The notes under the pieces: model-generated
The model's database searches: none
Seen by the model: only the letters and a program-made list of their open reading frames with translations
Told to the model about the DNA's origin: nothing
Shown here: positions 1 through 64,000 of the stretch, one piece after another
How positions within the stretch are numbered: position 1 is the first letter of the stretch
Layout: each line of letters opens with the position of its first letter
Source of the DNA: Candidatus Enterousia sp.
GTDB taxonomy: Bacteria; Pseudomonadota; Alphaproteobacteria; Rs-D84
Reading direction: 5' to 3'
Assembly (NCBI GenBank): GCA_045606425.1
Contig: JAZURV010000002.1
Span: 22,706-86,705 of the forward strand
Length of the DNA stretch: 64,000 nucleotides
Made by a program: the position numbers and the translations under genes

Positions 1-926
1 TCTTTTAAATTAGGAGGACACAAAACCAATTTTTTACCATCACCAAGTATTTGCAACAGCATAGCAGTAATGTACGTTTTACCAAGACCAACCACATCAG
101 CTAAAAACACACCGTTATATTTCTCTAAAATTCTTTTTGCGTTCTTAACAGCGTCTTTTTGATAAGCAAGATCCATAAATCCAGCAGGTAATGTTATGTC
201 TACCGGTGTCAAGTCATCATCAATTTCTTCTTTGAAATATTCATACAAGAATTTCAGATATAATTCATATGGGGTTATATCTTTGTTTACAGGGGTTTTA
301 TGCACGATAGTATCTATGTATTCTTGTGTTACATCTATCCCTTCGTCCCACAATTTCTCAAAATGCTCTAAAGCAAAATCAACATCTGGTTTGTCTTTTA
401 ATTCAACATTAAATTCTCGCTGTGAAACTAGACCATTATCAGAAAAATTACTAGATCCTGTTACTACACGTCCAAAATCCAAAGAATTTTGTGGGTGCCT
501 CATGATGTATACTTTTGCATGAATATCGTGTGTAGGATATGCTCTTATTTCTATTTTACCTGTTTTTAGATAATCTACGAATGTATTTATCCCGTCTTCT
601 ATTTGTTTTGTATCATCAGCACGAGTAACATCTGCAATCGTTTGTTCTGAAATCCATTTCCTTGTGTCTTCACTATTTTGCATTTCAGAAAAATCTCTGG
701 CTTTTTGGACAGCATCAGCAATAGGTTTGTCGACATTTAACCCAACCAATATCCTTGTATGTTCGATATCTTTAAAAGCTTCTTGTAATCTATGAAATCC
801 AGAAGATCTAAAATAACCAACCAACATATCAAAATACTGTGTATTAGATAATATCTTTTTAAATCTATCATATAAGGTGGCTTCTGGTTCATTTGTAAAA
901 AACTTAGAATCAGTAAAATCAGACAT
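1..926 (-). CDS. PLD(HKD)-nuclease/SNF2-type helicase fusion, N-terminal part (runs off window start)
   Basis: Own translation from ATG at 926 (not in ORF track): MSDFTDSKFFTNEPEATLYDRF...LVGYFRSSGF...IHAKVYI...TGSSNFS (PLD motifs)...GVFLADVVGLGKT (SF2 Walker A). Confidence 0.85.
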   Translation of the reverse strand, partial: MSDFTDSKFFTNEPEATLYDRFKKILSNTQYFDMLVGYFRSSGFHRLQEAFKDIEHTRILVGLNVDKPIADAVQKARDFSEMQNSEDTRKWISEQTIADVTRADDTKQIEDGINTFVDYLKTGKIEIRAYPTHDIHAKVYIMRHPQNSLDFGRVVTGSSNFSDNGLVSQREFNVELKDKPDVDFALEHFEKLWDEGIDVTQEYIDTIVHKTPVNKDITPYELYLKFLYEYFKEEIDDDLTPVDITLPAGFMDLAYQKDAVKNAKRILEKYNGVFLADVVGLGKTYITAMLLQILGDGKKLVLCPPNLK

Positions 927-1029
927 TTTATAATCCTTGTAAATCTTTAAACTTGTATGTTTTGACTATGTCAAAAAATAAGACTAAAATCAACTTGTTT
1001 TTAGTCTAAATCACTTTTGTACGGTATTT

Positions 1030-3549
1030 TTATTTGTCTGAGTCTTTTTTATTACTAAACATAAAAATTTGTTTATGATTATCATCACATGATGGGCACT
1101 TATTATGCTTAACTTCTGAATTGATAACCCTTTGCCATTCTGCCCCACATTTATCGCACTTCCACCATACTTTCTTGCCACTACCTGGCAGAAATTGGTT
1201 TGGTTTTAAATCATCGTTTTTCTCATAATTCCATTTTTTTGCTATTTCTGGCAATACAGTTTCAAGATCATTTACGCCTATTTTAGGGACTCTGCCACAG
1301 CAACACGGACAACCTATACCACGTTTCCGAAGATTTGGACTGGCTTTCCATTCGTGACCACATTTTGAACATTTCCACCATGCTGGTTTAAATCTACCGG
1401 AAGTTATGTCATATGGTGTTAAATCACCATTTTTGGTTGGATGCCATTCTTTAGCCAATTCTGGCATAGTCTCTGCCAAAGAGCCAACTCTTGCCACAAC
1501 ACCTTTGGTAAAACTTCGCCCTCTGTGTTTTAACGAACATATTGCACAACCAAATCTACCTTCTCTCGTCATGCTGTTGATATTACTTTGCCGCTCATGA
1601 CCACAATCTGGACATTTCCACCAAACCCGTTCATTGGAACTAACTGTAAACATATCTGGGGTTAAATCACCGTTTCTTTCATAATTCCATTTTGCAGCTA
1701 CATCTGGACGTAAATCCGATAAAGAATTTTCAATTTTAGAAAGATAATTTAATATTTCTAGTTTGTCCCTTTCTAAATTTACATCTATGCCATGATGAAA
1801 AAGCTTAAAAGGTTTATATTTAAACACACTGTCTGCACCTTGAGAAGAAGTCGAAATTTGCCAATCTTCTATAAGAAGATCTATTGATGCCGTTATTGAA
1901 TTTAATACATAATTTATAATTTTTTCTAATTCGGCCAAATTATTACGTTTAACTGGTTTTATATAATAAACTTCGTCATATGTATCAGCCCATTTTACAC
2001 CGTTTTTTTCCTTTATTCGTATCAGGTGTATCTGATGCTCTTTACAAAATTTATATTTTTTTATTTCTCTTTTATGTTCATCTTCTGTTTTATGCCAGTT
2101 ACCACCATCGTATTCTATAGCTACTTTTAATTCTGGAATATAAACATCGAATTCCATTGTATTCTTGAAAATCTCTTTGTATTTGTTTATCGCATCAGGA
2201 TAAAGCTTTTTTATATAATACAAGATTGCTTGTTCGGGAAAAGACGATGCTTTTCTTTTGTTACATATCGGACACCCAGTTTGACCAATGCCCCTATCAC
2301 GTATAACAGCCTTATATTCATGACCAACAGGGCATTTCCACCAAACACGTTTACCACTGCCATACGTTACATCCGATGGTTTTAAATCTCCATTTTTGGT
2401 TGGGTGCCATTCTTTGGCCAATTCTGGATATTTTGTTTCAAAATCATTAAGTCCTTGCCATGCTTTATGATTGGAACAATATGGACACCCTTGTTTCCTT
2501 GTTGTTCGTTTGTCTATAGCCTGCTCGTAATCATGTCCTTGTGAACAAAGCCACCATACTATCTGTTTGCTTTTAGACAACACATCAGCTGGTTTTAAAT
2601 CGCCATTTTTGGTCGGGTGCCATTCTTTTGCTATCTCTGGATATTTTGTTGCTAAGTCATTAAATTTTGCTAACACCCTGTGACTAGAGCAAATTGGACA
2701 GCCTGCTCCTCTCAAGGTTTTAGGGTTTACAGCTTGTTTATACTCGTGTCCTTTTGCACAAACCCACCACACTTTATCCTTGGATATATATTTTATATTT
2801 TCTGGTTTTAAATCACCATTTTTAGTTTGGTGCCATTCTTTTGCTATTTTTGGATATTTTGTTGCCAAATCGTTAATTCCACTAACAAGTTTTCTATTAG
2901 CACATGCAGGACAGCCATTATGATCTCGGGTTCCATCAGAAACTCTGGCTTGCCATTCGTGGTTACACTTTACGCACCTCCACCAAAATTTTTTATTGCT
3001 CCCCCAGGTTATATCAGTTGGAACAACATCACAATTTCTTGCATAATTCCATTCTTTCGCAACATCTGGATATCGTGATTCTAAATCATTAACACCTTGT
3101 ACAACACGCTGTCCTGAACAAATCGGGCAAGACAAAGGATGTAAAACTCTGGCAACAACAGATTGCTCGTATTCATGTCCTTTTGGACAAACCCACCACA
3201 CTTTAACTTTACTATGCGGCAATACAGAATCTGGACTAATGTCTCCGTTTTTGGTTGGGTGCCACTGATCCAACATTTCAGGTCTTTTAGTTGCTAAATC
3301 ATTATAGCCTTTTAAAACTTTTTGCCCCGCACAATATGGGCAACCTGTATGATCATGACCTGTTCTACCACAAATAGTTGTGTACCATTTTCCACCGCAC
3401 TTACTACATTTCCACCAAGCTTTCTTATTTGATCCTGGCGTTAATGTTTTTGGATCTAAATCAGCATTAGTATCCCGGTCCCATTCGGACATAAGTTCTT
3501 TATTATCAATGATGTAAGATTTTGGTTTCATATGTTGATTATACGGCAT
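1030..3549 (-). CDS. Zinc-ribbon repeat protein (DUF4379-like, 9 repeats) with central Vsr/DUF559-like nuclease domain
   Basis: Repeats NDLATKYPEIAKEWHPTKNG...WWxC..GH...GCPxC (6 before and 3 after a central domain). Central domain SFPEQ...FDVYIPELKVAIEYDGGNWH...LIRIKE. Confidence 0.8.
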   Translation of the reverse strand: MPYNQHMKPKSYIIDNKELMSEWDRDTNADLDPKTLTPGSNKKAWWKCSKCGGKWYTTICGRTGHDHTGCPYCAGQKVLKGYNDLATKRPEMLDQWHPTKNGDISPDSVLPHSKVKVWWVCPKGHEYEQSVVARVLHPLSCPICSGQRVVQGVNDLESRYPDVAKEWNYARNCDVVPTDITWGSNKKFWWRCVKCNHEWQARVSDGTRDHNGCPACANRKLVSGINDLATKYPKIAKEWHQTKNGDLKPENIKYISKDKVWWVCAKGHEYKQAVNPKTLRGAGCPICSSHRVLAKFNDLATKYPEIAKEWHPTKNGDLKPADVLSKSKQIVWWLCSQGHDYEQAIDKRTTRKQGCPYCSNHKAWQGLNDFETKYPELAKEWHPTKNGDLKPSDVTYGSGKRVWWKCPVGHEYKAVIRDRGIGQTGCPICNKRKASSFPEQAILYYIKKLYPDAINKYKEIFKNTMEFDVYIPELKVAIEYDGGNWHKTEDEHKREIKKYKFCKEHQIHLIRIKEKNGVKWADTYDEVYYIKPVKRNNLAELEKIINYVLNSITASIDLLIEDWQISTSSQGADSVFKYKPFKLFHHGIDVNLERDKLEILNYLSKIENSLSDLRPDVAAKWNYERNGDLTPDMFTVSSNERVWWKCPDCGHERQSNINSMTREGRFGCAICSLKHRGRSFTKGVVARVGSLAETMPELAKEWHPTKNGDLTPYDITSGRFKPAWWKCSKCGHEWKASPNLRKRGIGCPCCCGRVPKIGVNDLETVLPEIAKKWNYEKNDDLKPNQFLPGSGKKVWWKCDKCGAEWQRVINSEVKHNKCPSCDDNHKQIFMFSNKKDSDK

Positions 3550-3654
3550 TTATTGAAATAATCAATTAAAGACTATCTGTGATATAATTGTGTAAAAACC
3601 TTGAATATTGAGCGTTATTTAGTATTATATCCCTGATATAAAAGGACGAACATT

Positions 3655-4569
3655 ATGTTACTTGCACCAGAAATTTCAGATACAGCATGTGTAAATTTAA
3701 ACGATGCAATAGTATGGATTGCATTCGGAATCTTCCCCAGCAATTATTTTGAACCATTCGATAAGGGCACAGAAAAATGGCTGGATGTAATAGATTTTGA
3801 TAAATGGATCTTTAACAACAATATGTACGACAGGACCGTGTATACATCAGAAATATGTAAAAAATATAATCTGCCGAAAAACATCGTACTTGACCACATA
3901 GAAAAACACAAAGAAGAGCCGTATTTCCCAGAAGTTGTTCATTTTCAGTTAAAAAACGACAATATCGATAAAAAAGAACGCAAGAAGCTAAAAGCAGAAT
4001 TGACGGAATCTACAGAGTATTATAACCAAAAAGCCGAATTTGATAACGCGTTGAACGAACTATTTGAAGAGACATACCCAAAATTATACTCTGCCATAAA
4101 CGCTGGAAAGATACGTATTTATGGCATGAAATTTACAGAAGATACTGAGGACAAACACATTTCTCAAATTTCCCGTCAAGACTTACAATTTAAATTGTTT
4201 GACTTTAAAAATCTAACACTAAAAATCAAAAGCACAGGCGAAAACTACGGTTTTCTAATGGTTAACCTTAAAGATTTATTAACAGAATTTGAACCACAAG
4301 AAATAACAAGCGCAAAAGTTCTAAACATTGGAGGCGAATATGTGGTTTCAAAAGACAATCGTTTCTCATACAGTGGTCGCAATTCTAGTCTGGCGTCCGA
4401 ACAGATAGCATTATTGGGTATGTACGTATGCGAACTTCTCACAAAAGAACCCAAGAAACCAAACAAATATTATATTTTTTCATCTATTACATGGGCGGAA
4501 CAAAAATTTCACAAAAAAATTTCTGAAACCTCTATGCGATCGTACCTCAGGCTGTGCTTAAAAAAATAA
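3655..4569 (+). CDS. Hypothetical protein upstream of xis
   Basis: 304-aa ORF with AAGGA RBS; no recognised family. Confidence 0.6.
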   Translation: MLLAPEISDTACVNLNDAIVWIAFGIFPSNYFEPFDKGTEKWLDVIDFDKWIFNNNMYDRTVYTSEICKKYNLPKNIVLDHIEKHKEEPYFPEVVHFQLKNDNIDKKERKKLKAELTESTEYYNQKAEFDNALNELFEETYPKLYSAINAGKIRIYGMKFTEDTEDKHISQISRQDLQFKLFDFKNLTLKIKSTGENYGFLMVNLKDLLTEFEPQEITSAKVLNIGGEYVVSKDNRFSYSGRNSSLASEQIALLGMYVCELLTKEPKKPNKYYIFSSITWAEQKFHKKISETSMRSYLRLCLKK

Positions 4570-4674
4570 CGCGAAAAAACTTTTTATAAATTTTTATCGC
4601 GTTGTATTTTGTAGATAATTGTCTATAAATCAACAATATTAAATCCGAACAAAACTTAACCGAAAGGATTTAAT

Positions 4675-4872
4675 ATGTTTTCAAACACAAAAATTTTAAT
4701 GACACAAAAAGAAGCCGCAGAATATTTAGGAACGACTGTCGGTACCCTTAACACTTGGCGACATTATGGTAAAGACAAAATCCCTTTTGTGCGTTGGGGT
4801 AATCGTATTCGTTACCGGAAAGAAGATATTGACCAATGGATAGAAAATAATATCGGCACACCAAATACCTAA
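4675..4872 (+). CDS. Excisionase/AlpA-like HTH_17 DNA-binding protein
   Basis: LMTQKEAAEYLGTTVGTLNTWR...IPFVRWGNRIRYRKEDIDQWI. Confidence 0.85.
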   Translation: MFSNTKILMTQKEAAEYLGTTVGTLNTWRHYGKDKIPFVRWGNRIRYRKEDIDQWIENNIGTPNT

Positions 4873-4883
4873 GGTGACAAATA

Positions 4884-5288
4884 ATGCGAAAAACTGGTTG
4901 GCAAGCCCGTTATGGACGAGAAAGCAAAAAAGGCGGTTTCTGCATATTTAGACATGATTTTATAGATTCTCTCGCTTTTAAATCCATGTCTGCTAGTTCA
5001 CTTCAGGTTTACATCTTGCTAAAACGTTGTTTTAATGGCTCTAACAATGGAGAGATTCACTTATCCTGTCGAGAAATAAGTAAAAAAGCCAATATATCAA
5101 AAAATACCGCCGTAAAAGCTTTTCGCGAGCTACAAGCAAAAGGCATTATCACTCAGAAACGAGAAGGTAATTTCATTGATCATATGGCCGCAATATGGAA
5201 ACTGAACACAGATAAAAATAACGGAGAAAATCGTCCATCAGACGAATGGAAAAATTGGAAACCAGGTATGGATCTTACACAAACATAA
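4884..5288 (+). CDS. HTH replication-initiator-like protein
   Basis: LSCREISKKANISKNTAVKAFRELQAKGII HTH; followed directly by direct repeats. Confidence 0.6.
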   Translation: MRKTGWQARYGRESKKGGFCIFRHDFIDSLAFKSMSASSLQVYILLKRCFNGSNNGEIHLSCREISKKANISKNTAVKAFRELQAKGIITQKREGNFIDHMAAIWKLNTDKNNGENRPSDEWKNWKPGMDLTQT

Positions 5289-5418
5289 CGTACCAAAAGA
5301 GTGATACTACGTACCAAAAAATGCGACAAAGAGACACCAATTTAAATATATTACGTCACAAATATTGGTACCAAAGGCACAAAAAATTAAGAACACAACG
5401 TACCAAAAACAGGGACAC
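5288..5418. repeat. Iteron-like direct repeats (ACGTACCAAAA), putative origin
   Basis: ACGTACCAAAA at 5288, 5309 and 5398; degenerate copies at about 5353 and 5368. Confidence 0.55.
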
Positions 5419-5466
5419 ATATACATTATACCATATCATAGACACGCAAAAACAAAGGGGGTTAAA

Positions 5467-5871
5467 ATGGCAAATGAAGCTAATTTAAAACATATTCAAA
5501 GCACGAACGAAGCAAGAGCGCTTGGACGAATTGGAGGTATTGCAAGTGGCTATAGTCGTAGAGAAAAGAAGTTGTTAAAACAAGTTGCACTAGAAATTCT
5601 TCAAAAAAGACTTCCAAACGGAAGAACCGTTCAAGAAAACTTGTTAAACCAGTTAGTCACAATAAGTCTTGATCCAAAAGTCAAAACAACAGACTTAATT
5701 AAAACTATTGAGACACTACGAAAAATCTCTGGACAAGTAAACAAAGATGGCGAACCTTTAGAGCCTGTTGTAAAAACGGTTTTTGTAACTCCAGCAAAGA
5801 TAAAAGCTATAGATGATCATATCGCATCAGTAGTAGGCGAAGAATACGTAAAAAGATCTACATATTATTAA
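5467..5871 (+). CDS. Terminase small subunit-like protein (KGG-type N-terminus)
   Basis: MANEANLKHIQSTNEARALGRIGGIASGYSRREKK resembles the N-termini of phage TerS-like proteins. Start reassigned to ATG 5467 after an AAGGGG RBS. Confidence 0.55.
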   Translation: MANEANLKHIQSTNEARALGRIGGIASGYSRREKKLLKQVALEILQKRLPNGRTVQENLLNQLVTISLDPKVKTTDLIKTIETLRKISGQVNKDGEPLEPVVKTVFVTPAKIKAIDDHIASVVGEEYVKRSTYY

Positions 5872-6424
5872 CTTTCAATAAATTTTTAAATCCTTTTACA
5901 TATTCGGACGGTATTGTTATCATGGCTTCTCCACGTTTACCATATAACTTCATAGTAATACCAGATTCAATATGGGCGTTTATATACTGTTTATCCAGAC
6001 CTATTGAAATATATTCATAAGTACTGCAAGAATAACTAGAACATGCCCCAACATCAGAATCAACCTTTGTTACAGTAAATTCTTTACCTTTGTTATCCAA
6101 CACTTTATATGGATAGAACCAATCTAATGTGTTCACTCTACCATTCAATTCAATTGATGTTCTATTTGATGATTTATTATGAACGACATACAGATGCATT
6201 GATGTGCGCGGTGCCGGACAATTTGAAGATATAGAAATAGAAGATGTACAATTTCTACCAGTCTTGTCAGTACTTATATCCTTCATAGAACATTTAATTT
6301 GATTACTAAAAGTATCGGTTGTGCATGTTGCGCTCTCTTGCGCAACCGTAGCATCAAAATAATGTTTATTTCCAGCGCATCCGACCAATGTAATTCCAAT
6401 AAACACAATATAATACAGTTTCAT
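5858..6424 (-). CDS. Lipoprotein, hypothetical
   Basis: Start reassigned to MKLYYIVFIGITLVGC (lipobox); Cys-rich. Confidence 0.65.
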   Translation of the reverse strand: MKLYYIVFIGITLVGCAGNKHYFDATVAQESATCTTDTFSNQIKCSMKDISTDKTGRNCTSSISISSNCPAPRTSMHLYVVHNKSSNRTSIELNGRVNTLDWFYPYKVLDNKGKEFTVTKVDSDVGACSSYSCSTYEYISIGLDKQYINAHIESGITMKLYGKRGEAMITIPSEYVKGFKNLLKVNNM

Positions 6425-6443
6425 TTTAATCACCCCATACACA

Positions 6444-6625
6444 TTTAAAAACCGCCACAAAAATATGGCGGTCGGGGAGTTGGCGTCAGCAAACAAATGC
6501 TCCGTCCCTTGCGGTAAACGGCTCCCCAACCATAAGTTAGGGATGATAACGATGCAAAAAGCACCGAAAACATCAGATTACGATGCTTTCGCACCGTGTT
6601 TGCGGGCCACCACAGCCCCGAACCC
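6444..6625 (-). ncRNA. C4-antisense-like structured leader (copy C)
   Basis: Minus strand: TATGGTTGGGGAG...CCGCAAGG...TGTTTGC...GCCAACTCCCCGACCGCCATA stem; upstream GCAAACA is complementary to TGTTTGC. Confidence 0.5.
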
Positions 6626-6782
6626 ATATCCCTATGGATTCATAGCTAATATTATCATATAAATGCAAAAAAGCAAAGACGTTCATCAAAAAAATGTTGC
6701 TTTCAATAGCCACAGCGTAAAAAACAAAATATACTTTACAAAAAGATTATTACACTTGTATAATAATGGCATAAATTAGTGG

Positions 6783-8915
6783 GTGATATTAATGGAAGAT
6801 TTGAAAAACACATACGAAAGTTATTTGAAAGATGCTGGGGGTATATATTTTCCAGGAATCCTTGATGACGAAAGAAAATCAGATAATTTTTTAACCCCTA
6901 TTTTCGAAAATATTACTAATGCACTTGAGGCTATCAAATTAAAATATACCGACAGAAATTATCATCCTGATGATTCTGTGCAAATTTATTTATACTACAA
7001 ATCCATTGAAAATGATATCACATTAGATCATATAAAAATACAAGATAGTGGCATCGGTTTTAACAAAAAACAATTTTTCAGTTTCACTACCTATAAATAT
7101 AATCAAAAAGGATTTAACAATAAAGGGTGCGGGCGCTTTCAATCGTTGTTATTTTTTAAAAACTGTCTATACCAAAGCGTTTTCAAAGATGATGATACCA
7201 CATATTGCATAACCTTTGATTTTTCAAAGAAATACCCAGATACAAAAGGAATACAGATTCGTTCTTTAGAAATCACAGATTCTGTTTCAACAGGAACATC
7301 TGTCTCTTTGTTTCCAGAAGACAGTGATTTAGAGTATAATGCTCTCAACGCTAAAAATTTAAAAGAAGAAATTATCAAAAAATATGCTTTGGAATTTATG
7401 TTACATACAGAAGGCATACCGAAAATAGAAATTTTTTATTATAAAGATTCTGAGTTACAGGATACACAAACAATAGAAAAAGATGTAGATTTTCCAACAG
7501 AAATGCACAAAGACACCTTTGTTATACACTATAAGAAAATTGATGCTAATGGAGAAATAGCCGACACAGATGAAAGTGCCGAATTTCGTATAGATATTAT
7601 TCCGTTCCCAGCAGATCATATCAACTTTAATGAGATATACATTTGCTCCAAGAATGAAGCGGTCCAGTCAATTGAGTTTAACGCGTTTGCTAAAGATGAT
7701 TCTTTAGACGGCAAACGCTTTCTTTGTTTCGTTTCGAGTACTATTTTTGACCAAAGCTCAAATATAGACACAACAAGAAGAGAAATAAGAAACGTTTTAA
7801 AAACAGAAGAACAGCTTTTGAAAACAACCCCAAATAATCAGTTGTCTTTGTTTAATCATGGGGTTATCTTACAGGAAGACATTGAAAATGCTGTCGCTGA
7901 TATTTTTTACAGAAACTACCCATTAGCAAAAGAAAAAGAACTGACTAAACGGAAAAAAATCAACTTTTTAACTGATTTATTTGGGTTGGAAGATAATTCT
8001 AGATTAAGTATAAAAACTTCTGACTCAAGTAAGGATATATTAGAAAAATATTATCGTAGTGAAGCTTTAAAACAAGCTAATATAGATGCAGAATTTTCTG
8101 AAATTTATAGTAAAATTATCACTCTTGATACAAACAGCTCAAACTATAATGAGATGTTTTCAAATTTAAACGAGGAATTATCCTCTAAAATCCCTCTAAG
8201 AAACAAAAACGCCCTATCTAAGTACATGACCGGCAGAAAAATTGTATTGGATTTATTTGAATTAACTTTACAAAAACGGTTATCTACACAAACACAAGCG
8301 GGGCGCAAAGAAGAAGAAAAACGACTACATAATTTATTATTTGAACAACATTCTGACAATCCGTATTCTAGCAATCTATGGTTGCTGAATGAGGAATTTA
8401 TCTATTTTCGTGGATGTTCAGAATTTCAATTAAAACAAATCAAGGACGAAAATGGAAATCTGTTATTTGATTTTAGCAAGATGAGCGAAGCTGATAAAGC
8501 ATTATTGGACAGTAGAGATGAAAAACGCCCAGATATAATTTTATTTCCAAAAGAAGGAAAATGTATAATTATTGAATTAAAGGCTCCCGAAGTTCGTATA
8601 AATCAATATATTGATCAAGCAGAGGGTTACGCCAGGATCATCGCAAGTTGTGTTTCTCCAAACAATAAGATAGATATGTTTTATACTTATTTTATTGTGG
8701 ACAAGCAAAATCTTTTTGATATTCCGAGTGAATATGAAGAAATTTATAATATGAAAGATGCTTATTTTTTGCCTTCAAAAAAAATAAAAGCTGTTATAAA
8801 TGGAGAAAGAAAAGATGTTGCGTATATGTATAGTGAAATACTAAGTTATCAGGATATATACGATAGAGCAAAACTAAGAAACAAAATATTCGTAGATATT
8901 CTCTCCAAAAAGTAA
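6783..8915 (+). CDS. GHKL (HATPase/MORC-like) ATPase fused to C-terminal PD-(D/E)xK nuclease, putative defence protein
   Basis: ENITNALEA, IQDSGIGF and KGCGRF GHKL motifs; RPDIILF...IIELKAP nuclease motif. Confidence 0.75.
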   Translation: MILMEDLKNTYESYLKDAGGIYFPGILDDERKSDNFLTPIFENITNALEAIKLKYTDRNYHPDDSVQIYLYYKSIENDITLDHIKIQDSGIGFNKKQFFSFTTYKYNQKGFNNKGCGRFQSLLFFKNCLYQSVFKDDDTTYCITFDFSKKYPDTKGIQIRSLEITDSVSTGTSVSLFPEDSDLEYNALNAKNLKEEIIKKYALEFMLHTEGIPKIEIFYYKDSELQDTQTIEKDVDFPTEMHKDTFVIHYKKIDANGEIADTDESAEFRIDIIPFPADHINFNEIYICSKNEAVQSIEFNAFAKDDSLDGKRFLCFVSSTIFDQSSNIDTTRREIRNVLKTEEQLLKTTPNNQLSLFNHGVILQEDIENAVADIFYRNYPLAKEKELTKRKKINFLTDLFGLEDNSRLSIKTSDSSKDILEKYYRSEALKQANIDAEFSEIYSKIITLDTNSSNYNEMFSNLNEELSSKIPLRNKNALSKYMTGRKIVLDLFELTLQKRLSTQTQAGRKEEEKRLHNLLFEQHSDNPYSSNLWLLNEEFIYFRGCSEFQLKQIKDENGNLLFDFSKMSEADKALLDSRDEKRPDIILFPKEGKCIIIELKAPEVRINQYIDQAEGYARIIASCVSPNNKIDMFYTYFIVDKQNLFDIPSEYEEIYNMKDAYFLPSKKIKAVINGERKDVAYMYSEILSYQDIYDRAKLRNKIFVDILSKK

Positions 8916-8958
8916 TCATGCTCGGATCTTCTGATTTTAATAATCCATATCACTTTTA

Positions 8959-10152
8959 TTAATATCCTTCCACAAATTCCAACATTTTATCTGCGCCACG
9001 TTGGATAGAATCACGGATCGGATCCATGGTTAGACGAGAATGGACTTGGGTGGCAATACTTGTTTTATCACCAAGTGCTTTGCCAATTATATGCAAACTA
9101 GCGCCAGTTATTGCTTGATAACTACCAAATGTACGTCGCAGGTCATGCACTCTTAAATCTTCTATACCTGCCCGTTTTAATAATGCATACCATGGACGAT
9201 GCAAATCCTCTAGATGCCCACTTTTACTACCTTCACTCGGAAAAACCCAATCATTTATCGCATACTTTCGCATTTCTGTCAGTATGTCTTTTGCCTGAAT
9301 TATCAATGGTATTTTTTGCGGGTCGCCGTTTTTAGAATCTGGGAACAAAACATATCCAAGATCTAAATCCACATTTGACCAGCGCATCGACAACATATTT
9401 TGACGACGTTGACCAATATAAAGTGACAACAAAACATAGTTTTTAAATACTTCGTTTGGTTCTTCGTTAAGTGCTGCAAAGAAACGTTTAATTTCATCTG
9501 GCAACAAGAAACGTTCACGAGACCTTTCACGAAACATCTTGATTCCAACAGCTGGATTACCGTGCCGGGACGGGTATCCCCACTCTATTGCTTTGTTATA
9601 CATATGCTTTACCAGTGCAAGCGTACGATTAGCAGTATAAAGACTTATTCTATCACGCAAAGTTACATGCATACGTTCCAGATCAGCTCTGGTTATACTT
9701 ATCATTTTGCGATTATGAAATTCACCAAGGTAATTACGAAACATTGTATCGGCTTTTGCTTGGCTTTTTGGACGGGTATATACCTTAACATGCCGTGGGA
9801 AATATTGGGTGTTAAAGAATTGTTTTAATGTCATATCCCGCAACGCCTCATTACGTTCTTGCGCTGGGTCATTACCCTTATCTGCTTCCGTTCGCAATTC
9901 GCGCGCTTTCATTCTGGCTTCAACCAATTTAGTCACACCAACACGACCAATCTTTACACGTTTTGGCACACCCAATACCTTGGCATAGAAGTAATATGTT
10001 TTTGTTCCACCATATGTGGCAATCAAACACAAACCTGCCTGTCCAGTGTCATAATAAGTAACAGGACGTTTATCGGCAGGCGTTGGCAAATTCGCCAACC
10101 CTTTTTCTGTGAAATTTATGTGATTATTTAGCATGCTTTTACTCCTGTTCAT
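8959..10152 (-). CDS. Tyrosine integrase (P4-like, with arm-binding domain)
   Basis: N-terminal arm-binding-like YDTGQAGLCL...KIGR; catalytic GQRR, HDLRRT and LGD... Confidence 0.9.
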   Translation of the reverse strand: MNRSKSMLNNHINFTEKGLANLPTPADKRPVTYYDTGQAGLCLIATYGGTKTYYFYAKVLGVPKRVKIGRVGVTKLVEARMKARELRTEADKGNDPAQERNEALRDMTLKQFFNTQYFPRHVKVYTRPKSQAKADTMFRNYLGEFHNRKMISITRADLERMHVTLRDRISLYTANRTLALVKHMYNKAIEWGYPSRHGNPAVGIKMFRERSRERFLLPDEIKRFFAALNEEPNEVFKNYVLLSLYIGQRRQNMLSMRWSNVDLDLGYVLFPDSKNGDPQKIPLIIQAKDILTEMRKYAINDWVFPSEGSKSGHLEDLHRPWYALLKRAGIEDLRVHDLRRTFGSYQAITGASLHIIGKALGDKTSIATQVHSRLTMDPIRDSIQRGADKMLEFVEGY

Positions 10153-11113
10153 CGGGAATTACTTTTATGTATTGCGGAACTTTTACACTTGCGGGTGTTT
10201 GTTCTTGTTCTAATTCTGGATTTTGCGACACTTTTAACTTATTACTTGTTGGGATCAACACTGAATCAACTGTTTCTTTCCACATATCAATCCATGTATT
10301 TACCATACATAAATAATAATGAAATTCTGCATCATTATTCGCAACATCATGCATTTTTGCACTGTTATCACCTGATAAATCATTCAAACATTCCTTGTTT
10401 TTAATAGCATGTAACATACTGGTATTAACATTATCTCGAACTATTTTTGTCCAGTGTCTCATATATAAATATCGCATATCTTTATTTGGTTTGGAGACCC
10501 AGTGATTATCTATAAATTCAAAACTTTGGTTCATTAATCCCTTGTTTTTTACAGAATGTAAAAAAGATAAGAAACTATGCGAAAAAGAGTTTAAATCTTT
10601 GTATACCCATGGTATTTCATTTATAAAAAGTTCTTCCATTAACAAAAAATCAATGAATTTATACACTATTCTAAAATTATCAGCCAAAAAATTTTCTGGC
10701 GTCAATTGTGTAATAACAGGAGTGTATACAAAATCATTTGATGCATCTGGTTTAAAAAAATCAATTGATAAAAATCCTGGTCCCATAATATTTTGAAAAT
10801 TTCGTACACACATGATTAATTCTATAAAAGACGCCCTAAATTCTATGAATTTTTGTTGCTTATACTTCAAAAAAAATTCATCCGCCCATTGTTGTTTTTG
10901 AATATCAATTTGTTGTTGAATTTGTGTTGCATGTTTTTTATTGGCTCTAACGGCAGCCCATAACGAAAACATAGAAATTACAGCCATGGCAATAGTTGCC
11001 CAACCAGAAATATCTATCTTGCTTGGTTCGTATATCAATGGTAACTGCAAACTATTAGAAACATCCATAACATGTCTTATCAAATCAGTGCTACCTACAT
11101 TATAATCAAACAT
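10139..11113 (-). CDS. Hypothetical protein with one N-terminal TM helix
   Basis: 324-aa ORF with hydrophobic WATIAMAVISMFSLWAAV; overlaps the integrase start. Confidence 0.6.
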   Translation of the reverse strand: MFDYNVGSTDLIRHVMDVSNSLQLPLIYEPSKIDISGWATIAMAVISMFSLWAAVRANKKHATQIQQQIDIQKQQWADEFFLKYKQQKFIEFRASFIELIMCVRNFQNIMGPGFLSIDFFKPDASNDFVYTPVITQLTPENFLADNFRIVYKFIDFLLMEELFINEIPWVYKDLNSFSHSFLSFLHSVKNKGLMNQSFEFIDNHWVSKPNKDMRYLYMRHWTKIVRDNVNTSMLHAIKNKECLNDLSGDNSAKMHDVANNDAEFHYYLCMVNTWIDMWKETVDSVLIPTSNKLKVSQNPELEQEQTPASVKVPQYIKVIPDEQE

Positions 11114-11320
11114 TCTTTTCCTTTTTTGTTATTTATGCCATTGTAAAAGATGTTCTAACCCGTGACACATCCATACGTCATTTTGCTACCCATTTGCTAC
11201 CAACGGCATTTTTTGTTACCAATTTTTGTTATTCTTGATTAATCGATTTGTAGCACATAACCCGCAGAATATCAAGCAAAAATTAAAATTATTAAACTTT
11301 ATTAAAACCGTCAAAAAAGC

Positions 11321-11340
11321 ACTGTTAATCCGTATGTCGC
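11321..11340 (+). other. tRNA-Asn(GTT) fragment, probable att core
   Basis: ACTGTTAATCCGTATGTCGC matches the anticodon loop to variable region of a bacterial tRNA-Asn. TTTGCTACC/TTTGTTACC arm-like repeats at 11182-11221. Confidence 0.55.
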
Positions 11341-11887
11341 GTTGCCTGGTAAATTACACACAAAAACTGCGGATTTTTGGGAAAACCTGATAAAATATCG
11401 ATTGTTTATAAAAGCATAAAAACGCCTATTTTTACAAAAACATAACTAAACACACGGACCAGTCCGTGTACTACGACAAAACACACTCATAAAACTAGCA
11501 GAAAACTGGCGCTGTAGTTCGTATGTCTGCTAAAAATTTTCTCCATTTATGACTGAATACCAACATAAAAACAAAAATCTACATATTAGCTACACAAAGC
11601 ACATTACACAACATATACAATAAAAAACACGCTTCATAGGGCGTGTCATTCAAAAAAACGGACCAACGCTATATCACATCACCATTATTAAATCATCACT
11701 AGCATAGCCATTTATACTGATTTAAGCAAGGTATTTTGTTAAAATACGACACATTTGTTACACATATAAACATATTGATTTTTTTGTTGTTTTGTGATAC
11801 AATATTCTCAACTTTAAAGGCACATTTTGTGCCGTTTTTTATTGCTCGCTTCTTGCGGGCTTTTTTATTTAACAAAGGGGTTTTTAT

Positions 11888-12553
11888 ATGAGTGATATGT
11901 GGGAAGGTGCCACTTGGAATGAAAATGGTGCCGTAAAACCCGGTCATTGGACAGAAGTAAAAATAAATGAAGAATTAAAAAAGAAAATTATTATGAAAAA
12001 TGTACTTACTAAAAAATTTAAAGAAGACGTTTTGAAATTTGAAGGGATTAAACAACATTTTTATTTAGATTCTAAAAATATTCTTACAGTGGGCATTGGT
12101 CAAAATATTAGTGAATTAAATAAATTCAAAGAGTTAAACATATTAGACACACAAACAGGTAATGTGTTAGATGAGCATCAAAAAGAACAATTGTATTCTC
12201 AAATTATGCAAGAGATATCTGACAATACCTTTAAAGAAAAAAACTATTCTAATTTAGAGATATCAAAAAATGACATTTACAATCAATTTAATACAATGTT
12301 AGAAAAATCTTATAACGAACTAGAACAAAAAATAGAAAACTTTAACGATTTTCCTATATCAGTTAAGCAAGCTTTAGTTGATATGCAATTTAATATGGGA
12401 AACAAAAAATTTTCTGATAACAATTGGCCAAAGTTATTTCAAGCGATTGATAATCGCGATTGGCAAACTGCGGCAAAAGAAGCGAGCCAAAGAAAAGATG
12501 TCCAAAAATCAAGACGCGAATGGACTTATAAAATGTTTATAGATGCCAAATAG
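11888..12553 (+). CDS. T4-type lysozyme (GH24-like) domain protein
   Basis: FEGIKQHFYLDSKNILTVGIG (E-x8-D-x5-T), ALVDMQFNMG, AIDNRDWQTAAKE. Confidence 0.8.
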   Translation: MSDMWEGATWNENGAVKPGHWTEVKINEELKKKIIMKNVLTKKFKEDVLKFEGIKQHFYLDSKNILTVGIGQNISELNKFKELNILDTQTGNVLDEHQKEQLYSQIMQEISDNTFKEKNYSNLEISKNDIYNQFNTMLEKSYNELEQKIENFNDFPISVKQALVDMQFNMGNKKFSDNNWPKLFQAIDNRDWQTAAKEASQRKDVQKSRREWTYKMFIDAK

Positions 12554-12557
12554 AAAT

Positions 12558-13516
12558 TTACCTGATAAATATATCTTGCAAAATTATCATAGATGCTGTC
12601 ATACGGGCATAATTGGCAGCATCTTTGTTATTCATTTTCAAAGACGCTTCATAATATTGTTTAATGGAATCTATCATTTTGTTATACACCCATTCTAAAT
12701 CAGGATGCTTATAAATTTCTTTTTCCAATTCATACGCAAAAAATTTTGTTGTTTTGTCATTATCTATACCGGTTTGTTGAATATGCAATTCTTCAAATTT
12801 ATTTGTTTTAAAATAATGTGCGGGATATGTTAACATATATACAAAATCGTGATATCTTGTTCGCGTAAAACCAAATCGCATAGTACCTTCTGTTTCAGGT
12901 TCTTTATTTAAATTTTGTAAAAATATATAGTCTTTTAGATTAGCAATATCATCTATATTTACGATATCATATGGATTAAAATTATCGCATAATGTCGGTA
13001 TACTTGCATCTCTGGAACTGCCAAAATAGCCGTCTATGATGCCGATTGCTTTTTCATTTTCTTGTACCATATCTATATGAACACACGGTAATGTCATTTG
13101 ATAAATAATTGTTGCTTCTTCTAGATTATTTACAATAATCGGTATTTCATCCTGATAATATTGAAAATAACAAAAATTATCATAATGTCCATGATATTCG
13201 TCACAATCTTGCCATATTGCTTTTTTAGCGGCAATCAATAAATTATTTGCTTTGTTTATATCTTTATATTCACTATCTGTTAAATAAATATACGACAGAT
13301 ACAACATTGCATCTATTTGTTCGTATGTTAACGAAGCTGTTTCGAGAGAGACGACATTATCAAGAAGTTGTTCTCATAGTATTTAACAGCTTGCTTTTTA
13401 TCAGTCCATTTAAAACAACCTGTTTCGCGACATACAGGTTCTATTTCAACAGATTTATCTTGTGCTGAACATCCCAGTAACACAGAAAAAATTATGTACA
13501 AGCAATATTTTTTCAT
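12558..13516 (-). pseudogene. Frameshifted lipoprotein (13328..13516 plus 12558..13307)
   Basis: Lipobox VLLGC in the 5' ORF. The frame of the downstream ORF is open from about 13373 and overlaps the 5' ORF. Confidence 0.5.
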
Positions 13517-13592
13517 GTTCTGTATGATAATTTAATATGTACCCATAGTCAATTGTTTTATTTTTACAATAATAATATTTATACTGTGATGT

Positions 13593-13937
13593 GTGAACAA
13601 GATTTTGTTGTTTTTTGCGTTCTTAATCGGCTGTAGTTCTGCTAACAGTCAATCATGTGATTTATGTGGCAACTGGTCCTTTGATAGGTTCGAATATGCT
13701 GGATATATAACTACAGATTGCAAAAGTGCTGCTCAGTATTTTTATAAAAATGCGTATATTAAAATAGATGTTCGCAATTTTACTGTTGGCGAATATGATT
13801 TGGAAGAGAACGCTCAAGAACTTTTTGTAAAAACCAATGATGATTTAACAGAAAAATTTTATTTATCAAATCAAGATTCTATTTATATTTTATCAGACGG
13901 TTGTCGTTTCTATTTTAAAAAAATGGACATGATTTGA
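13593..13937 (+). CDS. Small lipoprotein, hypothetical
   Basis: MNKILLFFAFLIGC lipobox. Confidence 0.55.
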   Translation: MNKILLFFAFLIGCSSANSQSCDLCGNWSFDRFEYAGYITTDCKSAAQYFYKNAYIKIDVRNFTVGEYDLEENAQELFVKTNDDLTEKFYLSNQDSIYILSDGCRFYFKKMDMI

Positions 13938-13959
13938 TTATCAATGTAGAATATTAACC

Positions 13960-14301
13960 ATGAAACAAAAAATGTACCTTTTTATGTATATAATTGCCGG
14001 ATTTTTATTCGGCACTTTATATACTCTTTTGTGTGATTTAGCTTACTTTGGTAGAATCGCTAAATATGAAAGCATCTGGATAAACATATATCCCCGCATG
14101 AACGGAAATCAACAACAGGTTTGGATGGCAAATAATGATATTTTTTGCATATTTATAATTCTTGGATTGTTGACGTGGATTATTTATGTTCTTGCACCTA
14201 TTTATAGGGAAAAGGTATTTTTTATTCCTTTATTGGGCGTGCCAGTATTTTTTATAACACAATTTATGTTATGTTCGGTTTTAAGAATAATTTGTTTATA
14301 G
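13960..14301 (+). CDS. Small membrane protein (3 TM)
   Basis: Three hydrophobic segments. Confidence 0.5.
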   Translation: MKQKMYLFMYIIAGFLFGTLYTLLCDLAYFGRIAKYESIWINIYPRMNGNQQQVWMANNDIFCIFIILGLLTWIIYVLAPIYREKVFFIPLLGVPVFFITQFMLCSVLRIICL

Positions 14302-14403
14302 CACCACAATTCCTTGCTTTTACAACGGAAGTTATGTGGTTGTTACCTGTTTGCCATTGAACATTTTTTACACATAAGATAAATCATTGCTATTTAATGC
14401 TTA

Positions 14404-14850
14404 ATGGGCTATTTTTATACTGATATGACAAAGATATTCACGATTGGTTTTAGTGGCAAAAGTCCAGAAGCATTTCTGGACGTGTTGAACGCAGCGCGCA
14501 TAAGTTGTGTGTGGGATATTCGCCAATGGCGAACCAGTACATATGTTCCGTATTATAACGGTGATAATTTGGCGAATGTTTTGGGAAATCGCTATGAATA
14601 CCATCCGGAATTTGCACCAACCGCTGATATTTTGGCGGGATATAAAGATAAAAAAATTACATGGTCTGAATACGAAAAAAGGTATCGCGAATTATTGCAA
14701 AACCGCAATCCGTTGCAAAATTGCAATATATCTGAACTTGATAGAATATGTTTACTGTGCACAGAAAAGACCGCCATACAGTGCCATCGTCGATTAGCGG
14801 CAGAATACATTGCAGAAATATTACCAGATATTGAAATTACGCATTTATAA
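14404..14850 (+). CDS. DUF488 family protein
   Basis: IFTIGFSGKS...WDIR...CLLCTEK...CHRRLAAE. Confidence 0.8.
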   Translation: MGYFYTDMTKIFTIGFSGKSPEAFLDVLNAARISCVWDIRQWRTSTYVPYYNGDNLANVLGNRYEYHPEFAPTADILAGYKDKKITWSEYEKRYRELLQNRNPLQNCNISELDRICLLCTEKTAIQCHRRLAAEYIAEILPDIEITHL

Positions 14851-14949
14851 AAACACCAGAAAAAGGCAGAAATCTGCGGTTTTCTGTTTTTTTCAAAAAA
14901 AATCTGATTTGTGTTATAATCAACCTGAAAGAAAGAAGGCGGAAAAAAA

Positions 14950-15234
14950 ATGAAGAAGGTTTTTAGCATATCTGTTATTGCAGCTTTAGCAATTTTACCA
15001 ATGGTGGCAAACACTGAAACTGGCGACATTGTCGCAGGGGCACCTAAGACCGCAGCCAGTGAATCACAGGCAGAAAACACCGTTACTGCAGGCGAAGGTC
15101 CAAAGTATGCTTTGTCCGTGGAATCCGCCAAAGACAGCACACAAATCACGAAAAAAAATTTTAATACAAAGCATTTTTTAGTATATTTTTCTGACGAAAA
15201 AAGTCAAAACAAAAGTCTTGATTTGTTTTGCTGA
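14950..15234 (+). CDS. Short secreted protein, possibly a truncated gene fragment
   Basis: Signal peptide MKKVFSISVIAALAILPMVA; C-terminus degenerates into AT-rich sequence. Confidence 0.4.
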   Translation: MKKVFSISVIAALAILPMVANTETGDIVAGAPKTAASESQAENTVTAGEGPKYALSVESAKDSTQITKKNFNTKHFLVYFSDEKSQNKSLDLFC

Positions 15235-15253
15235 ATCATGCCATAATTTAATC

Positions 15254-17797
15254 ATGCAGAGAATGTTATTTCTTTTGTTTGCCCTGTTTTTGCCGGCAAA
15301 TGTGTTTGCCGCGGTGACATGCTCTAGCATAGGAACATATAAAAGCGGCCAGGATATAACACCTTTTCTAAAAAGCGGCCCTATACAATGTTCAAGCCAA
15401 TCATCTATAGTAATGAGTCCTTTTGAACTAGCGGTAGGGGGGTACAATTGTCCTGGAAATTATGCAGCGACCAAGGCTATGTTGCAGGAAAATCCTGATT
15501 TAGCAAAATCCATGAGTTATCATCATGAACACGACAGTACATATCAGTACTCACAACACGATGTGCCTATGATAGCCGTCGCTATCATGGCATGTTGCAA
15601 TAATAGGTGTGGCAGTAATAGACAAAGCGACATTGTAAAATTGCTGATAGATAACGGCGCCGATATAAATTATAAAATTGGCAACCCTTTTATAGCGACA
15701 AAAGGCACACTTTTAGACTATGTAAAATACTATCCCACACAATCCGGTTTTTGTGCAAAAGATTCCGATATCAGCGAATGCACAAAGATAGAACAACTGT
15801 TGCGGGAACACGGTGCAAAAACAGTGGCAGAATTGGACGCCGAACAAAACACAACAACTGCGAACGCCCCGGCACCCAACAATAACAATTCTGATACAGA
15901 CATAAAAACACTTACCCCAAGCGCCGCCGGCGATGGTGTCGGCTTTTCTGCGACACAATCCCCAGAAATTACCGCAACAGTTGCTGGGATTGCAACACCA
16001 GATGGGCTGAACATAGAACAGGCACCCACACAGAACAATAAAAACACAACCGATACTAATAACGAAAAAGATACAGACACATTATCCGATGACAGTGACG
16101 ATGATGATGACAACACACTGGCAGAAAAACAAAAGGCGTATGACGAAGCACACGAAAAAGAACAATCGTTTGCCAATCGGACACTGACTGCATTGACTAC
16201 TGCTGCAACTGGCATTGGCGGAATGGAATTGGCACGCGGACTGGCTGAACAATCCGCAGACAAAGACGCCGCGGCAGACATGGCGGCATATATTGCAACT
16301 ATGCATTGTGATTATGCCGATGGACAACAGGTCAAATATGGTCCAGACGAAATCGAATTGCCAGGTGGCAATAACCAGGAAATGATGAACCTGCGCTCAC
16401 AATATCTGGCGTTGGCTGCCGATTTGAAAGAACGAAAAACTGCACTGGGTATGAAACCAGGTATCGAAAGCGAAGAAATCGGTGACAAAACACAAACCGG
16501 ACTGTATGACGACGAAAGCATCGGTATAACCAGTGGCAATTATGCGTCGCTTTATCGTGCCCAGGTTTTGGGGTCTGAAAGTGACCAGGCGCAAATCGAC
16601 GATGCTGCGGCGGCATCTAAACGCCGTGTTATTGGTGGCGCAGTTGCCGCCGGCGCAGGTGTTGTTGGTGGATTTGTTGGAAATGCGCTGATAAATGGAA
16701 AATCAGAAAAAGAAAAACAACAAGATAATAACGATATAAAATCTGAACCAAAAGAAGCACTGAAAAAATTGCAACAAGTACTTAAAAACGGTGGCGCAAA
16801 AAACACAGATAAATTAAAATTTAATTATTTTGACCCCGGCATTTTACACCTGGGGGGCATCGATTCCAACGGCACAGAATGGAAAGAAAAGGTAAACGGC
16901 AAAGACGCAACACGTTTGTTTGTGGACACTGCGGATACATCTAAGATAAAGGAATCTTTGATTAAAAACTTTGGGCAGAATTTGACAGCAGTGTTATTAA
17001 ATGAAACACAAAATGACACCCCTGCCCCAACCGCAACACAGGCAAATTCAACAAATACTGTTGTGACATCTGCGGCTGAACCTGATACCCCCCGCCCCAA
17101 CAACGACCAAACGCAATTAAATTCTGATGATGAAGTAAAAACACTTACCCCAAGCGCCGCCGGCGATGGTGTCGGCTTTTCTGCGATACAATCCCCAGAA
17201 ATTACAGGAACAGTTGCAGGAATTGCGACACCGGCTGCTTTGACCATAGACGCCACCAAAAACCGGGATACCACGGCAACAACAAAAACCACCACAAACA
17301 ATACAAAACCTGCGCCAGCACAACAAGAACAACAAAAATCACAAACAAAAACACAGCCCACGACCAATACAAAAAAGAACACCGGAACAAAATCAAAAAC
17401 AGACATGAAGAATTTTAAAGAAGTTCAGGTTTCTTTGGACCAGGGCAAAAAACTGATAGAATTATGGGCTAAACAAAACGGCAAAAAAGACCTTAAGTAT
17501 GCATCCGCAGATACAAGCACTTTCGGTCAAGATTTTATAACATATCAAGACGCCGGCCACGAATATATATTTGAATTTGACGACCTTAGAGAAGCGGACC
17601 CCACAGTACAGGCAGAAGGCGTCGCACGCGCAGTGTGTTTGATTTACAAGGGGGTTTTTACATCGCACGGTGTGACTTTGGAATGCGCAACAAAACAAAG
17701 CTGTGAACAGTGGAAAAAAACGGTAAAAACTATGGCATCGCGGGCCCAGGATTCAACAGACAAAACAAATCAGTGTATTTTGAAAGTAAGATTATAA
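15254..17797 (+). CDS. Large secreted/surface protein with ankyrin-like segment, Thr-rich linkers and glycine-zipper-like helices
   Basis: Signal peptide MQRMLFLLFALFLPANVFA; IVKLLIDNGADIN ankyrin-like segment; GGAVAAGAGVVGG; internal duplication. Confidence 0.7.
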   Translation: MQRMLFLLFALFLPANVFAAVTCSSIGTYKSGQDITPFLKSGPIQCSSQSSIVMSPFELAVGGYNCPGNYAATKAMLQENPDLAKSMSYHHEHDSTYQYSQHDVPMIAVAIMACCNNRCGSNRQSDIVKLLIDNGADINYKIGNPFIATKGTLLDYVKYYPTQSGFCAKDSDISECTKIEQLLREHGAKTVAELDAEQNTTTANAPAPNNNNSDTDIKTLTPSAAGDGVGFSATQSPEITATVAGIATPDGLNIEQAPTQNNKNTTDTNNEKDTDTLSDDSDDDDDNTLAEKQKAYDEAHEKEQSFANRTLTALTTAATGIGGMELARGLAEQSADKDAAADMAAYIATMHCDYADGQQVKYGPDEIELPGGNNQEMMNLRSQYLALAADLKERKTALGMKPGIESEEIGDKTQTGLYDDESIGITSGNYASLYRAQVLGSESDQAQIDDAAAASKRRVIGGAVAAGAGVVGGFVGNALINGKSEKEKQQDNNDIKSEPKEALKKLQQVLKNGGAKNTDKLKFNYFDPGILHLGGIDSNGTEWKEKVNGKDATRLFVDTADTSKIKESLIKNFGQNLTAVLLNETQNDTPAPTATQANSTNTVVTSAAEPDTPRPNNDQTQLNSDDEVKTLTPSAAGDGVGFSAIQSPEITGTVAGIATPAALTIDATKNRDTTATTKTTTNNTKPAPAQQEQQKSQTKTQPTTNTKKNTGTKSKTDMKNFKEVQVSLDQGKKLIELWAKQNGKKDLKYASADTSTFGQDFITYQDAGHEYIFEFDDLREADPTVQAEGVARAVCLIYKGVFTSHGVTLECATKQSCEQWKKTVKTMASRAQDSTDKTNQCILKVRL
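15903..17232 (+). repeat. 97-bp intragenic direct repeat (15903-15999 / 17136-17232)
   Basis: Near-identical copies encoding KTLTPSAAGDGVGFSA(T/I)QSPEIT(A/G)TVAGIATP. Confidence 0.9.
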
Positions 17798-17808
17798 ATT
17801 CAACAAAC

Positions 17809-17838
17809 AAAAACACCGACAATCGTCGGTGTTTTTTT
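17809..17838. terminator. Bidirectional intrinsic terminator
   Basis: AAAACACCGAC-AATC-GTCGGTGTTTTTTT between convergent genes. Confidence 0.8.
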
Positions 17839-18760
17839 ATTTTATCAAAGACACTATATACACCGCATACAATCCCAAAAACAACAATCCATTTATTCGT
17901 GTCAATTTTCCATCGCGAACCACAAACAACCACAGCAACACCGTCGCCACAATCCCCCACACAGAATCAACCAAAAATGCACCATCAAACGGGATTGGTT
18001 TTATCAGACCTGTCACGCCCAACACAAACAAAATATTAAATATATTTGAACCAATGATGTTTCCAATCGCGATATCAGAACGCTTTTTTATTGCTGCGAC
18101 GATACAGGTCACTAATTCTGGCAAACTGGTACCGAACGCAATTATCGTCAGCCCTATAACGCGTTCAGAAACATTTAATGCGCGCGCAATATCAACCGCT
18201 GAATTGACTGTCAATTTTGCACCAACAACCAATGCGGCAATTCCGAACACAATATATGCCCCTATTTTTATCGCTGATGTTTTTTCAGGTTTGTCCTGGC
18301 GCTGTGTTTGCCGATTAGCAATAACGAACAAATACCCCAGAAAACACGCGAACAAACCACACAGAATCAGCGCACCCGCACGCGATACCATTCCGTATTG
18401 CCACCCCATAAACATCAACAAAACGGATATAAAAACAACAAAAGGGATTTCATATAAAATCGTATTTTTTTGGACAGACAAATTTGATATCAGGGCGCTG
18501 ACCCCCAAAATCAGCAAAATATTCGCGATATTTGACCCCAAAATATTACCGACCCCAACACCTGATGCGCCCTGAATCACAGACGATATAGACACTGCCG
18601 CTTCTGGTGCACTGGTTCCGCATGCAACAACCGTCAATCCGATGATGATTTCCGGTATTCTGAACCGCCGCGCCAGCGCACACGAACCGTCAACCAAAAC
18701 ATCTGCGCCCTTAGCCAGAAATAAAAAACCAATAATTAAAAGTATAAAATTTATGACCAT
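17837..18760 (-). CDS. Ca2+/Na+ antiporter (YrbG family)
   Basis: GTSAPE / GTSLPE alpha repeats; GNILGSNIANI. Confidence 0.9.
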   Translation of the reverse strand: MVINFILLIIGFLFLAKGADVLVDGSCALARRFRIPEIIIGLTVVACGTSAPEAAVSISSVIQGASGVGVGNILGSNIANILLILGVSALISNLSVQKNTILYEIPFVVFISVLLMFMGWQYGMVSRAGALILCGLFACFLGYLFVIANRQTQRQDKPEKTSAIKIGAYIVFGIAALVVGAKLTVNSAVDIARALNVSERVIGLTIIAFGTSLPELVTCIVAAIKKRSDIAIGNIIGSNIFNILFVLGVTGLIKPIPFDGAFLVDSVWGIVATVLLWLFVVRDGKLTRINGLLFLGLYAVYIVSLIK

Positions 18761-18963
18761 GTTTTCCCCCTTTCCGATTTTATAAAAAAACACAGAATTC
18801 AATCAAGCGTTTTTTAATTTCCCGAAAAACCTAGGCATTTATACAATTTGTGTTGGGGGCTGTTTTTTTTGCATAATTATCATGTGAATTTGGGTATTAA
18901 AAATAAACATTTTGTTTTCCAATTCAAACACCAAGTAAGAAAATATCCAAATTCACATTTAAC

Positions 18964-20430
18964 CTAGTTAAATGTCCAACCGGTAAAAATTTTCCCGTTG
19001 ATATGCTGTGCCCGTTTTGGCGTGCGAATGTCACCATCATAGGTGACTGAACCTGCATTATTCGCATCTATATCCGATTGGTCTGCATTGTCCCATGTTA
19101 TGTTTATTGTGTTTGCTGTGCATACCGACGCACCCGCCCCCGACGAATATCCCGTTGCACATGATTCAATCCCCTGATTTGCGGACGCATCGAACGAATA
19201 AATTCCGCCAGTACAATATTTCCCCGCCGGACATTCAACACAAGAATCGTAATATTGTGGTAAATATTCACCTGCCACACAGGTTTGCGGCGTCGGGTCA
19301 TAACACGAAACCCGTTCGTTCCAAAAATCTTCATACCCTGTTATGTATTGCGTTGTACCAGATGGACAGTTCTTATCTAAACCCGTACCATCAAAAACAT
19401 ACGACCATGCGGAACCCAAATTACCGCTTCCGTTTTCTATCAATCCCCGAAACATTGATGTCGGAACATACCCGGTTATTTTCAAACAAAACCGGAAAGT
19501 ACCAGCGAATATTCCAGATTCTGCCCGTGTTACACTGGCAAATAAATTCTCTGGCAAAGATGTCAAACCGTAACATTCTGTAAAAGTGGCATAAAACGCG
19601 TTTCCGTTGGTAGTTACGGATGTAGAATCTTTGATATGACTGAACAGTCCTGAAGGTATATTTTTTAAAGCTGTACAGTGTACAAAAGTGCCGTAAAATA
19701 TGCCATATGAAAGATACGGCACGCTTTTAAATAAATTCTCCGGAATGTTTTGTAAGCGAACGCAATTATGAAAAGTATAACTAAACGCCCCATTCGCTGG
19801 TTGCCCGGATAAATCTGAAAAAAGATTTTCTGGTATTTCGATTAAATTGCTGCAATCTTTAAATGCATACGAAAAACTGGCTGTATTTACACCAGAAAAC
19901 AAATCCGATGGCAAAGATGTCAAAGCATTGGCATTGGCAAACACCGCAAAAAAACTTGGGTATTTTGTGTCGTTTCTTCCATACGATTTAAAAATTTCAC
20001 CCAAACTGCCACTTATATTAGTTATTAAATCTGGTCGTAAAACAGAATTATTCGGTGTGTGTGTACCAAAAACAATACAGCCATCGTTTCCGGAAGAAGA
20101 ATACCCGGTTGCCAATCCTGCAAAACGAATTGTTTGTGCGGACGGCGAATCCCAATTGCATGTATATGTTGCCACGGTCGTGTTGGTGCGCGTAATTGTC
20201 TTGCCAGAAATATCATCGGAACTGCTGGTCAATGTTCCGCCATTTCCACAATCAACATAGAAAGTCCCCTGTGCCGTCATGGTAAATTTGAACACATCTG
20301 TTTCAGATGTTGTGACGCTGAATTTGCTTTCGACACAGTTTGACCCGATATCTATTTCATTTGTTTCGCATGCAATAACTGGCGCGACAAATACGAATAT
20401 CGCACACAAAACAGATATCAAATATTTCAT
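18964..20430 (-). CDS. Secreted BspA-like leucine-rich-repeat protein with Cys-rich stalk
   Basis: Signal peptide; LxxIPENLF..FxxTFxxC repeats; C-terminus shared with 31374..33170. Confidence 0.8.
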   Translation of the reverse strand: MKYLISVLCAIFVFVAPVIACETNEIDIGSNCVESKFSVTTSETDVFKFTMTAQGTFYVDCGNGGTLTSSSDDISGKTITRTNTTVATYTCNWDSPSAQTIRFAGLATGYSSSGNDGCIVFGTHTPNNSVLRPDLITNISGSLGEIFKSYGRNDTKYPSFFAVFANANALTSLPSDLFSGVNTASFSYAFKDCSNLIEIPENLFSDLSGQPANGAFSYTFHNCVRLQNIPENLFKSVPYLSYGIFYGTFVHCTALKNIPSGLFSHIKDSTSVTTNGNAFYATFTECYGLTSLPENLFASVTRAESGIFAGTFRFCLKITGYVPTSMFRGLIENGSGNLGSAWSYVFDGTGLDKNCPSGTTQYITGYEDFWNERVSCYDPTPQTCVAGEYLPQYYDSCVECPAGKYCTGGIYSFDASANQGIESCATGYSSGAGASVCTANTINITWDNADQSDIDANNAGSVTYDGDIRTPKRAQHINGKIFTGWTFN

Positions 20431-20477
20431 TATCCCCCCCCGTTTCGACAAATCAAAAAACCACCAGAAAAAAAAAT

Positions 20478-20636
20478 CAGGCGGTTGGAGGTTAGAAACA
20501 ATTTAAGTCGAAATTGCGCCGTTTATTCATTATATTCACAGCCCTCCAACCTGAATTTGTTGGAGTTTTAACGTCAACATGGACGCGACTTAAACGAGGT
20601 TTCTAAGCCCCATCAGAAAAACAATTCCTGACAAAC
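20478..20636 (-). ncRNA. C4-antisense-like structured leader (copy A)
   Basis: Homologous to 31087-31271; AGGTTGGAGG/CCTCCAACC stem and covarying seed pairs. Confidence 0.6.
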
Positions 20637-20773
20637 ACATATTATCAAAAAACACCCTGTGATACAAGATATTTTTATACATTCGTCTATAATAATCATA
20701 AAAAACATAATTTTTTCTTGATTTTTGTTTTTTTTATGTCAAAATATTCCCCGAACGCAAAAAAAGCAGTTCT

Positions 20774-20849
20774 GGAGGCATAGCTCAGTTGGTAGAGCAA
20801 ATGACTTTTAATCATTGGGTCCAGAGTTCGAGTCTCTGTGCCTCCACCA
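20774..20849 (+). tRNA. tRNA-Lys(TTT)
   Basis: Cloverleaf GGAGGCA...AATGA-CTTTTAA-TCATT...GTTCGAG...TGCCTCCACCA. Confidence 0.95.
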
Positions 20850-21263
20850 AAAAAATCAACGACCTTTTGGTCGTTTATTTTTTTGCACAGAGACGAAGAA
20901 CGACAGAGTTCGAAAATAAGTAGATTTTGCAAGTGCAACGCAGCAAAATCGTCACGTTTTGCGCGCAGCAACACATTGAAAATGTGTTAGCGAGCGACTA
21001 TGAGTTTGTGTTTGCAAACGAAGTACAGCGAACACAATACGAATGCGGCGCAGGCATCTATGCCAAGCCAGTCTCTGTGCCTCCACCACGAAAAATTGTT
21101 AGCCCACACAAAAAAGTGTGGGCTTAAAATTTTTCAGTGTCCTGCCGTAGCCCAGCAATTTTTCACAGCAAATTATACTTTCTGGGAACGGCGAAGGCGG
21201 ACATTAAAACGACCTTTTGGTCGTTTATTTTTTTTTGCACAGAGATGAAGAACGACAGAGTTC
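20831..21263 (+). repeat. tRNA-Lys-linked repeats
   Basis: The 3'-terminal 19 bp of the tRNA (20831-20849) is repeated at 21070-21088. A ~55-bp terminator-like segment at 20858-20911 is repeated at 21208-21263. Confidence 0.8.
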
Positions 21264-21341
21264 ATTTTATTAAAAAACACTTGACAAACGATATTTTTGT
21301 ATTATATTTGCATTGTATTAACCAACCAAAAGGCAAAAAAC

Positions 21342-21800
21342 ATGGTGCAGATGACACAGAAAAAACGCATGATTTTGAACGCAGCCAACAATTTGGATTA
21401 TATTGGACAAACAGTGGTTTTCAATGCAAGCGTTGACGACGAAGGTGAAACAACAATCGCAGTGCACGTATACCAAAAAGATGAAAGAACAGGTTTTTTC
21501 GCTGACAATGTTCTTGCAGGCAAAAGTTTGAAAAAAATTGGTTTCAAAAAAGTTTCTACACCTGCCCAATACGGTGACATTTTGGCTTATGCTGATATCG
21601 TTCTTGAATATGAAATTGGCAAAAAACCTTATACCATAACAAAGGCCGATGTTAAAGAATTAGGCGCCCTGAAAGCGATTATGGATTATACAAACCCAAG
21701 AATACACGTCTGTCACGATTTAACACTGGGACTGGAAGAAGTTCCCGCCAGAGAATTCAGACAAGCGATTGCTAATTATTTGAAACAACATCAAAAGTAA
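21342..21800 (+). CDS. Hypothetical protein
   Basis: ORF with an upstream TTGACA promoter-like site and a downstream terminator. Confidence 0.6.
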   Translation: MVQMTQKKRMILNAANNLDYIGQTVVFNASVDDEGETTIAVHVYQKDERTGFFADNVLAGKSLKKIGFKKVSTPAQYGDILAYADIVLEYEIGKKPYTITKADVKELGALKAIMDYTNPRIHVCHDLTLGLEEVPAREFRQAIANYLKQHQK

Positions 21801-21814
21801 GTTGCAAAACTGTT

Positions 21815-21843
21815 AAAAAACCGCCTGAACAGGCGGTTTTTTT
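21815..21843. terminator. Bidirectional intrinsic terminator
   Basis: AAAAAACCGCCTG-AA-CAGGCGGTTTTTT. Confidence 0.85.
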
Positions 21844-22462
21844 ATTTTTCCCTATGTGAATTTTTCTTACGCGCGGTATAACCGGTGGCATAGAACCAAT
21901 CGTCTATCATGGACAGTGTTGTTTCAATATATCGCGCGATTTCTTTGGGCGAATTATGATATTTGTATTCGTTCAAAATCTGGTTTAATTCCTGGGCTAT
22001 AAAAGATAAAACCTGGGTATGTTGCGGGTCCAAAACCTCTATTTTATCTGATTTGTAAAGTAAATCTTCCAGGTTGTCCAATTGCTTTTGAATGCTTCGA
22101 ATATATTTGGCGTCCAGATTCAGTTTCTTGTAATTCAGGTTGATATCCTGCATTGGAACTTCGATATGTTTCAGGCCAATTATGTTTTTCATCTCTGCCA
22201 GAATTTTTAATAAATACCCGTCCAAAACACTTATAACGGCAATGTGTTGGTGTTTGTGCATGCGCCGCGTTATAAGAAAATTAGAATAATCATAAAACAA
22301 AAACACCAACGGAATCGCCAACAACGATGCCGCCACATTGTTCATTAAATCTATCCAATTCGGGTCATGCAGATAATCTTTGGACAGGTCAAAAACAATC
22401 ACCCCGCCCGCAATAGACAAAACATAAGGTATAGATTTCAAAGCAAAATGTATCAAAGACAT
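21842..22462 (-). CDS. Hypothetical membrane protein (2 TM)
   Basis: Start reassigned to MSLIHF; two hydrophobic helices. Confidence 0.6.
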   Translation of the reverse strand: MSLIHFALKSIPYVLSIAGGVIVFDLSKDYLHDPNWIDLMNNVAASLLAIPLVFLFYDYSNFLITRRMHKHQHIAVISVLDGYLLKILAEMKNIIGLKHIEVPMQDINLNYKKLNLDAKYIRSIQKQLDNLEDLLYKSDKIEVLDPQHTQVLSFIAQELNQILNEYKYHNSPKEIARYIETTLSMIDDWFYATGYTARKKNSHREK

Positions 22463-22597
22463 AACGATTATTATAGATATTTTTTGCGTTTTTAATACAA
22501 GAACTAAATCCCAGAAAAATGCACCCTGCCCTTGAAAATTGGCATAAAAAGCGCTATAATTATCATGTTGGGTGGTATAAACCAAAGGGGTGTAGTT

Positions 22598-24727
22598 ATG
22601 GCTTTATCATTAAAACAAAAACTGTTTGATTATTTTGCACAGCGTCATTTTGATTTAATGACACCTGAACAACGCGCCCGCTTTGATGATTATGCCAAGA
22701 ACGAAGATTTCCTTGGGCACATGAAACATTGGAACGATAATTACAAAGGTGCCATGTTGCCAGATTTATTATCTGCAACGGTCGCTGGTGCGGCGAACGA
22801 CCACCAACTAAGTCCCGCCGAATGGGAAGAATTATATGATGCTTTCCAAGAAGCGTTTCAAGCGATGGATTCGGCAAAAACACCATCTGTTGGTTTTGAA
22901 GGTCCATATAAAAAAGCCACGAAAGATTTTATTGCAAAATATTTCGGCGATTCTTCTAAAACATTTACAACAACCAGTGCAACAACGGGTCCAGGAAGTG
23001 CCACAGATATTCTTACACAGTTAAAAGATTTCTTGGGCGACAGAACTGTTACACCGCCTGCGACCCAAAGTCCATATACTGCGTTGAAACCATTTTTAAC
23101 AAACGTATTAAAAGATGTGTTTTCTGATGGTCTTGACTATGATGGGTTTATTGCCGGATTAAACAGTCAGAAATATAATTCTGATTTAAAATTTAGATCA
23201 AAAGTCGAAACTGTCATATATTATATCCAAAGAAACGGTCCCAGAATAGGCGCTTCTGTACCATCTCAAGGAGAATGGCCACAAGGCATAGGTTATACAT
23301 TTTTTGGTGCTGGTATAATGGCACAGGTAGACACTGTTGTGCCAGTATTAGAAAATATATATTCTGCAGATACGGATACGTGGTACGAAATGACGAACAA
23401 AAGTCGCCATGTCAATCAATTTAAAAACGATTTTTCAGAAATTTTTGATACACTATTGACCAAATCCACTGTGCGTTCTGATTTTTTGGCTAAAGCGCCT
23501 GACAAAATTTCTGCGCCTTTGACCAAGGCAATCGAACTGACCGATTATGAAAACAAAGATTCCAAAGACTATTTGCCAGAAAAGTATCCTGACGAAAAAA
23601 ATTGGATGCAACAATTTGAAGACTGGAAAAACGATACCTATGAAGATTATCTGCGTAAATTCACAAACCCAAGTCGCGGAACACGCATATTTTTCAGTCC
23701 TTGGTCGCAAAATATAATAAAAGCTTTTGATAAAGTAAAAATTAAACCAACCGATGGTTTGGAAGGAATCCTGGCAAAAAAGACTGAAATTGCAGACAAA
23801 CTAAAATCCAGTAAGAATTCGTCAGACCATTTTGATTGGTTTGTTAAGACTGTCGAATTATTAAAATCTGCCGGTATGGGCAAAGCAGTTGAAGGAGCAC
23901 TGCGCAATGGCGCGCAAATGCGTCATTTGGTATCAGGCCTGATTGCAGAGGCTGTAAAACAAGGCAAAGAAAAAGAAGCAAAAACCGCATTGGAAATTTT
24001 ATCTGTTGCAAAATACGGACTTTCATCCAGCAGAACCATGGATGCCATCAACAAAACAGATATGACAATATTTTCTGATGGAAAATTGTCTTGGAATAAA
24101 AACGAAGGCATCAAAATGGTCACAGGTGCATTTGACCGAACAATAAAAGCCGGAATCCAGGGCATTGGTTATGCCGCAACAGGTACATACAATTTCATAC
24201 AACATCGTCGCACAAAAATCGGAAACGATATCAGAAGTAATTCTGTACTGAAAAAAGCACACGATGAATGGGAACAAGAAGACAATCTGGCACTGACAAA
24301 CAAACAAAACGAAAATCGCCGTATGAATGTAGACATGAAATTGGATACATTGGCGCATGGACATGGATTATCAGGGCGCGTGATTGCAAACGAAACAGAC
24401 CTGACAAATGCGGAAAATGCTTTGTCTGCCATGGCACCAGGGGCCGCGGGATACGATGATTTAAAGGCTGATATCGATTTGTATAAAGATTCCAAATCCA
24501 GAAAAGATGCCGTTACAAATTGGCGCGATGACCACAAAGATAAATTCCGTGAACTGATTGCATATTGGGACATGTTGGAATCTGTTGGAAAAAGCCACTC
24601 TTTCACATTAGGCAGTATGAGCGCGAAACGCAAAGCATATATAAAAGATTTTGCACGCGGAACCAGTCAGGCGCAAAACGATTTTAATGCATACCTTGCC
24701 CAATATGGGGGACTTCGAACGGCTTGA
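22598..24727 (+). CDS. Large hypothetical helical protein
   Basis: Long ORF; start reassigned to MALSLKQK after an AAGGGG RBS. Confidence 0.7.
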   Translation: MALSLKQKLFDYFAQRHFDLMTPEQRARFDDYAKNEDFLGHMKHWNDNYKGAMLPDLLSATVAGAANDHQLSPAEWEELYDAFQEAFQAMDSAKTPSVGFEGPYKKATKDFIAKYFGDSSKTFTTTSATTGPGSATDILTQLKDFLGDRTVTPPATQSPYTALKPFLTNVLKDVFSDGLDYDGFIAGLNSQKYNSDLKFRSKVETVIYYIQRNGPRIGASVPSQGEWPQGIGYTFFGAGIMAQVDTVVPVLENIYSADTDTWYEMTNKSRHVNQFKNDFSEIFDTLLTKSTVRSDFLAKAPDKISAPLTKAIELTDYENKDSKDYLPEKYPDEKNWMQQFEDWKNDTYEDYLRKFTNPSRGTRIFFSPWSQNIIKAFDKVKIKPTDGLEGILAKKTEIADKLKSSKNSSDHFDWFVKTVELLKSAGMGKAVEGALRNGAQMRHLVSGLIAEAVKQGKEKEAKTALEILSVAKYGLSSSRTMDAINKTDMTIFSDGKLSWNKNEGIKMVTGAFDRTIKAGIQGIGYAATGTYNFIQHRRTKIGNDIRSNSVLKKAHDEWEQEDNLALTNKQNENRRMNVDMKLDTLAHGHGLSGRVIANETDLTNAENALSAMAPGAAGYDDLKADIDLYKDSKSRKDAVTNWRDDHKDKFRELIAYWDMLESVGKSHSFTLGSMSAKRKAYIKDFARGTSQAQNDFNAYLAQYGGLRTA

Positions 24728-24822
24728 TTTTTATGTTGATTTGTGATATAATGTGACTAATTCGGACGGCGTGTTGCCGTCCGTTTTTATTTTCCAAACA
24801 TTTTAAACTAAAAGGATTTAAT

Positions 24823-25404
24823 ATGACACGAATTCTGCAGATTCGTCGCGGCAGTGCCGCACAAAACGATAATTTTACCGGGCTTTCTGGTGAAATAACT
24901 ATGGACACAACAAACAAAACAATTCGCATACATGATGGCGAAACGCTGGGCGGAATTGCACTGGCGCGCGACAACACTGTTGTTCACCAGGGCGAAATTG
25001 TTCCGTTTGATATAAACACTGTCAGTGCTGATTTTTGGCAAAATTTGTTTGCGACATACCAATCTGCACCATTTAAAACCCAGGCAGGCAATTTGATGAA
25101 TGTCGTCAATAACGCGGCTTTTTTCGATGATTCTTTTTCTGAATTGACCGATTTGCCGTTATTTGTACGGGCAAGCCTGGTTTGCCAGGACGACAACGCG
25201 GGCTATGTCACTGGCGATGAAACATACGCATTTGGCATTGGCGATTATGTCGCGCCACTGGTTTACAGTTATATCGATAATGGCATTGTGCATGCACGCC
25301 TGTTTTCTGGGGCGCAGACATTTTGGGTGCCACATAAAACGACCGGCATTCGGACAAATTTGACCGCCAGCAAATGGAAACTAAAAATGACAGTTTATTA
25401 TTGA
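24823..25404 (+). CDS. Phage fibre protein with Mtd_N-like N-terminal domain
   Basis: ILQIRRGSAAQNDNFTGLSGEITMDTTNKTIRIHDGETLGG matches the N-terminal domain pattern of BPP-1 Mtd-type fibres. Confidence 0.7.
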   Translation: MTRILQIRRGSAAQNDNFTGLSGEITMDTTNKTIRIHDGETLGGIALARDNTVVHQGEIVPFDINTVSADFWQNLFATYQSAPFKTQAGNLMNVVNNAAFFDDSFSELTDLPLFVRASLVCQDDNAGYVTGDETYAFGIGDYVAPLVYSYIDNGIVHARLFSGAQTFWVPHKTTGIRTNLTASKWKLKMTVYY

Positions 25405-25464
25405 AAACCCAAAAAAATATGCTATGGTTATGCGCGAAGAATGAATGTAAACAAAGGATAAATA

Positions 25465-26715
25465 ATGTACATACTTGCTTTAAATTGTGGTTCATCGTCC
25501 CTGAAATACCAGGTGTTTGACGCAGATACTAAAAATGTTGTTGTTGGCGGAAATGTTGAAAAAATCGGATTGCCAGATTCTTTTGTGACACAAAAATATC
25601 CAGATGGAACAAAAGAAAAGAAAGTCACAGAAATGAAAGACCACAAAGAAGCATTAAGTGTCGTTATACAAATGTTGCAGGCTGCATCTGTCGATATGAA
25701 TGAAATCGGTGGTGTTGGTCATCGTGTTGTTATGGGTGGCGACAAATTCGCATCGTCTGTGGAAGTGACCGACGAAGTCATCAAAACCCTGCGTGATTTG
25801 ACACCATTGGCACCTTTGCACAACCCAAGTGGCGTGTTGGGAATCGTGACTGCAAAACAATTGTTGCCAAATGCAAAGCAAGTTGCCGTATTTGATACTG
25901 CATTTCATCAGACGATGAAACCGGTATCTTTCCGTTATCCTGTGCCATCTGAATGGTACACAGAATTGGGCGTACGCAGATACGGGTTCCACGGAACATC
26001 GCATTTGTATGTTTCAAAACGCGCAGCGGCGATGTTGGGCAAACCTGCATCGATGTGCAATTTAATTACTGCACACATTGGTTCGGGTGCATCCATCACA
26101 GCCATTAAAAACGGCGTCAGCGTGGATACTTCCATGGGAATGACACCAACCGCAGGTTTAATGATGGGAACGCGTTGTGGTGATATTGACCCATCTATTC
26201 CGTCCTATGTCGCAGCCCGCAAAGGTTTGTCGATTGAAACAGTTCAAAACGAATTGAATAAAAAATCTGGTTTGATGGGCGTGACCAAATGTTTCAGCGA
26301 CGGTCGCGATGTCAAAGAAAACCAAGACACCAACGAAGACTGCAAATTGGCATTGGAAATGCAGACCCAGACAGTGAAAAAATACATCGGTTCGTATATA
26401 GCTGAATTGGGACATGTTGACGCGTTGGTGTTGACCGCCGGGGTTTGCGAAAACGACGATTATATGCGCGAAAAATTCTGTGAAGGCATGGAAGAATTGG
26501 GCATAAAAATGGACAAAGAAGCGAATAAAAAAGCCGGCAGAGATGTTGCAGAGGCGGTTTTAAGCGCACCTGATTCGCGCATCAAAATCTTTAAGATTGC
26601 GACAAACGAAGAATTGGTTATTGTCGAAGACACAATCGCAATCATGAATGGCACATACAACGCCGACCATTTGAAAATGGCATATTCGTTTGCCACCTCA
26701 CAAAAAGTAAGATAA
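25465..26715 (+). CDS. ackA: Acetate kinase
   Basis: ILALNCGSSSLK, GHRVV, APLHNP, VAVFDTAFH, RRYGFHGTSH, TNEE. Confidence 0.95.
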   Translation: MYILALNCGSSSLKYQVFDADTKNVVVGGNVEKIGLPDSFVTQKYPDGTKEKKVTEMKDHKEALSVVIQMLQAASVDMNEIGGVGHRVVMGGDKFASSVEVTDEVIKTLRDLTPLAPLHNPSGVLGIVTAKQLLPNAKQVAVFDTAFHQTMKPVSFRYPVPSEWYTELGVRRYGFHGTSHLYVSKRAAAMLGKPASMCNLITAHIGSGASITAIKNGVSVDTSMGMTPTAGLMMGTRCGDIDPSIPSYVAARKGLSIETVQNELNKKSGLMGVTKCFSDGRDVKENQDTNEDCKLALEMQTQTVKKYIGSYIAELGHVDALVLTAGVCENDDYMREKFCEGMEELGIKMDKEANKKAGRDVAEAVLSAPDSRIKIFKIATNEELVIVEDTIAIMNGTYNADHLKMAYSFATSQKVR

Positions 26716-26729
26716 TATTTGTTATCAAG

Positions 26730-26759
26730 AAAAAACACTGGCAGACGCCAGTGTTTTTT
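26730..26759. terminator. Bidirectional intrinsic terminator
   Basis: AAAAAACACTGGC-AGAC-GCCAGTGTTTTTT. Confidence 0.8.
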
Positions 26760-26778
26760 AAGAAAACGTCCGAATATT

Positions 26779-27486
26779 TTAACGAGAATGACCGGGGTAT
26801 ACATCACCATGCGCAACGTCTTTTTGTGCAAGTTTTTGCACAGAATCACGAGCAGCATAAAATTTACGCGCCCGCTGTTTTGCTTCTTTTTCTGCCACGT
26901 GTCGTGCATAATGAGTTTCATCAAAACTATCTGCCCATACCGCATACTTTTGATATTTGTTGTCTATCGTGATATCCGTCTCGTTATAAGGAATCTCATA
27001 AGCGTCCAGCATACTCAAGTACAGCTCCACAGCCAAATAAGGTCTTTCTTTTAAAACGTTAGCAAGATTTACTTCTGGACCGTCAATATGATACAAATAC
27101 TCTTTCAAAAGATTCTGCTTATCTAAATCTTTTCCTTTTAACACTTGGGATATTTTTTGTGTTACATATTCTTTTTCTTTATCCGTCAACTTATTCCATA
27201 CTGGTTCCAGATGTTCTTTTTCACCCAATAGCAGATGTTCTTTTATTAAATCGAAGTAAAATTTTTCTGCCACTTTTATGCTATCTTCGTAAGCAGCCGC
27301 TTTTGCCAAATAATCATTCAATTCTGTTTTGACTGCTTTCTGTTCTTTAGCATTTTGCACCCCCGTAAACTTAGATACACCGAAGCCCAACAACACAGCA
27401 CCAATAATTGCCGCCGCGGCATTCTTAGGATCGCGCAATTGTTGACGAGCAACATCCAGCACGTTTTGCAAACTGTTTTTTTTCAT
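26779..27486 (-). CDS. Hypothetical protein with N-terminal TM
   Basis: AGGAG RBS; 235-aa ORF. Confidence 0.6.
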   Translation of the reverse strand: MKKNSLQNVLDVARQQLRDPKNAAAAIIGAVLLGFGVSKFTGVQNAKEQKAVKTELNDYLAKAAAYEDSIKVAEKFYFDLIKEHLLLGEKEHLEPVWNKLTDKEKEYVTQKISQVLKGKDLDKQNLLKEYLYHIDGPEVNLANVLKERPYLAVELYLSMLDAYEIPYNETDITIDNKYQKYAVWADSFDETHYARHVAEKEAKQRARKFYAARDSVQKLAQKDVAHGDVYPGHSR

Positions 27487-27668
27487 ATCAACACTCCTTA
27501 ATTTTCATTATTTTCAATGATACCATAAACCAAGACTTAAATCAAGCCTTTTATACCATTATTCCCAAGAAATGCACAACACAGAGGTTTTGCTATTAAA
27601 AATGGCACACATTAGTCATCATAGTTTTTTATTGGCACAAAAATAAAAAATTTGCTAAATTTAATAAT

Positions 27669-29735
27669 ATGGATAATGAAATCTTTGATTTTTTTAATAC
27701 AGATTTACAATTTATACATGGCGTGGGACCTGTGCTGGCCGCGAAATTTGACGAAGTGTTGGGCGGGCGACGCGTTCTGGATTTCTTGTTGCATATTCCG
27801 TCCTATGTTCGTCCGCGCGAAATACTTGATTCTGTGGTTGGTGCACAAAATGGCGATACGATTACAATTTCATTACAGGTAAAATCTCACAAGAAAGGCG
27901 GTTTCTTTCGCGGTCGCCGCACCCCCAGTCAAATCGTCTGTGCAGATAAATTTGCCGCCCCCGTGACAATTCAATTTTTTAATACTAAATTTCTGGATTA
28001 TTGGATGGAAAAGATGCCAATCGGTCAATGGCGTATCGTCAGTGGCAAACTGGAATTTAACAACCGAAATGGCGCGATAATCAACCACCCTGATTTTATC
28101 GAAACGCCTGAAAACGCGTCAAAAATCCCGGCGCACCAGGCAATTTATCCGTCCGGCGCAGGATTGAGCCAGAAAACATTTTCCAATGTGCGCGACCAAA
28201 TTTTCAATATCATGCATGAACGAATTGCCGCGTATAAACTAAGCGAACGAATGCTGGAATTTTTGGACGCGTTGGAACATGTACACTATCCAGAAAACAA
28301 TGATGATTTGGCACCAAACAGTGATTATATTATAAAGTTAGCCTATTCTGAATTATTCGCACATCAAAGTGCGATTGCTATAAATCGTCGCGCACGATTG
28401 GCACAAAAAAATACGCGCCCAATTCGCCCAACTATCAAAAATCTGGTTGATAAATTCTATGAAATTTTGCCGTTTGAATTGACCGGCGCCCAACAACGAA
28501 CCATTGGTGAAATATACGCCGACATGGCACAGCCCATACCGATGATGCGCCTGGTTCAGGGCGATGTCGGTTCTGGCAAAACCATGGTTGCAATGGCGGC
28601 GGCGGTCAAAATGTCTGAAACAGGTGCACAAACAGTGTTATTGGCACCGACAGATACCCTGGCGCAACAACATTTCGCAAAAATAAAACCTATGTGCGAT
28701 GAAATTGGTCTGGTTTGCGATGTGTTGACCGGGCGCGACAAAGGCGCGGCGCGACGCGAAAAACTGATATCGCTGAAATCGGGGCGCACAAAAATCGCAA
28801 TTGGAACGCATGCCCTGTTTTCCGATGATGTAGAATACCGCGATTTGGGTTTGGTTATAATCGACGAACAGCATCGCTTTGGCGTGGACCAACGCACCGC
28901 CATGCGTGCCAAAGGAAAAAATCCAGATATGTTGGCACTGTCTGCGACGCCTATTCCGCGGACTTTATCTATGACTGTTTATGGTGATATGGATATTTCG
29001 ATTATAAATGAAAAGCCCGCAGGCCGCATGCCGATTAAAACATCTAAATTGCCGGTGGCGCGCGTGAATGCGCTGATTGAACGCATCGCGCCCCAGGTTG
29101 CAAACGGTGCAAAAATATTCTGGGTCTGTCCCCTGGTCGCAGAATCAGAGGTTTCAGACATGACCGCCGCAGAACAACGATGGGAAGAATTAAAAAAACA
29201 TTTCCCCGGCACTGGTCTTTGCCATGGTCAGATGGATAAAAAACAACGCGACAGTGTTATGGCTGAATTCGCAGACGAAAATTCAAAAATGCGCGTTCTG
29301 GTTTCGACCACTGTTATAGAGGTCGGAATCGATGTCCCGTCTGCCACGATTATGGTGATTGAAAACGCAGAACGATTTGGATTGGCTGCCCTGCACCAAT
29401 TACGCGGACGCGTCGGACGCGGGTCAAAACAATCATTCTGTGTTCTGTTATATGGATTAAATGTATCGCCAGATGGGATAAAACGATTAGATGTCCTTTG
29501 CGAAACAGACGACGGTTTCGTTATCGCAGAACAAGATTTAATGATGCGTGGCGTTGGTGAATTACTGGGCACGCGCCAAAGCGGTTGGATTCAATATCAT
29601 TTTGTAAACTATCGCGAACATCGGGATTTATTCAAATTGGCCCAGACCGCCGCCATGAATAATAATGACGAAGATATGTTGTGGGCAAAAACTTTGCGAA
29701 AAATATTTGATTGTTCAACTGTGGCGGGGGCATAA
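27669..29735 (+). CDS. recG: ATP-dependent DNA helicase RecG
   Basis: RLVQGDVGSGKT, IIDEQHRFGV, SATPIPRT, HQLRGRVGRG. Confidence 0.95.
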   Translation: MDNEIFDFFNTDLQFIHGVGPVLAAKFDEVLGGRRVLDFLLHIPSYVRPREILDSVVGAQNGDTITISLQVKSHKKGGFFRGRRTPSQIVCADKFAAPVTIQFFNTKFLDYWMEKMPIGQWRIVSGKLEFNNRNGAIINHPDFIETPENASKIPAHQAIYPSGAGLSQKTFSNVRDQIFNIMHERIAAYKLSERMLEFLDALEHVHYPENNDDLAPNSDYIIKLAYSELFAHQSAIAINRRARLAQKNTRPIRPTIKNLVDKFYEILPFELTGAQQRTIGEIYADMAQPIPMMRLVQGDVGSGKTMVAMAAAVKMSETGAQTVLLAPTDTLAQQHFAKIKPMCDEIGLVCDVLTGRDKGAARREKLISLKSGRTKIAIGTHALFSDDVEYRDLGLVIIDEQHRFGVDQRTAMRAKGKNPDMLALSATPIPRTLSMTVYGDMDISIINEKPAGRMPIKTSKLPVARVNALIERIAPQVANGAKIFWVCPLVAESEVSDMTAAEQRWEELKKHFPGTGLCHGQMDKKQRDSVMAEFADENSKMRVLVSTTVIEVGIDVPSATIMVIENAERFGLAALHQLRGRVGRGSKQSFCVLLYGLNVSPDGIKRLDVLCETDDGFVIAEQDLMMRGVGELLGTRQSGWIQYHFVNYREHRDLFKLAQTAAMNNNDEDMLWAKTLRKIFDCSTVAGA

Positions 29736-29737
29736 AG

Positions 29738-31033
29738 ATGAAACGCATATTTATGATTTTATTTTCTGTTTTTGTCGCACTGAATGCGAATGGCGCAACG
29801 ATTATAAACGATACAGAAATCGAAAAACAAATCACTGAAATTATAAAACCAATCGCGAACGCGGCAGATATTTCGACAAAAAGATTAAAAGTTTACATTG
29901 TAAACGACAACGATTTTAATGCCTTTGTCCGTGGTGGCGAAGATGTTTTTGTTTACACAGGTTTGTTAAAACAGATAAAAAACCCAAACGCCCTGCGCGC
30001 AGTTATTGCGCACGAATTGGGACATACTATCGGTGGACACATGGTTCAGATGTCGTCGCGCATACATGATGAAATGGTGCGCACAATGATTATCCAGGCA
30101 TTGGGGGTCGGGCTGATGGTGGCGGGCGGAAATCCAACCGCAGGCGTTGGTGTTATGGCGGGCGCGTCAGGCATCGCACAACAATCTATGCTGTCTTTTT
30201 CGCGTGACGAAGAACGCATGGCTGATGATATGGCGGTCGATTTGATGGTAAAGGCAAATCAGGACCCAAACGGACTGATAACTGTGTTCGAACAAATGCA
30301 CGATATGCACGGCGCGATTGAATCACGGATAAATCCAAATCGCATAAATCACCCCCTGACAGGCGAACGCATAAATAACGCAAAAACGAAAATATCAAAA
30401 CTGAAAAAATTGCCCAATATAGATGCGACAAATACCGCAACAGAAAATGCAAACTATGAAATATTGCGCGCGAAACTGATTGGGTATTTGGACAACGATA
30501 AAAATGTAGCGACAAAATACCCCTATTCCAACAAATCAGACGCGGCAATATACGCCCGTGCAATTGCTAATATGCGGGGCGGCGATTTAAAAACCGCAAA
30601 ATCAGGAACACAAACACTGATTAAACGGCACCCACGCAACCCATATTTTTACGAACTGATGGGCGATATAGAATTTCAATTTGGCGCATACGACGACAGT
30701 ATCGCCGCATATGAAAAAAGTTTATCTTTGACAAAAAATGCACCACAAATTGAAACCGCATTGGCATTGGTGCTTAGCGAACGAAACAAACCAGGCGACA
30801 CTGAACGCGCACGCGAATTATGCAAACGCGTTATATTGAACGAACCCGCGCCACTGGCATATTGGATATTGGCACGCGTGACGACGGGCGGTGAATCTGA
30901 TTGGGCAATGGCAGAATTCTATAACATGAACGGCGACAAAAAGAACGCGAAAAAATACGCGAAATTGGCCCAGAAAAAATCCAAAAAAGATTCGCCTGAA
31001 TACATAAAATCCGATGACATATTAAAAAAATAA
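29738..31033 (+). CDS. M48 metalloprotease with TPRs (BepA/YfgC-like)
   Basis: FNAF, VIAHELGH, FSRDEERMAD, HPLTGERI; signal peptide. Confidence 0.85.
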   Translation: MKRIFMILFSVFVALNANGATIINDTEIEKQITEIIKPIANAADISTKRLKVYIVNDNDFNAFVRGGEDVFVYTGLLKQIKNPNALRAVIAHELGHTIGGHMVQMSSRIHDEMVRTMIIQALGVGLMVAGGNPTAGVGVMAGASGIAQQSMLSFSRDEERMADDMAVDLMVKANQDPNGLITVFEQMHDMHGAIESRINPNRINHPLTGERINNAKTKISKLKKLPNIDATNTATENANYEILRAKLIGYLDNDKNVATKYPYSNKSDAAIYARAIANMRGGDLKTAKSGTQTLIKRHPRNPYFYELMGDIEFQFGAYDDSIAAYEKSLSLTKNAPQIETALALVLSERNKPGDTERARELCKRVILNEPAPLAYWILARVTTGGESDWAMAEFYNMNGDKKNAKKYAKLAQKKSKKDSPEYIKSDDILKK

Positions 31034-31086
31034 AAATCTTTATTAAAATTCACTTGCACAATCATACAGATTTTTTATAGAATGAA

Positions 31087-31271
31087 TTTGTCGAAAGGTG
31101 TTCTTTTGACGGGGTGTGAAGACCCGTAATAAAACAGCGTCCGAAAACAAAAAAATTTGGATGAAAAAATCTCCAGCCACATTAGGTTGGAGGGCGCGTG
31201 AATACTGTGTATTATTACACACAATAAACGGCACAATTTCTGTTTTAATTGTCTTCAACCTCCAACCGCCT
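31087..31271 (+). ncRNA. C4-antisense-like structured leader (copy B)
   Basis: Homologous to 20478-20636 (minus strand) with compensatory changes. Confidence 0.6.
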
Positions 31272-31373
31272 ATATTATAAGTGCGGTTTTTTTGTATTGC
31301 CATAAGAAGGATTTGACAATACGAATTCGCCACGGTTTGTACCCTGGCGAAAATCTGGGAAAGGAAAGGGATA

Positions 31374-33170
31374 ATGAAAAAAATTATATCTTTTTTATTT
31401 GCGGTATTTGTTTTTGTTGCGCCCGCAATCGCATGTGAAACAAATGAAATAGATGTATTGGGTGATGGCACACAGTGCGAAATCGCACATTTTACACTTA
31501 CCACAACATCAACAAACAGTTTTCAATTCACAATGTCTGCGGCGGGGACTTTTTATGTCGATTGTGGAAACGGCGGAACATTGAAACAAGGAAGCACGAC
31601 ACTTTCTAATAAGACAATTTCGCGCGGTTCTTCTACATCAAATACAACATACACATGTACGTGGAATGCCGCGGACACACAAACAATCCGATTCGGCGGT
31701 CGCGCAACAGAATACAGCACTGGCTTACAAACTGCAGTAATTGGTTTTTATGCCGACAGCGACACAAACGCGCAAAAGGTTTATTCGATTACCGGTGATT
31801 TGGGTAAAATATTCGGCGCCGTCCAAAGTAACAGGATACCAAGGTTTTTCCAAACTTTTTACAATTGCAGTAATTTAACCAGTATTCCAACGGGATTATT
31901 TGATTCCATTGATACATCCAATGCAACCAATACAAATCAAATGTTTTACCAAACATTTCGCGATTGCAGTAATTTAACCGCGATACCAACGGGATTATTT
32001 GATTCCATTGATACCTCCAATGCAACCGATACAAATGGTATGTTTTCCCAAACATTTAACGGTTGCAGTAATTTAACCGCAATACCAACGGGATTATTTA
32101 ATTCCATTGATACATCCAAATCGACCAATACAAGTTCTATGTTTTCCCGTACATTTTCCAACTGCAGTAATTTAACCGCGATACCAACGGGATTATTTAA
32201 TTCCATTGATACATCCAAATCGACCAATACAAGTTTTTTGTTTCGCGAAACATTTATCAATTGCGGGAATTTAACCGCAATACCATCTGGATTATTTAAT
32301 TCCATTGATACATCCAATGCAACCGGTACAAGTTCTATGTTTAACGGCACATTTTACGGTTGCAGTAATTTAACCGCAATACCATCTGGATTATTTGATT
32401 CCATTGATACATCCAATGCAACCGGTACAAGTTCTATGTTTAACGGCACATTTTACGGTTGCAGTAATTTAACCGCAATACCATCTGGATTATTTAATTC
32501 CATTGATACACCCAATGCTACCAATACAAGTTTTATGTTTCAAAAAACATTTTCCGCTTGCAGCAATTTAACCAGTATGCCGGCGTCTTTGTTCAATTCG
32601 AATATCAACATGGCAAAGGCAACCAGGCGTTCCGATATGTTTTCCCAAATGTTTCAAAATTGTGCCAACATGACCGGATATATTCCATCAACAACGTTCC
32701 CCGACGGAATAACGGCGGCGTTAAATGCATCAAGCGATGTTTTTGCTGGCACACAATTGGCAACCGTTTGTCCGGGCGGAACCCAATTGTATGCAACATA
32801 TACCCCAAATTCAAAGGTCGCATGTGAAATTTTGGGAACGGAATGTTCGGCGGGACAATATTTGCCCATGAATACCAGTGTTTGTGCAACATGTCCGACA
32901 AATGGCATCTGTCCTGGCGGAACATATACTTTTAACGATACGACCGTCCAGGGTATTACCGGTTGCGATGTGGGTTATACTCTATCCGTTGATGTTTGTG
33001 ATGCGAATGTAATCAGCGTCACATGGGACCATGCGACCCAATCTGATATTACGGAAAATGACGCAGGTTCCGTGACATACGGTGGCGACATTCGCACGCC
33101 AAAACGCGCGCAACATATAAACGGAAAAATCTTTACCGGTTGGGTATTTAACACGCCGTCTGGCAACTAA
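31374..33170 (+). CDS. Secreted BspA-like LRR protein with 33-aa tandem repeats
   Basis: Signal peptide; CSNLTAIPTGLFxSIDTS..TxTxxMFxxTFxx repeats; C-terminus shared with 18964..20430. Confidence 0.85.
   Translation: MKKIISFLFAVFVFVAPAIACETNEIDVLGDGTQCEIAHFTLTTTSTNSFQFTMSAAGTFYVDCGNGGTLKQGSTTLSNKTISRGSSTSNTTYTCTWNAADTQTIRFGGRATEYSTGLQTAVIGFYADSDTNAQKVYSITGDLGKIFGAVQSNRIPRFFQTFYNCSNLTSIPTGLFDSIDTSNATNTNQMFYQTFRDCSNLTAIPTGLFDSIDTSNATDTNGMFSQTFNGCSNLTAIPTGLFNSIDTSKSTNTSSMFSRTFSNCSNLTAIPTGLFNSIDTSKSTNTSFLFRETFINCGNLTAIPSGLFNSIDTSNATGTSSMFNGTFYGCSNLTAIPSGLFDSIDTSNATGTSSMFNGTFYGCSNLTAIPSGLFNSIDTPNATNTSFMFQKTFSACSNLTSMPASLFNSNINMAKATRRSDMFSQMFQNCANMTGYIPSTTFPDGITAALNASSDVFAGTQLATVCPGGTQLYATYTPNSKVACEILGTECSAGQYLPMNTSVCATCPTNGICPGGTYTFNDTTVQGITGCDVGYTLSVDVCDANVISVTWDHATQSDITENDAGSVTYGGDIRTPKRAQHINGKIFTGWVFNTPSGN
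31866..32600 (+). repeat. 99-bp tandem repeat array (about 7.5 units)
   Basis: Unit starts (TGCAGTAATTTAACC and variants) at 31866, 31965, 32064, 32163, 32262, 32361, 32460 and 32559. Confidence 0.95.
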
Positions 33171-33179
33171 AATCCCCCA

Positions 33180-33385
33180 GGGGCGGGCGACCAGATTGCT
33201 TCGCTGTCGCTACGCTCCCTTGGCTCGTTCGCGGGGCGGGTGACCCTTCCTCGATACACAATCTTCCAAGGGCGAACTTTGTATGCTCGATTTTTAATCC
33301 TTGCTGACGCTGCGGTAAAAATCGGCATCGGGCAAGGTCTCGGCGTAGCGTAGCGAAGACGGATGACCTTTTCTCGATACACAAT
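33180..33385. repeat. tRNA-His-linked repeats
   Basis: tRNA-His 3' fragments at 33180-33197 (17/18 match) and 33233-33245. Direct repeat TGACCyTTyCTCGATACACAAT at 33241 and 33364. Confidence 0.65.
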
Positions 33386-33617
33386 AATAAAAATCTATAA
33401 AAACTCGTATTTACAAACTCCGTTTTTATGATTTTTCTAATTGTGTATTCTCGGGGTCGCTCGGTCGGCTATGCCGACACTGCGCGGCATTCGTTAGCAC
33501 TCGAACTTCGCTATGCTCGTTCTCGCTTACTCATAGTCGAACTGGCTTCTGCCCGTTCGATATCTGGCACACGTCATGATAAAATTAAAACCCGCATTTT
33601 TGCGGGTTTGAATTTTA

Positions 33618-33695
33618 TGGGGCGGGTGACCAGATTCGAACTGGCGACATTCGGTACCACAAACCGACGCTCTAACCAACTGAGCTACACCCGCC
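33618..33695 (-). tRNA. tRNA-His(GTG)
   Basis: G-1 GCGGGTG...TCGGT-TTGTGGT-ACCGA...GTTCGAAT...CACCCGC C CCA. Confidence 0.95.
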
Positions 33696-33731
33696 ATAAC
33701 TTTTGTGTGGGATATCCCACTTGTCTTTACA

Positions 33732-33761
33732 TGGTGGAGCTGATCAGACTCGAACTGACGA
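33732..33761 (-). repeat. Duplicated 3' 30 bp of tRNA-Ala (att-like scar)
   Basis: Identical to 33836-33865. Confidence 0.85.
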
Positions 33762-33835
33762 GTGCGTTTGCATGTCATCAAGTGTCCCAACCTGTTCCAC
33801 TTTATCCAGACAAAACCTTTTTATCAGTTTTAATC

Positions 33836-33911
33836 TGGTGGAGCTGATCAGACTCGAACTGACGACCCCTTGCATGCCATGCAAGTGCTCTACCAACTGA
33901 GCTACAACCCC
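33836..33911 (-). tRNA. tRNA-Ala(GGC)
   Basis: GGGGTTG...CTTGCATGGCATGCAAG...GTTCGAG...CAGCTCCACCA. Confidence 0.95.
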
Positions 33912-33999
33912 ATGCGGAGACTTATTCTATATTTCTTCTTGCAAAAAGTCAAATCATTTTGCTAACATTTTCGTGAAGTATTATCTTAAGGAGTATTTT

Positions 34000-34560
34000 A
34001 TGGATTATTCATCACTTAAAACCGAAGTCGAACAAAAGACAGCCCAAACACTGGAAGTATTACAAAACGAATTCGCAGGATTGCGTACAGGTCGCGCATC
34101 TGTGCATTTATTGGACGGGGTCAAGGTCCCTGTTTATGGTGCAGAAATGCCACTGAACCAGGTCGCAACTGTGTCAACCCCAGATACCCAGACTTTATCT
34201 GTCACTGTTTGGGATGTATCCAATGCCCCGGCAGTAGAAAAAGCGATTCGTGATTCTGGGTTGGGATTAAACCCAATGACTGCGGGTGGTGTTATCCGTC
34301 TGAATTTGCCGCCATTGACCGAAGAACGCCGTCGCGAATTGACCAAAGTCGCCGGAAAATACGCCGAAGAAGCAAAAATTTCTATGCGCAACATTCGCCA
34401 AGACGCGATGAACAAAATCAAACGCGCGGTCACTGACAAAGAAATTTCCGAAGACGACCAGCGTAAATACGAAGAAGATATTCAAAAAGTCTTTGATGCA
34501 CGCGGTGTTGAGGTTGACGCCATGGCAAAACAGAAAGAAGCCGACATTATGTCTGTGTAG
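34000..34560 (+). CDS. frr: Ribosome recycling factor
   Basis: LRTGRAS, PPLTEERRREL, ISEDD. Confidence 0.95.
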   Translation: MDYSSLKTEVEQKTAQTLEVLQNEFAGLRTGRASVHLLDGVKVPVYGAEMPLNQVATVSTPDTQTLSVTVWDVSNAPAVEKAIRDSGLGLNPMTAGGVIRLNLPPLTEERRRELTKVAGKYAEEAKISMRNIRQDAMNKIKRAVTDKEISEDDQRKYEEDIQKVFDARGVEVDAMAKQKEADIMSV

Positions 34561-34586
34561 TGTCTGATGAAGGAAAGGATTTTGTA

Positions 34587-35342
34587 ATGTTCAATATCTT
34601 CAAGAAAAAATCTGTAAAACCAGACAACGCGATAAAAATACCACAACACATCGCATTTATTTGCGACGGCAATCGCAGGTGGGCTGAAATGCGTGGCCTG
34701 CCCCCATTGGCAGGACATCGCGCAGGCATTTCTAATTTTGAAAACCTGGTCGATTGGTTTATTGCACGCGGTGTTTCAACAATTACTTTCTATATCTTTT
34801 CAACTGAAAACTGGAACCGGTCAAAGGAAGAAGTCGATTTTTTGATGGATTTGTTTTATACAGAATTGAACAAGAATATGAAGCGTGCAATTGAAAAAAA
34901 TCTGCGTTATCGCATTATTGGTTCGCGTGACAGATTGCCGAAAAAATTGGCTGCCCTGTGCGATAAATTGGAAGAAGTTTCGGCTGAAAACACTGGCGGA
35001 ACAGTTGCGTTCGCGTTGAATTATGGCGGTCAGGACGAAATCATACGCGCCGTAAATGTGGCGATTGAAAATGGCAAACCTGTTGATAAAGATACTTTTG
35101 AAACATTCATGGACACTGGCGATTTGTTGCCGGTCGATTTAATGGTTCGCACCAGTAATGAAAATCGTATTTCTAATTTCTTGTTATGGAAATTGGCGTA
35201 TGCAGAATTGCTGTTCGTACCAGAACATTGGCCTGATTTGGTAAAATCTGAAAAATTGTGGCAACATGTTTTGGATGAATTCCAAAAACGCAATCGTCGT
35301 TTCGGTGGCGGAAAAAAGAAAAACTATTCGGGGAAAAAATAA
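34587..35342 (+). CDS. uppS: Undecaprenyl diphosphate synthase
   Basis: HIAFICDGNRRWA, FSTENWNR, RTSNENRISNFLLW. Confidence 0.95.
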   Translation: MFNIFKKKSVKPDNAIKIPQHIAFICDGNRRWAEMRGLPPLAGHRAGISNFENLVDWFIARGVSTITFYIFSTENWNRSKEEVDFLMDLFYTELNKNMKRAIEKNLRYRIIGSRDRLPKKLAALCDKLEEVSAENTGGTVAFALNYGGQDEIIRAVNVAIENGKPVDKDTFETFMDTGDLLPVDLMVRTSNENRISNFLLWKLAYAELLFVPEHWPDLVKSEKLWQHVLDEFQKRNRRFGGGKKKNYSGKK

Positions 35343-35343
35343 A

Positions 35344-36015
35344 ATGAAATTATCAGAATTATCTAACACGGGTCTAAGGATTTTATCAGCAATCGGAATG
35401 TTGGTTGCGTTGGGAATTGTGGTCGCGCTGGAACATTATTTCCCACAAATTCACGCAGTTCGCATCGCCGGGGTTTTGATTATGATTGGCGCGATTTACG
35501 AAACAATCAAAAATTACAGAAATGCAGATTCCGAAACATTTAATAAATCCGTTATTTCTTTCGTTGCGTTTTTTGCGTGGCTGATTTTGATGATGGTGTC
35601 CGTTTATTTTGTTGGCGCGCGTCCATGGATTATGCTGTGGTTGCTGATGATAGTTGTCGGCGCAGATGTTGGTGCGTGGCTTTTTGGTAAATTATTCGGT
35701 GGCGATAAAATGTGGGAACGATTGTCTGAACACAAAACTTGGTCTGGTCAAATCGGTGGTATATTGTGCGGCACAGCGATGTCGATATTGTTCTTTTTGT
35801 ATATCAAACCGTTTGGCAACGATATTGTGTTTGCGATACTGATGGGAATCAGTATGTCTTTGTTGTCACAATACGGTGATTTAACTGCCAGTTATATTAA
35901 ACGCAAACTTGGTATCAAAGATTTCGGCAATCTGATACCGGGGCACGGCGGAATTCTGGACCGTTTTGACGGCTGGATTTATATTTTACCACTGATGTGG
36001 TTTTTCATAGGATAA
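35344..36015 (+). CDS. cdsA: Phosphatidate cytidylyltransferase
   Basis: KTWSG, GDLTASYIKRKLGIKDFGNLIPGHGGILDRFD. Confidence 0.9.
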   Translation: MKLSELSNTGLRILSAIGMLVALGIVVALEHYFPQIHAVRIAGVLIMIGAIYETIKNYRNADSETFNKSVISFVAFFAWLILMMVSVYFVGARPWIMLWLLMIVVGADVGAWLFGKLFGGDKMWERLSEHKTWSGQIGGILCGTAMSILFFLYIKPFGNDIVFAILMGISMSLLSQYGDLTASYIKRKLGIKDFGNLIPGHGGILDRFDGWIYILPLMWFFIG

Positions 36016-36028
36016 GGGGATACGCATT

Positions 36029-37087
36029 ATGAATACTATTTTAACCATTGTTGCATTGTTGATTGTTTTGGGTGTTGTGGTTTTTGTGCACGAGGCAGGT
36101 CATTTCATGGCTGCGCGTTGGGCAGGTGTTCGTGTAGATGCGTTTTCTATTGGGTTTGGTCCGGCAATTTTAAAATGGCATGACAAACATAATACCGTGT
36201 GGAAATTGTGCTGTCTGCCGTTGGGCGGTTATGTTTCCATCTATGGCCAGGAAGATATGTTTAACCGCAAAAAATACAACGCTCTGCCAAAGGCTAAAAA
36301 GGTTGGGCATTATCTGTCCGTACCTGCGTGGAAACAGTTCATCATTATTGGCGCCGGCGTATTTATGAATTTTATGTTGGCGTGGTTTATATATTCTGCT
36401 GATTTCATGTTTCGACCGCGCAATATTCAATTGCCTGTTGTGGGTCAGGTTGTACGCGACAGTGTCGCATTCCAGGCAGGTATTAAACCCGGTGATGTTA
36501 TAATGAAAATTGACGGCGCAAATATTGAAAACTGGGGCGAACTGATTATCGCCAAAGAATTGGCAGACAAACACGAAGCAAATGTTTTGGTTGCGCGTCA
36601 TGACAAACTGATAAAGGTATCCCTGGCACCGGCAGACCGTTGGGGGCTGATTGCAGACGGCAGTAAAACAACATTCCGCAAGAAGGGCTTTTTTGGTGCG
36701 ATGTATTCTGGATTGCGCGAAACATACCACCAATCAAAAACTTTACTGGTTGTGTTAAAACAGATTGTGACGGGCGAACGTTCGTCTAAACAATTGGGGT
36801 CATTTATTACTATTGCCCAGGTATCCGGTCATGCTATGCAGGCAGGTTTTTTCATATTCCTGTCCATCATCGCACTGATTTCTGTGAATTTGGCTGTTGT
36901 GAATTTATTGCCACTGCCTGTATTGGATGGTGGATATTTGCTGATTTTGATAATAGAGGCGATTACGCGTCGTAAACTGGGCGGCAAAGCGATGGAATAC
37001 ACCATTGTTGTTGGTTGGATTTTAATCCTGTTGCTGTTCGCTTTCACTATGTGGAACGATATCGCACGCGTATTTGGGTTAAACTGA
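36029..37087 (+). CDS. rseP: Site-2 protease RseP
   Basis: HEAGH, PDZ domain, NLLPLPVLDGG. Confidence 0.9.
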   Translation: MNTILTIVALLIVLGVVVFVHEAGHFMAARWAGVRVDAFSIGFGPAILKWHDKHNTVWKLCCLPLGGYVSIYGQEDMFNRKKYNALPKAKKVGHYLSVPAWKQFIIIGAGVFMNFMLAWFIYSADFMFRPRNIQLPVVGQVVRDSVAFQAGIKPGDVIMKIDGANIENWGELIIAKELADKHEANVLVARHDKLIKVSLAPADRWGLIADGSKTTFRKKGFFGAMYSGLRETYHQSKTLLVVLKQIVTGERSSKQLGSFITIAQVSGHAMQAGFFIFLSIIALISVNLAVVNLLPLPVLDGGYLLILIIEAITRRKLGGKAMEYTIVVGWILILLLFAFTMWNDIARVFGLN

Positions 37088-37129
37088 TGGGTATGAATAT
37101 AATAAAATTCGAAACAAAAAGGATTCTGT

Positions 37130-37354
37130 ATGCAAACTCTTTTTTTCGTGGGGGGTAATCCACAAGCGGGAGTGTTGCTCGCAAAAAGAAAGGCACAAGA
37201 TATAAATGCCACAGTAAGATTAAGCCTGAACGGCGTCACCATGATGATAACCAAAGATACAGATATCCAAAAATCTTTGGTTGAATATCAACAGCAATTA
37301 AATTTAAGATATAAAAACGCCAGATTAAAAGTGATTAAACAAAATGAAAAATAA
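37130..37354 (+). CDS. Small hypothetical protein
   Basis: 74-aa ORF with AAGGA RBS between rseP and bamA. Confidence 0.45.
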   Translation: MQTLFFVGGNPQAGVLLAKRKAQDINATVRLSLNGVTMMITKDTDIQKSLVEYQQQLNLRYKNARLKVIKQNEK

Positions 37355-39617
37355 ATTATTAGTATTTTCGTCGTTATCATTGACCGCGATTTCTGGGGTT
37401 GCTGGCGCAACCGTATTGTCCCGCATAGATGTTATCGGCAATCAACGCATGGACGCAGAATCTGTACGCATTTTGGCAGATGTTAAACGCGGCGACAATG
37501 TCAATTCTGAAACCATAAACAATATTGCAAAGTCTTTACAATCCAGTGGCTATTTTGAACGGGTTGATGTTAAATTAAATGGCGATATTTTAAAAATAAA
37601 TGTCATCGAATCACCAACTGTCAATATGGTCACAGTCGAAGGAAACGATGAAATCGATACCGATGATTTGAAAAAAGAAATAAAAACCAAAGAACGCGCG
37701 TCATACGACAAATCAGTGATTGGCGGCGATGTGCAACGCATGTTGACCCTGTACCAGCGCAAGGGTTATTTTGGAACAAAAATAAATCCAAAGAAAATCG
37801 ATTTAGACAACAATCGCGTAAATGTGGTCTTTGAAATCAAAGAAGGACACCCAACATACATTCGCGACATAGATTTTGAAAACAACAAAAAATTCCGTTC
37901 CGGCACATTACGCAAAGAATTGTTGTCGCGCGAACATGCGTGGTGGCGTTTTATGACACAATTTGATGTCTATGACGAAGACCGCATTCAATACGACCAA
38001 CAATTATTACACCAATTTTATATGCGCAACGGATTTCTTGATTTCCGTATAACTGATGTAAAGGGCGAATTTACACCAGATCGTGAATATTATTCTGTGA
38101 AATATACTGTTGATGAAGGAAACCAATACAGAATCGGTGACATTACTGTCGACAACCCATTTCACGATGTCCCCGATAAAGAATTGAAAAAGGCATTGAC
38201 CATATCGAAAAAAGATATTTATAACATAGATGAAATAGACGCAACAATCAGTGCGCTGCGCGGTAAAGTGGCAGACCATGGATATGCGTTTATCAGCATT
38301 GAACCAATTCCAACCAAACACGACGATACACGCACTGTCGATTTGAATTTCAAAATACAAAAAACCAATCGTATTTATATAAATACTATAAATTTGCTTG
38401 GTAATGTTCGTACTTTTGACAGTGTAATCGAACACCACTTGCCCATGCGCGAAGGTGACCCTTTTTCCCTGCAAACCATTGAAACAGGTCGTCAGAATTT
38501 GATGCACACACGCTATTTCAAAGATGTGCAAATGATTCCAACGCGCCTGGCAGATGCAAATATGATGAATCTGGATGTCAAGGTCGAAGAACAACCAACT
38601 GGTGAATTATCTGGTGGTTTTGGTTGGTCCACAATCAACGGATTTATGGTTGATGCAGGTATCACAGAAAACAACTTTATGGGGCGTGGTCAAATTGTCC
38701 AGATAAAGGGTTCGATTGCACAATATCAACGTCAGGCTTTGTTCAGTTTCACCGAACCGTTCCTGTTTAATCGTGAATTATCCGGTGGGTTTGATGTATC
38801 ATATACCCAATACCAATATTCTAAATTGGGTGGTTATGGTTATGACCGTGATTCATTCAATGTTTCAGGCAGATTGGGTTGGCGGTTAACAGACCATTGG
38901 ACACAAACAATGCGTTTATCTGCAACATTTGACCAAAACTATGACTTAAACATGGGTGGCTGGCAAAAGGCGAACCTGTACACCCTGGGGACAAATTTGC
39001 GTTATTATAATCTGAATACGAATTTCCAACAAAATACCCATACTGGGGTTGTTGGAAACATCGGCGTGGCATATACCGGTTTCGGCAGCACTAATACATT
39101 TATGCGCTATTCTGCAGATATCACTGGACTGGTTAAATTCTTTGATGACAGATGGCAATTCCGCACAGGTTGGGAATTTGGATATTTGCAATCACTGGAC
39201 GCCAACGATTATATTCCACGCGTTTATCGTTATTTCCTGGGGGGCGAATCTTTGCGTGGATTCGATGTCGCCGGTGTTGGTTCGCGCAATTGGTATTATC
39301 GCACCTATTCTTTGGGCGGTTTGTGGAAAGCCAACGGTTCAACACAAATAAATTTCCCAATATTTATCCCGGACGAATACCAGGTAAAAGGATTCGTATT
39401 TGCCGATTATGGTATTTTGGGACGCCCACCAAAGCAAGAATATGAATTCGCAGGAAAACCAAATATTATTGACCAGGATTGGCGTACATCTGTTGGTTTT
39501 GGTATTTATTGGAATACCCCAATGGGACCAATGAACTTTTCATGGGGATGGCCGTTGCATCTTAACGAATATGATGACGAACGCCGTTTCTTGTTATCAT
39601 TTGCGACACAATTCTGA
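37344..39617 (+). CDS. bamA: Outer membrane assembly factor BamA
   Basis: POTRA repeats, LRGF motif, C-terminal Phe. Confidence 0.95.
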   Translation: MKNKLLVFSSLSLTAISGVAGATVLSRIDVIGNQRMDAESVRILADVKRGDNVNSETINNIAKSLQSSGYFERVDVKLNGDILKINVIESPTVNMVTVEGNDEIDTDDLKKEIKTKERASYDKSVIGGDVQRMLTLYQRKGYFGTKINPKKIDLDNNRVNVVFEIKEGHPTYIRDIDFENNKKFRSGTLRKELLSREHAWWRFMTQFDVYDEDRIQYDQQLLHQFYMRNGFLDFRITDVKGEFTPDREYYSVKYTVDEGNQYRIGDITVDNPFHDVPDKELKKALTISKKDIYNIDEIDATISALRGKVADHGYAFISIEPIPTKHDDTRTVDLNFKIQKTNRIYINTINLLGNVRTFDSVIEHHLPMREGDPFSLQTIETGRQNLMHTRYFKDVQMIPTRLADANMMNLDVKVEEQPTGELSGGFGWSTINGFMVDAGITENNFMGRGQIVQIKGSIAQYQRQALFSFTEPFLFNRELSGGFDVSYTQYQYSKLGGYGYDRDSFNVSGRLGWRLTDHWTQTMRLSATFDQNYDLNMGGWQKANLYTLGTNLRYYNLNTNFQQNTHTGVVGNIGVAYTGFGSTNTFMRYSADITGLVKFFDDRWQFRTGWEFGYLQSLDANDYIPRVYRYFLGGESLRGFDVAGVGSRNWYYRTYSLGGLWKANGSTQINFPIFIPDEYQVKGFVFADYGILGRPPKQEYEFAGKPNIIDQDWRTSVGFGIYWNTPMGPMNFSWGWPLHLNEYDDERRFLLSFATQF

Positions 39618-39681
39618 TATTGTTTTGTCTTGACGCGGGGGATAAATATTTCTTATACTTTTAGAAAAGAAAGGAGAAAGC

Positions 39682-39837
39682 ATGAAAAAACTTTTAGCAA
39701 TATTAGCATTGGTTATTATCGGTTTTTCCATCGCGGGCTGTGGTCAAATTTATGATGCAGAACCGGTCAGTATTGGATATGATAACAACGAATTAAAACT
39801 TAGCCCATGCGCATGCATATTGGTATATCGCGCATAA
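39682..39837 (+). CDS. Small lipoprotein, VirB7-like
   Basis: Own translation (51 aa): MKKLLAILALVIIGFSIAGC...LKLSPCAC. AGGAG RBS; precedes VirB8-like genes. Confidence 0.55.
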   Translation: MKKLLAILALVIIGFSIAGCGQIYDAEPVSIGYDNNELKLSPCACILVYRA

Positions 39838-39864
39838 ACATTTCTTTTGAATGGGAGGGTTTAA

Positions 39865-40557
39865 TTGGATTATCCAAATGATTTTAACATAAAATCATTT
39901 CCTGCGGGCAAAACAATCGCCCTGTCCCGCAGTGTTTCCATATGGATTTCAATAGTGTTCTTTCTGATTATTGCGATGTGCGGTTTTATACTTATGGTCC
40001 GACATTATCGTGTAAATTATCCGTTTTTGATATCTGTTGACCCATTTACAGAAGAATGGTCTGTTGTCACATATCCTGGGAAAGATGAAAACGAAAAACT
40101 GCACCAATATCAAATAGTCCAGGAAAAATTGGTTCGTGATTTTGTGACAAATTGGTTTACGATTTCCACAGACCCAACAATAAATGAAAAGCGTTGGCGC
40201 GATTGCGATGTGGCGGATTGTGATACCCCAGAACAATTTAGCCCGGACAATATAGATTGTGCAATATCGTGCAAATCAAATGAATCTGTATTTTCTGAAT
40301 TCGCAAACAATGTTTTTCCAGATTATCAAAATTATGCCACATCTGGCGGGAAATGGACGGTTGGTCCAATGTTGATTACACCGTTCACGGTCAATCAGAT
40401 ATCTGGCACATGGCAGGTTGTTGTATCTGTTCAACCGTCAATGGCACAATCTTTTGATGCGTTGGCTTTCATAACAATCGAACAAGATAAAAATAAATAT
40501 CCAGCCACACTGGGATACCACATAACAAACTTTAATTCATACAGAATCGAAAAATGA
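39865..40557 (+). CDS. VirB8-like T4SS protein
   Basis: One N-terminal TM, PFLISVD, EKLVRDFVTNW, LGYHITNF C-terminus. Confidence 0.55.
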   Translation: MDYPNDFNIKSFPAGKTIALSRSVSIWISIVFFLIIAMCGFILMVRHYRVNYPFLISVDPFTEEWSVVTYPGKDENEKLHQYQIVQEKLVRDFVTNWFTISTDPTINEKRWRDCDVADCDTPEQFSPDNIDCAISCKSNESVFSEFANNVFPDYQNYATSGGKWTVGPMLITPFTVNQISGTWQVVVSVQPSMAQSFDALAFITIEQDKNKYPATLGYHITNFNSYRIEK

Positions 40558-41240
40558 ACAAGATAGCGTCTTTTTTTACCGGCTGTTTATTGGTGGTAAT
40601 AACATTTGTTATTATCGTGTTGGGCGCGTTATTATTTCGCGCAAATGAACGCGCGTCAATAAAATCCTATATTTTTCAAATGAACAACCTTTCAAACCAA
40701 CGCGTCGGTGAACTGCAAAATATAAATGAAATTTCAGCAATAGATTTAAGAAACAAACTGATAAAAAAATATGTTTCAGAATATTTCAAGGTTATCCCCG
40801 GCGAAAAAGATGTCGAAAACCGTCCTGTATTGCGTATTATGAATACCGAACCAAACACATCAAAACTGACCCCTGCATACACTCAATGGCGCAACGGAGA
40901 AGCAAAAACAATCGCACAAATGTCCAACCAAAATATGTTACGAATTGTTCATGTTTATGACGATGGAATCGCGACATTGAATCGTCCGGCTGATTATGAT
41001 TATAATGACGAAAATGTAAAACGCGTTTATTATGCAGTACGATATTATACTGAAACATGGGACGCGCCAAACCAGATGGCAAAAATGCCAGAGAAAGGTC
41101 AAGGTATCATTTATATCGAAGCAATATTCCAGCCAGGTATTCGTAAAAATGTCAATATACAAAAATATTTACAAAGTGGCGAAAATCCAGTAGGATTATT
41201 TAAATTCACAGTTACCAATATCGGCAACAAGGAAATGTAA
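40554..41240 (+). CDS. Second VirB8-like protein
   Basis: N-terminal TM, LIKKYVSEY, ENPVGLFKFTVT (NPxGf.V motif). Confidence 0.5.
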   Translation: MNKIASFFTGCLLVVITFVIIVLGALLFRANERASIKSYIFQMNNLSNQRVGELQNINEISAIDLRNKLIKKYVSEYFKVIPGEKDVENRPVLRIMNTEPNTSKLTPAYTQWRNGEAKTIAQMSNQNMLRIVHVYDDGIATLNRPADYDYNDENVKRVYYAVRYYTETWDAPNQMAKMPEKGQGIIYIEAIFQPGIRKNVNIQKYLQSGENPVGLFKFTVTNIGNKEM

Positions 41241-41243
41241 AAA

Positions 41244-42020
41244 ATGAAAAAAATTATGATTTTAATATCTTTGTTTGGTTTTATGTTTTCGATGCCCGCT
41301 GTCATGGCTGACGATATGGATTTTGATTCATTTGCCATTGTAAACGACGCAGACGAAGATATGAACATGGAAAGCGTATCATTGAATGAAGGCGCCGGCG
41401 TGTTAAATGTTAAACAATTTGATATCGCCGGAATAATGTTGGGAATGAATTATGATGCGGTAAATGATTTATTTTTTGAAAACGGCGGATTGTATGCGCC
41501 GCGCCAACGGGACAGCGTTATTTACACGATAAATAAAGAATGGAAATATAATTTGGATTATGAATGTCGTCAAAACAATGTCTTTGTTCCAGACCAATTG
41601 GAAAAATGTATAAATTCTTTGGCGCGCAGTCGCGGGTTGCTGTATGTATCAGAAATCCATTTGGAACGCGCTTTTACTGGCGAAACAATCGATGTGTATT
41701 TTACCAGCAACGCCACAGACAATGTTGTGTGGAAAATTGTTTATAATAACGATGTGAATAAAATGGACGGCGACAGTGAAAAATTCGAAAATCAACGCGA
41801 AAAGAAAATTCTGGCGTTTTGGCAGGGCGTTGTTGATAAATACGGAATTCCTAATTCAGGCGAAGACAAATGGATTTCGTCTGAAAATGCCTATGACCCA
41901 ATGATGCAGGCATATTATGGTCAACTGGTTCTGATTGACAAAGGATTGGACGCAACAGATTCCGCAGAAAATATTCAACGGGCACGCGAAAATTTCCAGG
42001 CAAAACCATATGCTTTCTAA
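41244..42020 (+). CDS. Secreted hypothetical protein
   Basis: Signal peptide; FDIAGIMLGM. Confidence 0.6.
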   Translation: MKKIMILISLFGFMFSMPAVMADDMDFDSFAIVNDADEDMNMESVSLNEGAGVLNVKQFDIAGIMLGMNYDAVNDLFFENGGLYAPRQRDSVIYTINKEWKYNLDYECRQNNVFVPDQLEKCINSLARSRGLLYVSEIHLERAFTGETIDVYFTSNATDNVVWKIVYNNDVNKMDGDSEKFENQREKKILAFWQGVVDKYGIPNSGEDKWISSENAYDPMMQAYYGQLVLIDKGLDATDSAENIQRARENFQAKPYAF

Positions 42021-42363
42021 AAAAACAACTTATACAACTGGACTGTATTCTGAATTTGTGGCGCGCATGTATTTGCGTATGCACGGGTATCGCATTTTAA
42101 AAAATCGTTATGTCACTGGAAAACATACTGGGCGCGCAGAAATAGACATTATCGCACAAAAACAAAACACTATCGTTTTTGTAGAAGTAAAATACAGGAA
42201 AGACCTGGCCACGGCATGGGACGCAATAACACCCGCCCAAATGGTGCGTTTGCGCCGTGCCGCAGAAACATTCTTGATAAATAATCATTGGATGGGCGAT
42301 GCCCGTTTTGATGTGATTGCTGTGTGTGGTCACAAAATATATTGGGCGAAAAACGCGATTTAG
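42010..42363 (+). CDS. yraN: YraN family nuclease
   Basis: EIDIIA...IVFVEVKYR, ARFDVIAV. Confidence 0.85.
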   Translation: MLSKKTTYTTGLYSEFVARMYLRMHGYRILKNRYVTGKHTGRAEIDIIAQKQNTIVFVEVKYRKDLATAWDAITPAQMVRLRRAAETFLINNHWMGDARFDVIAVCGHKIYWAKNAI

Positions 42364-42620
42364 TTTTTTATAACCGCGCTTTTAATCATTGTGACATCTT
42401 CTTTTATCCCATCGATTTTCAATTGCAGTTGCCCTATTCCGGATTCCAAAATTGCTGTTCTATTTTCCAACGAAGTCAATCGCTGTTCCATATGTTCAAT
42501 TTCAGACAAAGATGAATCCTGACGCGCAACCCAATAAATCATACCTGCAATAAACGCTATCAGGAACCAACTGTCGCGCAAGATATCCAGCAGATTAAAT
42601 ATGTTTTGTTGTTTTGTCAT
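42360..42620 (-). CDS. Small TM plus coiled-coil protein (phage lysis-type?)
   Basis: One TM followed by heptad repeats; last gene of the phage-like operon. Confidence 0.45.
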   Translation of the reverse strand: MTKQQNIFNLLDILRDSWFLIAFIAGMIYWVARQDSSLSEIEHMEQRLTSLENRTAILESGIGQLQLKIDGIKEDVTMIKSAVIKN

Positions 42621-42652
42621 AATTGTTTTAATAATTTACCATAGTATTTGTA

Positions 42653-42853
42653 TTATGTTGGATTATTACCCCTTTTTATAAAATTTTCTATTTGGTGAAA
42701 CAATGCGTTTTGTGCCGCCCACCAACGCAATTCGTTATCGGACACATTTTGTCCGATAACGCGTTCGATGGTCAATGTACGCAAATGATTCAATACCTGT
42801 TTGCCAGATGGCGTATTAAAAACACGCGCATAATGTTTTTCTATTTCGTTCAT
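42653..42853 (-). CDS. Bbp19-like small phage protein
   Basis: YARVFNTPSGKQVLNHLR...LRWWAAQNALFHQI, directly after the portal gene. Confidence 0.65.
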   Translation of the reverse strand: MNEIEKHYARVFNTPSGKQVLNHLRTLTIERVIGQNVSDNELRWWAAQNALFHQIENFIKRGNNPT

Positions 42854-42867
42854 AAATACAACCTTTG

Positions 42868-44091
42868 TTATATTGACATTTCTTCGCGTGCCATTTGGGC
42901 AATTGGTGCAATATATTTCAATTCCGCGTCACTGTGCAGTGATATTTTATCTATTAAACCACGGCGCGACAAAATTTGTAATCCGCGTTCGCACAACGGT
43001 TTAATAAATTCGTTCAACAAACGCCCGTATGTCGCCCCCAGTATTCGAACCATATCAGAATTGCGCGCCAATATTTCTGTTGCGGTCATTTCTTTGTCTG
43101 ATAACAGCCCCAGTCTGTCCGCCAATAATGTGTGACGAATTCTGTCACGCAAATCGCGCAAGACTATTTGTGAAACATCAAAATCAGAACCGCTTTGCAG
43201 CGGTGTCAAACCTGACGAACCGACAGCCTTTGGTATAATTGCGCCAGGTGTCAAATTTATATTCGACAAATTTATAACACCATCATCATCGGCCTGCCAT
43301 ATGCCGCTGACCGCGATAGTTGCGTTTTTCAACACCAATTCGACAACTTTGTTCGCGGTTTTAATATCTGGCAACGCACGCAATACCGGACCGCGCCCGT
43401 ATAATTCGCCACTGACCATGGACCAACGGAATATAATGTATGGGGTCGTTTCAAATGTTCCGCGTGCAACAATGTTATTTTCAAAATCACCACCAACATC
43501 AACCCATGCAGTAAAGTCTTTACCAACCAGTGCCTGAACCAATCTGATTGGTGTTTGTGGGTCAGATTTTACTGTGTCGCGCATATTATTCGGGAACACA
43601 AAATCTGGATAACGTTCCATTAAATCACATGCTGGTAATGATGTAGTATGGAACACCATACCCGGTAATATCGCAATATCTTTCATTGGAATTGCAGTGA
43701 AAGAAAAAGCGGAATCTGAACCAATCGGATTTTCCGCCATAAACAAACAGGCAGTTCCCAGAACGACCAAATCGATATAGCACTGATGCACAGTTGTGTA
43801 AAAATTAGAATCATTCAAATGCGCACGCAACATCAGTGTTGCCGTTTCTGCATCTGGTGACAAATCACTTTCACGAACCAGATTTATCCACAACGATTCT
43901 GGCGGTGTCAATAATGAATACATAGACGCAGCCAAATTATCAACAGCATCAGACGCAGTCGCATCGAACAAAGTCGCAACATCTGTGTCATCTGTTGGTA
44001 TGGTATAGCGCATGGCGTCCCGCCAACGCGGCAACCAGATTTCCCGTTCATTTAATGCTCGTTTATATAATTGCATAAGGTTTTTTTGCAT
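42868..44091 (-). CDS. Portal / head-tail connector (T7/BPP-1 type), compact
   Basis: FDATA..AVDNLAASM, DLVVLGTA, RW....GELYGRGP...ALPDIKTAN, MTATEI. Confidence 0.85.
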   Translation of the reverse strand: MQKNLMQLYKRALNEREIWLPRWRDAMRYTIPTDDTDVATLFDATASDAVDNLAASMYSLLTPPESLWINLVRESDLSPDAETATLMLRAHLNDSNFYTTVHQCYIDLVVLGTACLFMAENPIGSDSAFSFTAIPMKDIAILPGMVFHTTSLPACDLMERYPDFVFPNNMRDTVKSDPQTPIRLVQALVGKDFTAWVDVGGDFENNIVARGTFETTPYIIFRWSMVSGELYGRGPVLRALPDIKTANKVVELVLKNATIAVSGIWQADDDGVINLSNINLTPGAIIPKAVGSSGLTPLQSGSDFDVSQIVLRDLRDRIRHTLLADRLGLLSDKEMTATEILARNSDMVRILGATYGRLLNEFIKPLCERGLQILSRRGLIDKISLHSDAELKYIAPIAQMAREEMSI

Positions 44092-44106
44092 TTTTTATTC
44101 CTTTGT

Positions 44107-44955
44107 TTATATGTTGAATTCAGTATTTGCACGAATAACAGTTTGGTTCTTTCCGAATGCACGCACAGGGTTCGGCATCATAGATATCGCCCCCGCAACC
44201 GCGTCCAGACCGTCATCGTGTTCCCTGGAACCAATCGGCGTCCACGCTAACATTTCAGACAACAACATCGTTTGTTTAACGCGGTCGTGCATGAAAAGGT
44301 GACCTGTGGACAACAATGGTTCCAAAGCATTCAAAATTCTTGTTTCTTTCTTTACATGATTTGAAATCTGCACAATATTTACCTGCATCTGATTTTTTGA
44401 TGCGATATCGCGCATAATTTCTGGCAACGCGTTGCCAATTCCGTTTGTTTCAATACCTATACGTGTTGTATGATGTTTTCGCATAAAATCCAGAACATCT
44501 GCACACTGGTTTGCCAACGGATGAATATCCGAATCATCAACATGCATATACATAATATCGTGAACAAAAACATTTCTGTTTTTATCGTCGCGATATATCA
44601 GGACACAAACACTGCCGTCATGATTATTGCGTCCTGTCGATGGGTCCCAATACAGTGCAGTTCCTGTGATATTATGTTCACCTATTTTCGCGGTATAAAT
44701 ATCAAAGTCATTTGAATAGAAATGCACTGCCCCTGGGTCCAATTGAACGCGTTCCATGGCGACATATTCCAACATCATTTGTGCAGAAAAATGTCGTGGG
44801 CCAACAATGTCTGCCAATTCGTGTATTTTTTCGATTGGGAACATATCGGGCCACGCCGGATTTCCAGCACTGTCCACGATGGGAATTTTCAATTGTCTGT
44901 ATCCCCGTAAAAAAGGTATTGAATTCTGAAAATTTTCGTTTAATCTTATGGACAT
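44107..44955 (-). CDS. Terminase large subunit, C-terminal nuclease half
   Basis: WPDMF...FSAQMML, YWDPS, IETNGIG, KETRI...LEP, HDDGLDAVA. ATG at 44955 with GGAG RBS inside dnaB. Confidence 0.8.
   Translation of the reverse strand: MSIRLNENFQNSIPFLRGYRQLKIPIVDSAGNPAWPDMFPIEKIHELADIVGPRHFSAQMMLEYVAMERVQLDPGAVHFYSNDFDIYTAKIGEHNITGTALYWDPSTGRNNHDGSVCVLIYRDDKNRNVFVHDIMYMHVDDSDIHPLANQCADVLDFMRKHHTTRIGIETNGIGNALPEIMRDIASKNQMQVNIVQISNHVKKETRILNALEPLLSTGHLFMHDRVKQTMLLSEMLAWTPIGSREHDDGLDAVAGAISMMPNPVRAFGKNQTVIRANTEFNI
44919..44946 (+). promoter_or_regulatory. Putative sigma70 promoter for leaderless dnaB, located inside terL-C
   Basis: TTGAAT-16bp-TAATCT; ATG at 44954 falls at the expected +1. Confidence 0.4.
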
Positions 44956-46501
44956 GGACTTCACTCCGAAAACTTTACCTACTAATTTAGAAGCCGAACA
45001 GGCCGTATTGGCGGCGGTACTGATGAACAACCGCGCATTGGAATCTGTGTCAGATTTCTTGATGCCAGAACACTTTTTCCACCCAGCGCACCAGGAAATA
45101 TATCGCCTGGCGATGCGCCAATTTGCCGTTGGTATTCCGTTTGATATAATCACTGCCAAAACATACCTGGAACAACAGGGAACTTTGGAAAGCGTTGGCG
45201 GTGTTGAATACCTGTCTAAATTGGCATCGGCGGGCTCTACGGTGGTAAATGTTGAACATTACGGACACATAGTTTTTGATAATGCGCGTCGCCGTGATTT
45301 GATTCAATTGGGGCAAAGCATTATCGACGATGCCTATACCGAAGATTTGGACAAAAGTGTGAACACCCAAATCGAATCGGCAGAACAAAAGTTATTTAAT
45401 CTGGCGTCCACAGGTCAAACAGAACACAGCGTTGTATCGTTGGCGGACGCGTTGAAAAGCGCACTGAAAGAAGCCGAAATCGCGTACAAAGCCGACGGCA
45501 AATTGTCTGGTCTGACCACAGGGTTGGACGATTTGGATAAATCTATCAGTGGTCTGCATCATTCTGATTTAATTATTATCGCCGGTCGTCCAGGTATGGG
45601 TAAAACAACACTGGCGATGAATATTGCTTTTAATGCAGCGAACGCGATATTAAATGGTCGTGCGAACACCCAATACAGGGGCGCGGTTGCATTCTTCAGT
45701 TTGGAAATGTCGTTTTCCCAATTGGCGGCGCGCGTGTTATCATCACAATCAAAGATACCTGCATCACACATGCGTGACGGTAATCTTAGCGACGAAGATT
45801 TTACAAAAATGACCCAATACAGCGAAGCCCTGTCAAAGGTTCCTGTGGTCATAGACGATACCGCAAACATGTCGGTTGCAGGAATCAAAACGCGCGCACG
45901 CCGTATTGCGCGTCAGTTTAATGGTCTGTCGCTGATTGTTATCGACTATTTACAGTTGATGACATCACCAGGTGGCAAACACAGCGACAATCGTGTTCAG
46001 GAATTGTCTGAAATCACCCGCGGTCTGAAAATCCTGGCCAAAGAAATGGATGTGCCTGTTATCGCCCTGTCCCAGTTGTCCCGCAGCGTCGAACAACGCG
46101 ACGATAAACGCCCTGTTCTGTCAGATTTGCGTGAATCCGGTTCTATTGAACAAGATGCGGATATCGTTATGTTTACATACCGCGAAGAATATTACCTGGA
46201 AGGTCGTTCCCCAGATAAAAAATTATCCGGAACTGCGTCCGAACAATCCATGCAGAATTGGCAAAAGCGTTTAGACAGCGTCCGCAACAAGGCAGATGTT
46301 ATCATCGCAAAAAACCGTCATGGTAAACCAGAAACAGTACATTTAAGTTTCATCGGCGAATACTATCTGTTTGATAACCTGAACCAGTTTGGACCACAGC
46401 AGAATTCTGACACAGGATTTGAAGTGCAATATGCTGCCCCGGCAGATTCAAATGTACAAACCGTTGCCGATGCAAATGATATTCCTGACGATTTCATTTA
46501 A
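44948..46501 (+). CDS. dnaB: Replicative DNA helicase DnaB
   Basis: EAEQAVL, AGRPGMGKT, FSLEMS, VIDYLQL, LSQLSR, DLRESGSIEQDAD, KNRHG. Confidence 0.95.
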   Translation: MDMDFTPKTLPTNLEAEQAVLAAVLMNNRALESVSDFLMPEHFFHPAHQEIYRLAMRQFAVGIPFDIITAKTYLEQQGTLESVGGVEYLSKLASAGSTVVNVEHYGHIVFDNARRRDLIQLGQSIIDDAYTEDLDKSVNTQIESAEQKLFNLASTGQTEHSVVSLADALKSALKEAEIAYKADGKLSGLTTGLDDLDKSISGLHHSDLIIIAGRPGMGKTTLAMNIAFNAANAILNGRANTQYRGAVAFFSLEMSFSQLAARVLSSQSKIPASHMRDGNLSDEDFTKMTQYSEALSKVPVVIDDTANMSVAGIKTRARRIARQFNGLSLIVIDYLQLMTSPGGKHSDNRVQELSEITRGLKILAKEMDVPVIALSQLSRSVEQRDDKRPVLSDLRESGSIEQDADIVMFTYREEYYLEGRSPDKKLSGTASEQSMQNWQKRLDSVRNKADVIIAKNRHGKPETVHLSFIGEYYLFDNLNQFGPQQNSDTGFEVQYAAPADSNVQTVADANDIPDDFI

Positions 46502-46567
46502 TTTTTATCTTGCCAAGGTCTTAAAAATTGACTAACATTTTGTCAACATATACAAAAAGGGCAAACC

Positions 46568-47575
46568 ATGGCACAAGAAGAAATCATTTTCCCAAATAAC
46601 ATTCGCAACATCCGCGCATCGCGTGGTATGAAGATGACTGAATTGGCGCGTCGTTCCAATTTATCACTGTCCGCAGTATCAAAAATTGAAAAAGGCGTCC
46701 GTCGTCTGAATCAGAAACAATTGCTGAATGTGTGCAATATATTGGGTTGTAAATTGTCCGATATATTTATTCACGAATCTGATTCTGTGGCACAAAATTG
46801 GCAAAATGAAATCAGACGCCGCCTGGTTGATAACGAAGACAGCGGATTGAAAATATTTGGTTCTGGCCTGCGTAAAATTCGCCAACGCAGCGAAAAAACT
46901 ATCGCCCAGGCTGCCAAGGCTGCGAATATGACACTGTCTGTGTATCATAAAATTGAGGTCGGTCAACGCGAAGTCTATGAAAACGAAATCGATGTACTGG
47001 CCCAGGCGTTTGGATACAAAGCGTCCGAATTATTCGATGAAATCGCAAAATTATACAAATCTGGCGAACTGACAAAACAAATCGACAAAGTCAAAGAACG
47101 CGTTAAATCTGTTTTGGAACCGGTCAACCCAGTGTCCGGATTGGATATTCACGGCGGACTTTATGGCGCACAGTTATACGATAACGCACGCAAAAAATTG
47201 GTTCCTGTTTTCGGTAAACCATCTGGCAAATCCATTCAGTTGAAAAAGTCTGATGAAACGATGATTGTTGCACCAACTGAATTAGAAGGCCACAATGGAA
47301 TCTATGCCGTCGTACCAAATTCGAAACGCCTGGGTGGATTTATCCCAGAATCTGCATATGTTTTTGTAGATGCAAATTCGACCCCGTCTGTCGGCGATTT
47401 GGCGGTAAGTATGGACGCTGATTTTGCGAAATTATCATCTGACGATGTTGCAAATGCCCAAATCGTCGTGGTCAAGAAAGATTCCCACGGCAAAATTTTT
47501 GGTCATGTATCTGGCCCAGAAGAAAAAGTTTACGGCAAAACTTTGCACAAAGTTGTTATGATTGTAATGCAATAA
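46568..47575 (+). CDS. Double-HTH XRE family regulator
   Basis: Two HTH_XRE domains (IRNIRASRGMKMTELARR...; LRKIRQRSEKTIAQAAK...) plus a beta-rich C-terminal domain. Confidence 0.8.
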   Translation: MAQEEIIFPNNIRNIRASRGMKMTELARRSNLSLSAVSKIEKGVRRLNQKQLLNVCNILGCKLSDIFIHESDSVAQNWQNEIRRRLVDNEDSGLKIFGSGLRKIRQRSEKTIAQAAKAANMTLSVYHKIEVGQREVYENEIDVLAQAFGYKASELFDEIAKLYKSGELTKQIDKVKERVKSVLEPVNPVSGLDIHGGLYGAQLYDNARKKLVPVFGKPSGKSIQLKKSDETMIVAPTELEGHNGIYAVVPNSKRLGGFIPESAYVFVDANSTPSVGDLAVSMDADFAKLSSDDVANAQIVVVKKDSHGKIFGHVSGPEEKVYGKTLHKVVMIVMQ

Positions 47576-47599
47576 CCTGTATAACCCAAGGAGAGAGAT

Positions 47600-48241
47600 A
47601 TGCAACAACAGGCACACACAATCGCCCAACGTTTGTTAAATCTTTATCGCCAGGCCCATGTCATAGATGGCGGTTGGGCTGCGGTGAACCAGGTTTTTAT
47701 TTCTGAATCAAATGACAATCAGGTTATTTCTGAATTGGAAACAATGCCAACTGGGAAAAAACTGATTGCACATATAAACAACCTGCGCGCAGGAAAAACA
47801 CCGATGGATTCTATCGACAAAGATTTATTGCCGTATGGTGGGCTGATGACTGGGCAACAAACAACTGTTTCTTTGTCTGATGATGAAATCAAACAATTAA
47901 AACAAATTCTGAATACATTCCAACCAAATCCAGAAAGTTTGGAAATCGTAAAGAATTTACCGTTTGTTCAAAAATTCGGTAATGATTGGGTTCAAGATGT
48001 AAAATCAGCAATCGCATTTGATAATGATTTATCCAACAAATGGCAAATTGTCGCGCAAACCGACCATGCCTATCGCACATGGGACAGCGCAAAACAATTA
48101 CTGTCTGAAACACTGACAGAACGCAATCGCGCCCAAATTCAGGCTGACATGCCAGAATTCGAAACATATCTGCCCATGTTCGGCGATGCCGGGAATGAAA
48201 TGTTGGCTAAATTGCGTACATTTATGTCGTCGTTGTCGTAA
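47600..48241 (+). CDS. Hypothetical protein
   Basis: 213-aa ORF with GGAG RBS. Confidence 0.65.
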   Translation: MQQQAHTIAQRLLNLYRQAHVIDGGWAAVNQVFISESNDNQVISELETMPTGKKLIAHINNLRAGKTPMDSIDKDLLPYGGLMTGQQTTVSLSDDEIKQLKQILNTFQPNPESLEIVKNLPFVQKFGNDWVQDVKSAIAFDNDLSNKWQIVAQTDHAYRTWDSAKQLLSETLTERNRAQIQADMPEFETYLPMFGDAGNEMLAKLRTFMSSLS

Positions 48242-48243
48242 AT

Positions 48244-48861
48244 TCATTCTGTTTTATAGATTGTATCATGCGTGTGCGGTGTACCGATATAAATCATCGT
48301 TCCGTTTGGCGATAAAATAAAATCCAGTTCACGCAATCTTTCACGCAGATTTTCCCTTTTCTGTTGCGTATTGCATGTATTTGGCACTTCTACATCGTCA
48401 CAGATAATCAAATCAGAACGCATTCCTGTTATGTTGCCTGCGATTCCTTGGCAAATAACAGATGGTTCGCGAATTCCGATTGGACGTTTTATAGTTATCT
48501 TGTGCGTGCCCCATTCTTTTTTTACATCAGGAACAATTCCATCGCACCACGGATGATTTTCAATAATGTTTTTTATATGCGCAACCATACGCGATGCCAA
48601 TCCAGATTCTGCGGACAATATCAAAATCCTGGTTTCTGGTTTGTGATATAAAACACACGCCGCAAACACACCGACAACTGTTGATTTTCCGGAATGCCTG
48701 AAAGCGTTTAATAATCCACGATGTGGTTTATTGTTAAATACATCGACCAAGAAACCTATTATTTTTTTATGATGTTCTGGCGTTTGCAATCCCAAAACTT
48801 TGTTCCACGCGTCCAGAAAATCAAATGCTTCCGTAATCGTCATTGTTATCGCCACTGGCAT
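48244..48861 (-). CDS. Terminase large subunit, N-terminal ATPase half
   Basis: AFRHSGKST (Walker A), ITGMRSDLIICDDVE (Walker B), YIGTPH coupling motif, then a stop codon. Confidence 0.85.
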   Translation of the reverse strand: MPVAITMTITEAFDFLDAWNKVLGLQTPEHHKKIIGFLVDVFNNKPHRGLLNAFRHSGKSTVVGVFAACVLYHKPETRILILSAESGLASRMVAHIKNIIENHPWCDGIVPDVKKEWGTHKITIKRPIGIREPSVICQGIAGNITGMRSDLIICDDVEVPNTCNTQQKRENLRERLRELDFILSPNGTMIYIGTPHTHDTIYKTE

Positions 48862-49369
48862 GTTCCGTCACAGACCCATAATCGTTTATCAGTTTTGGCA
48901 AAGCATCTTCCAATACCGATACCAAATTATAATACAGCCCCAAAACCGCACCGCCAGACATTTTATCTTCGATTGTCGCCATCACATAGTCTAATTTTTT
49001 CATTACTGTGTCATGAATATTTGCCCATTGTGATAAATCGATATTTATAGTTTGAATATCTTGTAATGCAGCAACGATAAAATCGAAATCAGAATTCAAA
49101 TCTTCTGGGTCTATTTTTTCCGTTGGCTGATAATCTATCACACGCGACAAATCAACCTGGCGAAAGATATCTATCTGTGTACCTGTTTCGGGTGCAACGG
49201 GGAACACAACCACGCCACCGCTGAAATCATCATTTGGATTTACATCATATTGTGTGTTATCCAAAACAGAATCGTTGATTGCGACCTTTATATCTGCATC
49301 TTGAAAGAATGGGAACACAAATGAAAATTCGGTATTTTCACCGTCCCCAACATAAGAGATTTTATACAT
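48821..49369 (-). CDS. Tail fibre protein, T7 gp17 N-terminal-like domain
   Basis: SYVGDGENTEFSFVFPFF..DIKV...IFR...DLNSDFD. Confidence 0.7.
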   Translation of the reverse strand: MYKISYVGDGENTEFSFVFPFFQDADIKVAINDSVLDNTQYDVNPNDDFSGGVVVFPVAPETGTQIDIFRQVDLSRVIDYQPTEKIDPEDLNSDFDFIVAALQDIQTINIDLSQWANIHDTVMKKLDYVMATIEDKMSGGAVLGLYYNLVSVLEDALPKLINDYGSVTEHASGDNNDDYGSI

Positions 49370-49378
49370 TTTGTCCCC

Positions 49379-49726
49379 CTATCCTGCGATTTTGTCGATA
49401 TTGCTTAACCAGTTTTTAATGATGTTAGGTTTTTTTACTTTCAGTTTTTTTATTTTATCGATATTTTCCTGACGCTTGGTTTCGTATGGTTCTGCGGTTT
49501 CATCGCGCAAACGTTTCAGCACCGCTTTTTCGGACAAACCGTTTCCGCCATTTCCACTGGCACCGTATTTAGCGCGTTGATTTGCCAATGCTTTTTTTAT
49601 TAAATTTGTTTTTGTCGCTTCGTCTGACGCCATTTGTGCCAGTATTTTCTGACGTTGATTTTCTGCTTCCTTTTTTGAATCTTTATAATCTAAAACTTTT
49701 GTCACATCTGATACCAGTTGTCCCAT
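49379..49726 (-). CDS. Putative internal virion protein
   Basis: Helical, with QRAKYGASG motif; located after tail tube B. Confidence 0.45.
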   Translation of the reverse strand: MGQLVSDVTKVLDYKDSKKEAENQRQKILAQMASDEATKTNLIKKALANQRAKYGASGNGGNGLSEKAVLKRLRDETAEPYETKRQENIDKIKKLKVKKPNIIKNWLSNIDKIAG

Positions 49727-49744
49727 TTGTTTCCTCCTGTTTTT

Positions 49745-51457
49745 TTATACTAAATACCAACCATCAACTGTCACAGACAATATGGTTGCGTTTAATTGTT
49801 CGTTGCTGGACAATGTCCACAACGGTTTCATTGTGTCGATTTGACCGCCCAACAAATTCAATGATAAATCACCGCTGTATCCAGGATTGTCTGCATCGTA
49901 AACACAATTTGGAATTTCTATGCGTTGATTATTTACAAACACAGTCTTTGTATCCAAAACGCGCAGCGATATTTTACGCGCCCGAATTTTCTTTGGGCTG
50001 TGATTATTCACTATCATTGGGAACGCAGATATTTTATAAGAAAAATTATAATTCGTGGCATCAGTCAAAGACGCTTCATCAAATTTTTCCAAATAAAAAT
50101 TATTATCGCGTTCAACAACAACATATGTTGCATTATTAAACACGCTTACATACTTGAATTTACCGTTTGTTGTATATCTTCCCCACGCATTTATATCTGT
50201 GTTCGGATGTTTATTCAACACAGCCATATACCCGTCATTCATCACAATGAAAAGGCGATGTGTCGCCTGATTGAATGCGATGCTGATTGGTTCTTGCATC
50301 AAATGTTTAGACAACGAACATAAATCGTTGGCATTGTAATGCTGACTTAAATCATCTAAATCCAGTTCGCGCACATCTTTGCCGGACTGCGAAATAAATA
50401 CAGTGGAACCTTCTATTTGTTGTGGTGGCAACCAGCGATTTGTTATAGAACCAACCGATGTATGCTGTTTAATATCTATATTTGCCGGCGTCAATGGGGC
50501 ATTCGAAATCGCCCATTCGCCCACAGATGTCAATATTTGCAAATTATCACTGCTGACTATTGTTGAAATCTGGTGATGTTGCGACGATAACAGGGCAGTA
50601 AAAATCGCATCATCATCTAAACCGTTGCCTGCATCAAAGTTATTGTAATCACCGACTTTCGACATCCACAAATTATTTGGTGCCGATTTTGTGCCACCGA
50701 AAACCAATCTGTTTTGATGGAACGAAACGGCGCGCGGCCAACCGCGTTTGTCACTGAATGCGGCAACATACCAATCATAGATAGCAGTACCAGGGAAAGA
50801 AAAATCTCCGTTTGTAAAAACAGTCGCGACACGCGCATTTTGCACAGATTGAACAATCCATTGTTTATTGTTGACCAACAACCTTTGCCAAACCCAATCA
50901 TCGGTCCATATATCTTTGTTGGTGGTAAATGTTGCATGGTTATTGTCGATTGTACTGCTGGAAATCGTTATAGCAACTCCGTCCATATCGTCGAATCGCA
51001 TAAACGGAATGTTTATTGACAAATCCGAATTGACATGGAAATAAAACTGTTTGATACTGAAACCAGATGCGTCTTTGGTAAATACCATTGGACTGAATTC
51101 TGGGTGCGCGAAAAAGATTGAATTAAATCTTTGTGCGTATTGTATTTGTTTTAAATCTATATTTTCCCACGGCGTGGTCACACTTTCAATTTGCACATCG
51201 TTTTCATACACATCTATTTTTTGGTTGTAAATAACCAATAAATATTTTTCCGATTCGCTTATCTGAAAAGGCACCAAAATCGCATTGTCTGGAATTTGCG
51301 CGATACTTTGCAGTCCTGCTCTGCGCTTTAATGCACCAGATTGCAAAACATCCATATTTTCCAGATGTGCCAACCCATTATTATTATTTATGGCATAAAA
51401 TTCTGGTGAAATTTCACCAAATGAAAATATATTTTGTGTTTTAAGAAAATTTCCCAT
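49745..51457 (-). CDS. Tail tubular protein B (gp12-like nozzle)
   Basis: FSFGEISP...NMDVLQSGALKRRAG, GWPRAVSFHQNRLVFGG, WMSKVGDYNNF. Confidence 0.75.
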   Translation of the reverse strand: MGNFLKTQNIFSFGEISPEFYAINNNNGLAHLENMDVLQSGALKRRAGLQSIAQIPDNAILVPFQISESEKYLLVIYNQKIDVYENDVQIESVTTPWENIDLKQIQYAQRFNSIFFAHPEFSPMVFTKDASGFSIKQFYFHVNSDLSINIPFMRFDDMDGVAITISSSTIDNNHATFTTNKDIWTDDWVWQRLLVNNKQWIVQSVQNARVATVFTNGDFSFPGTAIYDWYVAAFSDKRGWPRAVSFHQNRLVFGGTKSAPNNLWMSKVGDYNNFDAGNGLDDDAIFTALLSSQHHQISTIVSSDNLQILTSVGEWAISNAPLTPANIDIKQHTSVGSITNRWLPPQQIEGSTVFISQSGKDVRELDLDDLSQHYNANDLCSLSKHLMQEPISIAFNQATHRLFIVMNDGYMAVLNKHPNTDINAWGRYTTNGKFKYVSVFNNATYVVVERDNNFYLEKFDEASLTDATNYNFSYKISAFPMIVNNHSPKKIRARKISLRVLDTKTVFVNNQRIEIPNCVYDADNPGYSGDLSLNLLGGQIDTMKPLWTLSSNEQLNATILSVTVDGWYLV

Positions 51458-51475
51458 ATCTAAACTCCTTTATTG

Positions 51476-51994
51476 TTAAAACCTGGAATCTATCAAAGAA
51501 AAATTTCCGATATTTGGTTGATTTGAAGTTGTACTGTCTATAAATTTTGCAGATTGAAATTCTGATTCGTATAATGCCGTCATCATTCGAAATACAGACG
51601 CATCACCAATCAAGGGTATACAAAATTCTACTGCTAATTTGGTTGCCAATAATGTGGCAAAATAGCCAGGAAACGCATCTGGTTCTGTTTTTACAACCGC
51701 CAATATAGTTATTGTGTTTTCTGTGGATTTGATTTTATTCCCGATAATTTGCCCGTTGCATTTCAATATTCTTAAAACTTCGGTTGGTATTAAAAAATCA
51801 TCATCAGATGTTTTGTTTAAAACCAAAGTTTTGGTCGCAAAACGCCACGGGAAAGTTGATAATAATGTATCCAAAGTTGGTTCAAACAATGTTCGTGCCA
51901 ATTGCGCGCTGGCAGAATCTTCGCGCCACGATTGAATTGGTTTTTCGCCTAACTTTAACAATGCCATTGAACATATATCTATTTTTGTAAACAT
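51476..51994 (-). CDS. Tail tubular protein A (gp11-like adaptor)
   Basis: IDICSMALLKLGEKPIQS...PWRFA. Confidence 0.75.
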   Translation of the reverse strand: MFTKIDICSMALLKLGEKPIQSWREDSASAQLARTLFEPTLDTLLSTFPWRFATKTLVLNKTSDDDFLIPTEVLRILKCNGQIIGNKIKSTENTITILAVVKTEPDAFPGYFATLLATKLAVEFCIPLIGDASVFRMMTALYESEFQSAKFIDSTTSNQPNIGNFSLIDSRF

Positions 51995-52063
51995 ATTCGC
52001 ACCTTGTATTAAAAAATTGGGGGATAAAACATTCCCCCAATTTACAGTTCAAAGAAAAAATTA

Positions 52064-52294
52064 TTAAGATAAAGCACCGACTGTCACAACGCCTTCGGCA
52101 ACAGTGACAACCTTTATCGACGAACCGTTTGATCCGTTGATTAAAATGATGTCGCCTGTATTCATCAGATTTTTCAGGCTGGAAAAATATCCAGATGCTG
52201 TTATTGTTGCCAATGTCGCGTTTTCTTTATAGTGCCACAGTGTAAAGCCGTTTGCGTATGCAATTACAGATAAATTTTTATTTTGAAAAGCCAT
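52064..52294 (-). CDS. Small virion protein (capsid decoration?)
   Basis: LSVIAYANGFTLWHY...YF...GDIILIN; follows the capsid gene. Confidence 0.55.
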   Translation of the reverse strand: MAFQNKNLSVIAYANGFTLWHYKENATLATITASGYFSSLKNLMNTGDIILINGSNGSSIKVVTVAEGVVTVGALS

Positions 52295-52317
52295 TTTGTC
52301 TTCCTTTTTGTTATAAA

Positions 52318-53142
52318 TTATTCTGCATCGTCATCGCATTTGATACGAACGATACCTTCGCCGTCAATCAAAACTGCGCCCTGGGACATGCTGTTGCTGA
52401 TAAAGTGGGCTGCGCGTTCGCCGTGCCATGTGATATCTGTTTTGACTTCCTGACCACATGCGTGACCAATACTGGATGCATGATAGATAAAGCAATCACG
52501 GTCATCACTGCTAAGTGGCAAAGAATTACACAAAATCCAATTCACACCCAACCATTTACGCGATTCGCAACCATCAACCAATGGTGTTGCAGAACCAACA
52601 TAATCGGCAGAAACAAATTCATCCATTCCCAACAATTCGTTCCATTGGTGTACACCAACAACCGCAAATCTGCGACCATCATCTGGCACATCGTTCGCGT
52701 TCAATTTTTCCAACGCAGCCATAATCAAATCTTTGGTCAAACCAGTAGAATAATCGCCAACATATTGTGTCGCGCTGGTCATCGCGTTGATAATCAGTTC
52801 ATCTGTTTTGCGACCCAACGCATATGCACCGGCAGACGCAACCACACGACGTTCATCAACATTTGTTTTTAATTCATCCAACGAATCAACCCAATCACCG
52901 GCATAGTAATCTTGCAATACACATTCAACCGGGGTGTGATTCAAATTCATCACAGGAACAATCCCATGACGCGATTTTGTGCTGGCGATACCTTTGCCAA
53001 CTTTCTGGAAAGTAGTAGATGCCCCAACAACCCCAGATTTACTGCGAATTGTGGAACGTAATTTTGTGCCCATTTGCTGATAAGCCAAATGAACATCTGC
53101 TTCAAATTGTTTTACAAACACTTGATCTACAGACATAGACAT
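52318..53142 (-). CDS. Major capsid protein (podovirus type)
   Basis: FVKQFEADVHLAYQQMGTKLR, AYALGRKTDELII, DVPDDGRRF. Confidence 0.85.
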   Translation of the reverse strand: MSMSVDQVFVKQFEADVHLAYQQMGTKLRSTIRSKSGVVGASTTFQKVGKGIASTKSRHGIVPVMNLNHTPVECVLQDYYAGDWVDSLDELKTNVDERRVVASAGAYALGRKTDELIINAMTSATQYVGDYSTGLTKDLIMAALEKLNANDVPDDGRRFAVVGVHQWNELLGMDEFVSADYVGSATPLVDGCESRKWLGVNWILCNSLPLSSDDRDCFIYHASSIGHACGQEVKTDITWHGERAAHFISNSMSQGAVLIDGEGIVRIKCDDDAE

Positions 53143-53376
53143 AATAAATCCTTTTTGTTTAAATTAAATGACGCTTTCGCGCTATTTGAAAAAAATTTTG
53201 TTAGATGGTTATGCGAAATATTCGCGCCATAAAAACAAAAACACACAAAAAAGGGTCCAATAAATGGATTATCCAATAAAAAATTCAGTCAGACTTTTAT
53301 TCATCTGGCTGAAAAATTTATCATAAAAAAATCCCCAAAACAAGCGCCTTGGGGATTTTTAAAAACTTTGCAAAAA

Positions 53377-53634
53377 TTATTTTTTCTTAACTACTTTTTT
53401 AGCAGCTGGTTTTTTTGCAGGTGCTTTTTTTGCAACTGGTTTTTTAGCAGCTGGTTTTTTTGCAACTACTTTTTTTGCAACTGGTTTTTTAACTGCAACT
53501 TTTTTTGCAGGTGCTTTTTTTGCAGCTGGTTTTGCAGCTGGTTTTTTTGCTGCTACTTTTTTTGCAGGTGCTTTTTTTGCAGCTGGTTTAGCAGCTGGTT
53601 TTGCGCATGCACATTTTTTCTTTAAACCGAACAT
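53377..53634 (-). CDS. Histone H1-like Lys/Ala/Pro-rich basic protein
   Basis: AKKPA/AKKVA/AKKAP pentapeptide repeats; AGGAG RBS; hairpin at 53325-53360. Confidence 0.75.
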   Translation of the reverse strand: MFGLKKKCACAKPAAKPAAKKAPAKKVAAKKPAAKPAAKKAPAKKVAVKKPVAKKVVAKKPAAKKPVAKKAPAKKPAAKKVVKKK

Positions 53635-53731
53635 GTTTCTCTCCTTATTAAAGTTTTGGACAGAACAAAATTATTTTGTTCTTGTTTTATATTTTATATG
53701 AATTGAAATAAATAGTAAAGAACAAAATGAT

Positions 53732-54388
53732 TTATGAATACAATTTTTTAAAACCATTTTCAATTTTACGAACATATTCAGGATCATGATCACGCCAATA
53801 TTTTGGATCACGCATCATATTACGCAACATATCATCAGATAAATTTTCTGTGACATTTTTATCGGTTAAAACATTCGGTTCCAGTGATTGCATCATCTTG
53901 TACATGCCTTGAATTCCCTGGGGTGTGGCACACAGTTCTTCGAATGCAGATTGTGGTAAATACTTTTCACCAAACGCATTTATTTCGCGTAATGCTTCGT
54001 TCATTTTTTCTGTGGAACCAAAAAAATTTTTTAATTCATTTATTGCGTTTGATTGGTTTTGTAATTCAAATAAATTTTTTAATGTTGGTTGTAAAAATTC
54101 TTCTGCGATGGAATAAATTTGTTCAACCTGTTTTGATGTTAAACCAATTTCATGAAATTTATTGCGGACCGATTCGTCATCAAACAAATCATTTGTTGGA
54201 TATTCAGATGCACTGTCAGGTACACCTATGGCGTGATTAAATTTTTGTTTTGTATTTTCGTCACTTTCATCATTTGGCACTGATATCATATTGCCCATCT
54301 TTTTTTCCAGTTCACAATATGACTTTACCAATGCAGATGTATTTAATTCGCCGTTTTCATCAAGAAATTTTTCTGGAACTTTTTCCAT
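53732..54388 (-). CDS. Capsid scaffolding protein
   Basis: VPEKF...LVKSYCELEKKMG...MMRDPKYW...VRKI; upstream of the capsid gene. Confidence 0.7.
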   Translation of the reverse strand: MEKVPEKFLDENGELNTSALVKSYCELEKKMGNMISVPNDESDENTKQKFNHAIGVPDSASEYPTNDLFDDESVRNKFHEIGLTSKQVEQIYSIAEEFLQPTLKNLFELQNQSNAINELKNFFGSTEKMNEALREINAFGEKYLPQSAFEELCATPQGIQGMYKMMQSLEPNVLTDKNVTENLSDDMLRNMMRDPKYWRDHDPEYVRKIENGFKKLYS

Positions 54389-54578
54389 TGTTTTTTCCTT
54401 TGGTTGTTGATTCTTGTTTAAGAAAGTAAATACCTGATAAAGTGAATATTGTTTGCATCATGGTAAATATATCTTCGTCCCCAATAAGATATGCACCAAT
54501 TGCAGACACAATACCAACAGTGGACACGACATATGTTTTTTTATCTTGTAAATATCCACCTTTTATTATTTTATTCAT
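54360..54578 (-). CDS. Holin-like small membrane protein
   Basis: KKTYVV plus 2 TMs and a basic C-terminus; follows the cell-wall hydrolase. Confidence 0.5.
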   Translation of the reverse strand: MNKIIKGGYLQDKKTYVVSTVGIVSAIGAYLIGDEDIFTMMQTIFTLSGIYFLKQESTTKGKNNGKSSRKIS

Positions 54579-54594
54579 TATGAAAATCCTTTAG

Positions 54595-55005
54595 TTAAAG
54601 ATAGAACAAAATATCTTCGCATTCTGAAATATATCCACGCGACATCGCCCAATCTGGGATAACATTCGCGTGATGAAATTTTGTAGCCCCAAAAACAGAA
54701 TCATCCAAATTACCGCGCATCATGGTTTTTACGATTCGCAAACACATCTGAAATTTTTTATTGTTCGCGTCCACTTTCAGATTTTGATGACGCGGCGATT
54801 CTTTATTTAAACATTCAAATAAATTCACATCGTTTGAAATCGATTCAAATGATTTACCCAATTTGATGTGAATATTATAAATCATGGACGCCATCGCTTC
54901 GACCAGTTTTAAAGTTTCCGCATTTGTTTCTGCAAATATTATACGCGCCAATTTATATGATACGATTTGTGTATCATCGTTATTAGTTATCAGTGTTAGT
55001 TGCAT
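54595..55005 (-). CDS. Cell wall hydrolase (SleB/Hydrolase_2-like)
   Basis: LARIIFAE, FECLN, GATKFH...PDWA...FY. Confidence 0.7.
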   Translation of the reverse strand: MQLTLITNNDDTQIVSYKLARIIFAETNAETLKLVEAMASMIYNIHIKLGKSFESISNDVNLFECLNKESPRHQNLKVDANNKKFQMCLRIVKTMMRGNLDDSVFGATKFHHANVIPDWAMSRGYISECEDILFYL

Positions 55006-55156
55006 TTTGTGACCTGTTTTTTTGTTATAAAAAAAAGCCCACACATAAAATGTGTGGGTAAAAATTCAGAATAAAAAAACCGCACTTACTGCGGACATAA
55101 TTTCTATTCTTGATGTTCCATATAATATCACAAATTGACATAAAAGTCAAGCACAT

Positions 55157-55843
55157 TTAGATACTGATTTCGTCACCGTATGTTAAAATATATCGCGTAT
55201 CGCGACGCAGTACCAATGCACCATCTTCGTTTATCCCCAGTAATTCAGCGGGTTTGCCCTGGTATTTAACTGTTTTATTTATACACATCGCCAATTCCAT
55301 CCAGCGTTCACGAACTGCTGAAAAATCAGCATTACGCCATTTATCCAATTTTTTTATCAACACAGACAGGATTTGTTCAACACCCGCATCTGCATAATCA
55401 CAGACCCTGGTTGTTTTGTATTCTTTGACCGTCGGACAGGTTTTTACATTTATCCCAATTCCAATAATGACAAAGTTACGCGCATATTCAATTAAAACAC
55501 CAGATATCTTTTTATTGTCCACCAAAATATCATTGGGCCATTTTATCCGGGGATTTAAACCGAATGAAATCAAAGTTTCTGCAATCGCCACAGCCACAGC
55601 ATATGAAAGTCGCGGATTGCGTTCCAATGTTTTATAAATAAATGACGCATACAAATTTCCATGATGCGAAACCCATGTTCGACGATAACGGCCACGCCCT
55701 GCACTTTGCGCCATCGCAACAACCAATGTTTTGTTTGTTGCATTTCCATTTGCGATTAAATCGTGCGCATAATCTTGGGTAGATGGGATTTTATCAAAAG
55801 ACATCAGTTTATATGCGTCCAATCCTGTATCCCCCGTTTTCAT
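55157..55843 (-). CDS. birA: Biotin-protein ligase
   Basis: STQD, QSAGRGR, KWPND, KISGVLIE, GIGIN. Confidence 0.9.
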   Translation of the reverse strand: MKTGDTGLDAYKLMSFDKIPSTQDYAHDLIANGNATNKTLVVAMAQSAGRGRYRRTWVSHHGNLYASFIYKTLERNPRLSYAVAVAIAETLISFGLNPRIKWPNDILVDNKKISGVLIEYARNFVIIGIGINVKTCPTVKEYKTTRVCDYADAGVEQILSVLIKKLDKWRNADFSAVRERWMELAMCINKTVKYQGKPAELLGINEDGALVLRRDTRYILTYGDEISI

Positions 55844-56228
55844 TCAAAATAAAATTATGACCGAAAGTTTTTCGCAACTGATAGATAGCGTTTTCAACAC
55901 TGTGTGTTGTTGCATCTGGCGACAAACCAACGGCTGTTTTCAGATTGTGAATTTGTATATTTGGTTTTTTATAAAGCGCGACTATAATTTTTCTTTGCAA
56001 CAGTGGCAAATTCACATCACGACCAAAAATGTTTTGCAAAATATCGCTGTTATTGTATTGGTCCAAAATCAGTTGTTGCAAATCAGCAACCGATATGGGT
56101 GCATCTGGAGATATTTCGTCAAAAACAATATCTGCATTTTCTGGCGAATCGACCATACTGGCACCCAAATCTGTCAAAATGCGATTCCAGTATTTATCAG
56201 ATGCAAAAATCTTTATGTTTTCCATCAT
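55809..56228 (-). CDS. OmpR-type winged-helix protein with degenerate receiver domain
   Basis: THSVENAIYQLRK...GGYRI. Confidence 0.6.
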   Translation of the reverse strand: MMENIKIFASDKYWNRILTDLGASMVDSPENADIVFDEISPDAPISVADLQQLILDQYNNSDILQNIFGRDVNLPLLQRKIIVALYKKPNIQIHNLKTAVGLSPDATTHSVENAIYQLRKTFGHNFILNENGGYRIGRI

Positions 56229-56273
56229 GATGATACGATACCGAAATCCGTTGCCCCTTGCAAGATTTTATTA

Positions 56274-56519
56274 TCACAAAGTATGCGGTTCGTTTGACGG
56301 GATAAACTTTGTAAAATCTTCCAAGGACGCGCCTGTTGACGCTAATATTTTTGAAATACTGTTTGTTGATGGCCATCTGGGCTGGCCCTCTTTTGACCAT
56401 CTTTTGCTTCTGTTAAAGGTCGTCGGGTCCAGCCCGCTGCATTTTGCCAGGCCAGAACACGACATATTGTGTTCTGTTGCGAATTTTTCTATTGCGCGCC
56501 ATACATCTTCGTGTGTCAT
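56274..56519 (-). CDS. Alphaproteobacterial XRE/LexA-like repressor, HTH domain only
   Basis: HEDVWRAIE...SGLAKCSGLDPTTFNRSKR...PRWPSTNSISKIL; no S24 domain. Confidence 0.75.
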   Translation of the reverse strand: MTHEDVWRAIEKFATEHNMSCSGLAKCSGLDPTTFNRSKRWSKEGQPRWPSTNSISKILASTGASLEDFTKFIPSNEPHTL

Positions 56520-56689
56520 TGTTTTCCTCCTGTCATATATTTAGTTTCCCAATCCATTTTCTAATTATACTTGAACAGAAGAATAAATTCAACCCACAAA
56601 AACCTGCATATATTCCCAAACAAAAAATAATTTAAAAAAAATTTGACAAAATACTTGACAAATCGTTTTTTGTGTATTATATTCGATTC

Positions 56690-56865
56690 GTCAAAGGATA
56701 AATAATCGTTTGACTATATCGGGCCCAGGGTTTTCAGACTCCCTCCTACATTCTCTCTCCTCTGGACTTTGGGCCCAAACGACAGTTTAGGATGCCCGTT
56801 TCTTTTTCTCCTTTCCTTCCTTTCAGGGCATCCGGAAAAGCACCGCCCCACGGCGGTGTTTTTTT
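56690..56865 (+). ncRNA. Putative sRNA with CU-rich (anti-SD) loops, cuckoo-like
   Basis: TTGACA-17-TATATT promoter, three hairpins and an intrinsic terminator. Confidence 0.6.
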
Positions 56866-56878
56866 AGTATCTATAAAA

Positions 56879-57826
56879 TTATTTTTCAAAAACGCTGAAA
56901 ATTTCCCAATGTGCTGCACCAACAAACTGGTCCACAGGAATGGCGGTTATCATTTTATATCCGCCCTGTTCCAGAATCCGCGCATCCCGGATAAAAGTAT
57001 TCGGATTACACGAAACATAAACAATGCGCTTTACATTTGATTTCGCCAATTCGCGACTTTGTTTTTCTGCGCCGGCGCGTGGTGGGTCCATTATTACGAC
57101 ATCATATTGGTTCAAATTCGACACAGTCAAAGGTTTTTTGAATAAATCGCGCGTTATGCCATTACCAACAATGTCAAAACCTGTCGCATTTGTTGCAAAA
57201 GTAAAATTGCCCAGCCCACAAAATAAATCTGCTACTTTTTTTGCACCCCCAACATATTTCACGACCAAATCACGCAGAATTTGTTCTGTTTCAATGGTAG
57301 GTTGCAAAAACGCACCAATTGGGTATTTCACGATTTTATCATTAAACTTTATTTCGGGTTCGGCATATTTGCGCACAATCGAATCGTTCCACGCGAATCT
57401 GATTATTTGTGGTGGCAATTTAGCAACTGCATTTTTAAGTTCATTACCAAAATACGGAACATCACTTTTTACGCAAACATCTATCCCATTTTCGCATTTT
57501 GTAATCAAGACACCACCTGCCCCGCGCCACGGCAGTTTTGCGATATCTGGCAAAACGATATTTATTTCATGCGCAACATTTTGGCACATATTTATATCAA
57601 CAATATCTTTTGATTGCGATTTAAAAAAACCAAAATGTCCATCAACGAACGCGAAATCTGCGCGTCTGCGTTTTGGCGAATCGCCCCAGATTGCTTCGTG
57701 TGTATAATTCAATCGTGGCAGTTTTTTCAATTTTTCATTTCTGTAATTTTCAGACATAAAATCGAACTGACAACCGCCACAAATTCCAAAGAAAGGACAT
57801 TTTTTTGTATTCATGTTTGATATCAT
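56879..57826 (-). CDS. RNA m5U methyltransferase (RlmD/TrmA family)
   Basis: CPFFGICGGC, FLQ, DLFCGLG, MDPPRAG, YVSCNP, DQF...HWE. Confidence 0.85.
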   Translation of the reverse strand: MISNMNTKKCPFFGICGGCQFDFMSENYRNEKLKKLPRLNYTHEAIWGDSPKRRRADFAFVDGHFGFFKSQSKDIVDINMCQNVAHEINIVLPDIAKLPWRGAGGVLITKCENGIDVCVKSDVPYFGNELKNAVAKLPPQIIRFAWNDSIVRKYAEPEIKFNDKIVKYPIGAFLQPTIETEQILRDLVVKYVGGAKKVADLFCGLGNFTFATNATGFDIVGNGITRDLFKKPLTVSNLNQYDVVIMDPPRAGAEKQSRELAKSNVKRIVYVSCNPNTFIRDARILEQGGYKMITAIPVDQFVGAAHWEIFSVFEK

Positions 57827-57876
57827 AATATAAATTCTGCCTTGATTCCAGTACGATTTAACACTATCATTATGCT

Positions 57877-58695
57877 ATGATGAAAAAAGCAGATAAAAAA
57901 GTTGCACTTTTTGCCGGCGCATTATCATTACCGTTTTTGACGCGCGATGCGTTGAAAAAAAACGGGTGGGATGTGTATGTTGTGGGACTTAAAAACTTTT
58001 ATGACCCGGCATTGAACCCTGATTTAGTAATACGGTTGGGGAACGGTGGACGCGCAGCACGCGAATGCAAAAAACGCGGTATACACAAACTGGTTTTTGT
58101 GGGTGCGTTGGGTCACATAAATTTATCTGACATTCGGCCAGATTTATGGTCGATATCTGTGCTTTTAAGTGTATTAAAACATCAACGGGGGTATGATTCG
58201 ATGGCTGTTGCGTTTAACAAAGCGTTGGAAAAACGCGGATATGAAATTGTCGCTGCCCAGGATTTGGCGCCAGAATTGACTTTTGAAAAAACCGGCATTC
58301 AAACAAAAACCAAACCGTCTAAATCTGATGAATCCGACATCAAACGCGCGATTCAGGTTTCGCACACCATCGGTGTCGAAGACATTGGTGCGTCTGTGGT
58401 TGTGGATAAACAGGTCGTCGCAGTCGAAGCCGCCGAAGGCACCGCCCGCATGTTGGAACGTGTTGTTGAAATGCGCAAAAATCGTCGCAAAACTGGCGGT
58501 GTGTTTGCCAAGATGACAAAACCAGGTCAAGATTTACGAATAGATATACCTGCGATTGGCGTTGATACAGTGCGCGCAGTTGCCGCGGCAAAATTACACG
58601 GAATTATAGTAAACGCAAAAACATGTTTCGTTATCGACAAAGATGCAGTTATTGCCGCCGCGAATAAAGCAAAAATATTTATCAAAGCAATTTAA
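57877..58695 (+). CDS. lpxI: UDP-2,3-diacylglucosamine hydrolase LpxI
   Basis: AGALSLP, DIGASVVV, AVEAAEGT, KPGQDLRIDIPAIG. Confidence 0.85.
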   Translation: MMKKADKKVALFAGALSLPFLTRDALKKNGWDVYVVGLKNFYDPALNPDLVIRLGNGGRAARECKKRGIHKLVFVGALGHINLSDIRPDLWSISVLLSVLKHQRGYDSMAVAFNKALEKRGYEIVAAQDLAPELTFEKTGIQTKTKPSKSDESDIKRAIQVSHTIGVEDIGASVVVDKQVVAVEAAEGTARMLERVVEMRKNRRKTGGVFAKMTKPGQDLRIDIPAIGVDTVRAVAAAKLHGIIVNAKTCFVIDKDAVIAAANKAKIFIKAI

Positions 58696-58721
58696 AAAAA
58701 CCGCCGTTTGGCGGTTTTTTT
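58694..58721. terminator. Bidirectional intrinsic terminator
   Basis: AAAAAAACCGCC-GTTT-GGCGGTTTTTTT. Confidence 0.85.
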
Positions 58722-58737
58722 ATTTTATTAAATTCTG

Positions 58738-59049
58738 TTATTTAATATCTTTAATTGTCACTTTGAACACAACATCTTTGCCTGCCAATTCAGGAACATA
58801 TTGTTCAGGGAATGTTATATTGACATCGCGTGTTTCGCCAACTTTTGCACCAACCAATTGTTCTTCAAATCCTGGCACAAATTGACCACTGCCCAATTTC
58901 AGTGGATAATTTTCTGCGGTTCCGCCGGCGAATTGTTCTGTTCCCAAAAATCCAGCGAAATCGATAATGACAGTATCACCGTTTTTCGCAGTTTTTTCGC
59001 ACGCGCCCAGGCACGCACACATTGCCAAGATACCAACAAATTTTTTCAT
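58738..59049 (-). CDS. Lipoprotein with trigger-factor-type FKBP PPIase domain
   Basis: LGAC lipobox, then GDTVIIDFAG...LGSGQFVPGFEEQLVG...TFPEQY..LAGK. Confidence 0.8.
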   Translation of the reverse strand: MKKFVGILAMCACLGACEKTAKNGDTVIIDFAGFLGTEQFAGGTAENYPLKLGSGQFVPGFEEQLVGAKVGETRDVNITFPEQYVPELAGKDVVFKVTIKDIK

Positions 59050-59075
59050 ATTTTTTTCCTTTTGTTTATGGTTGA

Positions 59076-59615
59076 TTATTTGTTATAAACGCATCTGAAA
59101 CCGTATTCGCGCATAGTTTCGCCTTCGGCTTCGACCCTGTAATCAAAGAAAGATGTTGGACGCATGACTTCGAACGAAGGTTTATCATACACGATGACAA
59201 TGCTTTCTGCGTTACGGCCACAGACTTTCTTCATTTCATAATCTGCAACATTTGCCAAAACCGTACGCGCATCTGCGTCAATATCTGCACCATCGGCGTT
59301 TTGCATCAAACGCAGGCGCATTTCACGAACCGCACTGTTCCCCAACAAAATTTCTACACGAACCATTGTTCCCTTATATTCCTGCCATCTGGTTTCTTTG
59401 CGTGCAGTATTCCATCGCGCATCGGCGGCTTCGCGTTCTTTCATTGTACGGGGTTCATACGAATCGATTTGTGCGAATTCGTTTTTATCACTGATATACT
59501 GGGCAGTGCGTTCATCATAATATTCGCCGTCTGTCCCAGAATATATGCCATTGTCAGAATTACATGCAGCAACTGTCAGTGCCAGCCCCAGAACAAAAAA
59601 TATAGATTTTTTCAT
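59076..59615 (-). CDS. Lipoprotein, hypothetical
   Basis: VAAC lipobox. Confidence 0.65.
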   Translation of the reverse strand: MKKSIFFVLGLALTVAACNSDNGIYSGTDGEYYDERTAQYISDKNEFAQIDSYEPRTMKEREAADARWNTARKETRWQEYKGTMVRVEILLGNSAVREMRLRLMQNADGADIDADARTVLANVADYEMKKVCGRNAESIVIVYDKPSFEVMRPTSFFDYRVEAEGETMREYGFRCVYNK

Positions 59616-59696
59616 TTTTTCTCTCTTGGTTAGTTTTTTTTATTTTAACAAATAAACCATTTTGATTCAAGTGACGATTTATGATAAAATAGAATT

Positions 59697-60656
59697 ATGT
59701 CAAATGTAGTTTTAGAATCTTTGTTAAAACCGCTGGAAGAATTTTATCGTCCTGATTTTGTCGAAGAAATCGCGATAAATCATGCCGGCGAAGTATGGAT
59801 GCGCCTGAACGGGGGCCGCGTTCCATGGGTATCGTACAATGCCGATGTTTTATCAAAACAGTACCTGGTTGATTTAATTCATACGGTTGCAAACATATAC
59901 GAACGGCCATTTGACCCGGTGCATGGGATACCTGTTGTTTATGCGACATTACCGGGGAACCATCGTTTTTCTGCAATTGCGGGTCCAAATGTACAATACG
60001 ACGAACGCGATGTAACCGGGGGCGTTGCATTAAACATACGCGGCAGTGGCGTATCAGAAACCAGTTTTGAAAATTACCACCTTAAACGCGGACAAAAATT
60101 ATTGAAAGTAAAACCGCGCGAAAATGTTCGCCCAGACGACCCGTACGAACGGTTGATGTCTGCGATAAACGACGGCAGCCCGATTTTGATATCTGGGGCA
60201 ACATCAACGGGTAAGACAACATTCCTGAATCACATGTTGACACTGATTGACCAAAACAGTCGTGTTATCACTGTCGAAGATGCACGCGAAATCCGTGTTC
60301 CGCAAAAAAACCGGGTTCATTTTGTATTATCGCGTACCGAACAAACAAACGATTTTAACTATGCACGATTACTGGATTTGGTTGTGCGTATGACACCTGA
60401 TGTTATTATTGGTGGTGAAATATCCACAGATAACGCGGCGGTATTATGGGAAATGTTGGGCACAGGGCACGACCATTTTTATACAACGATTCACGCAGAA
60501 AGTGCCGAAGCAGCCTATGCCGCATTTGCAGACCGCATTTTACACACACAACCTGCATATAACAGAACAGATTTAATTGCTGAAATGAAAAAGAAAATTC
60601 GTGTCGTGCAATTGTCGCGCGACGGGACACTGCGCGCCGTGACAGAGGTTGTATAA
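59697..60656 (+). CDS. virB11: VirB11-type secretion ATPase
   Basis: Plus-strand ATG TCA AAT GTA at 59697 (the ORF track strand label is wrong). EIAIN, SGATSTGKTT, TVEDARE, RMTPDVIIGGE, TTIHA. Confidence 0.85.
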   Translation: MSNVVLESLLKPLEEFYRPDFVEEIAINHAGEVWMRLNGGRVPWVSYNADVLSKQYLVDLIHTVANIYERPFDPVHGIPVVYATLPGNHRFSAIAGPNVQYDERDVTGGVALNIRGSGVSETSFENYHLKRGQKLLKVKPRENVRPDDPYERLMSAINDGSPILISGATSTGKTTFLNHMLTLIDQNSRVITVEDAREIRVPQKNRVHFVLSRTEQTNDFNYARLLDLVVRMTPDVIIGGEISTDNAAVLWEMLGTGHDHFYTTIHAESAEAAYAAFADRILHTQPAYNRTDLIAEMKKKIRVVQLSRDGTLRAVTEVV

Positions 60657-60691
60657 TTTTTACAAAAACTAACTAACAAAAAGGGAAAAAC

Positions 60692-61096
60692 ATGTACACA
60701 AAAATAGAAGCAGAATTAAACGCAATCACTGATAATTTGGAATCAGAATTAAAGGCTGCCAACGCAATCGACAAAGAAGGTCGCGCGACAGACATAAAAA
60801 AATTCAATGAAATCATTGACGATAAAATCGCACAGTGTAATGCGGTATTGGCAACAACAGAACGCGACGGCGTCACAATCAACAGATACGGGGCAAACCT
60901 GGCGTTCAATCGAATTGCAATATTGGAAAAAGCGAAAAAGAACGGCACATTGAATGCAGACGCCATATGGTTTGAACATTCAGAAGAAAAAGCAATTACA
61001 GATGCAGACAAACCAAGTGCTTTCCGTGCAGGAATCAGAAGATTGTTTGAAAAAATTGGATTTAAAACAAAATCCGTACAAACAAAAAACAGATAA
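60692..61096 (+). CDS. Hypothetical protein
   Basis: 134-aa ORF with RBS and downstream terminator. Confidence 0.6.
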   Translation: MYTKIEAELNAITDNLESELKAANAIDKEGRATDIKKFNEIIDDKIAQCNAVLATTERDGVTINRYGANLAFNRIAILEKAKKNGTLNADAIWFEHSEEKAITDADKPSAFRAGIRRLFEKIGFKTKSVQTKNR

Positions 61097-61097
61097 T

Positions 61098-61129
61098 AAA
61101 AAACGCCGCCGAATGGCGGTGTTTTTTTT
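61098..61129. terminator. Bidirectional intrinsic terminator ending the RT gene
   Basis: AAAAAACGCCGCC-GAAT-GGCGGTGTTTTTTT. Confidence 0.8.
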
Positions 61130-62147
61130 ACAAATTTGTTTTCAAGAAAACAAACATCTTTGGCGTGGAATCTTTTGCGATACGAAAAAAATGATTCCGA
61201 TAATTAAATGTGCACGCCCATTTCAGCCACCCGTGTGCGGCGGCGATTTGACTGACTGCATGGTCACTGAAATCACGATGTAATATTATATTCATCAGTC
61301 TTTTTTTGATTTTCATGGCAGATTGTTTTCGTAATTTCAGATATTTTTTGAAATGTCGGTACCCAATAAAAGGAACACCACATTTTGTCTGGCGCAGAAT
61401 GGATTTAGACAACACCAGGTTCAGATTTTCTTTCACAAAGATTTCTATTTGCGTGGCTGCGTTTTTTAATTCGTCTTTGTTGTTGCCATACAGACAGAAA
61501 TCATCGCAATATCTTATATAATCGCGCCAATGCAAATGTTGTTTTACAAACATATCTAATTCGTTCAAAAACACATTGCCCAACCATTGTGATGTTAAAT
61601 TTCCAATTGGCAAATTTTTACCACCACCGACCGAAAAAATTATTTCGTGCAATATACGCAACATACGACGGTCGTGAATTTTTTTTGCGACGATGCGCAT
61701 TAAAATATCATGACTGATTGACGGGTAAAATTTACGGATATCGCATTGCAGGACATATTTGTTTCGTCGCACGAAATGCATAGTCCGACTGGACGCGGCA
61801 TGCAATCCGCGACCGGGAATACATGCGTATGAATCATAAATAAACAAACGTTGCCATATTGGCCCCAGGATATTTATAATTGCATGATGCAGAATATGGT
61901 CTGGGTACAATGGCAAATTATATATAACGCGCAGTTTTGGTTCACGAATGGTAAATGTTTTATATTGCGATGTTCGAAAACGTCCAGACATAACATCGTT
62001 GCGCAGTTTTTGTAATAATGCGTCGCGATTTTTCAAGAATTTTTGCACTGCCCGGCGGGATTTTTTACTGCGCACGGCTTTTTTTGCGGCCAAATCGAAA
62101 TTTTCCACAGATATAAATTCATCCCAAAGATTTTTATATGTTTTCAT
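61128..62147 (-). CDS. DGR reverse transcriptase
   Basis: CDIRKFYPSI, LPIGNLTSQ (DGR-type GxxxSQ), YIRYCDDF. About 340 aa with no endonuclease domain; start reassigned to MKTYKNLWD. Confidence 0.92.
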   Translation of the reverse strand: MKTYKNLWDEFISVENFDLAAKKAVRSKKSRRAVQKFLKNRDALLQKLRNDVMSGRFRTSQYKTFTIREPKLRVIYNLPLYPDHILHHAIINILGPIWQRLFIYDSYACIPGRGLHAASSRTMHFVRRNKYVLQCDIRKFYPSISHDILMRIVAKKIHDRRMLRILHEIIFSVGGGKNLPIGNLTSQWLGNVFLNELDMFVKQHLHWRDYIRYCDDFCLYGNNKDELKNAATQIEIFVKENLNLVLSKSILRQTKCGVPFIGYRHFKKYLKLRKQSAMKIKKRLMNIILHRDFSDHAVSQIAAAHGWLKWACTFNYRNHFFRIAKDSTPKMFVFLKTNL

Positions 62148-62160
62148 CAGTTTACAGTTT

Positions 62161-62472
62161 TCAAGCATTCAAATAATCAAACATATCGTCCCATTTTGGG
62201 TTTACGGATTCAATCAATTCTATTTTTCTTTTACGCGCCCATGATTTGATTTGCTTTTCACGCAATATCGCGTATTCTGGATTTTCGAAAATTTCCATAT
62301 ACACCAATTTATTTACATTATAGCGCGCGGTAAAACTGTCTTTGTTCATGTGGGTTTTATGTTCCACAGAACGGCGTGCAATATCGTTTGTAACACCGGT
62401 ATAAATCGTGCCATTTTTTCCAGATGCCATTATATAAACATAGTATTTATAAGGTTCATGGTAATATTTCAT
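62161..62472 (-). CDS. GIY-YIG nuclease
   Basis: YYVYIMASGKNGTIYTGVTNDIARR..EH...AILREKQIKSW.RK.KIELI...NPKW. Confidence 0.9.
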   Translation of the reverse strand: MKYYHEPYKYYVYIMASGKNGTIYTGVTNDIARRSVEHKTHMNKDSFTARYNVNKLVYMEIFENPEYAILREKQIKSWARKRKIELIESVNPKWDDMFDYLNA

Positions 62473-62520
62473 AAATGCAATGATAATGTTTGTTGGCAAA
62501 TAAGCAAGAATAAAAGCACA

Positions 62521-62730
62521 GTGTCATTGCGAGGAACAAAATTGGCAACCAAGCCTGCTGTTGTCAATTTTGTGACGTGGCAACCCAGGTTATCAGAGCC
62601 GTTGGCGCAGCCAACACTGATTGATAATAAAGTGTCGGCGTTGCCGACAACACTAATCATCTGGATTACCACGTCGGCGCACCAGGCTTTGCGTTGCACG
62701 CAAATTTGGCGCGCCTCCTCGTAATGACAC
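62521..62730. repeat. 210-bp palindromic element with 15-bp terminal inverted repeats
   Basis: GTGTCATTGCGAGGA (62521) / TCCTCGTAATGACAC (62716), 14/15 match; internal IR GACGTGGCAACCC / GGATTACCACGTC. Confidence 0.75.
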
Positions 62731-62748
62731 CAGCGGCGTCTGGTGGTC

Positions 62749-62882
62749 CCGCCCCAATGGGGCGGCACCAGCGGTGTCGACCACCACGGGGCGGGACACC
62801 CGCCCCATGGCCCCACCCGTACGGCCTGACGCGTTTGTTACGCGTCAGGCTGACACGGCGCGTGACACCGATGGTGTCACGC
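62749..62882. promoter_or_regulatory. GC-rich hairpin/cruciform cluster downstream of the VR (IMH-associated)
   Basis: Perfect stems at 62860-62882 (10 bp), 62824-62850 (11 bp), 62788-62806 (8 bp) and 62749-62765 (7 bp). Confidence 0.75.
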
Positions 62883-62887
62883 TGACA

Positions 62888-63340
62888 TCAATGGCGCACA
62901 GAGCCGAACAAGCCCCCCCGCAGGGCGGAGTAGTGCTGGGCGTAGTAGCCGCAGTAGAACGCACAATTCCCGGCACACTCGCCAGCCGAAGAGAACGAGC
63001 CGGCGAACACCCAAGGCGAAACCGCAGGATGTGTCATTTTACACCAACAATGTTGCCCATTTGTTTCGCCACCAACAACTGGTTCATTATTGTCATGCAA
63101 ATCCGCCACATATCCACCAATCGATTTGCCGTTCGCACTGCTTAAACACGCGCTGATTCCGCGAATCGTTCCATATGGGAATGTTGCCCACCATGTCGAA
63201 TTTGCCTGGTCGTACCCGTAATTTGTGCCATTTATCCCCGGGTCTAAAACAATTGTCGTTGCATCGTTTTTCGCGCACATCGTTGCACCAATCGATGCAG
63301 ATGTTATCATCGACATTATCAACATACTTAGTTTTTTCAT
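62888..63340 (-). CDS. DGR target: small secreted Cys-rich protein with C-terminal VR
   Basis: Signal peptide; CWCKMTHP..SPWVF...CAGNCAFYCG. 3' end is GC-rich with NNC codons and matches 63980-64000. Confidence 0.8.
   Translation of the reverse strand: MKKLSMLIMSMITSASIGATMCAKNDATTIVLDPGINGTNYGYDQANSTWWATFPYGTIRGISACLSSANGKSIGGYVADLHDNNEPVVGGETNGQHCWCKMTHPAVSPWVFAGSFSSAGECAGNCAFYCGYYAQHYSALRGGLFGSVRH
62896..63020 (-). repeat. Variable repeat (VR) with IMH
   Basis: 62896-62916 is identical to 63980-64000. The upstream boundary is estimated from the GC/NNC codon shift. Confidence 0.7.
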
Positions 63341-63393
63341 GTTTTTTCTCCTTTTTTTGTTTGTTTCTTTGCCCGCCCCACGGGGCGGAACCG

Positions 63394-63726
63394 TTATGAA
63401 AATGAAAAATATTTATCTATTTTCACAACGGTTGTATAAAACGGTATCTGTTTTTTTTCATTCGCCATCCGTATTTGGTCTATTAAAACGCTGCTGCCAG
63501 AAAACAGAATGCAAACTTCGCCATTCAATAAAAACTGCATCTGTAAACAGTCTGTTCCTTCGCGTCGTTTCGATTTTTTTACTTTGAAATCTATGACCAA
63601 TATTTCTTTGTTCAAAATTTCGTTTAAATGCTTCTTTTGCCCCGGCATCGGAATCTGGTCCTGGGCAAATATCGCGAATTTTGGACAATCTGTGCTGTTC
63701 AATGTTTTTATTTCATCCAATGTCAT
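63394..63726 (-). CDS. DGR accessory protein (beta-rich, not Avd-like)
   Basis: ILNKEILVIDFKV...LQMQF...ILFSGSSVLIDQI...PFYTTVVK; lies between the spacer RNA and the target. Confidence 0.6.
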   Translation of the reverse strand: MTLDEIKTLNSTDCPKFAIFAQDQIPMPGQKKHLNEILNKEILVIDFKVKKSKRREGTDCLQMQFLLNGEVCILFSGSSVLIDQIRMANEKKQIPFYTTVVKIDKYFSFS

Positions 63727-63747
63727 GTTTTTCCTTTTGTTTTAATT

Positions 63748-63979
63748 GAATGTCCGGGGGTTCGTCACGATACAGAACAAAACTACTGCCCCAGACATTC
63801 CCTGCGCTATTTATTTGTCATTGGCTTTCGCCGCCGAGTATCAGGTTGCACCGTCCCACCTTTGATGTAAAGGCATTCAAACAGATGCGTTTTTCGTCAC
63901 ATCTGAAAAGTGTTTAACACTTTGTCCCACAGGTTGGCCAAACTTGTTTTCTTTGACAAGTTGTACCTTTGCCAAAGGA
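63748..63979 (-). ncRNA. DGR spacer RNA (3' of TR)
   Basis: Non-coding. CCTTT-GGC-AAAGG hairpin, GGC-GAAA-GCC tetraloop, and long stem GAATGTCTGGGG..CAGTAG...CGAA..CCCCGGACATTC (63748-63800). Confidence 0.6.
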
Positions 63980-64000
63980 GCACAGAGCCGAACAAGCCCC
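63980..64000 (-). repeat. 3' end of probable template repeat (TR), continues beyond window
   Basis: 21/21 identity to the VR 3' end, diverging exactly before the target stop (IMH vs IMH*). Confidence 0.7.

Follow-up and report, generated by a model that had tools for sequence, protein, structure and literature searches.

Each of the leader RNAs described here probably acts in cis as a transcription attenuator that is OFF by default and is built from a self-pairing antisense module of the C4/sRNA-Xcc1 type. Two of these RNAs, leaders A and B, were explored in a stretch of 64,000 nucleotides (the window) from the genome of a Candidatus Enterousia-like gut alphaproteobacterium. The reading draws on the anatomy of the leaders, two folds and their covariation, the energy ranking of these folds, the genomic context, and kinship with sRNA-Xcc1.

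In the proposed mechanism, a -10-type promoter would start an RNA of about 180 nt. This RNA would carry, in order, a hairpin (P0), the gene-specific targets a1 and b1, P2 and e1, a 3' domain (e2, P4, Px with b' in its loop, a', and e3), e4 with a U-run, and the ORF. In the ground state, T, a1 and b1 would pair with a' and b' as helix P1 (about 17 bp). The e2 segment would be held by e1 and e3 would thus be free, so that the e3:e4 terminator hairpin could form, stacked on P1, and transcription would stop ahead of the gene. In the other state, AT, a1, b1, and e1 would be absent or occupied, and pairing of e2 with e3 would close the 3' domain as a three-way junction. The junction has the fold of sRNA-Xcc1, and its Px loop displays b'. 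The 5' arm of the terminator would be consumed and RNA polymerase would read into the gene. The actual termination, its regulation, and what flips the switch are inferred. If the rest of the explanation holds, the trigger could possibly be RNA of the leader itself, its 3' domain (processed or free) binding a1/b1 while the cognate transcript is still nascent. A protein may serve instead, or the trigger may be kinetic.

Anatomy of the leaders

An earlier note on this DNA had described two leaders with a common scaffold and with seed pairs that differ between the leaders and are complementary within each. Relocating the quoted strings confirmed both leaders, the scaffold, and all four seed pairs, and the complementarity is borne out by the coordinates and by covariation among 82 family members. 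In leader A (minus strand), a1 (TTAGAAAC, 20599-20606) pairs with a' (GTTTCTAA, 20492-20499) and b1 (TTTAAGTCG, 20586-20594) pairs with b' (CGACTTAAA, 20502-20510). In leader B (plus strand), a1 (TGAAGAC, 31117-31123) pairs with a' (GTCTTCA, 31251-31257) and b1 (TAAAACAG, 31130-31137) pairs with b' (CTGTTTTA, 31240-31247). The motifs common to both are GGGG, GCGTCC, CTCCA, GGTTGGAGGGC, AATAAACGGC, CAATTTC, and CCTCCAACCGCC, and mean column identity in the A/B alignment is 73%. The structure of both leaders exceeds chance. Leader A folds at -62.5 kcal/mol (z -5.42) and leader B at -69.6 kcal/mol (z -5.73), and in each case 0/200 dinucleotide shuffles were as stable. Together, the two seed pairs of each leader make up a single long-range helix in its minimum-energy fold. 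The seeds are foremost the two strands of a helix inside one RNA.

Leader A, from P0 to the terminator U-run, occupies 20453-20634 on the minus strand (model R1, 180.5 bits, G000:C2:43158-43339, plus fold), and the parts that follow are on that strand. A -10-like box, GATAATAT (20639-20646), is found about 6 nt ahead of P0 and was not called by a consensus promoter scan. The 5'-terminal hairpin P0 is at 20612-20632 (helix 1, 8/8 pairs changed on both sides, 94% of cells paired). The 5' strands of helices P1a and P1b are a1 (helix 3, 8/8 pairs compensatory) and b1 (helix 4, 9/9 compensatory), and the 3' strand of P1a is a', located by its relocated string and by covariation. The a1 segment is bordered by GGGG (20608-20611) and CCTC, which is only suggestive of a local hairpin, GGGG-a1-CCYC. 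P2 (CGTCC...GACG, 20572-20585) was identified from the fold (helix 5). The e1 segment (CTCCAAC, 20559-20565) pairs with e2 as P3, the putative anti-antiterminator (helix 6, 96.6% paired, 7/7 double changes). Covariation of both folds supports two partners for e2 (GGTTGGAGG, 20543-20551), e1 or e3, and two for e3 (CCTCCAACCGCC, 20480-20491), e2 as antiterminator or GGGG plus e4 as terminator. The hairpin P4 (20518-20542, fold and covariation), with its GAATA...GAATAA loop, aligns to the first hairpin of sRNA-Xcc1. Px (CAATT/AATTG, 20499-20516) shows double changes in 5/5 pairs (AT-fold helix 3), holds b' as its loop, and formed only without the 5' third of the leader when partial RNAs were folded. 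The terminator 3' arm, e4, and U-run are at 20455-20465 (helix 8, 9/9 pairs compensatory). The gene after A (18964-20430, minus strand, ATG at 20428-20430) encodes a 488-aa protein with a signal-peptide-like start, as judged by eye, for which no Pfam family reaches its cut-off.

Leader B occupies 31088-31294 on the plus strand (model R1, 144.1 bits, G000:C2:53793-53999, plus fold) behind a -10-like box, TAGAAT (31078-31083; TGCACA-17-TAGAAT, 9/12 matches). Its parts, located by strings and fold, are the P3 hairpin (e1 31171-31178, e2 31185-31193), P4 with an inserted distal hairpin (31194-31232, from the fold and the family alignment), the 5' arm of Px (31234-31238), e3 (31259-31270), and the terminator 3' arm with U-run (31283-31293). 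The gene after B (31374-33170, plus strand) encodes a 598-aa repeat protein with a signal-peptide-like start, and its paralogues behind other leaders reach the Pfam DUF285 cut-off. The window holds a third copy, of subfamily II, at 6447-6643 on the minus strand (C2:29149-29332, 32.5 bits, E 1.8e-6, model R1). Its elements are e1 CCCTAAC, e2 GGTTGGGGAG, and e3 CTCCCCGACCGCC, and a gene for a lipoprotein-like protein of 188 aa follows (5858-6424, minus strand).

Two exclusive folds

The earlier note had suggested that a wider set of copies be examined for covariation. In the alignment A7, which holds 82 family members picked independently of the motif, the T fold has a covariation score of 0.648 against 0.195 when shuffled, with slid partners at <=0.103, and the check came out in favor of the pairing. 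Changes on both sides are seen in 53/54 pairs. In this fold 91.7% of cells are paired against 65.8% shuffled, figures that are biased toward the T fold because the model used to align A7 was itself derived from that fold and that overstate independent events, many rows being paralogues. The pairs specific to the AT fold (e2:e3 and Px) covary as well. Here 91.8% of cells are paired against 81.7% shuffled, 12/14 pairs are compensatory, and the score is 0.293 against 0.145 (slid partners <=0.067), although the covariation of e2:e3 is partly forced because e1:e2 and e3:e4 also pair. One AT pair, 225:407, lies outside every T-fold helix and is GC in 54 and UA in 7. The segments e1, e2, e3, and e4 change in concert across subfamilies, as in the sets CTCCAAC/GGTTGGAGG/CCTCCAACC/GGTT, CCCTGAC/GGTCGGGG/CCCCGACC/GGTC, and CTCCAGC/GGCTGGAGG/CCTCCAGCC/GGCT.

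Classical four-segment attenuators and ON riboswitches are represented by trp, pyr, and pbuE. The Enterousia leaders resemble them in their overlapping e1:e2, e2:e3, and e3:e4 helices, each supported by covariation. They differ in having no leader peptide (no conserved ORF was seen by eye), no tRNA-binding or known ligand-binding core, and an extra, variable P1 that would lock the OFF state.

The seeds are also inverted repeats about 110 bp apart, and the mosaic identity among paralogous cassettes fits sequence exchange. These features could describe a DNA-level element in which the seeds would let a promoter cassette invert or recombine site-specifically. This is hardly credible. Among paired cells, G-U (370) far outnumbers A-C (64), and the pairing is therefore at the RNA level and on the leader strand. 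The repeats differ in every copy, so there is no single recombinase site, and every helix covaries, even hairpins with no role as repeats.

In 26/26 copies the T fold has the lowest energy, and forcing the AT fold costs +4.8 to +33.2 kcal/mol. The helices appear along the growing chain in the order P3, P1b, P1a, and terminator. The isolated 3' domain folds into the three-way junction (A -24.7, B -30.3 kcal/mol). P1 is too stable for energies alone ever to allow read-through, and an additional factor is therefore needed by the attenuator. A consensus terminator scan called the terminator of neither A nor B because their loops are 10-14 nt and the limit of the scan is 8 nt. The U-run is weak in two copies (L029 and L031).

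Known ON switches can have a three-way junction that overlaps a terminator. By analogy, a metabolite or an RNA-binding protein could stabilize the AT junction, and one signal would then activate a surface-protein regulon. The GAAUA/GAAUAA internal loop of P4 is conserved in subfamily I and in sRNA-Xcc1, and one scaffold before 26 genes suggests co-regulation. This riboswitch-like or protein-dependent antiterminator seems quite unlikely. The P4 loop motif is lost in subfamily II, no Rfam riboswitch class matches the element, and the search for a candidate regulator found none; the small proteins encoded after 6 leaders are without a Pfam match. P1 and P3 are also transcribed earlier and are 5-33 kcal/mol more stable, which is a large gap for a ligand.

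Family and genomic context

A covariance model identified 26 full-length copies of the leader, of about 180 nt each, in the 0.93 Mb genome. Covariance-model searches also found copies in 35/36 genus relatives and in 9 other alphaproteobacterial families. The earlier note had tied a pair of leaders to LRR surface genes. The pair exists; the family is larger, it is not specific to the LRR type, and several protein families are encoded downstream. A same-strand ORF follows 26/26 full-length copies, its start 12-206 nt past the element, and this placement is also seen in the other families. By eye, 20/26 of these ORFs have a signal-peptide-like start and many are preceded by a G-rich Shine-Dalgarno-like run. 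A -10-like box is present at constant spacing in the alignment of the 16 subfamily I copies, and the 10 subfamily II copies have TATAAT-like boxes ahead of them. Every copy also begins with a hairpin at its 5' end. Tandem units without intervening ORFs are found at L073 (5 matches in 1.2 kb) and L067 (2).

A free-standing RNA accounts for these tandem units no less well than the attenuator does. The leaders could be small-RNA genes of the sRNA-Xcc1 type, with other targets or with protein binding, that are merely linked to independently transcribed genes. Every unit comes with a -10 box and a terminator of its own, and sRNA-Xcc1 was first described in Xanthomonas campestris, according to excerpts of PMC2996969, as a stable 88-nt sRNA. 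We consider this explanation unlikely in view of the constant position directly upstream of a same-strand ORF, here and in other families, and of spacers between terminator and ORF that are often short and leave scant room for a promoter. The conserved e2 and e3 motifs were found nowhere outside the leaders, and a search of 1.4 kb downstream and 300 nt upstream found no cognate complementary site.

Kinship with known RNAs

The sole Rfam family that recognizes the Enterousia element is sRNA-Xcc1 (RF02221), with 37.4 bits on the relative L191 and 34.2, 29.9, 25.7, and 25.5 bits on four copies in the bacterium's own genome, all below the gathering score of 53 bits. There was no match on A or B. 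Four of the five matches in the own genome are leaders, and the matches coincide exactly with the 3' domain. Helix by helix, the closing stem of sRNA-Xcc1 corresponds to e2:e3, its hairpin with the AAUA/GAAUAA loop to P4, and its second hairpin to Px. In the reverse direction, model R1 matches 2/20 true Xcc1 loci over the full length.

sRNA-Xcc1 is known from integron cassettes, upstream of symE (bioRxiv 10.1101/2025.06.18.660453), and from Xylella islands, with 7 in one Xylella genome (PMC12189769). Genuine loci have an a1b1, a'b', and a2b2-at-RBS layout. An upstream GGGG-a1-CCCC-b1 is complementary to the loop and linker (13/14 by eye, and energies agree), and a2/b2 flank the Shine-Dalgarno of the next gene (rank <=2 in 11/20). 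In the Enterousia leaders this a2/b2 target is absent at the start codon (rank <=2 in 1/26; cognate -6.93 against non-cognate -7.05 kcal/mol). Unlike sRNA-Xcc1 loci, the leaders have an intrinsic terminator at their end, overlapping e3, and a genome holds from 26 to at least 42 of them, compared with 1-6 copies in a sample of the phylum. The genes behind them encode surface proteins, and those behind sRNA-Xcc1 are antirepressor, symE, and uncharacterized small genes. A phage antirepressor or Rha type gene is downstream at 4/17 sRNA-Xcc1 loci. The earlier note had proposed a phage-type switch. Its kin sometimes precede antirepressor genes, as C4 precedes ant; a phage origin is unsupported, with only 2 matching IMG/VR contigs and no adjoining phage hallmark gene.

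The leaders had also been read as C4-type RNAs. The analysis supports this in part: the way the element works is like that of C4, but it does not belong to the family. The C4 layout includes a1/b1 targets. The leaders have these, a'/b', and copy-specific seeds, and seed changes are matched in the targets. Each is a structured RNA within the leader of the operon that it would control. The Rfam C4 model (RF01695) found nothing across the genome, A and B included, at E<=10, and true Xcc1 loci were not matched at E<=0.1. In excerpts of PMC5320573, the a'/b' loops of C4 occlude the RBS, and in P1/P7 this is described as blocking in trans that follows RNase P processing (also in parts of PMC8198154). 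In Enterousia the sole target found is an upstream part of the RNA itself, the output is predicted to be termination, and a' is in a single-stranded linker rather than a hairpin loop.

A domesticated phage-type antisense RNA could act in trans, with each released 3' domain acting only on the nascent a1/b1 of its own gene as an orthogonal RNA code. If true, every gene could thereby have a self-sustaining ON/OFF switch of its own. The seeds are distinct in all 26 copies, and the a1b1:a'b' duplex averages -14.5 kcal/mol for cognate and -4.3 for non-cognate pairs, equal to shuffled ones (-4.4). Seed diversity is expected of any unconstrained helix among old paralogues, and orthologous pairs keep identical seeds (L060/L064, L194/L195, and L205/L200), so there is no sign of fast diversification. 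The AT fold, which places b' in a hairpin loop, is conserved and is barred while a1, b1, and e1 are in cis, and a state without them is therefore implied. Yet the seeds stay buried in the terminated T-fold RNA. A trans-type a2/b2 layout and a position ahead of antirepressor genes are found in sRNA-Xcc1, the nearest family; the Enterousia start codons have no such target and the C4 model finds no match. The Enterousia e2 begins with GGU, and a GGW motif is given at the RNase P cut of C4-type RNAs in excerpts of PMC5320573. RNase P RNA is present in the host and a search for Hfq did not find it. The ORF-less tandem arrays also fit a trans-acting RNA. Overall, we give this possibility little credence and retain the cis-acting attenuator.

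In the immunity system of satellite phage P4 (CI RNA; seqA, seqB, and seqC), an antisense segment of the leader pairs upstream in the same transcript and causes premature termination. P4 CI confers immunity by acting in trans, and it has a downstream target as well. The Enterousia leaders share the upstream self-pairing and the predicted termination, a likeness drawn by description. They differ in that P4 is a phage system and no phage context was found for the leaders.

The Group 1 C4-like sRNAs of Acinetobacter baumannii match the Rfam C4 model and are proposed, in the excerpted parts of PMC5320573, to act in trans. As far as those parts describe them, they too are a phage-type antisense fold multiplied in one genome, with a conserved scaffold and variable seeds within longer transcripts. 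On the same partial description they differ from the Enterousia leaders, which the C4 model does not match and which carry terminators directly before ORFs.

Leaders A and B

The genes for the 488-aa (18964-20430, minus strand) and 598-aa (31374-33170, plus strand) proteins are each preceded by an RNA leader. Leader A (20453-20634, minus strand) and leader B (31088-31294, plus strand) were located by their match to R1, a covariance model of the leader family, and by their folds. The scaffold and seed strings quoted for them in the earlier note were each found at the coordinate it had assigned, and the observation is confirmed and greatly extended beyond A and B. In the alignment, A and B have a mean column identity of 73%. 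The folding energies are -62.5 kcal/mol for leader A (z -5.42) and -69.6 kcal/mol for leader B (z -5.73), with none of 200 shuffles as good in either case.

The seed pairs had been described as complementary within each copy. They are, and in the folds of A and B they form the two halves, P1a (a1 with a') and P1b (b1 with b'), of a single long-range helix. This P1 helix has three hairpins inside it and is followed downstream by a hairpin with a U-run. A G+C-rich hairpin with a U-run between promoter and ORF was seen in A and B, in sequence and in the folds, as well as in the family alignments; the U-run is weak in two family copies. A consensus scan for promoters and terminators called the -10 box of B and missed the terminators of both A and B because their loops are longer than 8 nt. 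A leader peptide was also considered. Leader A contains an ATG-started frame of 12 codons that, by eye, is not conserved in B or in the other copies, and this candidate was rejected.

Family Size and Genomic Context

The earlier note had presented the leaders as a pair. Its copies are real, but they are not a pair, since the genome contains 26 full-length copies. The assembly, 95% complete, comprises 15 contigs with 933,348 bases in total. BLAST with leader A found 13 places in it. R1, which was built from 16 copies and has 180 positions and 54 pairs, found 26 full-length matches (E <= 2.2e-6), 16 in subfamily I, including A and B, and 10 in the more distant subfamily II. Two more weak matches are a bare terminator and a fragment. 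A third copy in the window, from subfamily II, was matched by R1 at 6447-6643 (minus strand). The gene that follows it (5858-6424, minus strand) encodes 188 aa with a lipoprotein-signal-like start (LVGC).

In each of the 26 copies, a -10-like box lies a few bases 5' of the 5' hairpin, and a same-strand ORF starts 12-206 nt past the element. Judged by eye, 20 of these ORFs begin like a signal peptide or lipoprotein. The remaining six encode small proteins of 101-125 aa; these non-secreted proteins were searched with Pfam as candidate regulators and matched no family. Among the downstream proteins as a whole, the Pfam cut-off for DUF285 was reached by two paralogues of the gene after B, and the Listeria-Bacteroides repeat was at or just below its cut-off in six. 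The window's own two genes, after A and after B, reached no cut-off.

Many leader-controlled proteins of differing length end in a common C-terminal module of about 45 aa (…ITWD…AG.VTYGGDIRTP..A.H..GK.FTGWTF), and a similar module, like the Listeria-Bacteroides repeat, is found at the start of others. Examples of proteins with shared modules are encoded at 18964-20430 (minus strand) and 31374-33170 (plus strand), and behind leaders L005, L002, and L014 in the same genome. These modules look like a shared surface-anchoring or recognition domain.

Enterousia, in the order Rs-D84, is described as a group of gut bacteria whose genomes measure 0.75-1.0 Mb and carry about 780-1,200 genes (PMC12306168). 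The exact subfamily I pattern occurs in at least 117 stretches, in records of 'Candidatus Enterousia sp.', 'uncultured Alphaproteobacteria', and 'Rickettsiales bacterium' MAGs. R1 matched 49 of the 61 genomes drawn as relatives, this genome counted. Within the genus it matched 35 of 36, with at least 42 matches in one genome. All 13 genomes from other families of the order were matched, each having been re-searched since it had been matched previously. A class-wide draw gave 11 of 151 genomes, namely this one, one relative in the genus, and nine from as many other families. In genomes of distant families, the next ORF often starts like a lipoprotein, secreted protein, or prepilin, and the starts of other next ORFs resemble those of a glycosyltransferase or of an XRE regulator (both by eye).

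Tandem copies were also observed. Locus L073 (482-1664, plus strand), from a relative, has five R1 matches in 1.2 kb, each with a -10-like box and most with a U-run, and no ORF between them; the array stops ahead of an XRE-type regulator gene. Locus L067 (1501-1896, minus strand) has two tandem units, each with a -10-like box and again with no ORF between.

In a search for a trans-encoded partner, neither an e2 nor an e3 motif was found outside the leaders, and single near-matches were ordinary coding sequence. In IMG/VR, the exact subfamily I pattern was found on only two contigs with no phage hallmark gene adjacent. The ORFs beside it match an ABC transporter, a methyltransferase, and an unknown PHROG. 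These two contigs give no support to the phage link that the earlier note had drawn for leaders of the Enterousia type.

Two Mutually Exclusive Folds

Covariation in a larger alignment, on which the earlier note had made its reading depend, is present for both of two alternative folds. It was scored on A7, an alignment of 82 sequences assembled without selection by motif: the 26 copies of this genome, hits from 29 loci of the genus (those with the best match of each genome), and hits from the order's other families. The T fold consists of P0, the P1 base, P1a, P1b, P2, P3 (e1 with e2), P4, and the terminator (e3 with e4). It pairs 91.7% of cells (65.8% when shuffled), and both sides have changed in 53 of its 54 pairs. 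Its covariation score is 0.648 (0.195 shuffled; at most 0.103 with slid partners), as pair counts on alignments that were fitted by a model built on this same fold and in which many rows are paralogues. In the smaller alignment A4 (80 sequences, 49 of them picked by pattern), the T fold pairs 90.7% of cells in comparison with 70.4% shuffled.

The pairs specific to the AT fold are exclusive with the T fold. They comprise e2 (GGUUGGAGG) with e3 (CCUCCAACC) and the Px hairpin (CAAUU / AAUUG), which has the P1b 3' strand as its loop. In A7 they pair 91.8% of cells (81.7% when shuffled), both sides have changed in 12 of 14, and the covariation score is 0.293 (0.145 shuffled; slid maximum 0.067), a signal that for e2:e3 is partly forced by e1:e2 and e3:e4. 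One pair of this set, 225:407, is in no T-fold helix and is found as GC 54, UA 7, and UG 2 times. The terminator and the antiterminator are mutually exclusive as they share strand e3, which pairs with either e4 or e2.

The four strands e1, e2, e3, and e4 were found to change together. They read CUCCAAC / GGUUGGAGG / CCUCCAACC / GGUU in one set, CCCUGAC / GGUCGGGG / CCCCGACC / GGUC in a second, and CUCCAGC / GGCUGGAGG / CCUCCAGCC / GGCU in a third; a further co-changing variant has ...GGAAGG / CUUCC.... Joint change of this kind across lineages is what marks a series of anti-antiterminator, antiterminator, and terminator. There are 370 G-U cells and 64 A-C cells, and thus the constraint is on the RNA of the leader strand and not on DNA repeats. 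A local hairpin, GGGG[a1]CCYC, is no more than suggestive, with a covariation score of 0.314 in comparison with 0.215 shuffled and 0.249 after a slide of +1.

The minimum-energy structure is the T fold in all 26 copies of the genome, and forcing e2:e3 costs 4.8 to 33.2 kcal/mol. When growing prefixes of A and B were folded at equilibrium, P3, P1b (once b' emerges), P1a, and the terminator appeared in turn; the AT fold and Px never did. The isolated 3' domain, from e2 to e3, adopts exactly the AT junction (-24.7 kcal/mol for A, -30.3 for B), a closing stem with two hairpins, in which b' lies in a loop and a' in a single-stranded linker. Hence the AT fold, whose conservation is seen in covariation, requires a1, b1, and e1 to be absent or occupied.

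Seeds and Gene Specificity

The seeds differ in each copy of the genome. The cognate a1b1:a'b' duplex averages -14.5 kcal/mol, and the non-cognate duplex, at -4.3 kcal/mol, equals shuffled strands (-4.4). Among paralogues, P1b varies more than any other part, with an identity of 0.55 in comparison with 0.85-0.90 elsewhere. In three pairs of presumed orthologues from different species (L060/L064, L194/L195, and L205/L200), P1b is unchanged at 15/15 or 18/18 positions, and the downstream or flanking DNA is 76-86% identical. Within this genome, leaders L038 and L040 have almost wholly different P1b helices and coding starts that are about 98% identical (by count). Two explanations fit, gene conversion that leaves the paired seeds untouched or selection that holds them distinct.

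By these comparisons, the seeds are stable labels of each gene. Fast diversification could explain their variety. As orthologues keep P1b while paralogues differ, old paralogues with gene conversion also fit. Seed diversity may have been selected for specificity or may simply be old, and these data fit both.

Relation to sRNA-Xcc1 and C4

The earlier note had interpreted the leaders as C4-like antisense RNAs and proposed a search with the Rfam C4 model. In the whole genome, RF01695 gave no match at >= 45 bits and none at E <= 10; A and B had none at E <= 10, nor did 20 other family loci at E <= 1. The C4 interpretation thus has partial support. The leaders work like C4, but membership in its family and a target at the ribosome-binding site did not hold up, with no model match and no a2/b2 words at the next gene. 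The strands a1 and b1 are part of the C4 layout. In C4, the a'/b' loops occlude the ribosome-binding site (PMC5320573). At the ribosome-binding sites of the leaders' next genes, the duplex with cognate a'b' averages -6.93 kcal/mol and with non-cognate -7.05. The cognate ranked second or better in 1 of 26, in a test that does detect a2/b2 in true sRNA-Xcc1 loci. An exact-word test found no shared substrings above chance, and no third cognate copy of the seeds was found within 150 or 1,400 nt downstream or 300 nt upstream. Unlike C4, the leaders are not ahead of an antirepressor in a phage immunity region; their next genes encode secreted or surface proteins or small unknown ones.

No known riboswitch class in Rfam was matched by the window, by A and B, or by the 20 family loci. 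A metabolite riboswitch is unlikely for this reason and because there is no invariant ligand pocket, the junction and loop sequences differing between subfamilies I and II. Permissive Rfam scans gave two chance-level matches each for A and B, and none to sRNA-Xcc1 (RF02221). The 20 family loci gave a sub-threshold sRNA-Xcc1 match and chance-level leader or sRNA names only.

The gathering score of RF02221 is 53 bits. No leader reaches it, the best being L191 at 37.4 bits. On the 3' domain of L191, the model's closing stem corresponds to e2:e3, its first hairpin to P4, and its second to Px. In the genome, four of the five RF02221 matches at E <= 10 are on leaders (34.2, 29.9, 25.7, and 25.5 bits). 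Conversely, R1 matched 2 of 20 genuine sRNA-Xcc1 loci at full length, with E about 1e-3. Like sRNA-Xcc1, the leaders have a three-way junction in which a closing stem carries two hairpins, the first with an AAUA / GAAUAA loop, although the loop motif is missing from subfamily II. Both also have upstream strands complementary to the second hairpin loop and the linker (P1a and P1b), a feature that was found here in genuine sRNA-Xcc1 loci and is outside Rfam's definition.

In a phylum draw of 151 genomes, 24 had RF02221 matches above the cut-off. The genuine loci studied were L231-L250 (for example, L241:1501-1583 and L234:1397-1481, both minus strand). Of 14 loci inspected by eye, 13 have an upstream GGGG-a1-CCCC-b1 complementary to the linker (a') and Px loop (b'). 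Both words recur flanking the Shine-Dalgarno of the next gene (a2-SD-b2-ATG); in L241, CCGAAAA and CAAACAGC are present upstream and again at GGAG...ATG. The upstream duplex averages -29.4 kcal/mol for cognate and -22.3 for non-cognate strands, and the downstream duplex -19.2 and -15.7. For each duplex, the cognate is among the top two in 11 of 20 loci. The next gene was searched at 17 loci. Two encode Bro-N with the P22 antirepressor C-terminal domain, one a sub-cut-off Bro-N, one Rha, one Rap1a, and 12 no Pfam family. Thus, 4 of 17 are of the phage antirepressor (Bro-N/P22_AR_C) or Rha type.

The layout of genuine sRNA-Xcc1 loci is the a1b1 / a'b' / a2b2 arrangement of C4. The C4 model has no match on them at E <= 0.1, so the likeness to C4 is one of design rather than of demonstrated homology. 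In the portions available of published accounts, sRNA-Xcc1 is placed upstream of symE in integron cassettes (bioRxiv 10.1101/2025.06.18.660453) and of an ORF6N protein in APSE phages, and in Xylella it is adjacent to annotations of C4 and of isrK (PMC12189769, Table 4). Those portions do not describe the a1b1/a2b2 layout. Literature that names sRNA-Xcc1 and C4 antisense RNA together has, in the portions available and among the matches listed, both names as annotations. Annotated in many genomes as a virulence-linked sRNA without a known mechanism, sRNA-Xcc1 is recast by this layout as a likely regulator of the C4 type, one that has targets both upstream and where ribosomes bind the next gene.

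In the leaders, unlike in genuine sRNA-Xcc1 loci, e3 overlaps an intrinsic terminator in place of a ribosome-binding-site target. With no a2/b2 and with e3 overlapping the terminator, the leaders are therefore a C4/Xcc1-type module that targets only its own upstream a1/b1 and is predicted to act by termination.

Possible Mechanism

The leaders are probably default-OFF, self-antisense transcription attenuators of sRNA-Xcc1/C4 design, ahead of about 26 mostly surface-protein genes. If so, about 3% of the genes of a host-dependent gut bacterium with roughly 900 genes are under one RNA device, and most of the controlled genes encode surface or secreted proteins. The device would derive from the antisense-immunity tool kit of phages and would have been rewired so that it ends in a terminator. 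It would also be a rare attenuator with a self-targeting antisense pair as its sensor helix, both states of which are visible in covariation. The seed pairs could provide natural orthogonal parts for RNA engineering.

The boldest reading of what releases the switch is a gene-specific trans-acting RNA. Each leader would then be an RNA-only, self-sustaining ON/OFF switch, which we consider unlikely. In the OFF state, a1/b1 of the nascent leader would pair with its own a'/b', transcription would terminate, and the seeds would remain buried. In the ON state, read-through transcripts might yield a free 3' domain, for example by RNase P cleavage at the GGU that opens e2. This domain, with b' shown in its loop, would capture a1/b1 only on newly made transcripts of its own gene, forcing the antiterminator and making the ON state self-maintaining. 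The genome has RNase P RNA (C13:16662-16995) and RNase III (C14:1151-1498), and e2 starts with GGU. Hfq was not found in the 95%-complete assembly, so any RNA-RNA regulation there would work without it. Such a switch would amount to a phage immunity circuit converted to antigenic or phase variation. The mutually orthogonal seed pairs, numbering from 26 to at least 42, could allow a bacterium with few regulators to vary each surface protein independently and without DNA rearrangement.

Other Features of the Window

On the minus strand, leader A has a run of eight G at 20434-20441, exactly at the ribosome-binding site, and a run of nine T at 20468-20476, in the terminator loop. Other copies have five to seven G at the place of the former. 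Runs of this kind can vary in length by slippage.

Between terminator and start codon, B (31294-31373, plus strand) and one paralogue in the same genome (L020, on contig C13) have an extra spacer of about 80 nt. The two spacers have a common word, GGATTTGACAA, that is similar to the -35 box TTGACA. If the spacer held a second promoter, transcription from it would bypass the leader.

Three tRNA genes are present in the window, at 20774-20846 (plus strand), 33621-33694 (minus strand), and 33839-33911 (minus strand), and Rfam at gathering thresholds finds nothing else. The first of these is about 130 nt upstream of the promoter of leader A, on the opposite strand.

Follow-up and report, generated by a model that had tools for sequence, protein, structure and literature searches.

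The window analysed here is a stretch of 64,000 nucleotides from the 0.93-Mb genome of Candidatus Enterousia, a gut bacterium of the order Rs-D84 (Alphaproteobacteria), and was found to carry, at positions 42360-56519, a head-tail-packaging gene cluster of the T7/BPP-1/HTVC010P type. That this podovirus cluster has been domesticated is well supported: each of the three computational tests named in the original prediction (presence and synteny in relatives, dN/dS, and the capsid/portal tree against the host tree) was in favour. The most probable reading is a novel type of gene transfer agent (GTA), in which the domesticated, vertically inherited remnant still builds DNA-filled, short-tailed, GTA-like particles (a viriform); packaging and transfer of host DNA are predicted for it from its genes. 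No published description of a podovirus-type cluster of Rs-D84 was found in the literature.

Gene content and organization of the cluster

Gene identities were assigned from the open reading frames (ORFs) of the window and from matches to Pfam and PHROGs profiles, and each gene listed in the original prediction was recovered at its position. Most of the labels stood; those of the "decoration", "internal" and "holin-like" proteins proved weaker than claimed. Unless stated otherwise, the genes are located on the reverse strand. The major capsid protein of 274 aa (52318-53142; PF19821, E 2e-72; dN/dS 0.042) is accompanied by a scaffold protein of the T7 capsid-assembly type (53732-54388; PF05396, 38.5 bits; dN/dS 0.075) and by a portal protein (42868-44091; PF12236, E 2e-80; dN/dS 0.045), which comprises 407 aa compared with 488-595 aa in homologous elements elsewhere. 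Compact proteins had been taken as a mark of domestication, but they are a trait of the phage lineage, as the capsid protein of pelagiphage EXVC031P also has 274 aa. The portal gene is followed by the gene of a small Bbp19-like protein (42653-42853; PF25181, 30 bits), as in 5 of the 20 loci from other families, where it is found by tblastn, and this gene is also located downstream of the portal in phage EXVC031P. A conserved 76-aa protein is encoded after the capsid gene (52064-52294; dN/dS 0.015; 97% identical to that of genome G002), and its counterpart in EXVC031P has the same location. Its sole match, phrog_18004 (E 2e-13), has no known function, and the label "decoration" is thus weak. 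Between scaffold and capsid, 13 copies of a 15-nt unit encode a Lys/Ala/Pro-rich, histone-H1-like repeat protein of 85 aa (53377-53634), the HC2 match of which falls below the cut-off; in 7 of 9 genus loci, no open frame at this site is longer than a similar repeat ORF of 85-160 aa.

The tail genes comprise an adaptor of the tubular protein A type (51476-51994; phrog_394, E 4e-33), the position of which is annotated as "head completion adaptor" in Vibrio phage 22O28-1, and a nozzle protein of the tubular protein B type (49745-51457; 570 aa; phrog_376, E 6e-89; dN/dS 0.076). The putative internal virion protein of 115 aa (49379-49726; dN/dS 0.072) was labelled as a weak relative of T7 gp14 by way of its orthologue in locus L018, which is 35% identical to a protein of locus L114 whose own T7_gp14 match falls under the Pfam cut-off. 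Of the T7-type fibre, only the N-terminal, tail-attachment domain is encoded (48821-49369; 182 aa; phrog_1640, E 9e-18; PF03906 match below the cut-off), and this gene was not found in four of eight genus loci. Ejection proteins of the gp15/gp16 type were not found, and DNA delivery is therefore uncertain. A candidate receptor-binding tail protein of 193 aa with an Mtd_N (major tropism determinant N-terminal) domain is encoded away from the cluster on the forward strand of the window (24823-25404; PF18454, E 2e-12; phrog_9648 tail protein). Of 61 relatives, 37 encode one to three members of this family, which have a conserved N-terminus and a variable remainder (38-71% identity within the genus); in several genus members, the gene and the cluster are at most a few kb apart.

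For lysis, an endolysin-like cell-wall hydrolase (54595-55044; phrog_938 endolysin, E 6e-8) is encoded; its PF07486 match is below the cut-off, whereas the L114 orthologue passes. Several orthologues align only from residue 14, and the true start is probably Met14. The label "holin-like" was based on single predicted membrane helices in two small proteins. One is a holin candidate of 72 aa (54360-54578; helix predicted from hydropathy), which is kept in 8/8 genus loci and 8/12 loci of other families. The other is a spanin/holin-like lysis candidate of 86 aa (42360-42620), in which hydropathy and sequence indicate a membrane helix at the N-terminus and also a coiled coil; it shares 61-81% identity across 8/8 genus loci, and profile comparison linked it neither to DUF6127 nor to the putative small terminase (TerS) family. 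Near the cluster, no counterparts of the holin, lysozyme and DUF6127 genes of the canonical element were detected, and a conserved small gene of that element has its homologue on another contig.

The large terminase (TerL) is divided into two genes. The ATPase half, TerL-N (48244-48861; 205 aa; phrog_38 positions 275-459; dN/dS 0.030), stops in the alignment at position ~197 of intact homologues, and TerL-C (44107-44955; PF22530; phrog_38 positions 468-716; dN/dS 0.125) comprises the remaining ATPase domain and the RNaseH-like nuclease. Met69 of ORF 44107-45159 is the probable start of TerL-C; codons 1-68 are antisense to the start of dnaB and match nothing. The same split point was found in 21/21 Rs-D84 genomes, with TerL-N in its own frame in 20/20 loci and in the window; in 18/18 TerL-bearing homologous elements outside Rs-D84, TerL is a single ORF. 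The Walker A, Walker B and GTPH motifs of TerL-N are kept in 21/21 genomes, the D/E/D motifs of the nuclease in every TerL-C within the fetched range, and contigs of four further samples span both junctions of the split. A small terminase was not recognised, and no homologue could be detected of the putative TerS gene that precedes TerL in other families. Between the two halves, three genes are encoded on the forward strand: the host replicative helicase DnaB (44948-46501; PF03796, PF00772), which is the only DnaB_C match of the genome; a double-HTH_3 protein of 335 aa (46568-47575; PF01381; 72-88% identical within the genus); and a 213-aa protein (47600-48241), which is kept in 8/8 genus loci and was not found in other families. 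In sister families, ftsZ is located inside the cluster; among 37 Enterousia genomes, ftsZ itself was found in none.

At the head of the cluster, an 81-aa HTH protein is a candidate regulator (56274-56519; Pfam HTH_26). It shares 45-61% identity with the initial ~80 residues of the S24 repressors from loci L114 and L126 and has no S24 peptidase domain; its counterpart is the N-terminal HTH of the LexA/CI-like S24 repressor found beside the homologous elements of other families. Within the genus it is 86-91% identical, and a paralogue is located at 9637-9876 of contig C1 of genome G000. The adjacent 139-aa protein (55809-56228) has no Pfam match above chance and is kept at the same position in 8/8 genus loci. 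Its C-terminus resembles an OmpR-type winged helix by eye, and a 168-aa Trans_reg_C protein heads the cluster in family f3 (locus L022, 2880-3386); it may be a winged-helix activator. Just upstream of the hydrolase gene (region 55038-55150), a consensus scan returned a candidate promoter-like site (55150-55122) followed by two candidate terminator-like hairpins (55094-55080 and 55058-55038). In the scans as a whole, promoter counts were not raised (54 vs 48.9 in shuffles) and terminator counts were (25 vs 14.0, sd 3.9).

Between these regulators and the structural genes, a birA-like host biotin/lipoate-protein ligase is encoded (55157-55843; BPL_LplA_LipB, PF03099, E 2e-19), and a UPF0102/yraN gene flanks the other side (41935-42363). 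The proposed yraN and birA flanks and the interleaving with the only dnaB of the genome were thus borne out by Pfam matches. The GC content of the cluster is the same as that of its flanks. As predicted, Pfam and PHROGs annotation revealed no integrase, polymerase or primase in the cluster region; moreover, no integrase, excisionase or replication gene was present in any annotated copy of the element. The nearest tyrosine recombinase (window 8959-10152) is 32 kb off, beyond the housekeeping genes frr-uppS-cdsA-rseP-bamA.

Conservation within and beyond the order Rs-D84

Among genomes of 85% completeness or more, an intact capsid gene is present in 235 of the 251 that belong to the order and in 23 of 24 genera (209/222 high-quality genomes; 193/199 in the genus itself); in the set of 61 relatives, it was found in 53. 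It is single-copy in nearly all genomes, and among the matches listed none has more than one stop. The 16 genomes without it include some that are 97-98% complete, and in one genus it is present in only one of four genomes, so the element is dispensable. The cluster is collinear in 8/8 genus loci sampled, including dnaB between the TerL halves and all cluster genes except that of the fibre N-domain, which is missing in four loci. In addition, 12/12 loci of five other families retain scaffold, capsid, both tail proteins and TerL-N. In one pairwise NG86 comparison with the nearest species, in which dS was near saturation (0.66-2.6), dN/dS was 0.015-0.125 for the 15 phage-derived genes and 0.038-0.196 for host genes; purifying selection on the cluster is thus no weaker than on the host, and the orthologues compared had no stops. 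As anticipated in the original prediction, the cluster is hence neither strain-specific nor pseudogenised.

A congruence with the host phylogeny had also been proposed, and the structural-gene tree does follow the host families: built from six concatenated proteins, it has 11 of the 18 DnaB splits, among them the genus and the only multi-genus family clade recovered by DnaB, and groups the sampled multi-member families f2 and f3. Of the seven missing splits, four have support of at least 88. Identities of capsid and DnaB to G000 are correlated (Spearman 0.80 over 51 genomes, which are not independent); in genome G001 the capsid is 92% and DnaB only 67% identical.

Of 397 Alphaproteobacteria sampled outside Rs-D84, about 60 carry homologous elements. 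They span 13-14 kb and are located beside a LexA-like repressor, with pyrD on the other side in 8 of 20 loci; the pyrD and lysS flanks are common to several families, and presence is all-or-none by genus in the single family sampled in depth. In correction of the original prediction, the domestication is not private to this lineage: the Rs-D84 copies nest within a tight clade of chromosomal elements from many alphaproteobacterial families. In the capsid tree, the chromosomal copies have short branches and the phages long ones; among 50,697 phage records, the best capsid of a cultured phage is 42.7% identical. A 35-kb IMG/VR contig encodes a capsid of 64% and an adjoining portal of 34% identity, and related true phages, or an exchange of capsid genes with phages, may therefore exist.

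Alternative explanations

An ordinary decaying defective prophage, or repeated independent prophage insertions, would explain that all genes are phage-type and that automated pipelines label such regions viral. This explanation is regarded as very improbable given the presence of the capsid throughout the order, the one position, gene order and split terminase across eight genus loci, dN/dS values well below 1 with stop-free orthologues, the host-tracking tree, and the distance to the closest cultured phage. Systematic contamination of the assemblies by one phage is likewise opposed, both by the contigs that span the junctions and by the presence of dnaB and ftsZ within the cluster. A selfish minimal phage- or satellite-like element, which would start packaging in place at a pac site in the manner of lateral transduction, take up mainly its own locus and the adjacent DNA, and spread horizontally between related cells, was judged unlikely. 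The compact canonical form with its CI/LexA-like S24 repressor and lysis genes, the provirus call by IMG/VR pipelines and the discordant identities in G001 are in its favour, and a capsid sized as in 34-kb phage relatives would fit it. However, integrase, excisionase and replication genes are lacking in all annotated copies, the Rs-D84 cluster is rearranged, interrupted by the essential host genes dnaB or ftsZ and partly dispersed, copies are almost always single and all-or-none by genus, the phylogeny follows the host families, and the pyrD and lysS flanks are common to several families.

More weight, albeit still as a tentative alternative, was given to a domesticated particle with a use other than gene transfer, for instance a PBSX-style killer particle, a device for delivering DNA or protein to partner cells, or a regulated lysis module, with any DNA packaging as a by-product. 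The evidence from conservation, synteny and dN/dS applies equally to such a particle, the fibre and ejection proteins are reduced, and the multi-copy, fast-evolving Mtd_N proteins are as expected with a varying target surface. Moreover, these bacteria are without many biosynthetic pathways, and a life as symbionts or parasites of other cells has been proposed for them (PMC12306168); delivery would be to the partners on which they depend metabolically. A study of RcGTA head genes retained in endosymbionts voiced a similar doubt about their role (PMC9254644). On the other side, strong purifying selection acts on the portal and both TerL halves, and the ATPase and nuclease motifs are intact, which argues that DNA packaging itself is selected, and comEC, dprA and recA are retained.

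Proposed mode of action

For the preferred GTA-like particle, the regulators at the cluster head, the truncated CI/LexA-like HTH protein and the putative winged-helix protein, would turn the genes on in some cells, and procapsids would be built from scaffold, capsid and portal. The two-chain terminase would dock on the portal, cut and pump DNA; since excision and replication are beyond the element, only the host chromosome in place could serve as substrate. The tail would be completed by the adaptor, the nozzle, the gp14-like protein and the variable Mtd_N-domain receptor-binding proteins, and particles would be released by lysis via the hydrolase and the small membrane proteins. Recipients would take up and recombine the DNA, the recipient genes comEC, dprA and recA being present in the genome.

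By the classical criterion, the capsid of a GTA is too small for the GTA's own genes; here the capsid could hold the whole 14-kb cluster if the geometry of the 34-kb phage relatives is kept. The cluster is unrelated to the RcGTA type, because no PF05065 capsid is present in the genome, and differs from BaGTA in gene order and phage neighbours. The FpGTA of Faecalibacterium has been called the first podovirus-like GTA-like element.

Gene content of the cluster and candidate parts at other loci

Searches against Pfam and PHROGs identified a complete podovirus-type set of virion and packaging genes on the minus strand at window positions 42360-55044. The set comprises genes for a portal protein (407 aa, PF12236), a Bbp19-like protein, a T7-type scaffold, a capsid protein (274 aa, gene of 825 nt, PF19821), two tail proteins of the adaptor and nozzle types, a T7-fibre N-domain, a cell-wall hydrolase and a T7-type large terminase in two halves, and with these the T7/HTVC010P/BPP-1-type virion module is fully represented. 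The gene list of the original prediction was thereby found to be correct, with the reservation that the evidence for the labels 'decoration', 'internal protein' and 'holin-like' is weak. Between the terminase halves the plus strand carries dnaB, a gene for a double-HTH protein and a gene for a 213-aa protein, this dnaB being the sole DnaB_C match in the 933-kb assembly. The cluster is flanked on one side by UPF0102/yraN and on the other by genes for a biotin/lipoate ligase, a 139-aa protein and an 81-aa HTH protein.

As had been predicted, integrase, polymerase and primase genes are absent from 42360-56519. The closest tyrosine recombinase gene (8959-10152) is located 32 kb off, with ackA, recG, frr, uppS, cdsA, rseP and bamA intervening, a repeat scan detected no attachment-type direct repeats flanking the cluster, and the GC content of the cluster (0.35-0.44) resembles that of its surroundings. 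The cluster is a set of phage-derived virion and packaging genes in the chromosome without a replication or integration module of its own, which is one of the defining traits of a gene transfer agent (GTA) or viriform. In the cluster no small terminase was recognised, no holin with homology support and no proteins of the gp15/16 type were found, and the fibre is reduced. An 86-aa protein was considered as small terminase and rejected, since profile comparison linked it neither to the putative TerS family that occurs in other families nor to DUF6127.

Two minor features were noted within the structural genes. Between the scaffold and capsid genes, 53377-53634 encodes an 85-aa Lys/Ala/Pro-rich, histone-H1-like repeat protein made up of 13 copies of a 15-nt unit; its position is kept in the genus with varying repeat number, and in other families this gap is occupied by a multi-pass membrane protein of about 200 aa. 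That the repeat protein binds DNA in the head is only a guess. Immediately upstream of the hydrolase gene, a consensus match at 55038-55150 indicated a promoter-like site followed by two terminator-like hairpins. Lying at the head of the structural gene block, this stretch could serve to control antitermination.

Further candidate parts are located elsewhere in the genome. The canonical element, the 13-14 kb chromosomal element of other alphaproteobacterial families that is homologous to the cluster and carries an intact large terminase gene (TerL), has two conserved small genes. A homologue of one of them encodes a 117-aa protein with the motif AWFWF..RPCE on another contig (G000:C11:56928-57266, G000 being the genome that holds the window; L146:7914-8267), where it has moved between yidC and virB8/virB9/virB10-type secretion genes. 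The protein is predicted to form a four-helix bundle in a confident model (pLDDT 85). Searches gave no PDB sequence match (best E 0.16) and no fold match (Foldseek best E 2), and a protein atlas returned only unnamed clusters and chance-level leads; with neither a sequence nor a fold match obtained, an assignment as small terminase was rejected. Proteins with an Mtd_N domain, in which the first 50 or so residues are conserved and the remainder is variable, occur in 37 of 61 relatives in 1-3 copies. In G000 their genes lie at window 24823-25404 and on contig 8, and in several genus members such a gene is found within a few kb or less of the cluster. We read these proteins as putative receptor-binding tail proteins; the Mtd_N and Bbp19 domains take their names from proteins of Bordetella phage BPP-1. 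Particle production may need the Mtd_N genes and the relocated small gene at these other loci. The genes comEC, dprA and recA, which bear on the uptake of DNA by recipient cells, are present.

Conservation in Rs-D84 and the two-part large terminase

The capsid gene was found in 53 of 61 relatives. A profile search detected it in 235 of 251 genomes of the order Rs-D84 with a completeness of at least 85%, in 209 of 222 high-quality genomes, in 23 of 24 genera and in 193 of 199 genomes of its own genus. The gene is single-copy in nearly all genomes, and internal stops were seen in few of the matches listed. Because 16 of the 251 order genomes, some of them 97-98% complete, are without the capsid, the element can be lost. 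All eight fetched loci of the genus have the gene order of the window, the gene for the fibre N-domain excepted, which is absent from four of them, and the wedge of dnaB, HTH and 213-aa protein genes between the terminase halves is common to all eight. In the 12 loci of five other families, the scaffold, the capsid, both tail proteins and the ATPase half of the terminase are always kept and the portal was seen in 11, with rearranged gene orders.

Selection was assessed by comparison with the nearest species (G002) using the NG86 method. The dN/dS values were 0.015-0.125 for 15 phage-derived genes and 0.038-0.196 for neighbouring host genes, and no stops were present in the orthologues compared. 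The dS values ranged from 0.66 to 2.6, near saturation, and were lowest in the capsid gene, the post-capsid gene and the scaffold gene. The trmA row was left out of the dN/dS table on account of a misaligned HSP with a stop.

The capsid is more conserved than DnaB, with identities of 80-95% versus 67-92% within the genus and of 66-76% versus 44-55% to other families. The two identities correlate with a Spearman coefficient of 0.80 over 51 genomes, which are kin and hence not independent. Six structural proteins of 21 genomes were concatenated for a tree that was compared with the DnaB tree; 11 of 18 DnaB splits were present in it, among them the genus, its inner pairs and the clade of family f3; two genomes of family f2 were joined by the structural tree and not by DnaB. 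Seven splits are in conflict between the trees, four of them with support of at least 88, and one relative (G001) is discordant, with 92% identity in the capsid and 67% in DnaB. The distribution and collinearity of the genes, their dN/dS values and the recovery of the genus and of families f2 and f3 all speak for the domestication originally predicted: the cluster has been inherited vertically with the host lineage under purifying selection, as expected of a GTA.

As is likewise expected of a GTA, the genes presumably needed for production are spread over several loci and the cluster is mixed with host genes, dnaB lying inside it in the Enterousia genus and ftsZ in other families, so that essential genes sit within a domesticated virus cluster. 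The ftsZ gene adjoins the portal gene in 8 of 12 loci of other Rs-D84 families (L022:14841-16595, L027:2643-4163, L032:5270-6853 and five more loci). FtsZ/tubulin (PF00091) was matched in none of 37 genomes of the Enterousia genus (G000 being 95% complete) versus 22 of 24 genomes of other families, and tblastn with two FtsZ proteins of the order found no match. The Enterousia genus may divide without FtsZ.

The large terminase is encoded in two separate genes in the sampled loci of the order. In comparison with intact homologues of 487-495 aa, the ATPase half (TerL-N, 48244-48861) stops after the GTPH..IYxTE segment, and the nuclease half (TerL-C, 44107-44955) picks up with the conserved residues that follow. 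In the open reading frame 44107-45159, the initial 68 codons have no match and run antisense to the start of dnaB, and the start of TerL-C is likely Met69, at 44955. TerL-N occupies its own open frame of 200-227 aa in all 20 order loci, and TerL-C a separate open frame in all 18 loci whose fetched range includes it. In loci of families f2, f4 and f5 the genes are direct neighbours; between them lie the portal gene and ftsZ in f3 and dnaB in the Enterousia genus. Outside Rs-D84, TerL is one open reading frame in 18 of 18 TerL-bearing loci of other families. The Walker A and Walker B motifs, as well as the GTPH motif, are intact in 21 of 21 TerL-N sequences, the three acidic motifs of the nuclease are intact in every TerL-C within the fetched range, and dN/dS is 0.030 for TerL-N and 0.125 for TerL-C. 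This conserved split, the intact motifs and the low dN/dS values indicate that the split is older than the radiation of the order and that both products are under selection.

Several ways in which the halves might be rejoined were considered. At the DNA level, contigs from four other samples bridge both TerL junctions and none joins the halves; no rearranged joint from about 44950 to about 48244 was present among the contigs of four DNA runs, such contigs dropping rare variants, and the five joints listed in these runs are short-sided and located elsewhere. Rfam at the gathering threshold gave no intron or ribozyme between the halves, all of its matches in the window and in four loci of the order being tRNAs. 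A split intein would have no room, since TerL-N and TerL-C meet exactly at homologous positions of the intact TerL, and intein parts in the 68 extra codons were rejected because those codons are antisense to dnaB. The simplest reading of the sequences would be a two-chain terminase enzyme. The literature listing contained no described precedent for a two-gene large terminase, and such an enzyme, conserved over a long evolutionary span, would be suited to the study of ATPase-nuclease communication in the packaging motor.

Related elements, phages and known gene transfer agents

The capsid profile matched 90 of 401 Alphaproteobacteria at E ≤1e-10, and matches at E ≤1e-100 were obtained in about 60 of 397 genomes outside the order, usually as one copy, in many families and in genomes of up to 6.6 Mb. 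The typical gene order in 20 loci of other families begins with a divergent S24 LexA/CI-like repressor, two conserved small genes and the portal gene, continues with Bbp19, scaffold, capsid, a small gene, adaptor and nozzle, and ends with a gp14-like gene, fibre, lysis genes in some loci, a gene of about 96 aa, TerL and hydrolase. The lysis genes of one locus (L114) encode DUF6127, a lysozyme and GTA_holin_3TM. The element is followed by pyrD in 8 of 20 loci and flanked by lysS in two; the homologous elements that are linked to pyrD and carry the S24 repressor and intact TerL are among loci L114, L116, L119-L122, L126, L130 and others. In L126 the entire element measures 13.4 kb, is bounded by pyrD and lysS and contains no integrase or replication gene. 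In one family with genomes of 3-8.5 Mb, 42 of 61 genomes carry the capsid, in an all-or-none pattern over genera (9/9, 8/8, 7/8, 5/8, 0/9 and 0/2), and a strong capsid match was found in four of six genomes of a smaller family. The 81-aa HTH protein of the window corresponds to the HTH part of the repressor without its peptidase domain. Because related elements span many families, the Enterousia cluster is a derived form within an older group of such chromosomal elements; of the independent domestication originally proposed, the domestication itself stands, and the notion that it is private to the Enterousia lineage does not.

Among 50,697 phage records, 127 matched the capsid. The top match among cultured phages was Pelagibacter phage EXVC031P (42.7%), followed by HTVC010P and Vibrio podophages (about 32%), and the identity of pelagiphage and Vibrio capsids to that of the element is thus only 32-43%. 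EXVC031P shares with the element the Bbp19-like protein, portal, scaffold, a 274-aa capsid, the small post-capsid gene, both tail proteins, a hydrolase and a holin of the GTA_holin_3TM type, but shows no match to the element's TerL in the fetched stretch (23.7 of 34.2 kb). No phage TerL exceeds 28% identity to the intact TerL of the element, and the best matches are T7-like. Phages of the HTVC010P/EXVC031P type have genomes of 34-35 kb, whereas the element is a chromosomal virion and lysis module of 13-14 kb; as regards head capacity, phage relatives whose capsid protein equals that of the element in size have genomes longer than the 14-kb main cluster, which has further loci on other contigs. 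In the capsid tree, phage branches are 1.3-8 and those of chromosomal copies 0.01-1.1 substitutions per site long. Rs-D84 forms a single clade (support 93) within a wider, starred clade that also holds three other families and an unverified 5-kb scaffold from human faeces, whose capsid is 63.7% identical and whose gene order is canonical. A 35-kb IMG/VR contig with a capsid 64% and a portal 34% identical to those of the element, plus a 1036-aa protein, may be a true phage, and related phages may exist. At least 552 stretches in IMG/VR, among them L156-L235, carry the capsid, mostly as 10-14-kb fragments beginning at the capsid gene, and one of them (L203) includes trmA, birA and dnaB. The cut at the capsid gene suggests automated provirus calls; hundreds of these chromosomal loci stand in IMG/VR as viral genomes, some of them together with host genes such as dnaB, and virome studies may count them as phages.

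Two kinds of mobile element have to be weighed against a GTA. A functional temperate prophage does not fit the lack of an integrase, attachment repeats and a replication module, nor a distribution that is not patchy. Capsid-forming phage satellites (cf-PICI and others) possess integrase and replication genes, are not known to carry tail genes, and depend on a helper phage. The cluster resembles them in its small size, its place in the chromosome and its possession of capsid, portal and terminase genes, but this reading does not fit either, tail genes being present and integrase and replication genes absent.

To our knowledge, independent domestications have given rise to GTAs in only a few cases. 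Those of the Alphaproteobacteria that have been formally classified are RcGTA (Rhodogtaviriformidae) and BaGTA (Bartogtaviriformidae). RcGTA is siphovirus-like, with an HK97 capsid (PF05065) and a prohead protease, in contrast to the PF19821 capsid, T7-type scaffold, PF12236 portal, podovirus adaptor and nozzle and T7-type split TerL of the Enterousia cluster. PF05065 had no match in G000 and matched the Caulobacter control genome, and the absence of this capsid rules out the RcGTA type. In other respects the two are alike: according to PMC9254644 and the viriform paper, RcGTA is a chromosome-fixed, phage-derived head-tail-packaging cluster without replication or integration genes, vertically inherited under purifying selection, with accessory genes at other loci, and retained in strongly reduced genomes. 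RcGTA-type head-only clusters are kept in Rickettsiales and Holosporaceae endosymbionts. BaGTA of Bartonella likewise arose independently within the Alphaproteobacteria; the bacteria that carry it are host-associated and have small genomes, and its main cluster measures about 14 kb. Its TerL gene (1344 nt) is located directly upstream of the portal gene (1863 nt) in PMC3610622, and a 1119-nt gene further on, annotated there as 'phage related protein', is probably the capsid gene, judging by its length and location. In the canonical element, by contrast, the portal gene heads the cluster and TerL closes it, and the capsid gene has 825 nt in Enterousia. The TerL of BaGTA groups with Sulfitobacter phages pCB2047-C and NYA-2014a, as stated in the viriform paper, whereas the TerL of the element matches T7-like proteins at 28%, with no Sulfitobacter phage among the best 25. 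The BaGTA type was rejected on published gene order and TerL neighbours. The element would work like a GTA and belongs to neither of these two types. FpGTA of Faecalibacterium prausnitzii is likewise GTA-like, comes from a gut bacterium, is regarded as podovirus-like and is divided over two loci; it differs in its Gram-positive Firmicute host and in that its packaging of host DNA was measured. In the literature searched, no description was found of a podovirus-type alphaproteobacterial GTA, of phage elements in Enterousia or Rs-D84, or of DUF6127.

A selected packaging motor in an element unable to excise or replicate would have the chromosome as its only substrate. From a selected motor without excision or replication it follows that the particles should carry host DNA, and we infer that they package chromosomal DNA of the host. 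The cluster would then represent a further, podovirus-derived domestication of a GTA. In its full form the reading is tentative, possible though somewhat short of probable with all parts taken jointly: the window would hold a derived member of a third, ancient, vertically inherited alphaproteobacterial GTA family of podovirus origin, with a canonical form of 13-14 kb and a probable DNA-damage switch, present in genomes of 0.7-8.5 Mb and, in Rs-D84, locked to ftsZ and later dnaB and provided with a two-chain terminase. If a third family of this kind is real, many Alphaproteobacteria that are without RcGTA would own a separate DNA-exchange particle. Relatives of the cluster were found in many other sampled families with genomes of up to 8.5 Mb. 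Rs-D84 genomes are under about 1 Mb in size and have many biosynthetic gaps, and the bacteria have been proposed to be symbionts or parasites (PMC12306168); this paper is silent on phage, capsid, terminase, gene transfer and FtsZ. The cluster, which occupies about 1.4% of the 0.93-Mb genome, has been kept in an entire order of not-yet-cultured gut bacteria, and it may offer these reduced, partner-dependent organisms a route of DNA exchange.

Other features of the window

A diversity-generating retroelement is located at 61128-63029, with its reverse transcriptase gene at 61128-62168 adjoining a GIY-YIG gene. The template repeat, rich in AAC codons, lies just beyond the window end (G000:C2:86684-86818), and the variable repeats number six or more, with one at window 62895-63029 and others on contigs C14, C1, C9 and C13. 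Mismatches fall on template adenines (87 of 150 at those positions). Diversification of the Mtd_N genes by the retroelement was rejected, its variable repeats falling in other genes. An 859-aa open reading frame without family match (15218-17797) contains two 87% identical copies of a 131-nt stretch (15887-16017 and 17120-17250); these are an internal duplication, and their mismatches are not specific to adenine.

The first 14,000 nt of the window have a low GC content (0.29-0.36) and many open reading frames without family. This part, possibly an island of its own or what is left of a prophage, encodes an 839-aa protein of nine DUF4379 zinc-finger repeats, the tyrosine integrase at 8959-10152 and a phage-type lysozyme (11888-12553). 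A pair of paralogous genes (18964-20527, 495 aa, and 31223-33170, 598 aa; both phrog_9915) is found in inverted orientation about 11-14 kb apart, with arms that are 74-84% complementary, and inversion of the DNA between the two genes is conceivable. One of them contains a tandem array of seven 99-nt repeats (31745-32638).

Follow-up and report, generated by a model that had tools for sequence, protein, structure and literature searches.

To our knowledge the large terminases described so far are single chains, and DNA translocation is believed to be powered by the coupling, inside that chain, of ATPase, lid, linker and nuclease. Those of the T7 type, such as T7 gp19 (PDB 4bij), PhiV-1 TerL (8dgc chain E) and the members of family NF033889 and of Pfam Terminase_6N with Terminase_6C or Terminase-T7_RNaseH-like, are single polypeptides of about 500-590 residues. 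The locus analyzed here, part of a window of 64,000 nucleotides from a Candidatus Enterousia MAG (Alphaproteobacteria, order Rs-D84), has the same motifs, fold and order of parts in two genes, the division falling after motif III and ahead of the ATPase strand that follows it. ATPase and nuclease are not joined on a single polypeptide but reside on two ORFs of the same strand, separated by 3288 nt from the stop of TerL-N to the start of TerL-C. Three genes lie between them on the opposite strand: dnaB, an XRE regulator and a 213-aa ORF (Table 1). As the initial annotation had it, TerL-N ends with ..YIGTPHTHDTIYKTE, its TGA stop (48246-48244) being separated by 2 nt from the TAA at 48239-48241 that closes the convergent 213-aa ORF, and the nuclease half restarts some 3.3 kb further on, with MSIRL at 44955 on the minus strand.

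Table 1. Features of the two-chain terminase locus, numbered from the first letter of the window.
Feature	Position	Strand	Remarks
Portal, T7-type (Head-tail_con)	42868-44091	-	E 2.3e-80; directly after terL-C
TerL-C chain	44107-44955	-	282 aa; begins MSIRL; residues 1-65 remaining ATPase domain (next strand and lid/linker); residues ~66-267 RNase H-like nuclease with D104, E169 and D247/D248/D251 invariant
dnaB promoter (predicted)	44919-44946	+	TTGAAT 44919-44924, 16 nt, TAATCT 44941-44946; terL-C codons 3-12
CATG common to the divergent terL-C (-) and dnaB (+) starts	44953-44956		2-nt overlap; 32/32 Enterousia-type loci
dnaB	44954-46501	+	Conserved start ATG 44954, kept in 32/32 loci
terL-C ribosome-binding site GGAG	44964-44967	-	GGAG or GGGG in 32/32 loci
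Palindrome TTGAC-N9-GTCAA	46528-46546		dnaB-xre spacer, over xre promoter; candidate operator
XRE-family regulator	46568-47575	+	335 aa; two HTH domains
213-aa ORF	47600-48241	+	Always paired with xre
TerL-N chain	48244-48861	-	205 aa; ATPase core as far as motif III; Walker A G58 K59 S60; Walker B D155 D156 E158; GTPH 193-196
Upstream structural genes overall	48821-54388	-	
Fibre N-domain	48821-49369	-	
Tail tubular B	49745-51457	-	
Tail tubular A	51476-51994	-	
76-aa ORF and 115-aa ORF	within 48821-54388	-	
Capsid	52318-53142	-	
Histone-like 85-aa ORF	53377-53634	-	
Scaffold	53732-54388	-	
Structural operon start (presumed)	55038-55150	-	Promoter TTGACT-17-TATTAT over TTGAC-N6-GTCAA palindrome

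Jointly, the two chains span one T7-type large terminase. TerL-N carries the motifs of an ASCE ATPase (Walker A, Walker B with the catalytic glutamate, motif III) and TerL-C an RNase H-like nuclease with its acidic catalytic set. On the phrog_38 profile (760 positions) TerL-N matches 275-459 and TerL-C 468-716, so that the halves abut; on NCBIfam termin_lrg_T7 (500 positions) TerL-N spans 4-190 and the best stretch of TerL-C is 332-500. With NF033889 TerL-N scores 226.9 bits (cut-off 150) and TerL-C alone 104.6 bits, the cut-off of 150 being set for the whole protein. TerL-N aligns to residues 34-211 of 8dgc_E (E 4e-23), and to residues 29-211 in the comparison with T7-type TerLs; identity to phage TerLs is about 35% for TerL-N and about 24% for TerL-C. 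The nuclease model of TerL-C resembles P22 4dkw_A (Z 16.8, rmsd 2.8, 171 residues aligned) and T4 3cpe (Z 14.6, rmsd 3.1, 173 aligned); residues 18-261 match residues 172-415 of D6E 5oeb_A (Z 15.7, rmsd 2.8, 168 aligned), and TerL-C matches 8dgc_E 227-532 (Z 17.5, rmsd 9.9, 223 aligned). The split itself, first placed at the junction of ATPase and nuclease, is real, but the break lies about 65 residues upstream of that junction, inside the ATPase fold, just after motif III and before the next strand. This genome contains one gene for each chain.

Misassembly does not account for this arrangement. In 23 of 24 genomes of the same genus the halves share contig and strand at a spacing of 3.27-3.40 kb; in a genome consisting of a single contig (G075) the distance is 3359 nt, and the arrangement recurs in 32 independently assembled loci. 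Conservation of the split extends to the whole order: the TerL-N profile matches 188 of the 201 genomes sampled, and TerL-N is a separate ORF of about 200 residues (198-251 aa among the 150 frames listed). Single-protein queries against 41 relatives retrieved N in 38 and C in 36, both chains being present in 36 of the 38 relatives with an N match; of the other two, G034 has a weak N match (E 3e-5) that lies inside a 603-aa frame. The break point is common to all 45 loci compared, the N chain ending 0-3 residues past ..TIYK.. in 38 of them and carrying a tail 6-36 residues longer in seven, with all three types of stop codon in use. The halves are adjacent in L067-L071, with 165-334 nt to the C frame, and have the portal between them in family f3 (L072-76); in other families they are adjacent or separated by the portal and other genes. 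In G031 they are on different contigs, and in L062 dnaB lies between them in sense orientation. The N chain is absent from 13 of the 201 genomes, some of them 97-98% complete; the system is dispensable in some lineages. In G029 (family f6, 99% complete) TerL-N is followed directly by the portal and neither protein nor profile search found TerL-C; the two chains are thus not always found together.

Among other Alphaproteobacteria 42 of 298 genomes gave a match, all best matches but one lying in frames of 399-937 aa, and 50 of 56 IMG/VR loci (L104-L159) have both parts fused in a single frame, with a median gap of 9 residues. As relatives outside the order possess one fused TerL of about 500 aa, the split is a derived state that arose near the base of the order. 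The dnaB block, to which the split or its fixation had been ascribed, is not its cause, and that it locks the halves in place is not supported either, since the split is order-wide, the halves are adjacent, separated by the portal, reordered or unlinked elsewhere, dnaB has the sense orientation in L062, and the outgroup TerL is fused. The split is older than the present place of dnaB between the halves.

The clusters with a fused TerL in other Alphaproteobacteria and IMG/VR have a matching set and order of genes (portal, scaffold, capsid, 76-aa ORF, tail tubular A and B, fibre, TerL, p149), with 50-64% identity for the capsid and 43-51% for TerL-N. They differ in that TerL is one ORF and that their distribution is patchy (the 42 of 298 genomes). 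Two such genomes of one family (G296 and G461) have no flanks in common, and their clusters look like ordinary prophages or remnants. The host flanks of the Enterousia-type loci (lipB; yraN, bamA) are the same throughout, and p149 adjoins the scaffold gene in families f1, f3, f4 and f5 but not in the outgroups. Judged by the capsid, the nearest phages in culture are Pelagibacter phage EXVC031P Hodr (42.7%) and HTVC010P (32%).

Both chains are under purifying selection. The catalytic motifs, initially seen to be retained in either half, do not vary in any of 22 sequences from across the order (G58 K59 S60, D155 D156 E158 and G193 T194 P195 in TerL-N; D104, E169, D247, D248 and D251 in TerL-C), and none of the 36 N and 31 C sequences of the Enterousia type contains an internal stop codon. 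Neither half shows relaxed selection: median pairwise dN/dS, obtained with dS near saturation (median ~1.2) in most pairs, is 0.076 for terL-N, 0.170 for terL-C, 0.063 for capsid, 0.064 for portal, 0.111 for dnaB and 0.165 for lipB; values for xre and the 213-aa ORF are 0.11 and 0.18. In the small sets of pairs with dS < 0.8 the values are 0.039 for terL-N (5 pairs), 0.097 for terL-C (6), 0.067 for capsid (148), 0.034 for portal (7), 0.054 for dnaB (6) and 0.146 for lipB (10).

Complex prediction for the two halves gave a score of 0.88, compared with 0.00 for the best of three controls. Solved complexes attain the mark applied to this score in 58 of 80 cases and mismatched pairs in 2 of 110, counts that hold only roughly for this complex because it was predicted with our own alignments. 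Contact agreement between runs was at least 96% and partner pLDDT at least 76. The model places a strand of the C chain beside the Walker A strand, with predicted contacts of C 14-26 with N 48-57 (the strand before Walker A) and of C 58-64 with N 194-205; P25, W35, F39, G52, F56, Q59 and M60, within the predicted interface (C 14-64), are invariant order-wide. Residues 1-70 of TerL-C folded alone were of low confidence. The predicted docking may reflect likeness to solved single-chain TerL structures. If the model holds, the two chains would rebuild one ATPase domain by strand complementation, and TerL would be an obligate two-chain enzyme, N providing Walker A, Walker B and motif III and C the next strand, lid, linker and nuclease. 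Intact halves, invariant catalytic residues, purifying selection and predicted docking support the functional two-chain TerL proposed at the outset.

The dnaB gene is the only replicative helicase gene found, with a single DnaB_C match in the genome; its product scores 618 bits on NF006606 (cut-off 540) and stays under the phage_DnaB cut-off, in line with its earlier reading as an essential gene. The head-to-head overlap of terL-C and dnaB exists, but amounts to 2 nt within CATG and not to 8 nt, as most relatives lack the first ATG (44948) and the second (44954) is conserved. The GGAG preceding the terL-C start by 8 nt (44967-44964) does lie inside the first dnaB codons. The sigma70-like dnaB promoter predicted within terL-C gains support from conservation of the block across 32 loci and from nearly frozen synonymous sites, with an entropy of 0.09-0.12 in terL-C codons 1-18 versus a gene mean of 0.628. 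Promoter-like matches between 42.0 and 55.5 kb number 48 versus 45.4 +/- 7.4 expected, that is there is no excess over chance. The position of the predicted promoter implies that dnaB mRNA would be leaderless or nearly so. Within dnaB itself synonymous constraint is restricted to codons 1-12. The two genes are interlocked at the CATG, with the predicted dnaB promoter in terL-C codons 3-12 and the terL-C ribosome-binding site in the first dnaB codons.

The XRE gene also adjoins the cluster in family f3 (L074, L079), and together with the 213-aa ORF, for which searches gave no family above threshold, it probably regulates the particle cluster, as a candidate regulator. TTGACA is present in the dnaB-xre spacer of 32 of 34 loci, and 28 of the 44 exact palindromes in all Enterousia-type loci fall in this spacer. 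The presumed promoter of the structural operon is followed by two hairpin and T-run terminators and then by p149, an architecture recognisable in most of the 25 loci listed, with the exact palindrome in 13.

We consider it likely that one explanation covers these observations jointly: a two-chain TerL, split once at about the base of the order, within a vertically inherited cluster of podoviral derivation. T7-type TerL, portal and tail tube together with an HTVC010P/pelagiphage-like capsid point to a podovirus-derived cluster, which is inherited vertically through the reduced-genome order Rs-D84. A single event would have split the fused TerL. A small promoter-hairpin-terminator unit occupies the break point in four families. 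Once there were two genes, rearrangements could move the halves apart, and in the Enterousia lineage the host's only dnaB, the XRE regulator and its partner ORF now lie between them. Chromosomal fixation of the structural genes (188 of 201 genomes, common flanks) and purifying selection on head and packaging genes (dN/dS 0.03-0.20) are features of a gene transfer agent (GTA). The window yielded neither a small terminase nor internal ejection proteins nor a lysis enzyme, and beside the cluster it showed no phage module for replication, integration or lysogeny.

Breakage of terL usually marks a defective prophage, and together with the lack of replication and integration genes beside the cluster and the 13 sampled genomes without N it could suggest that the halves are pseudogene remnants left by a rearrangement. 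This is already contradicted by the data on selection and conservation, namely stop-free frames, dN/dS of 0.04-0.17, catalytic residues invariant across the order, an identical break point in 45 of 45 loci and N kept in 188 of 201 genomes, and we regard it as highly improbable. We give next to no credence to an intron or intein whose splicing would restore a single TerL, even though RNA-level repair of intron-split terL is documented for Jug phages (PMC12880540) and a structured RNA element occurs in the spacers of the adjacent form. That element is equipped with a consensus promoter and a terminator of its own. Neither the window nor L067-L071 gave a match to an Rfam intron family at the gathering score, the domain search returned no intein or Hint domain, and the breaks in the window leave no non-coding room, the N stop lying 2 nt from the next stop and the C start overlapping dnaB. 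Halves that are unlinked or reordered (f3, G031) and the use of all three stop codons at the N end likewise argue against splicing. That the chains have ceased to cooperate and serve, for instance, as ATPase alone and nuclease alone would suit G029, which keeps N with no detectable C, and the faster evolution of C (dN/dS 0.17 versus 0.08). It appears improbable, as the ATPase domain in N is missing its final core strand and its lid, the predicted interface includes residues invariant order-wide, and 36 of 38 relatives with an N match have both chains.

How the split genes are expressed is a further point, on which we hold it possible but unlikely that the structural operon is read through antisense to the 213-aa ORF, xre and dnaB as far as terL-C and portal, so that particle production would silence regulator and helicase. 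Opposite-strand genes are indeed nested between co-oriented genes, conserved in this form through the genus; a T-run of at least five within 150 nt past terL-N is absent in 32 of 36 loci, and no cluster-strand sigma70-like promoter is conserved inside dnaB (a hit at any one position is common to no more than 6 of 33 sequences), where synonymous constraint ends with codon 12. The strong promoter followed by two terminators at the operon start suggests antitermination control, and processive antitermination would also overcome Rho. On the other hand, the genome has a gene for Rho, which typically acts on RNA such as 3.3 kb of untranslated antisense transcript; the search identified no gene for an antiterminator; L062 has dnaB between the halves in sense orientation; and in four other families a consensus promoter directly follows TerL-N, so the halves need not share one transcript. 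A wider version, in which the whole minus-strand cluster (~55150 to 42360) is one antitermination-controlled late transcript of a podovirus-type GTA, antisense through its own repressor xre and dnaB, is in our view rather doubtful. As such a transcript must cross both genes, TerL-C would be made only after overrunning and silencing them, and two-chain TerL and CATG would form a commitment switch between replication and particles.

Under the preferred reading, a two-chain TerL of single origin, a natural terminase severed within the ASCE core would offer a ready means of finding out which covalent connections the motor requires, and one that has been retained throughout the history of a bacterial order and tolerates unlinked genes. 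The cluster points to a domesticated particle system of podovirus type in gut bacteria with genomes of ~0.9 Mb; we know of no GTA of the podovirus/T7-type lineage. The shared CATG is a compact case of dual coding that constrains both terL-C and dnaB, with the predicted promoter of an essential helicase written into the first terL-C codons. In the literature on terL we found intron-split genes and one unexplained two-CDS case and no conserved two-gene TerL; the one genome paper covered on Enterousia and Rs-D84 speaks of neither phage nor terminase nor GTA.

In excludons and noncontiguous operons of Listeria and Staphylococcus a block on the opposite strand lies between co-oriented genes of one unit. 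The likeness of the present locus to them is one of gene layout, known from sequence, whereas excludons are defined by a long antisense mRNA. The cluster is probably GTA-like. RcGTA-like agents in reduced genomes of Rickettsiales and Holosporaceae have head genes under purifying selection, and the terminase can sit apart from the main cluster (PMC9254644). Head genes kept in very small alphaproteobacterial genomes and a terminase off the main cluster are thus common to both, but the RcGTA-like lineage is HK97/siphovirus-like with a single-chain TerL and the system described here is of podovirus/T7 type with two chains. A terL encoded in pieces has also been described for Jug phages, where the pieces of the intron- or intein-split genes are rejoined by RNA splicing (PMC12880540), and for phage phiPDS1, whose two-CDS TerL led its authors to raise a distinct codon table or an assembly issue (PMC10773633). 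The terminase of Rs-D84 differs from both: it holds no intron, its pieces may be located apart from each other, and the split is conserved throughout the order.

The large terminase of this cluster is a conserved two-chain variant of the T7 type in a domesticated podovirus-like gene cluster, with a notable interlock, read from conservation, between terL-C and the start codon and promoter of the essential dnaB. On the phrog_38 profile the N-terminal chain (TerL-N) covers positions 275-459 and the C-terminal chain (TerL-C) positions 468-716 of 760, that is, the pieces abut. Inspection of both breaks agrees with the junction described in the initial annotation, where one half ends 2 bp from the stop of a convergent gene and the other restarts 3.3 kb later. 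The layout also withstands the check for misassembly: of 24 genomes of the genus, 23 carry both halves on a single contig and strand with 3.27-3.40 kb between them, and near-closed assemblies are laid out identically, with 3359 nt between the halves in the single-contig genome G075. In G017 the halves are on two contigs, yet dnaB and terL-C keep their head-to-head arrangement.

Positions and strands of the features discussed (window positions unless a locus or contig is named)
Feature	Position	Strand	Remark
230-, 228- and 258-aa ORFs	39865-42020	+	adjacent
Bbp19-like ORF, then 86-aa membrane/coiled-coil ORF		-	beyond portal
T7-type portal	42868-44091	-	
TerL-C	44107-44955	-	minus-strand cluster resumes here
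dnaB	44948/44954-46501	+	
Palindrome	46528-46546		xre promoter
xre	46568-47575	+	double-HTH XRE regulator
213-aa ORF	47600-48241	+	
TerL-N	48244-48861	-	
Fibre N-terminal domain	48821-49369	-	
115-aa ORF		-	after tail tubular B in cluster listing
Tail tubular B	49745-51457	-	
Tail tubular A	51476-51994	-	
76-aa ORF		-	after capsid in cluster listing
Capsid	52318-53142	-	podovirus-type cluster
85-aa histone-like ORF	53377-53634	-	between scaffold and capsid genes
Scaffold	53732-54388	-	podovirus-type cluster
Presumed start of structural operon	55038-55150	-	
Palindrome	55135-55150		structural-operon promoter
Reverse transcriptase	61128-62168	-	
Reverse transcriptase with GIY-YIG ORF	61128-62499	-	
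terL-N, dnaB, terL-C	L062:10001-13227		all on one strand
Family f6 locus L077	G029:C64:27000-44000		
RNA unit	L067:8228-8487	-	
RNA unit	L068:7670-7929	-	
RNA unit	L069:7867-8126	+	
RNA unit	L070:8147-8406	-	
RNA unit	L071:8160-8419	+	
RNA unit	L072:15489-15748	-	
RNA unit	L073:6486-6745	+	
RNA unit	L074:6181-6440	+	
RNA unit	L075:11134-11393	-	
RNA unit	L076:13511-13770	-	

The podovirus-type structural cluster occupies the minus strand of a 933-kb host genome (15 contigs, 95% complete), whose close relatives are animal-gut MAGs named Candidatus Enterousia or Alphaproteobacteria. A genome paper on Enterousia assigns the genus to order Rs-D84; the words phage, terminase and GTA each occur zero times in it. 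The 85-aa ORF consists of Lys/Ala/Pro repeats, is preceded by a strong ribosome-binding site and followed by a hairpin and T-run, and is similar to DNA-binding proteins of the histone H1 type (NF038053, E 1.6e-7, under the cut-off); it could serve to condense DNA in the particle. The neighbouring ORFs of 230, 228 and 258 aa matched no Pfam family; they keep their place beside the cluster across Enterousia-type loci, and their dN/dS is higher (0.15-0.30). A reverse transcriptase (RVT_1, 346 aa) adjoins a GIY-YIG nuclease ORF (112 aa); it is not an obvious diversity-generating retroelement (DGR), as no direct repeat of at least 40 nt of the template/variable type was found in 55.8-64 kb.

The initial annotation had taken the antisense dnaB block to be what split the terminase. 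Among relatives the split is conserved: the N-chain profile matches 188 of the 201 genomes sampled from the order, in frames of 198-251 aa in all 150 among the matches listed, and the chain stops within 0-3 residues of TIYK at 38 loci out of 45, running on for 6-36 residues at the other seven. What lies between the halves varies, from a spacer of only 165-334 nt in families f2, f4 and f5 (L067-L071), through the portal and several kb in f3 (L072-L076), to an antisense dnaB plus about 3 kb in L064 and L066; in G031 the halves are on separate contigs. At L062 the helicase gene is nested in sense orientation between the terminase genes. Relatives outside the order have the identical gene order and one fused TerL; both parts share one frame in 50 of 56 IMG/VR loci (median gap 9 residues), and in other Alphaproteobacteria, where the profile matches 42 of 298 genomes, all best matches but one fall in frames of 399-937 aa. 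Because the split is order-wide, the intervening genes differ and the outgroups are fused, these comparisons indicate that the split is derived, single and older than the dnaB block, which would have moved in between two already separate terL genes rather than caused their separation. Two observations on distribution count against the main reading: TerL-C was not found by protein or profile search of G029 (family f6), which keeps TerL-N, and TerL-N is missing from 13 of the 201 genomes of the order, some of them nearly complete. At the f6 locus the portal lies directly 3' of TerL-N, with tubB and scaffold downstream.

A small transcription unit is found directly 3' of the TerL-N stop in f2-f5, where it marks the break point. 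A consensus TTGACA/TATAAT promoter leads into a structured RNA of up to about 150 nt, closed by a hairpin whose large loop is CU-rich (CCCTCCTTATTTTCTCTCTCCTC) and by a T-run; a five-sequence fold has ten stem pairs, eight of them with compensatory changes. The unit may produce an sRNA or act as a leader of the antitermination type. At gathering score Rfam reported only tRNAs in the window and in L067-L071, and no family for the unit in L067-L071; a search of this genome gave no copy of the CU-rich motif.

To judge from their conservation, both TerL chains, encoded in one copy each, are working genes, as had been proposed. Internal stops are absent from all 36 N and all 31 C sequences of Enterousia type, and pairwise dN/dS is low. 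Across 22 sequences drawn from the whole breadth of the order, TerL-N has invariant Walker A, Walker B and motif III, and TerL-C has invariant acidic nuclease residues and seven further invariant residues within its first 60.

Pairwise dN/dS (NG86); values are rough because dS is high (median about 1.2 over all pairs), and the sets with dS <0.8 are small
Gene	Median, all pairs	dS <0.8 (pairs)
terLN	0.076	0.039 (5)
terLC	0.170	0.097 (6)
capsid	0.063	0.067 (148)
portal	0.064	0.034 (7)
dnaB	0.111	0.054 (6)
lipB (host flank)	0.165	0.146 (10)

The break had been placed at the junction of ATPase and nuclease domains, which the predicted structures contradict. TerL-C has no sequence match in the PDB and was matched by fold only, to P22 4dkw_A (Z 16.8, rmsd 2.8, 171 aligned) and T4 3cpe (Z 14.6, rmsd 3.1, 173 aligned); the nuclease domain comprises residues ~66-267. 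On D6E TerL (Z 15.7, rmsd 2.8, 168 aligned) the model from residue 18 onward corresponds to chain residue 172, inside the ATPase domain, and TerL-N ends at the equivalent of residue ~211 of T7-type TerL. By the known ASCE strand order, TerL-N ends past the motif III strand, and the core strand that follows, together with the lid, would come from TerL-C, so the predicted cut lies within the ATPase fold. Residues 1-70 of TerL-C have low confidence when folded without TerL-N. Together the halves are predicted to dock, with a score of 0.88 against 0.00 for the best of three controls, contact agreement between runs of at least 96% and partner pLDDT of at least 76; the contacts join C 14-26 to N 48-57, the strand running up to Walker A, and C 58-64 to N 194-205. 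Of 80 solved complexes 58 pass the score mark, as do 2 of 110 mismatched pairs; these counts are rough because own alignments were used. Since single-chain TerL structures have already been solved, the pass may stem from likeness to them, and the prediction supports assembly rather than demonstrating it.

The dnaB gene is the sole DnaB_C match in the genome and of the cellular replicative type (NF006606, 618 bits, cut-off 540; under the phage_DnaB cut-off). The reported head-to-head overlap with terL-C is real, with a corrected dnaB start: the conserved one is the ATG at 44954, that at 44948 being absent from most relatives, and therefore the two start codons overlap in a common CATG in 32/32 loci. 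The terL-C ribosome-binding site (GGAG/GGGG) lies within the first dnaB codons in all 32 loci, as described. Normalised synonymous entropy falls to 0.09-0.12 in terL-C codons 1-18 against 0.628 gene-wide; the drop in dnaB codons 1-12 (0.38 against 0.661) is roughly what the 5' ends of genes usually show (portal gene 0.40). The frozen terL-C stretch carries conserved TTGAAT at -35 to -30 and TAATCT/TACCAT at -13 to -8 from the dnaB ATG, from which we infer the previously suggested sigma70-type dnaB promoter, giving a leaderless or near-leaderless mRNA. Since a generic promoter scan was not enriched (48 against 45.4 expected), promoter calls rest on conservation.

Transcription of terL-C may come from read-through of the structural operon, as first proposed: no T-run of at least five follows terL-N within 150 nt in 32 of 36 loci, no cluster-strand promoter is conserved inside dnaB, and the operon start, where two terminators come after a strong promoter, suggests antitermination. 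However, Rho is encoded in the genome, dnaB is in sense orientation in L062, and four other families have a consensus promoter immediately 3' of TerL-N. In 32 of 34 loci a TTGACA stands on the cluster strand between dnaB and xre. It was rejected as terL-C promoter, its putative -10 not being conserved; more probably it forms one half of a palindromic operator belonging to the xre promoter. At the operon start, the promoter TTGACT-17-TATTAT, which has a TG, precedes two terminators, each a hairpin plus T-run, within the next ~30 nt and ahead of p149. Most of the 25 Enterousia-type loci listed show this layout recognisably; it suggests control of the operon start by attenuation or antitermination, or else a tiny RNA.

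Exact TTGAC-N4-12-GTCAA palindromes in Enterousia-type loci fall at two sites in 41 of 44 cases, 28 at the xre promoter and 13 at the structural-operon promoter. The two in the window do not exceed chance (0.95 +/- 0.99; 27 of 100 shuffles reach two), and only placement across loci is suggestive. We infer that the XRE protein may regulate itself and the particle operon, and on that reading only dnaB would be a true outsider in the block. Together, xre and the 213-aa ORF, which had no usable protein-atlas match and was unnamed by Pfam, PHROGs and NCBIfam, also adjoin the cluster in f3 (L074, L079).

The initial observation thus stands with three corrections; of its interpretation the two-chain TerL is retained, and dnaB as cause and the domain-junction break are given up. 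Prevalence in the order (188/201 against 42/298 elsewhere in the class), identical host flanks across Enterousia-type loci, p149 adjoining scaffold in f1, f3, f4 and f5 and not in outgroups, and purifying selection on every structural gene point towards domestication. The terminase keeps its catalytic residues, which suggests continued DNA packaging and makes a GTA-like role the best guess; the absence of any recognised small terminase, ejection protein or lysin from the window in Pfam, PHROGs and NCBIfam profile searches cuts against the main reading. In ten class-level families (f29, f62, f92, f93, f97, f107, f112, f118, f132, f149) both listed genomes are positive for a fused-TerL element, which hints at lineage-level persistence. 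For the fused form outside the order, vertical inheritance was rejected on the f93 genomes G296 and G461, which have no common flanks; G461 retains p149 and TerL only.

A precedent for keeping such genes is provided by RcGTA-type clusters in reduced endosymbionts, as described in an earlier study (PMC9254644). By capsid the nearest cultured phages are pelagiphages, Hodr (42.7%), which is annotated with hypothetical proteins only, and HTVC010P (32%), and the TerLs nearest to both chains are T7-like.
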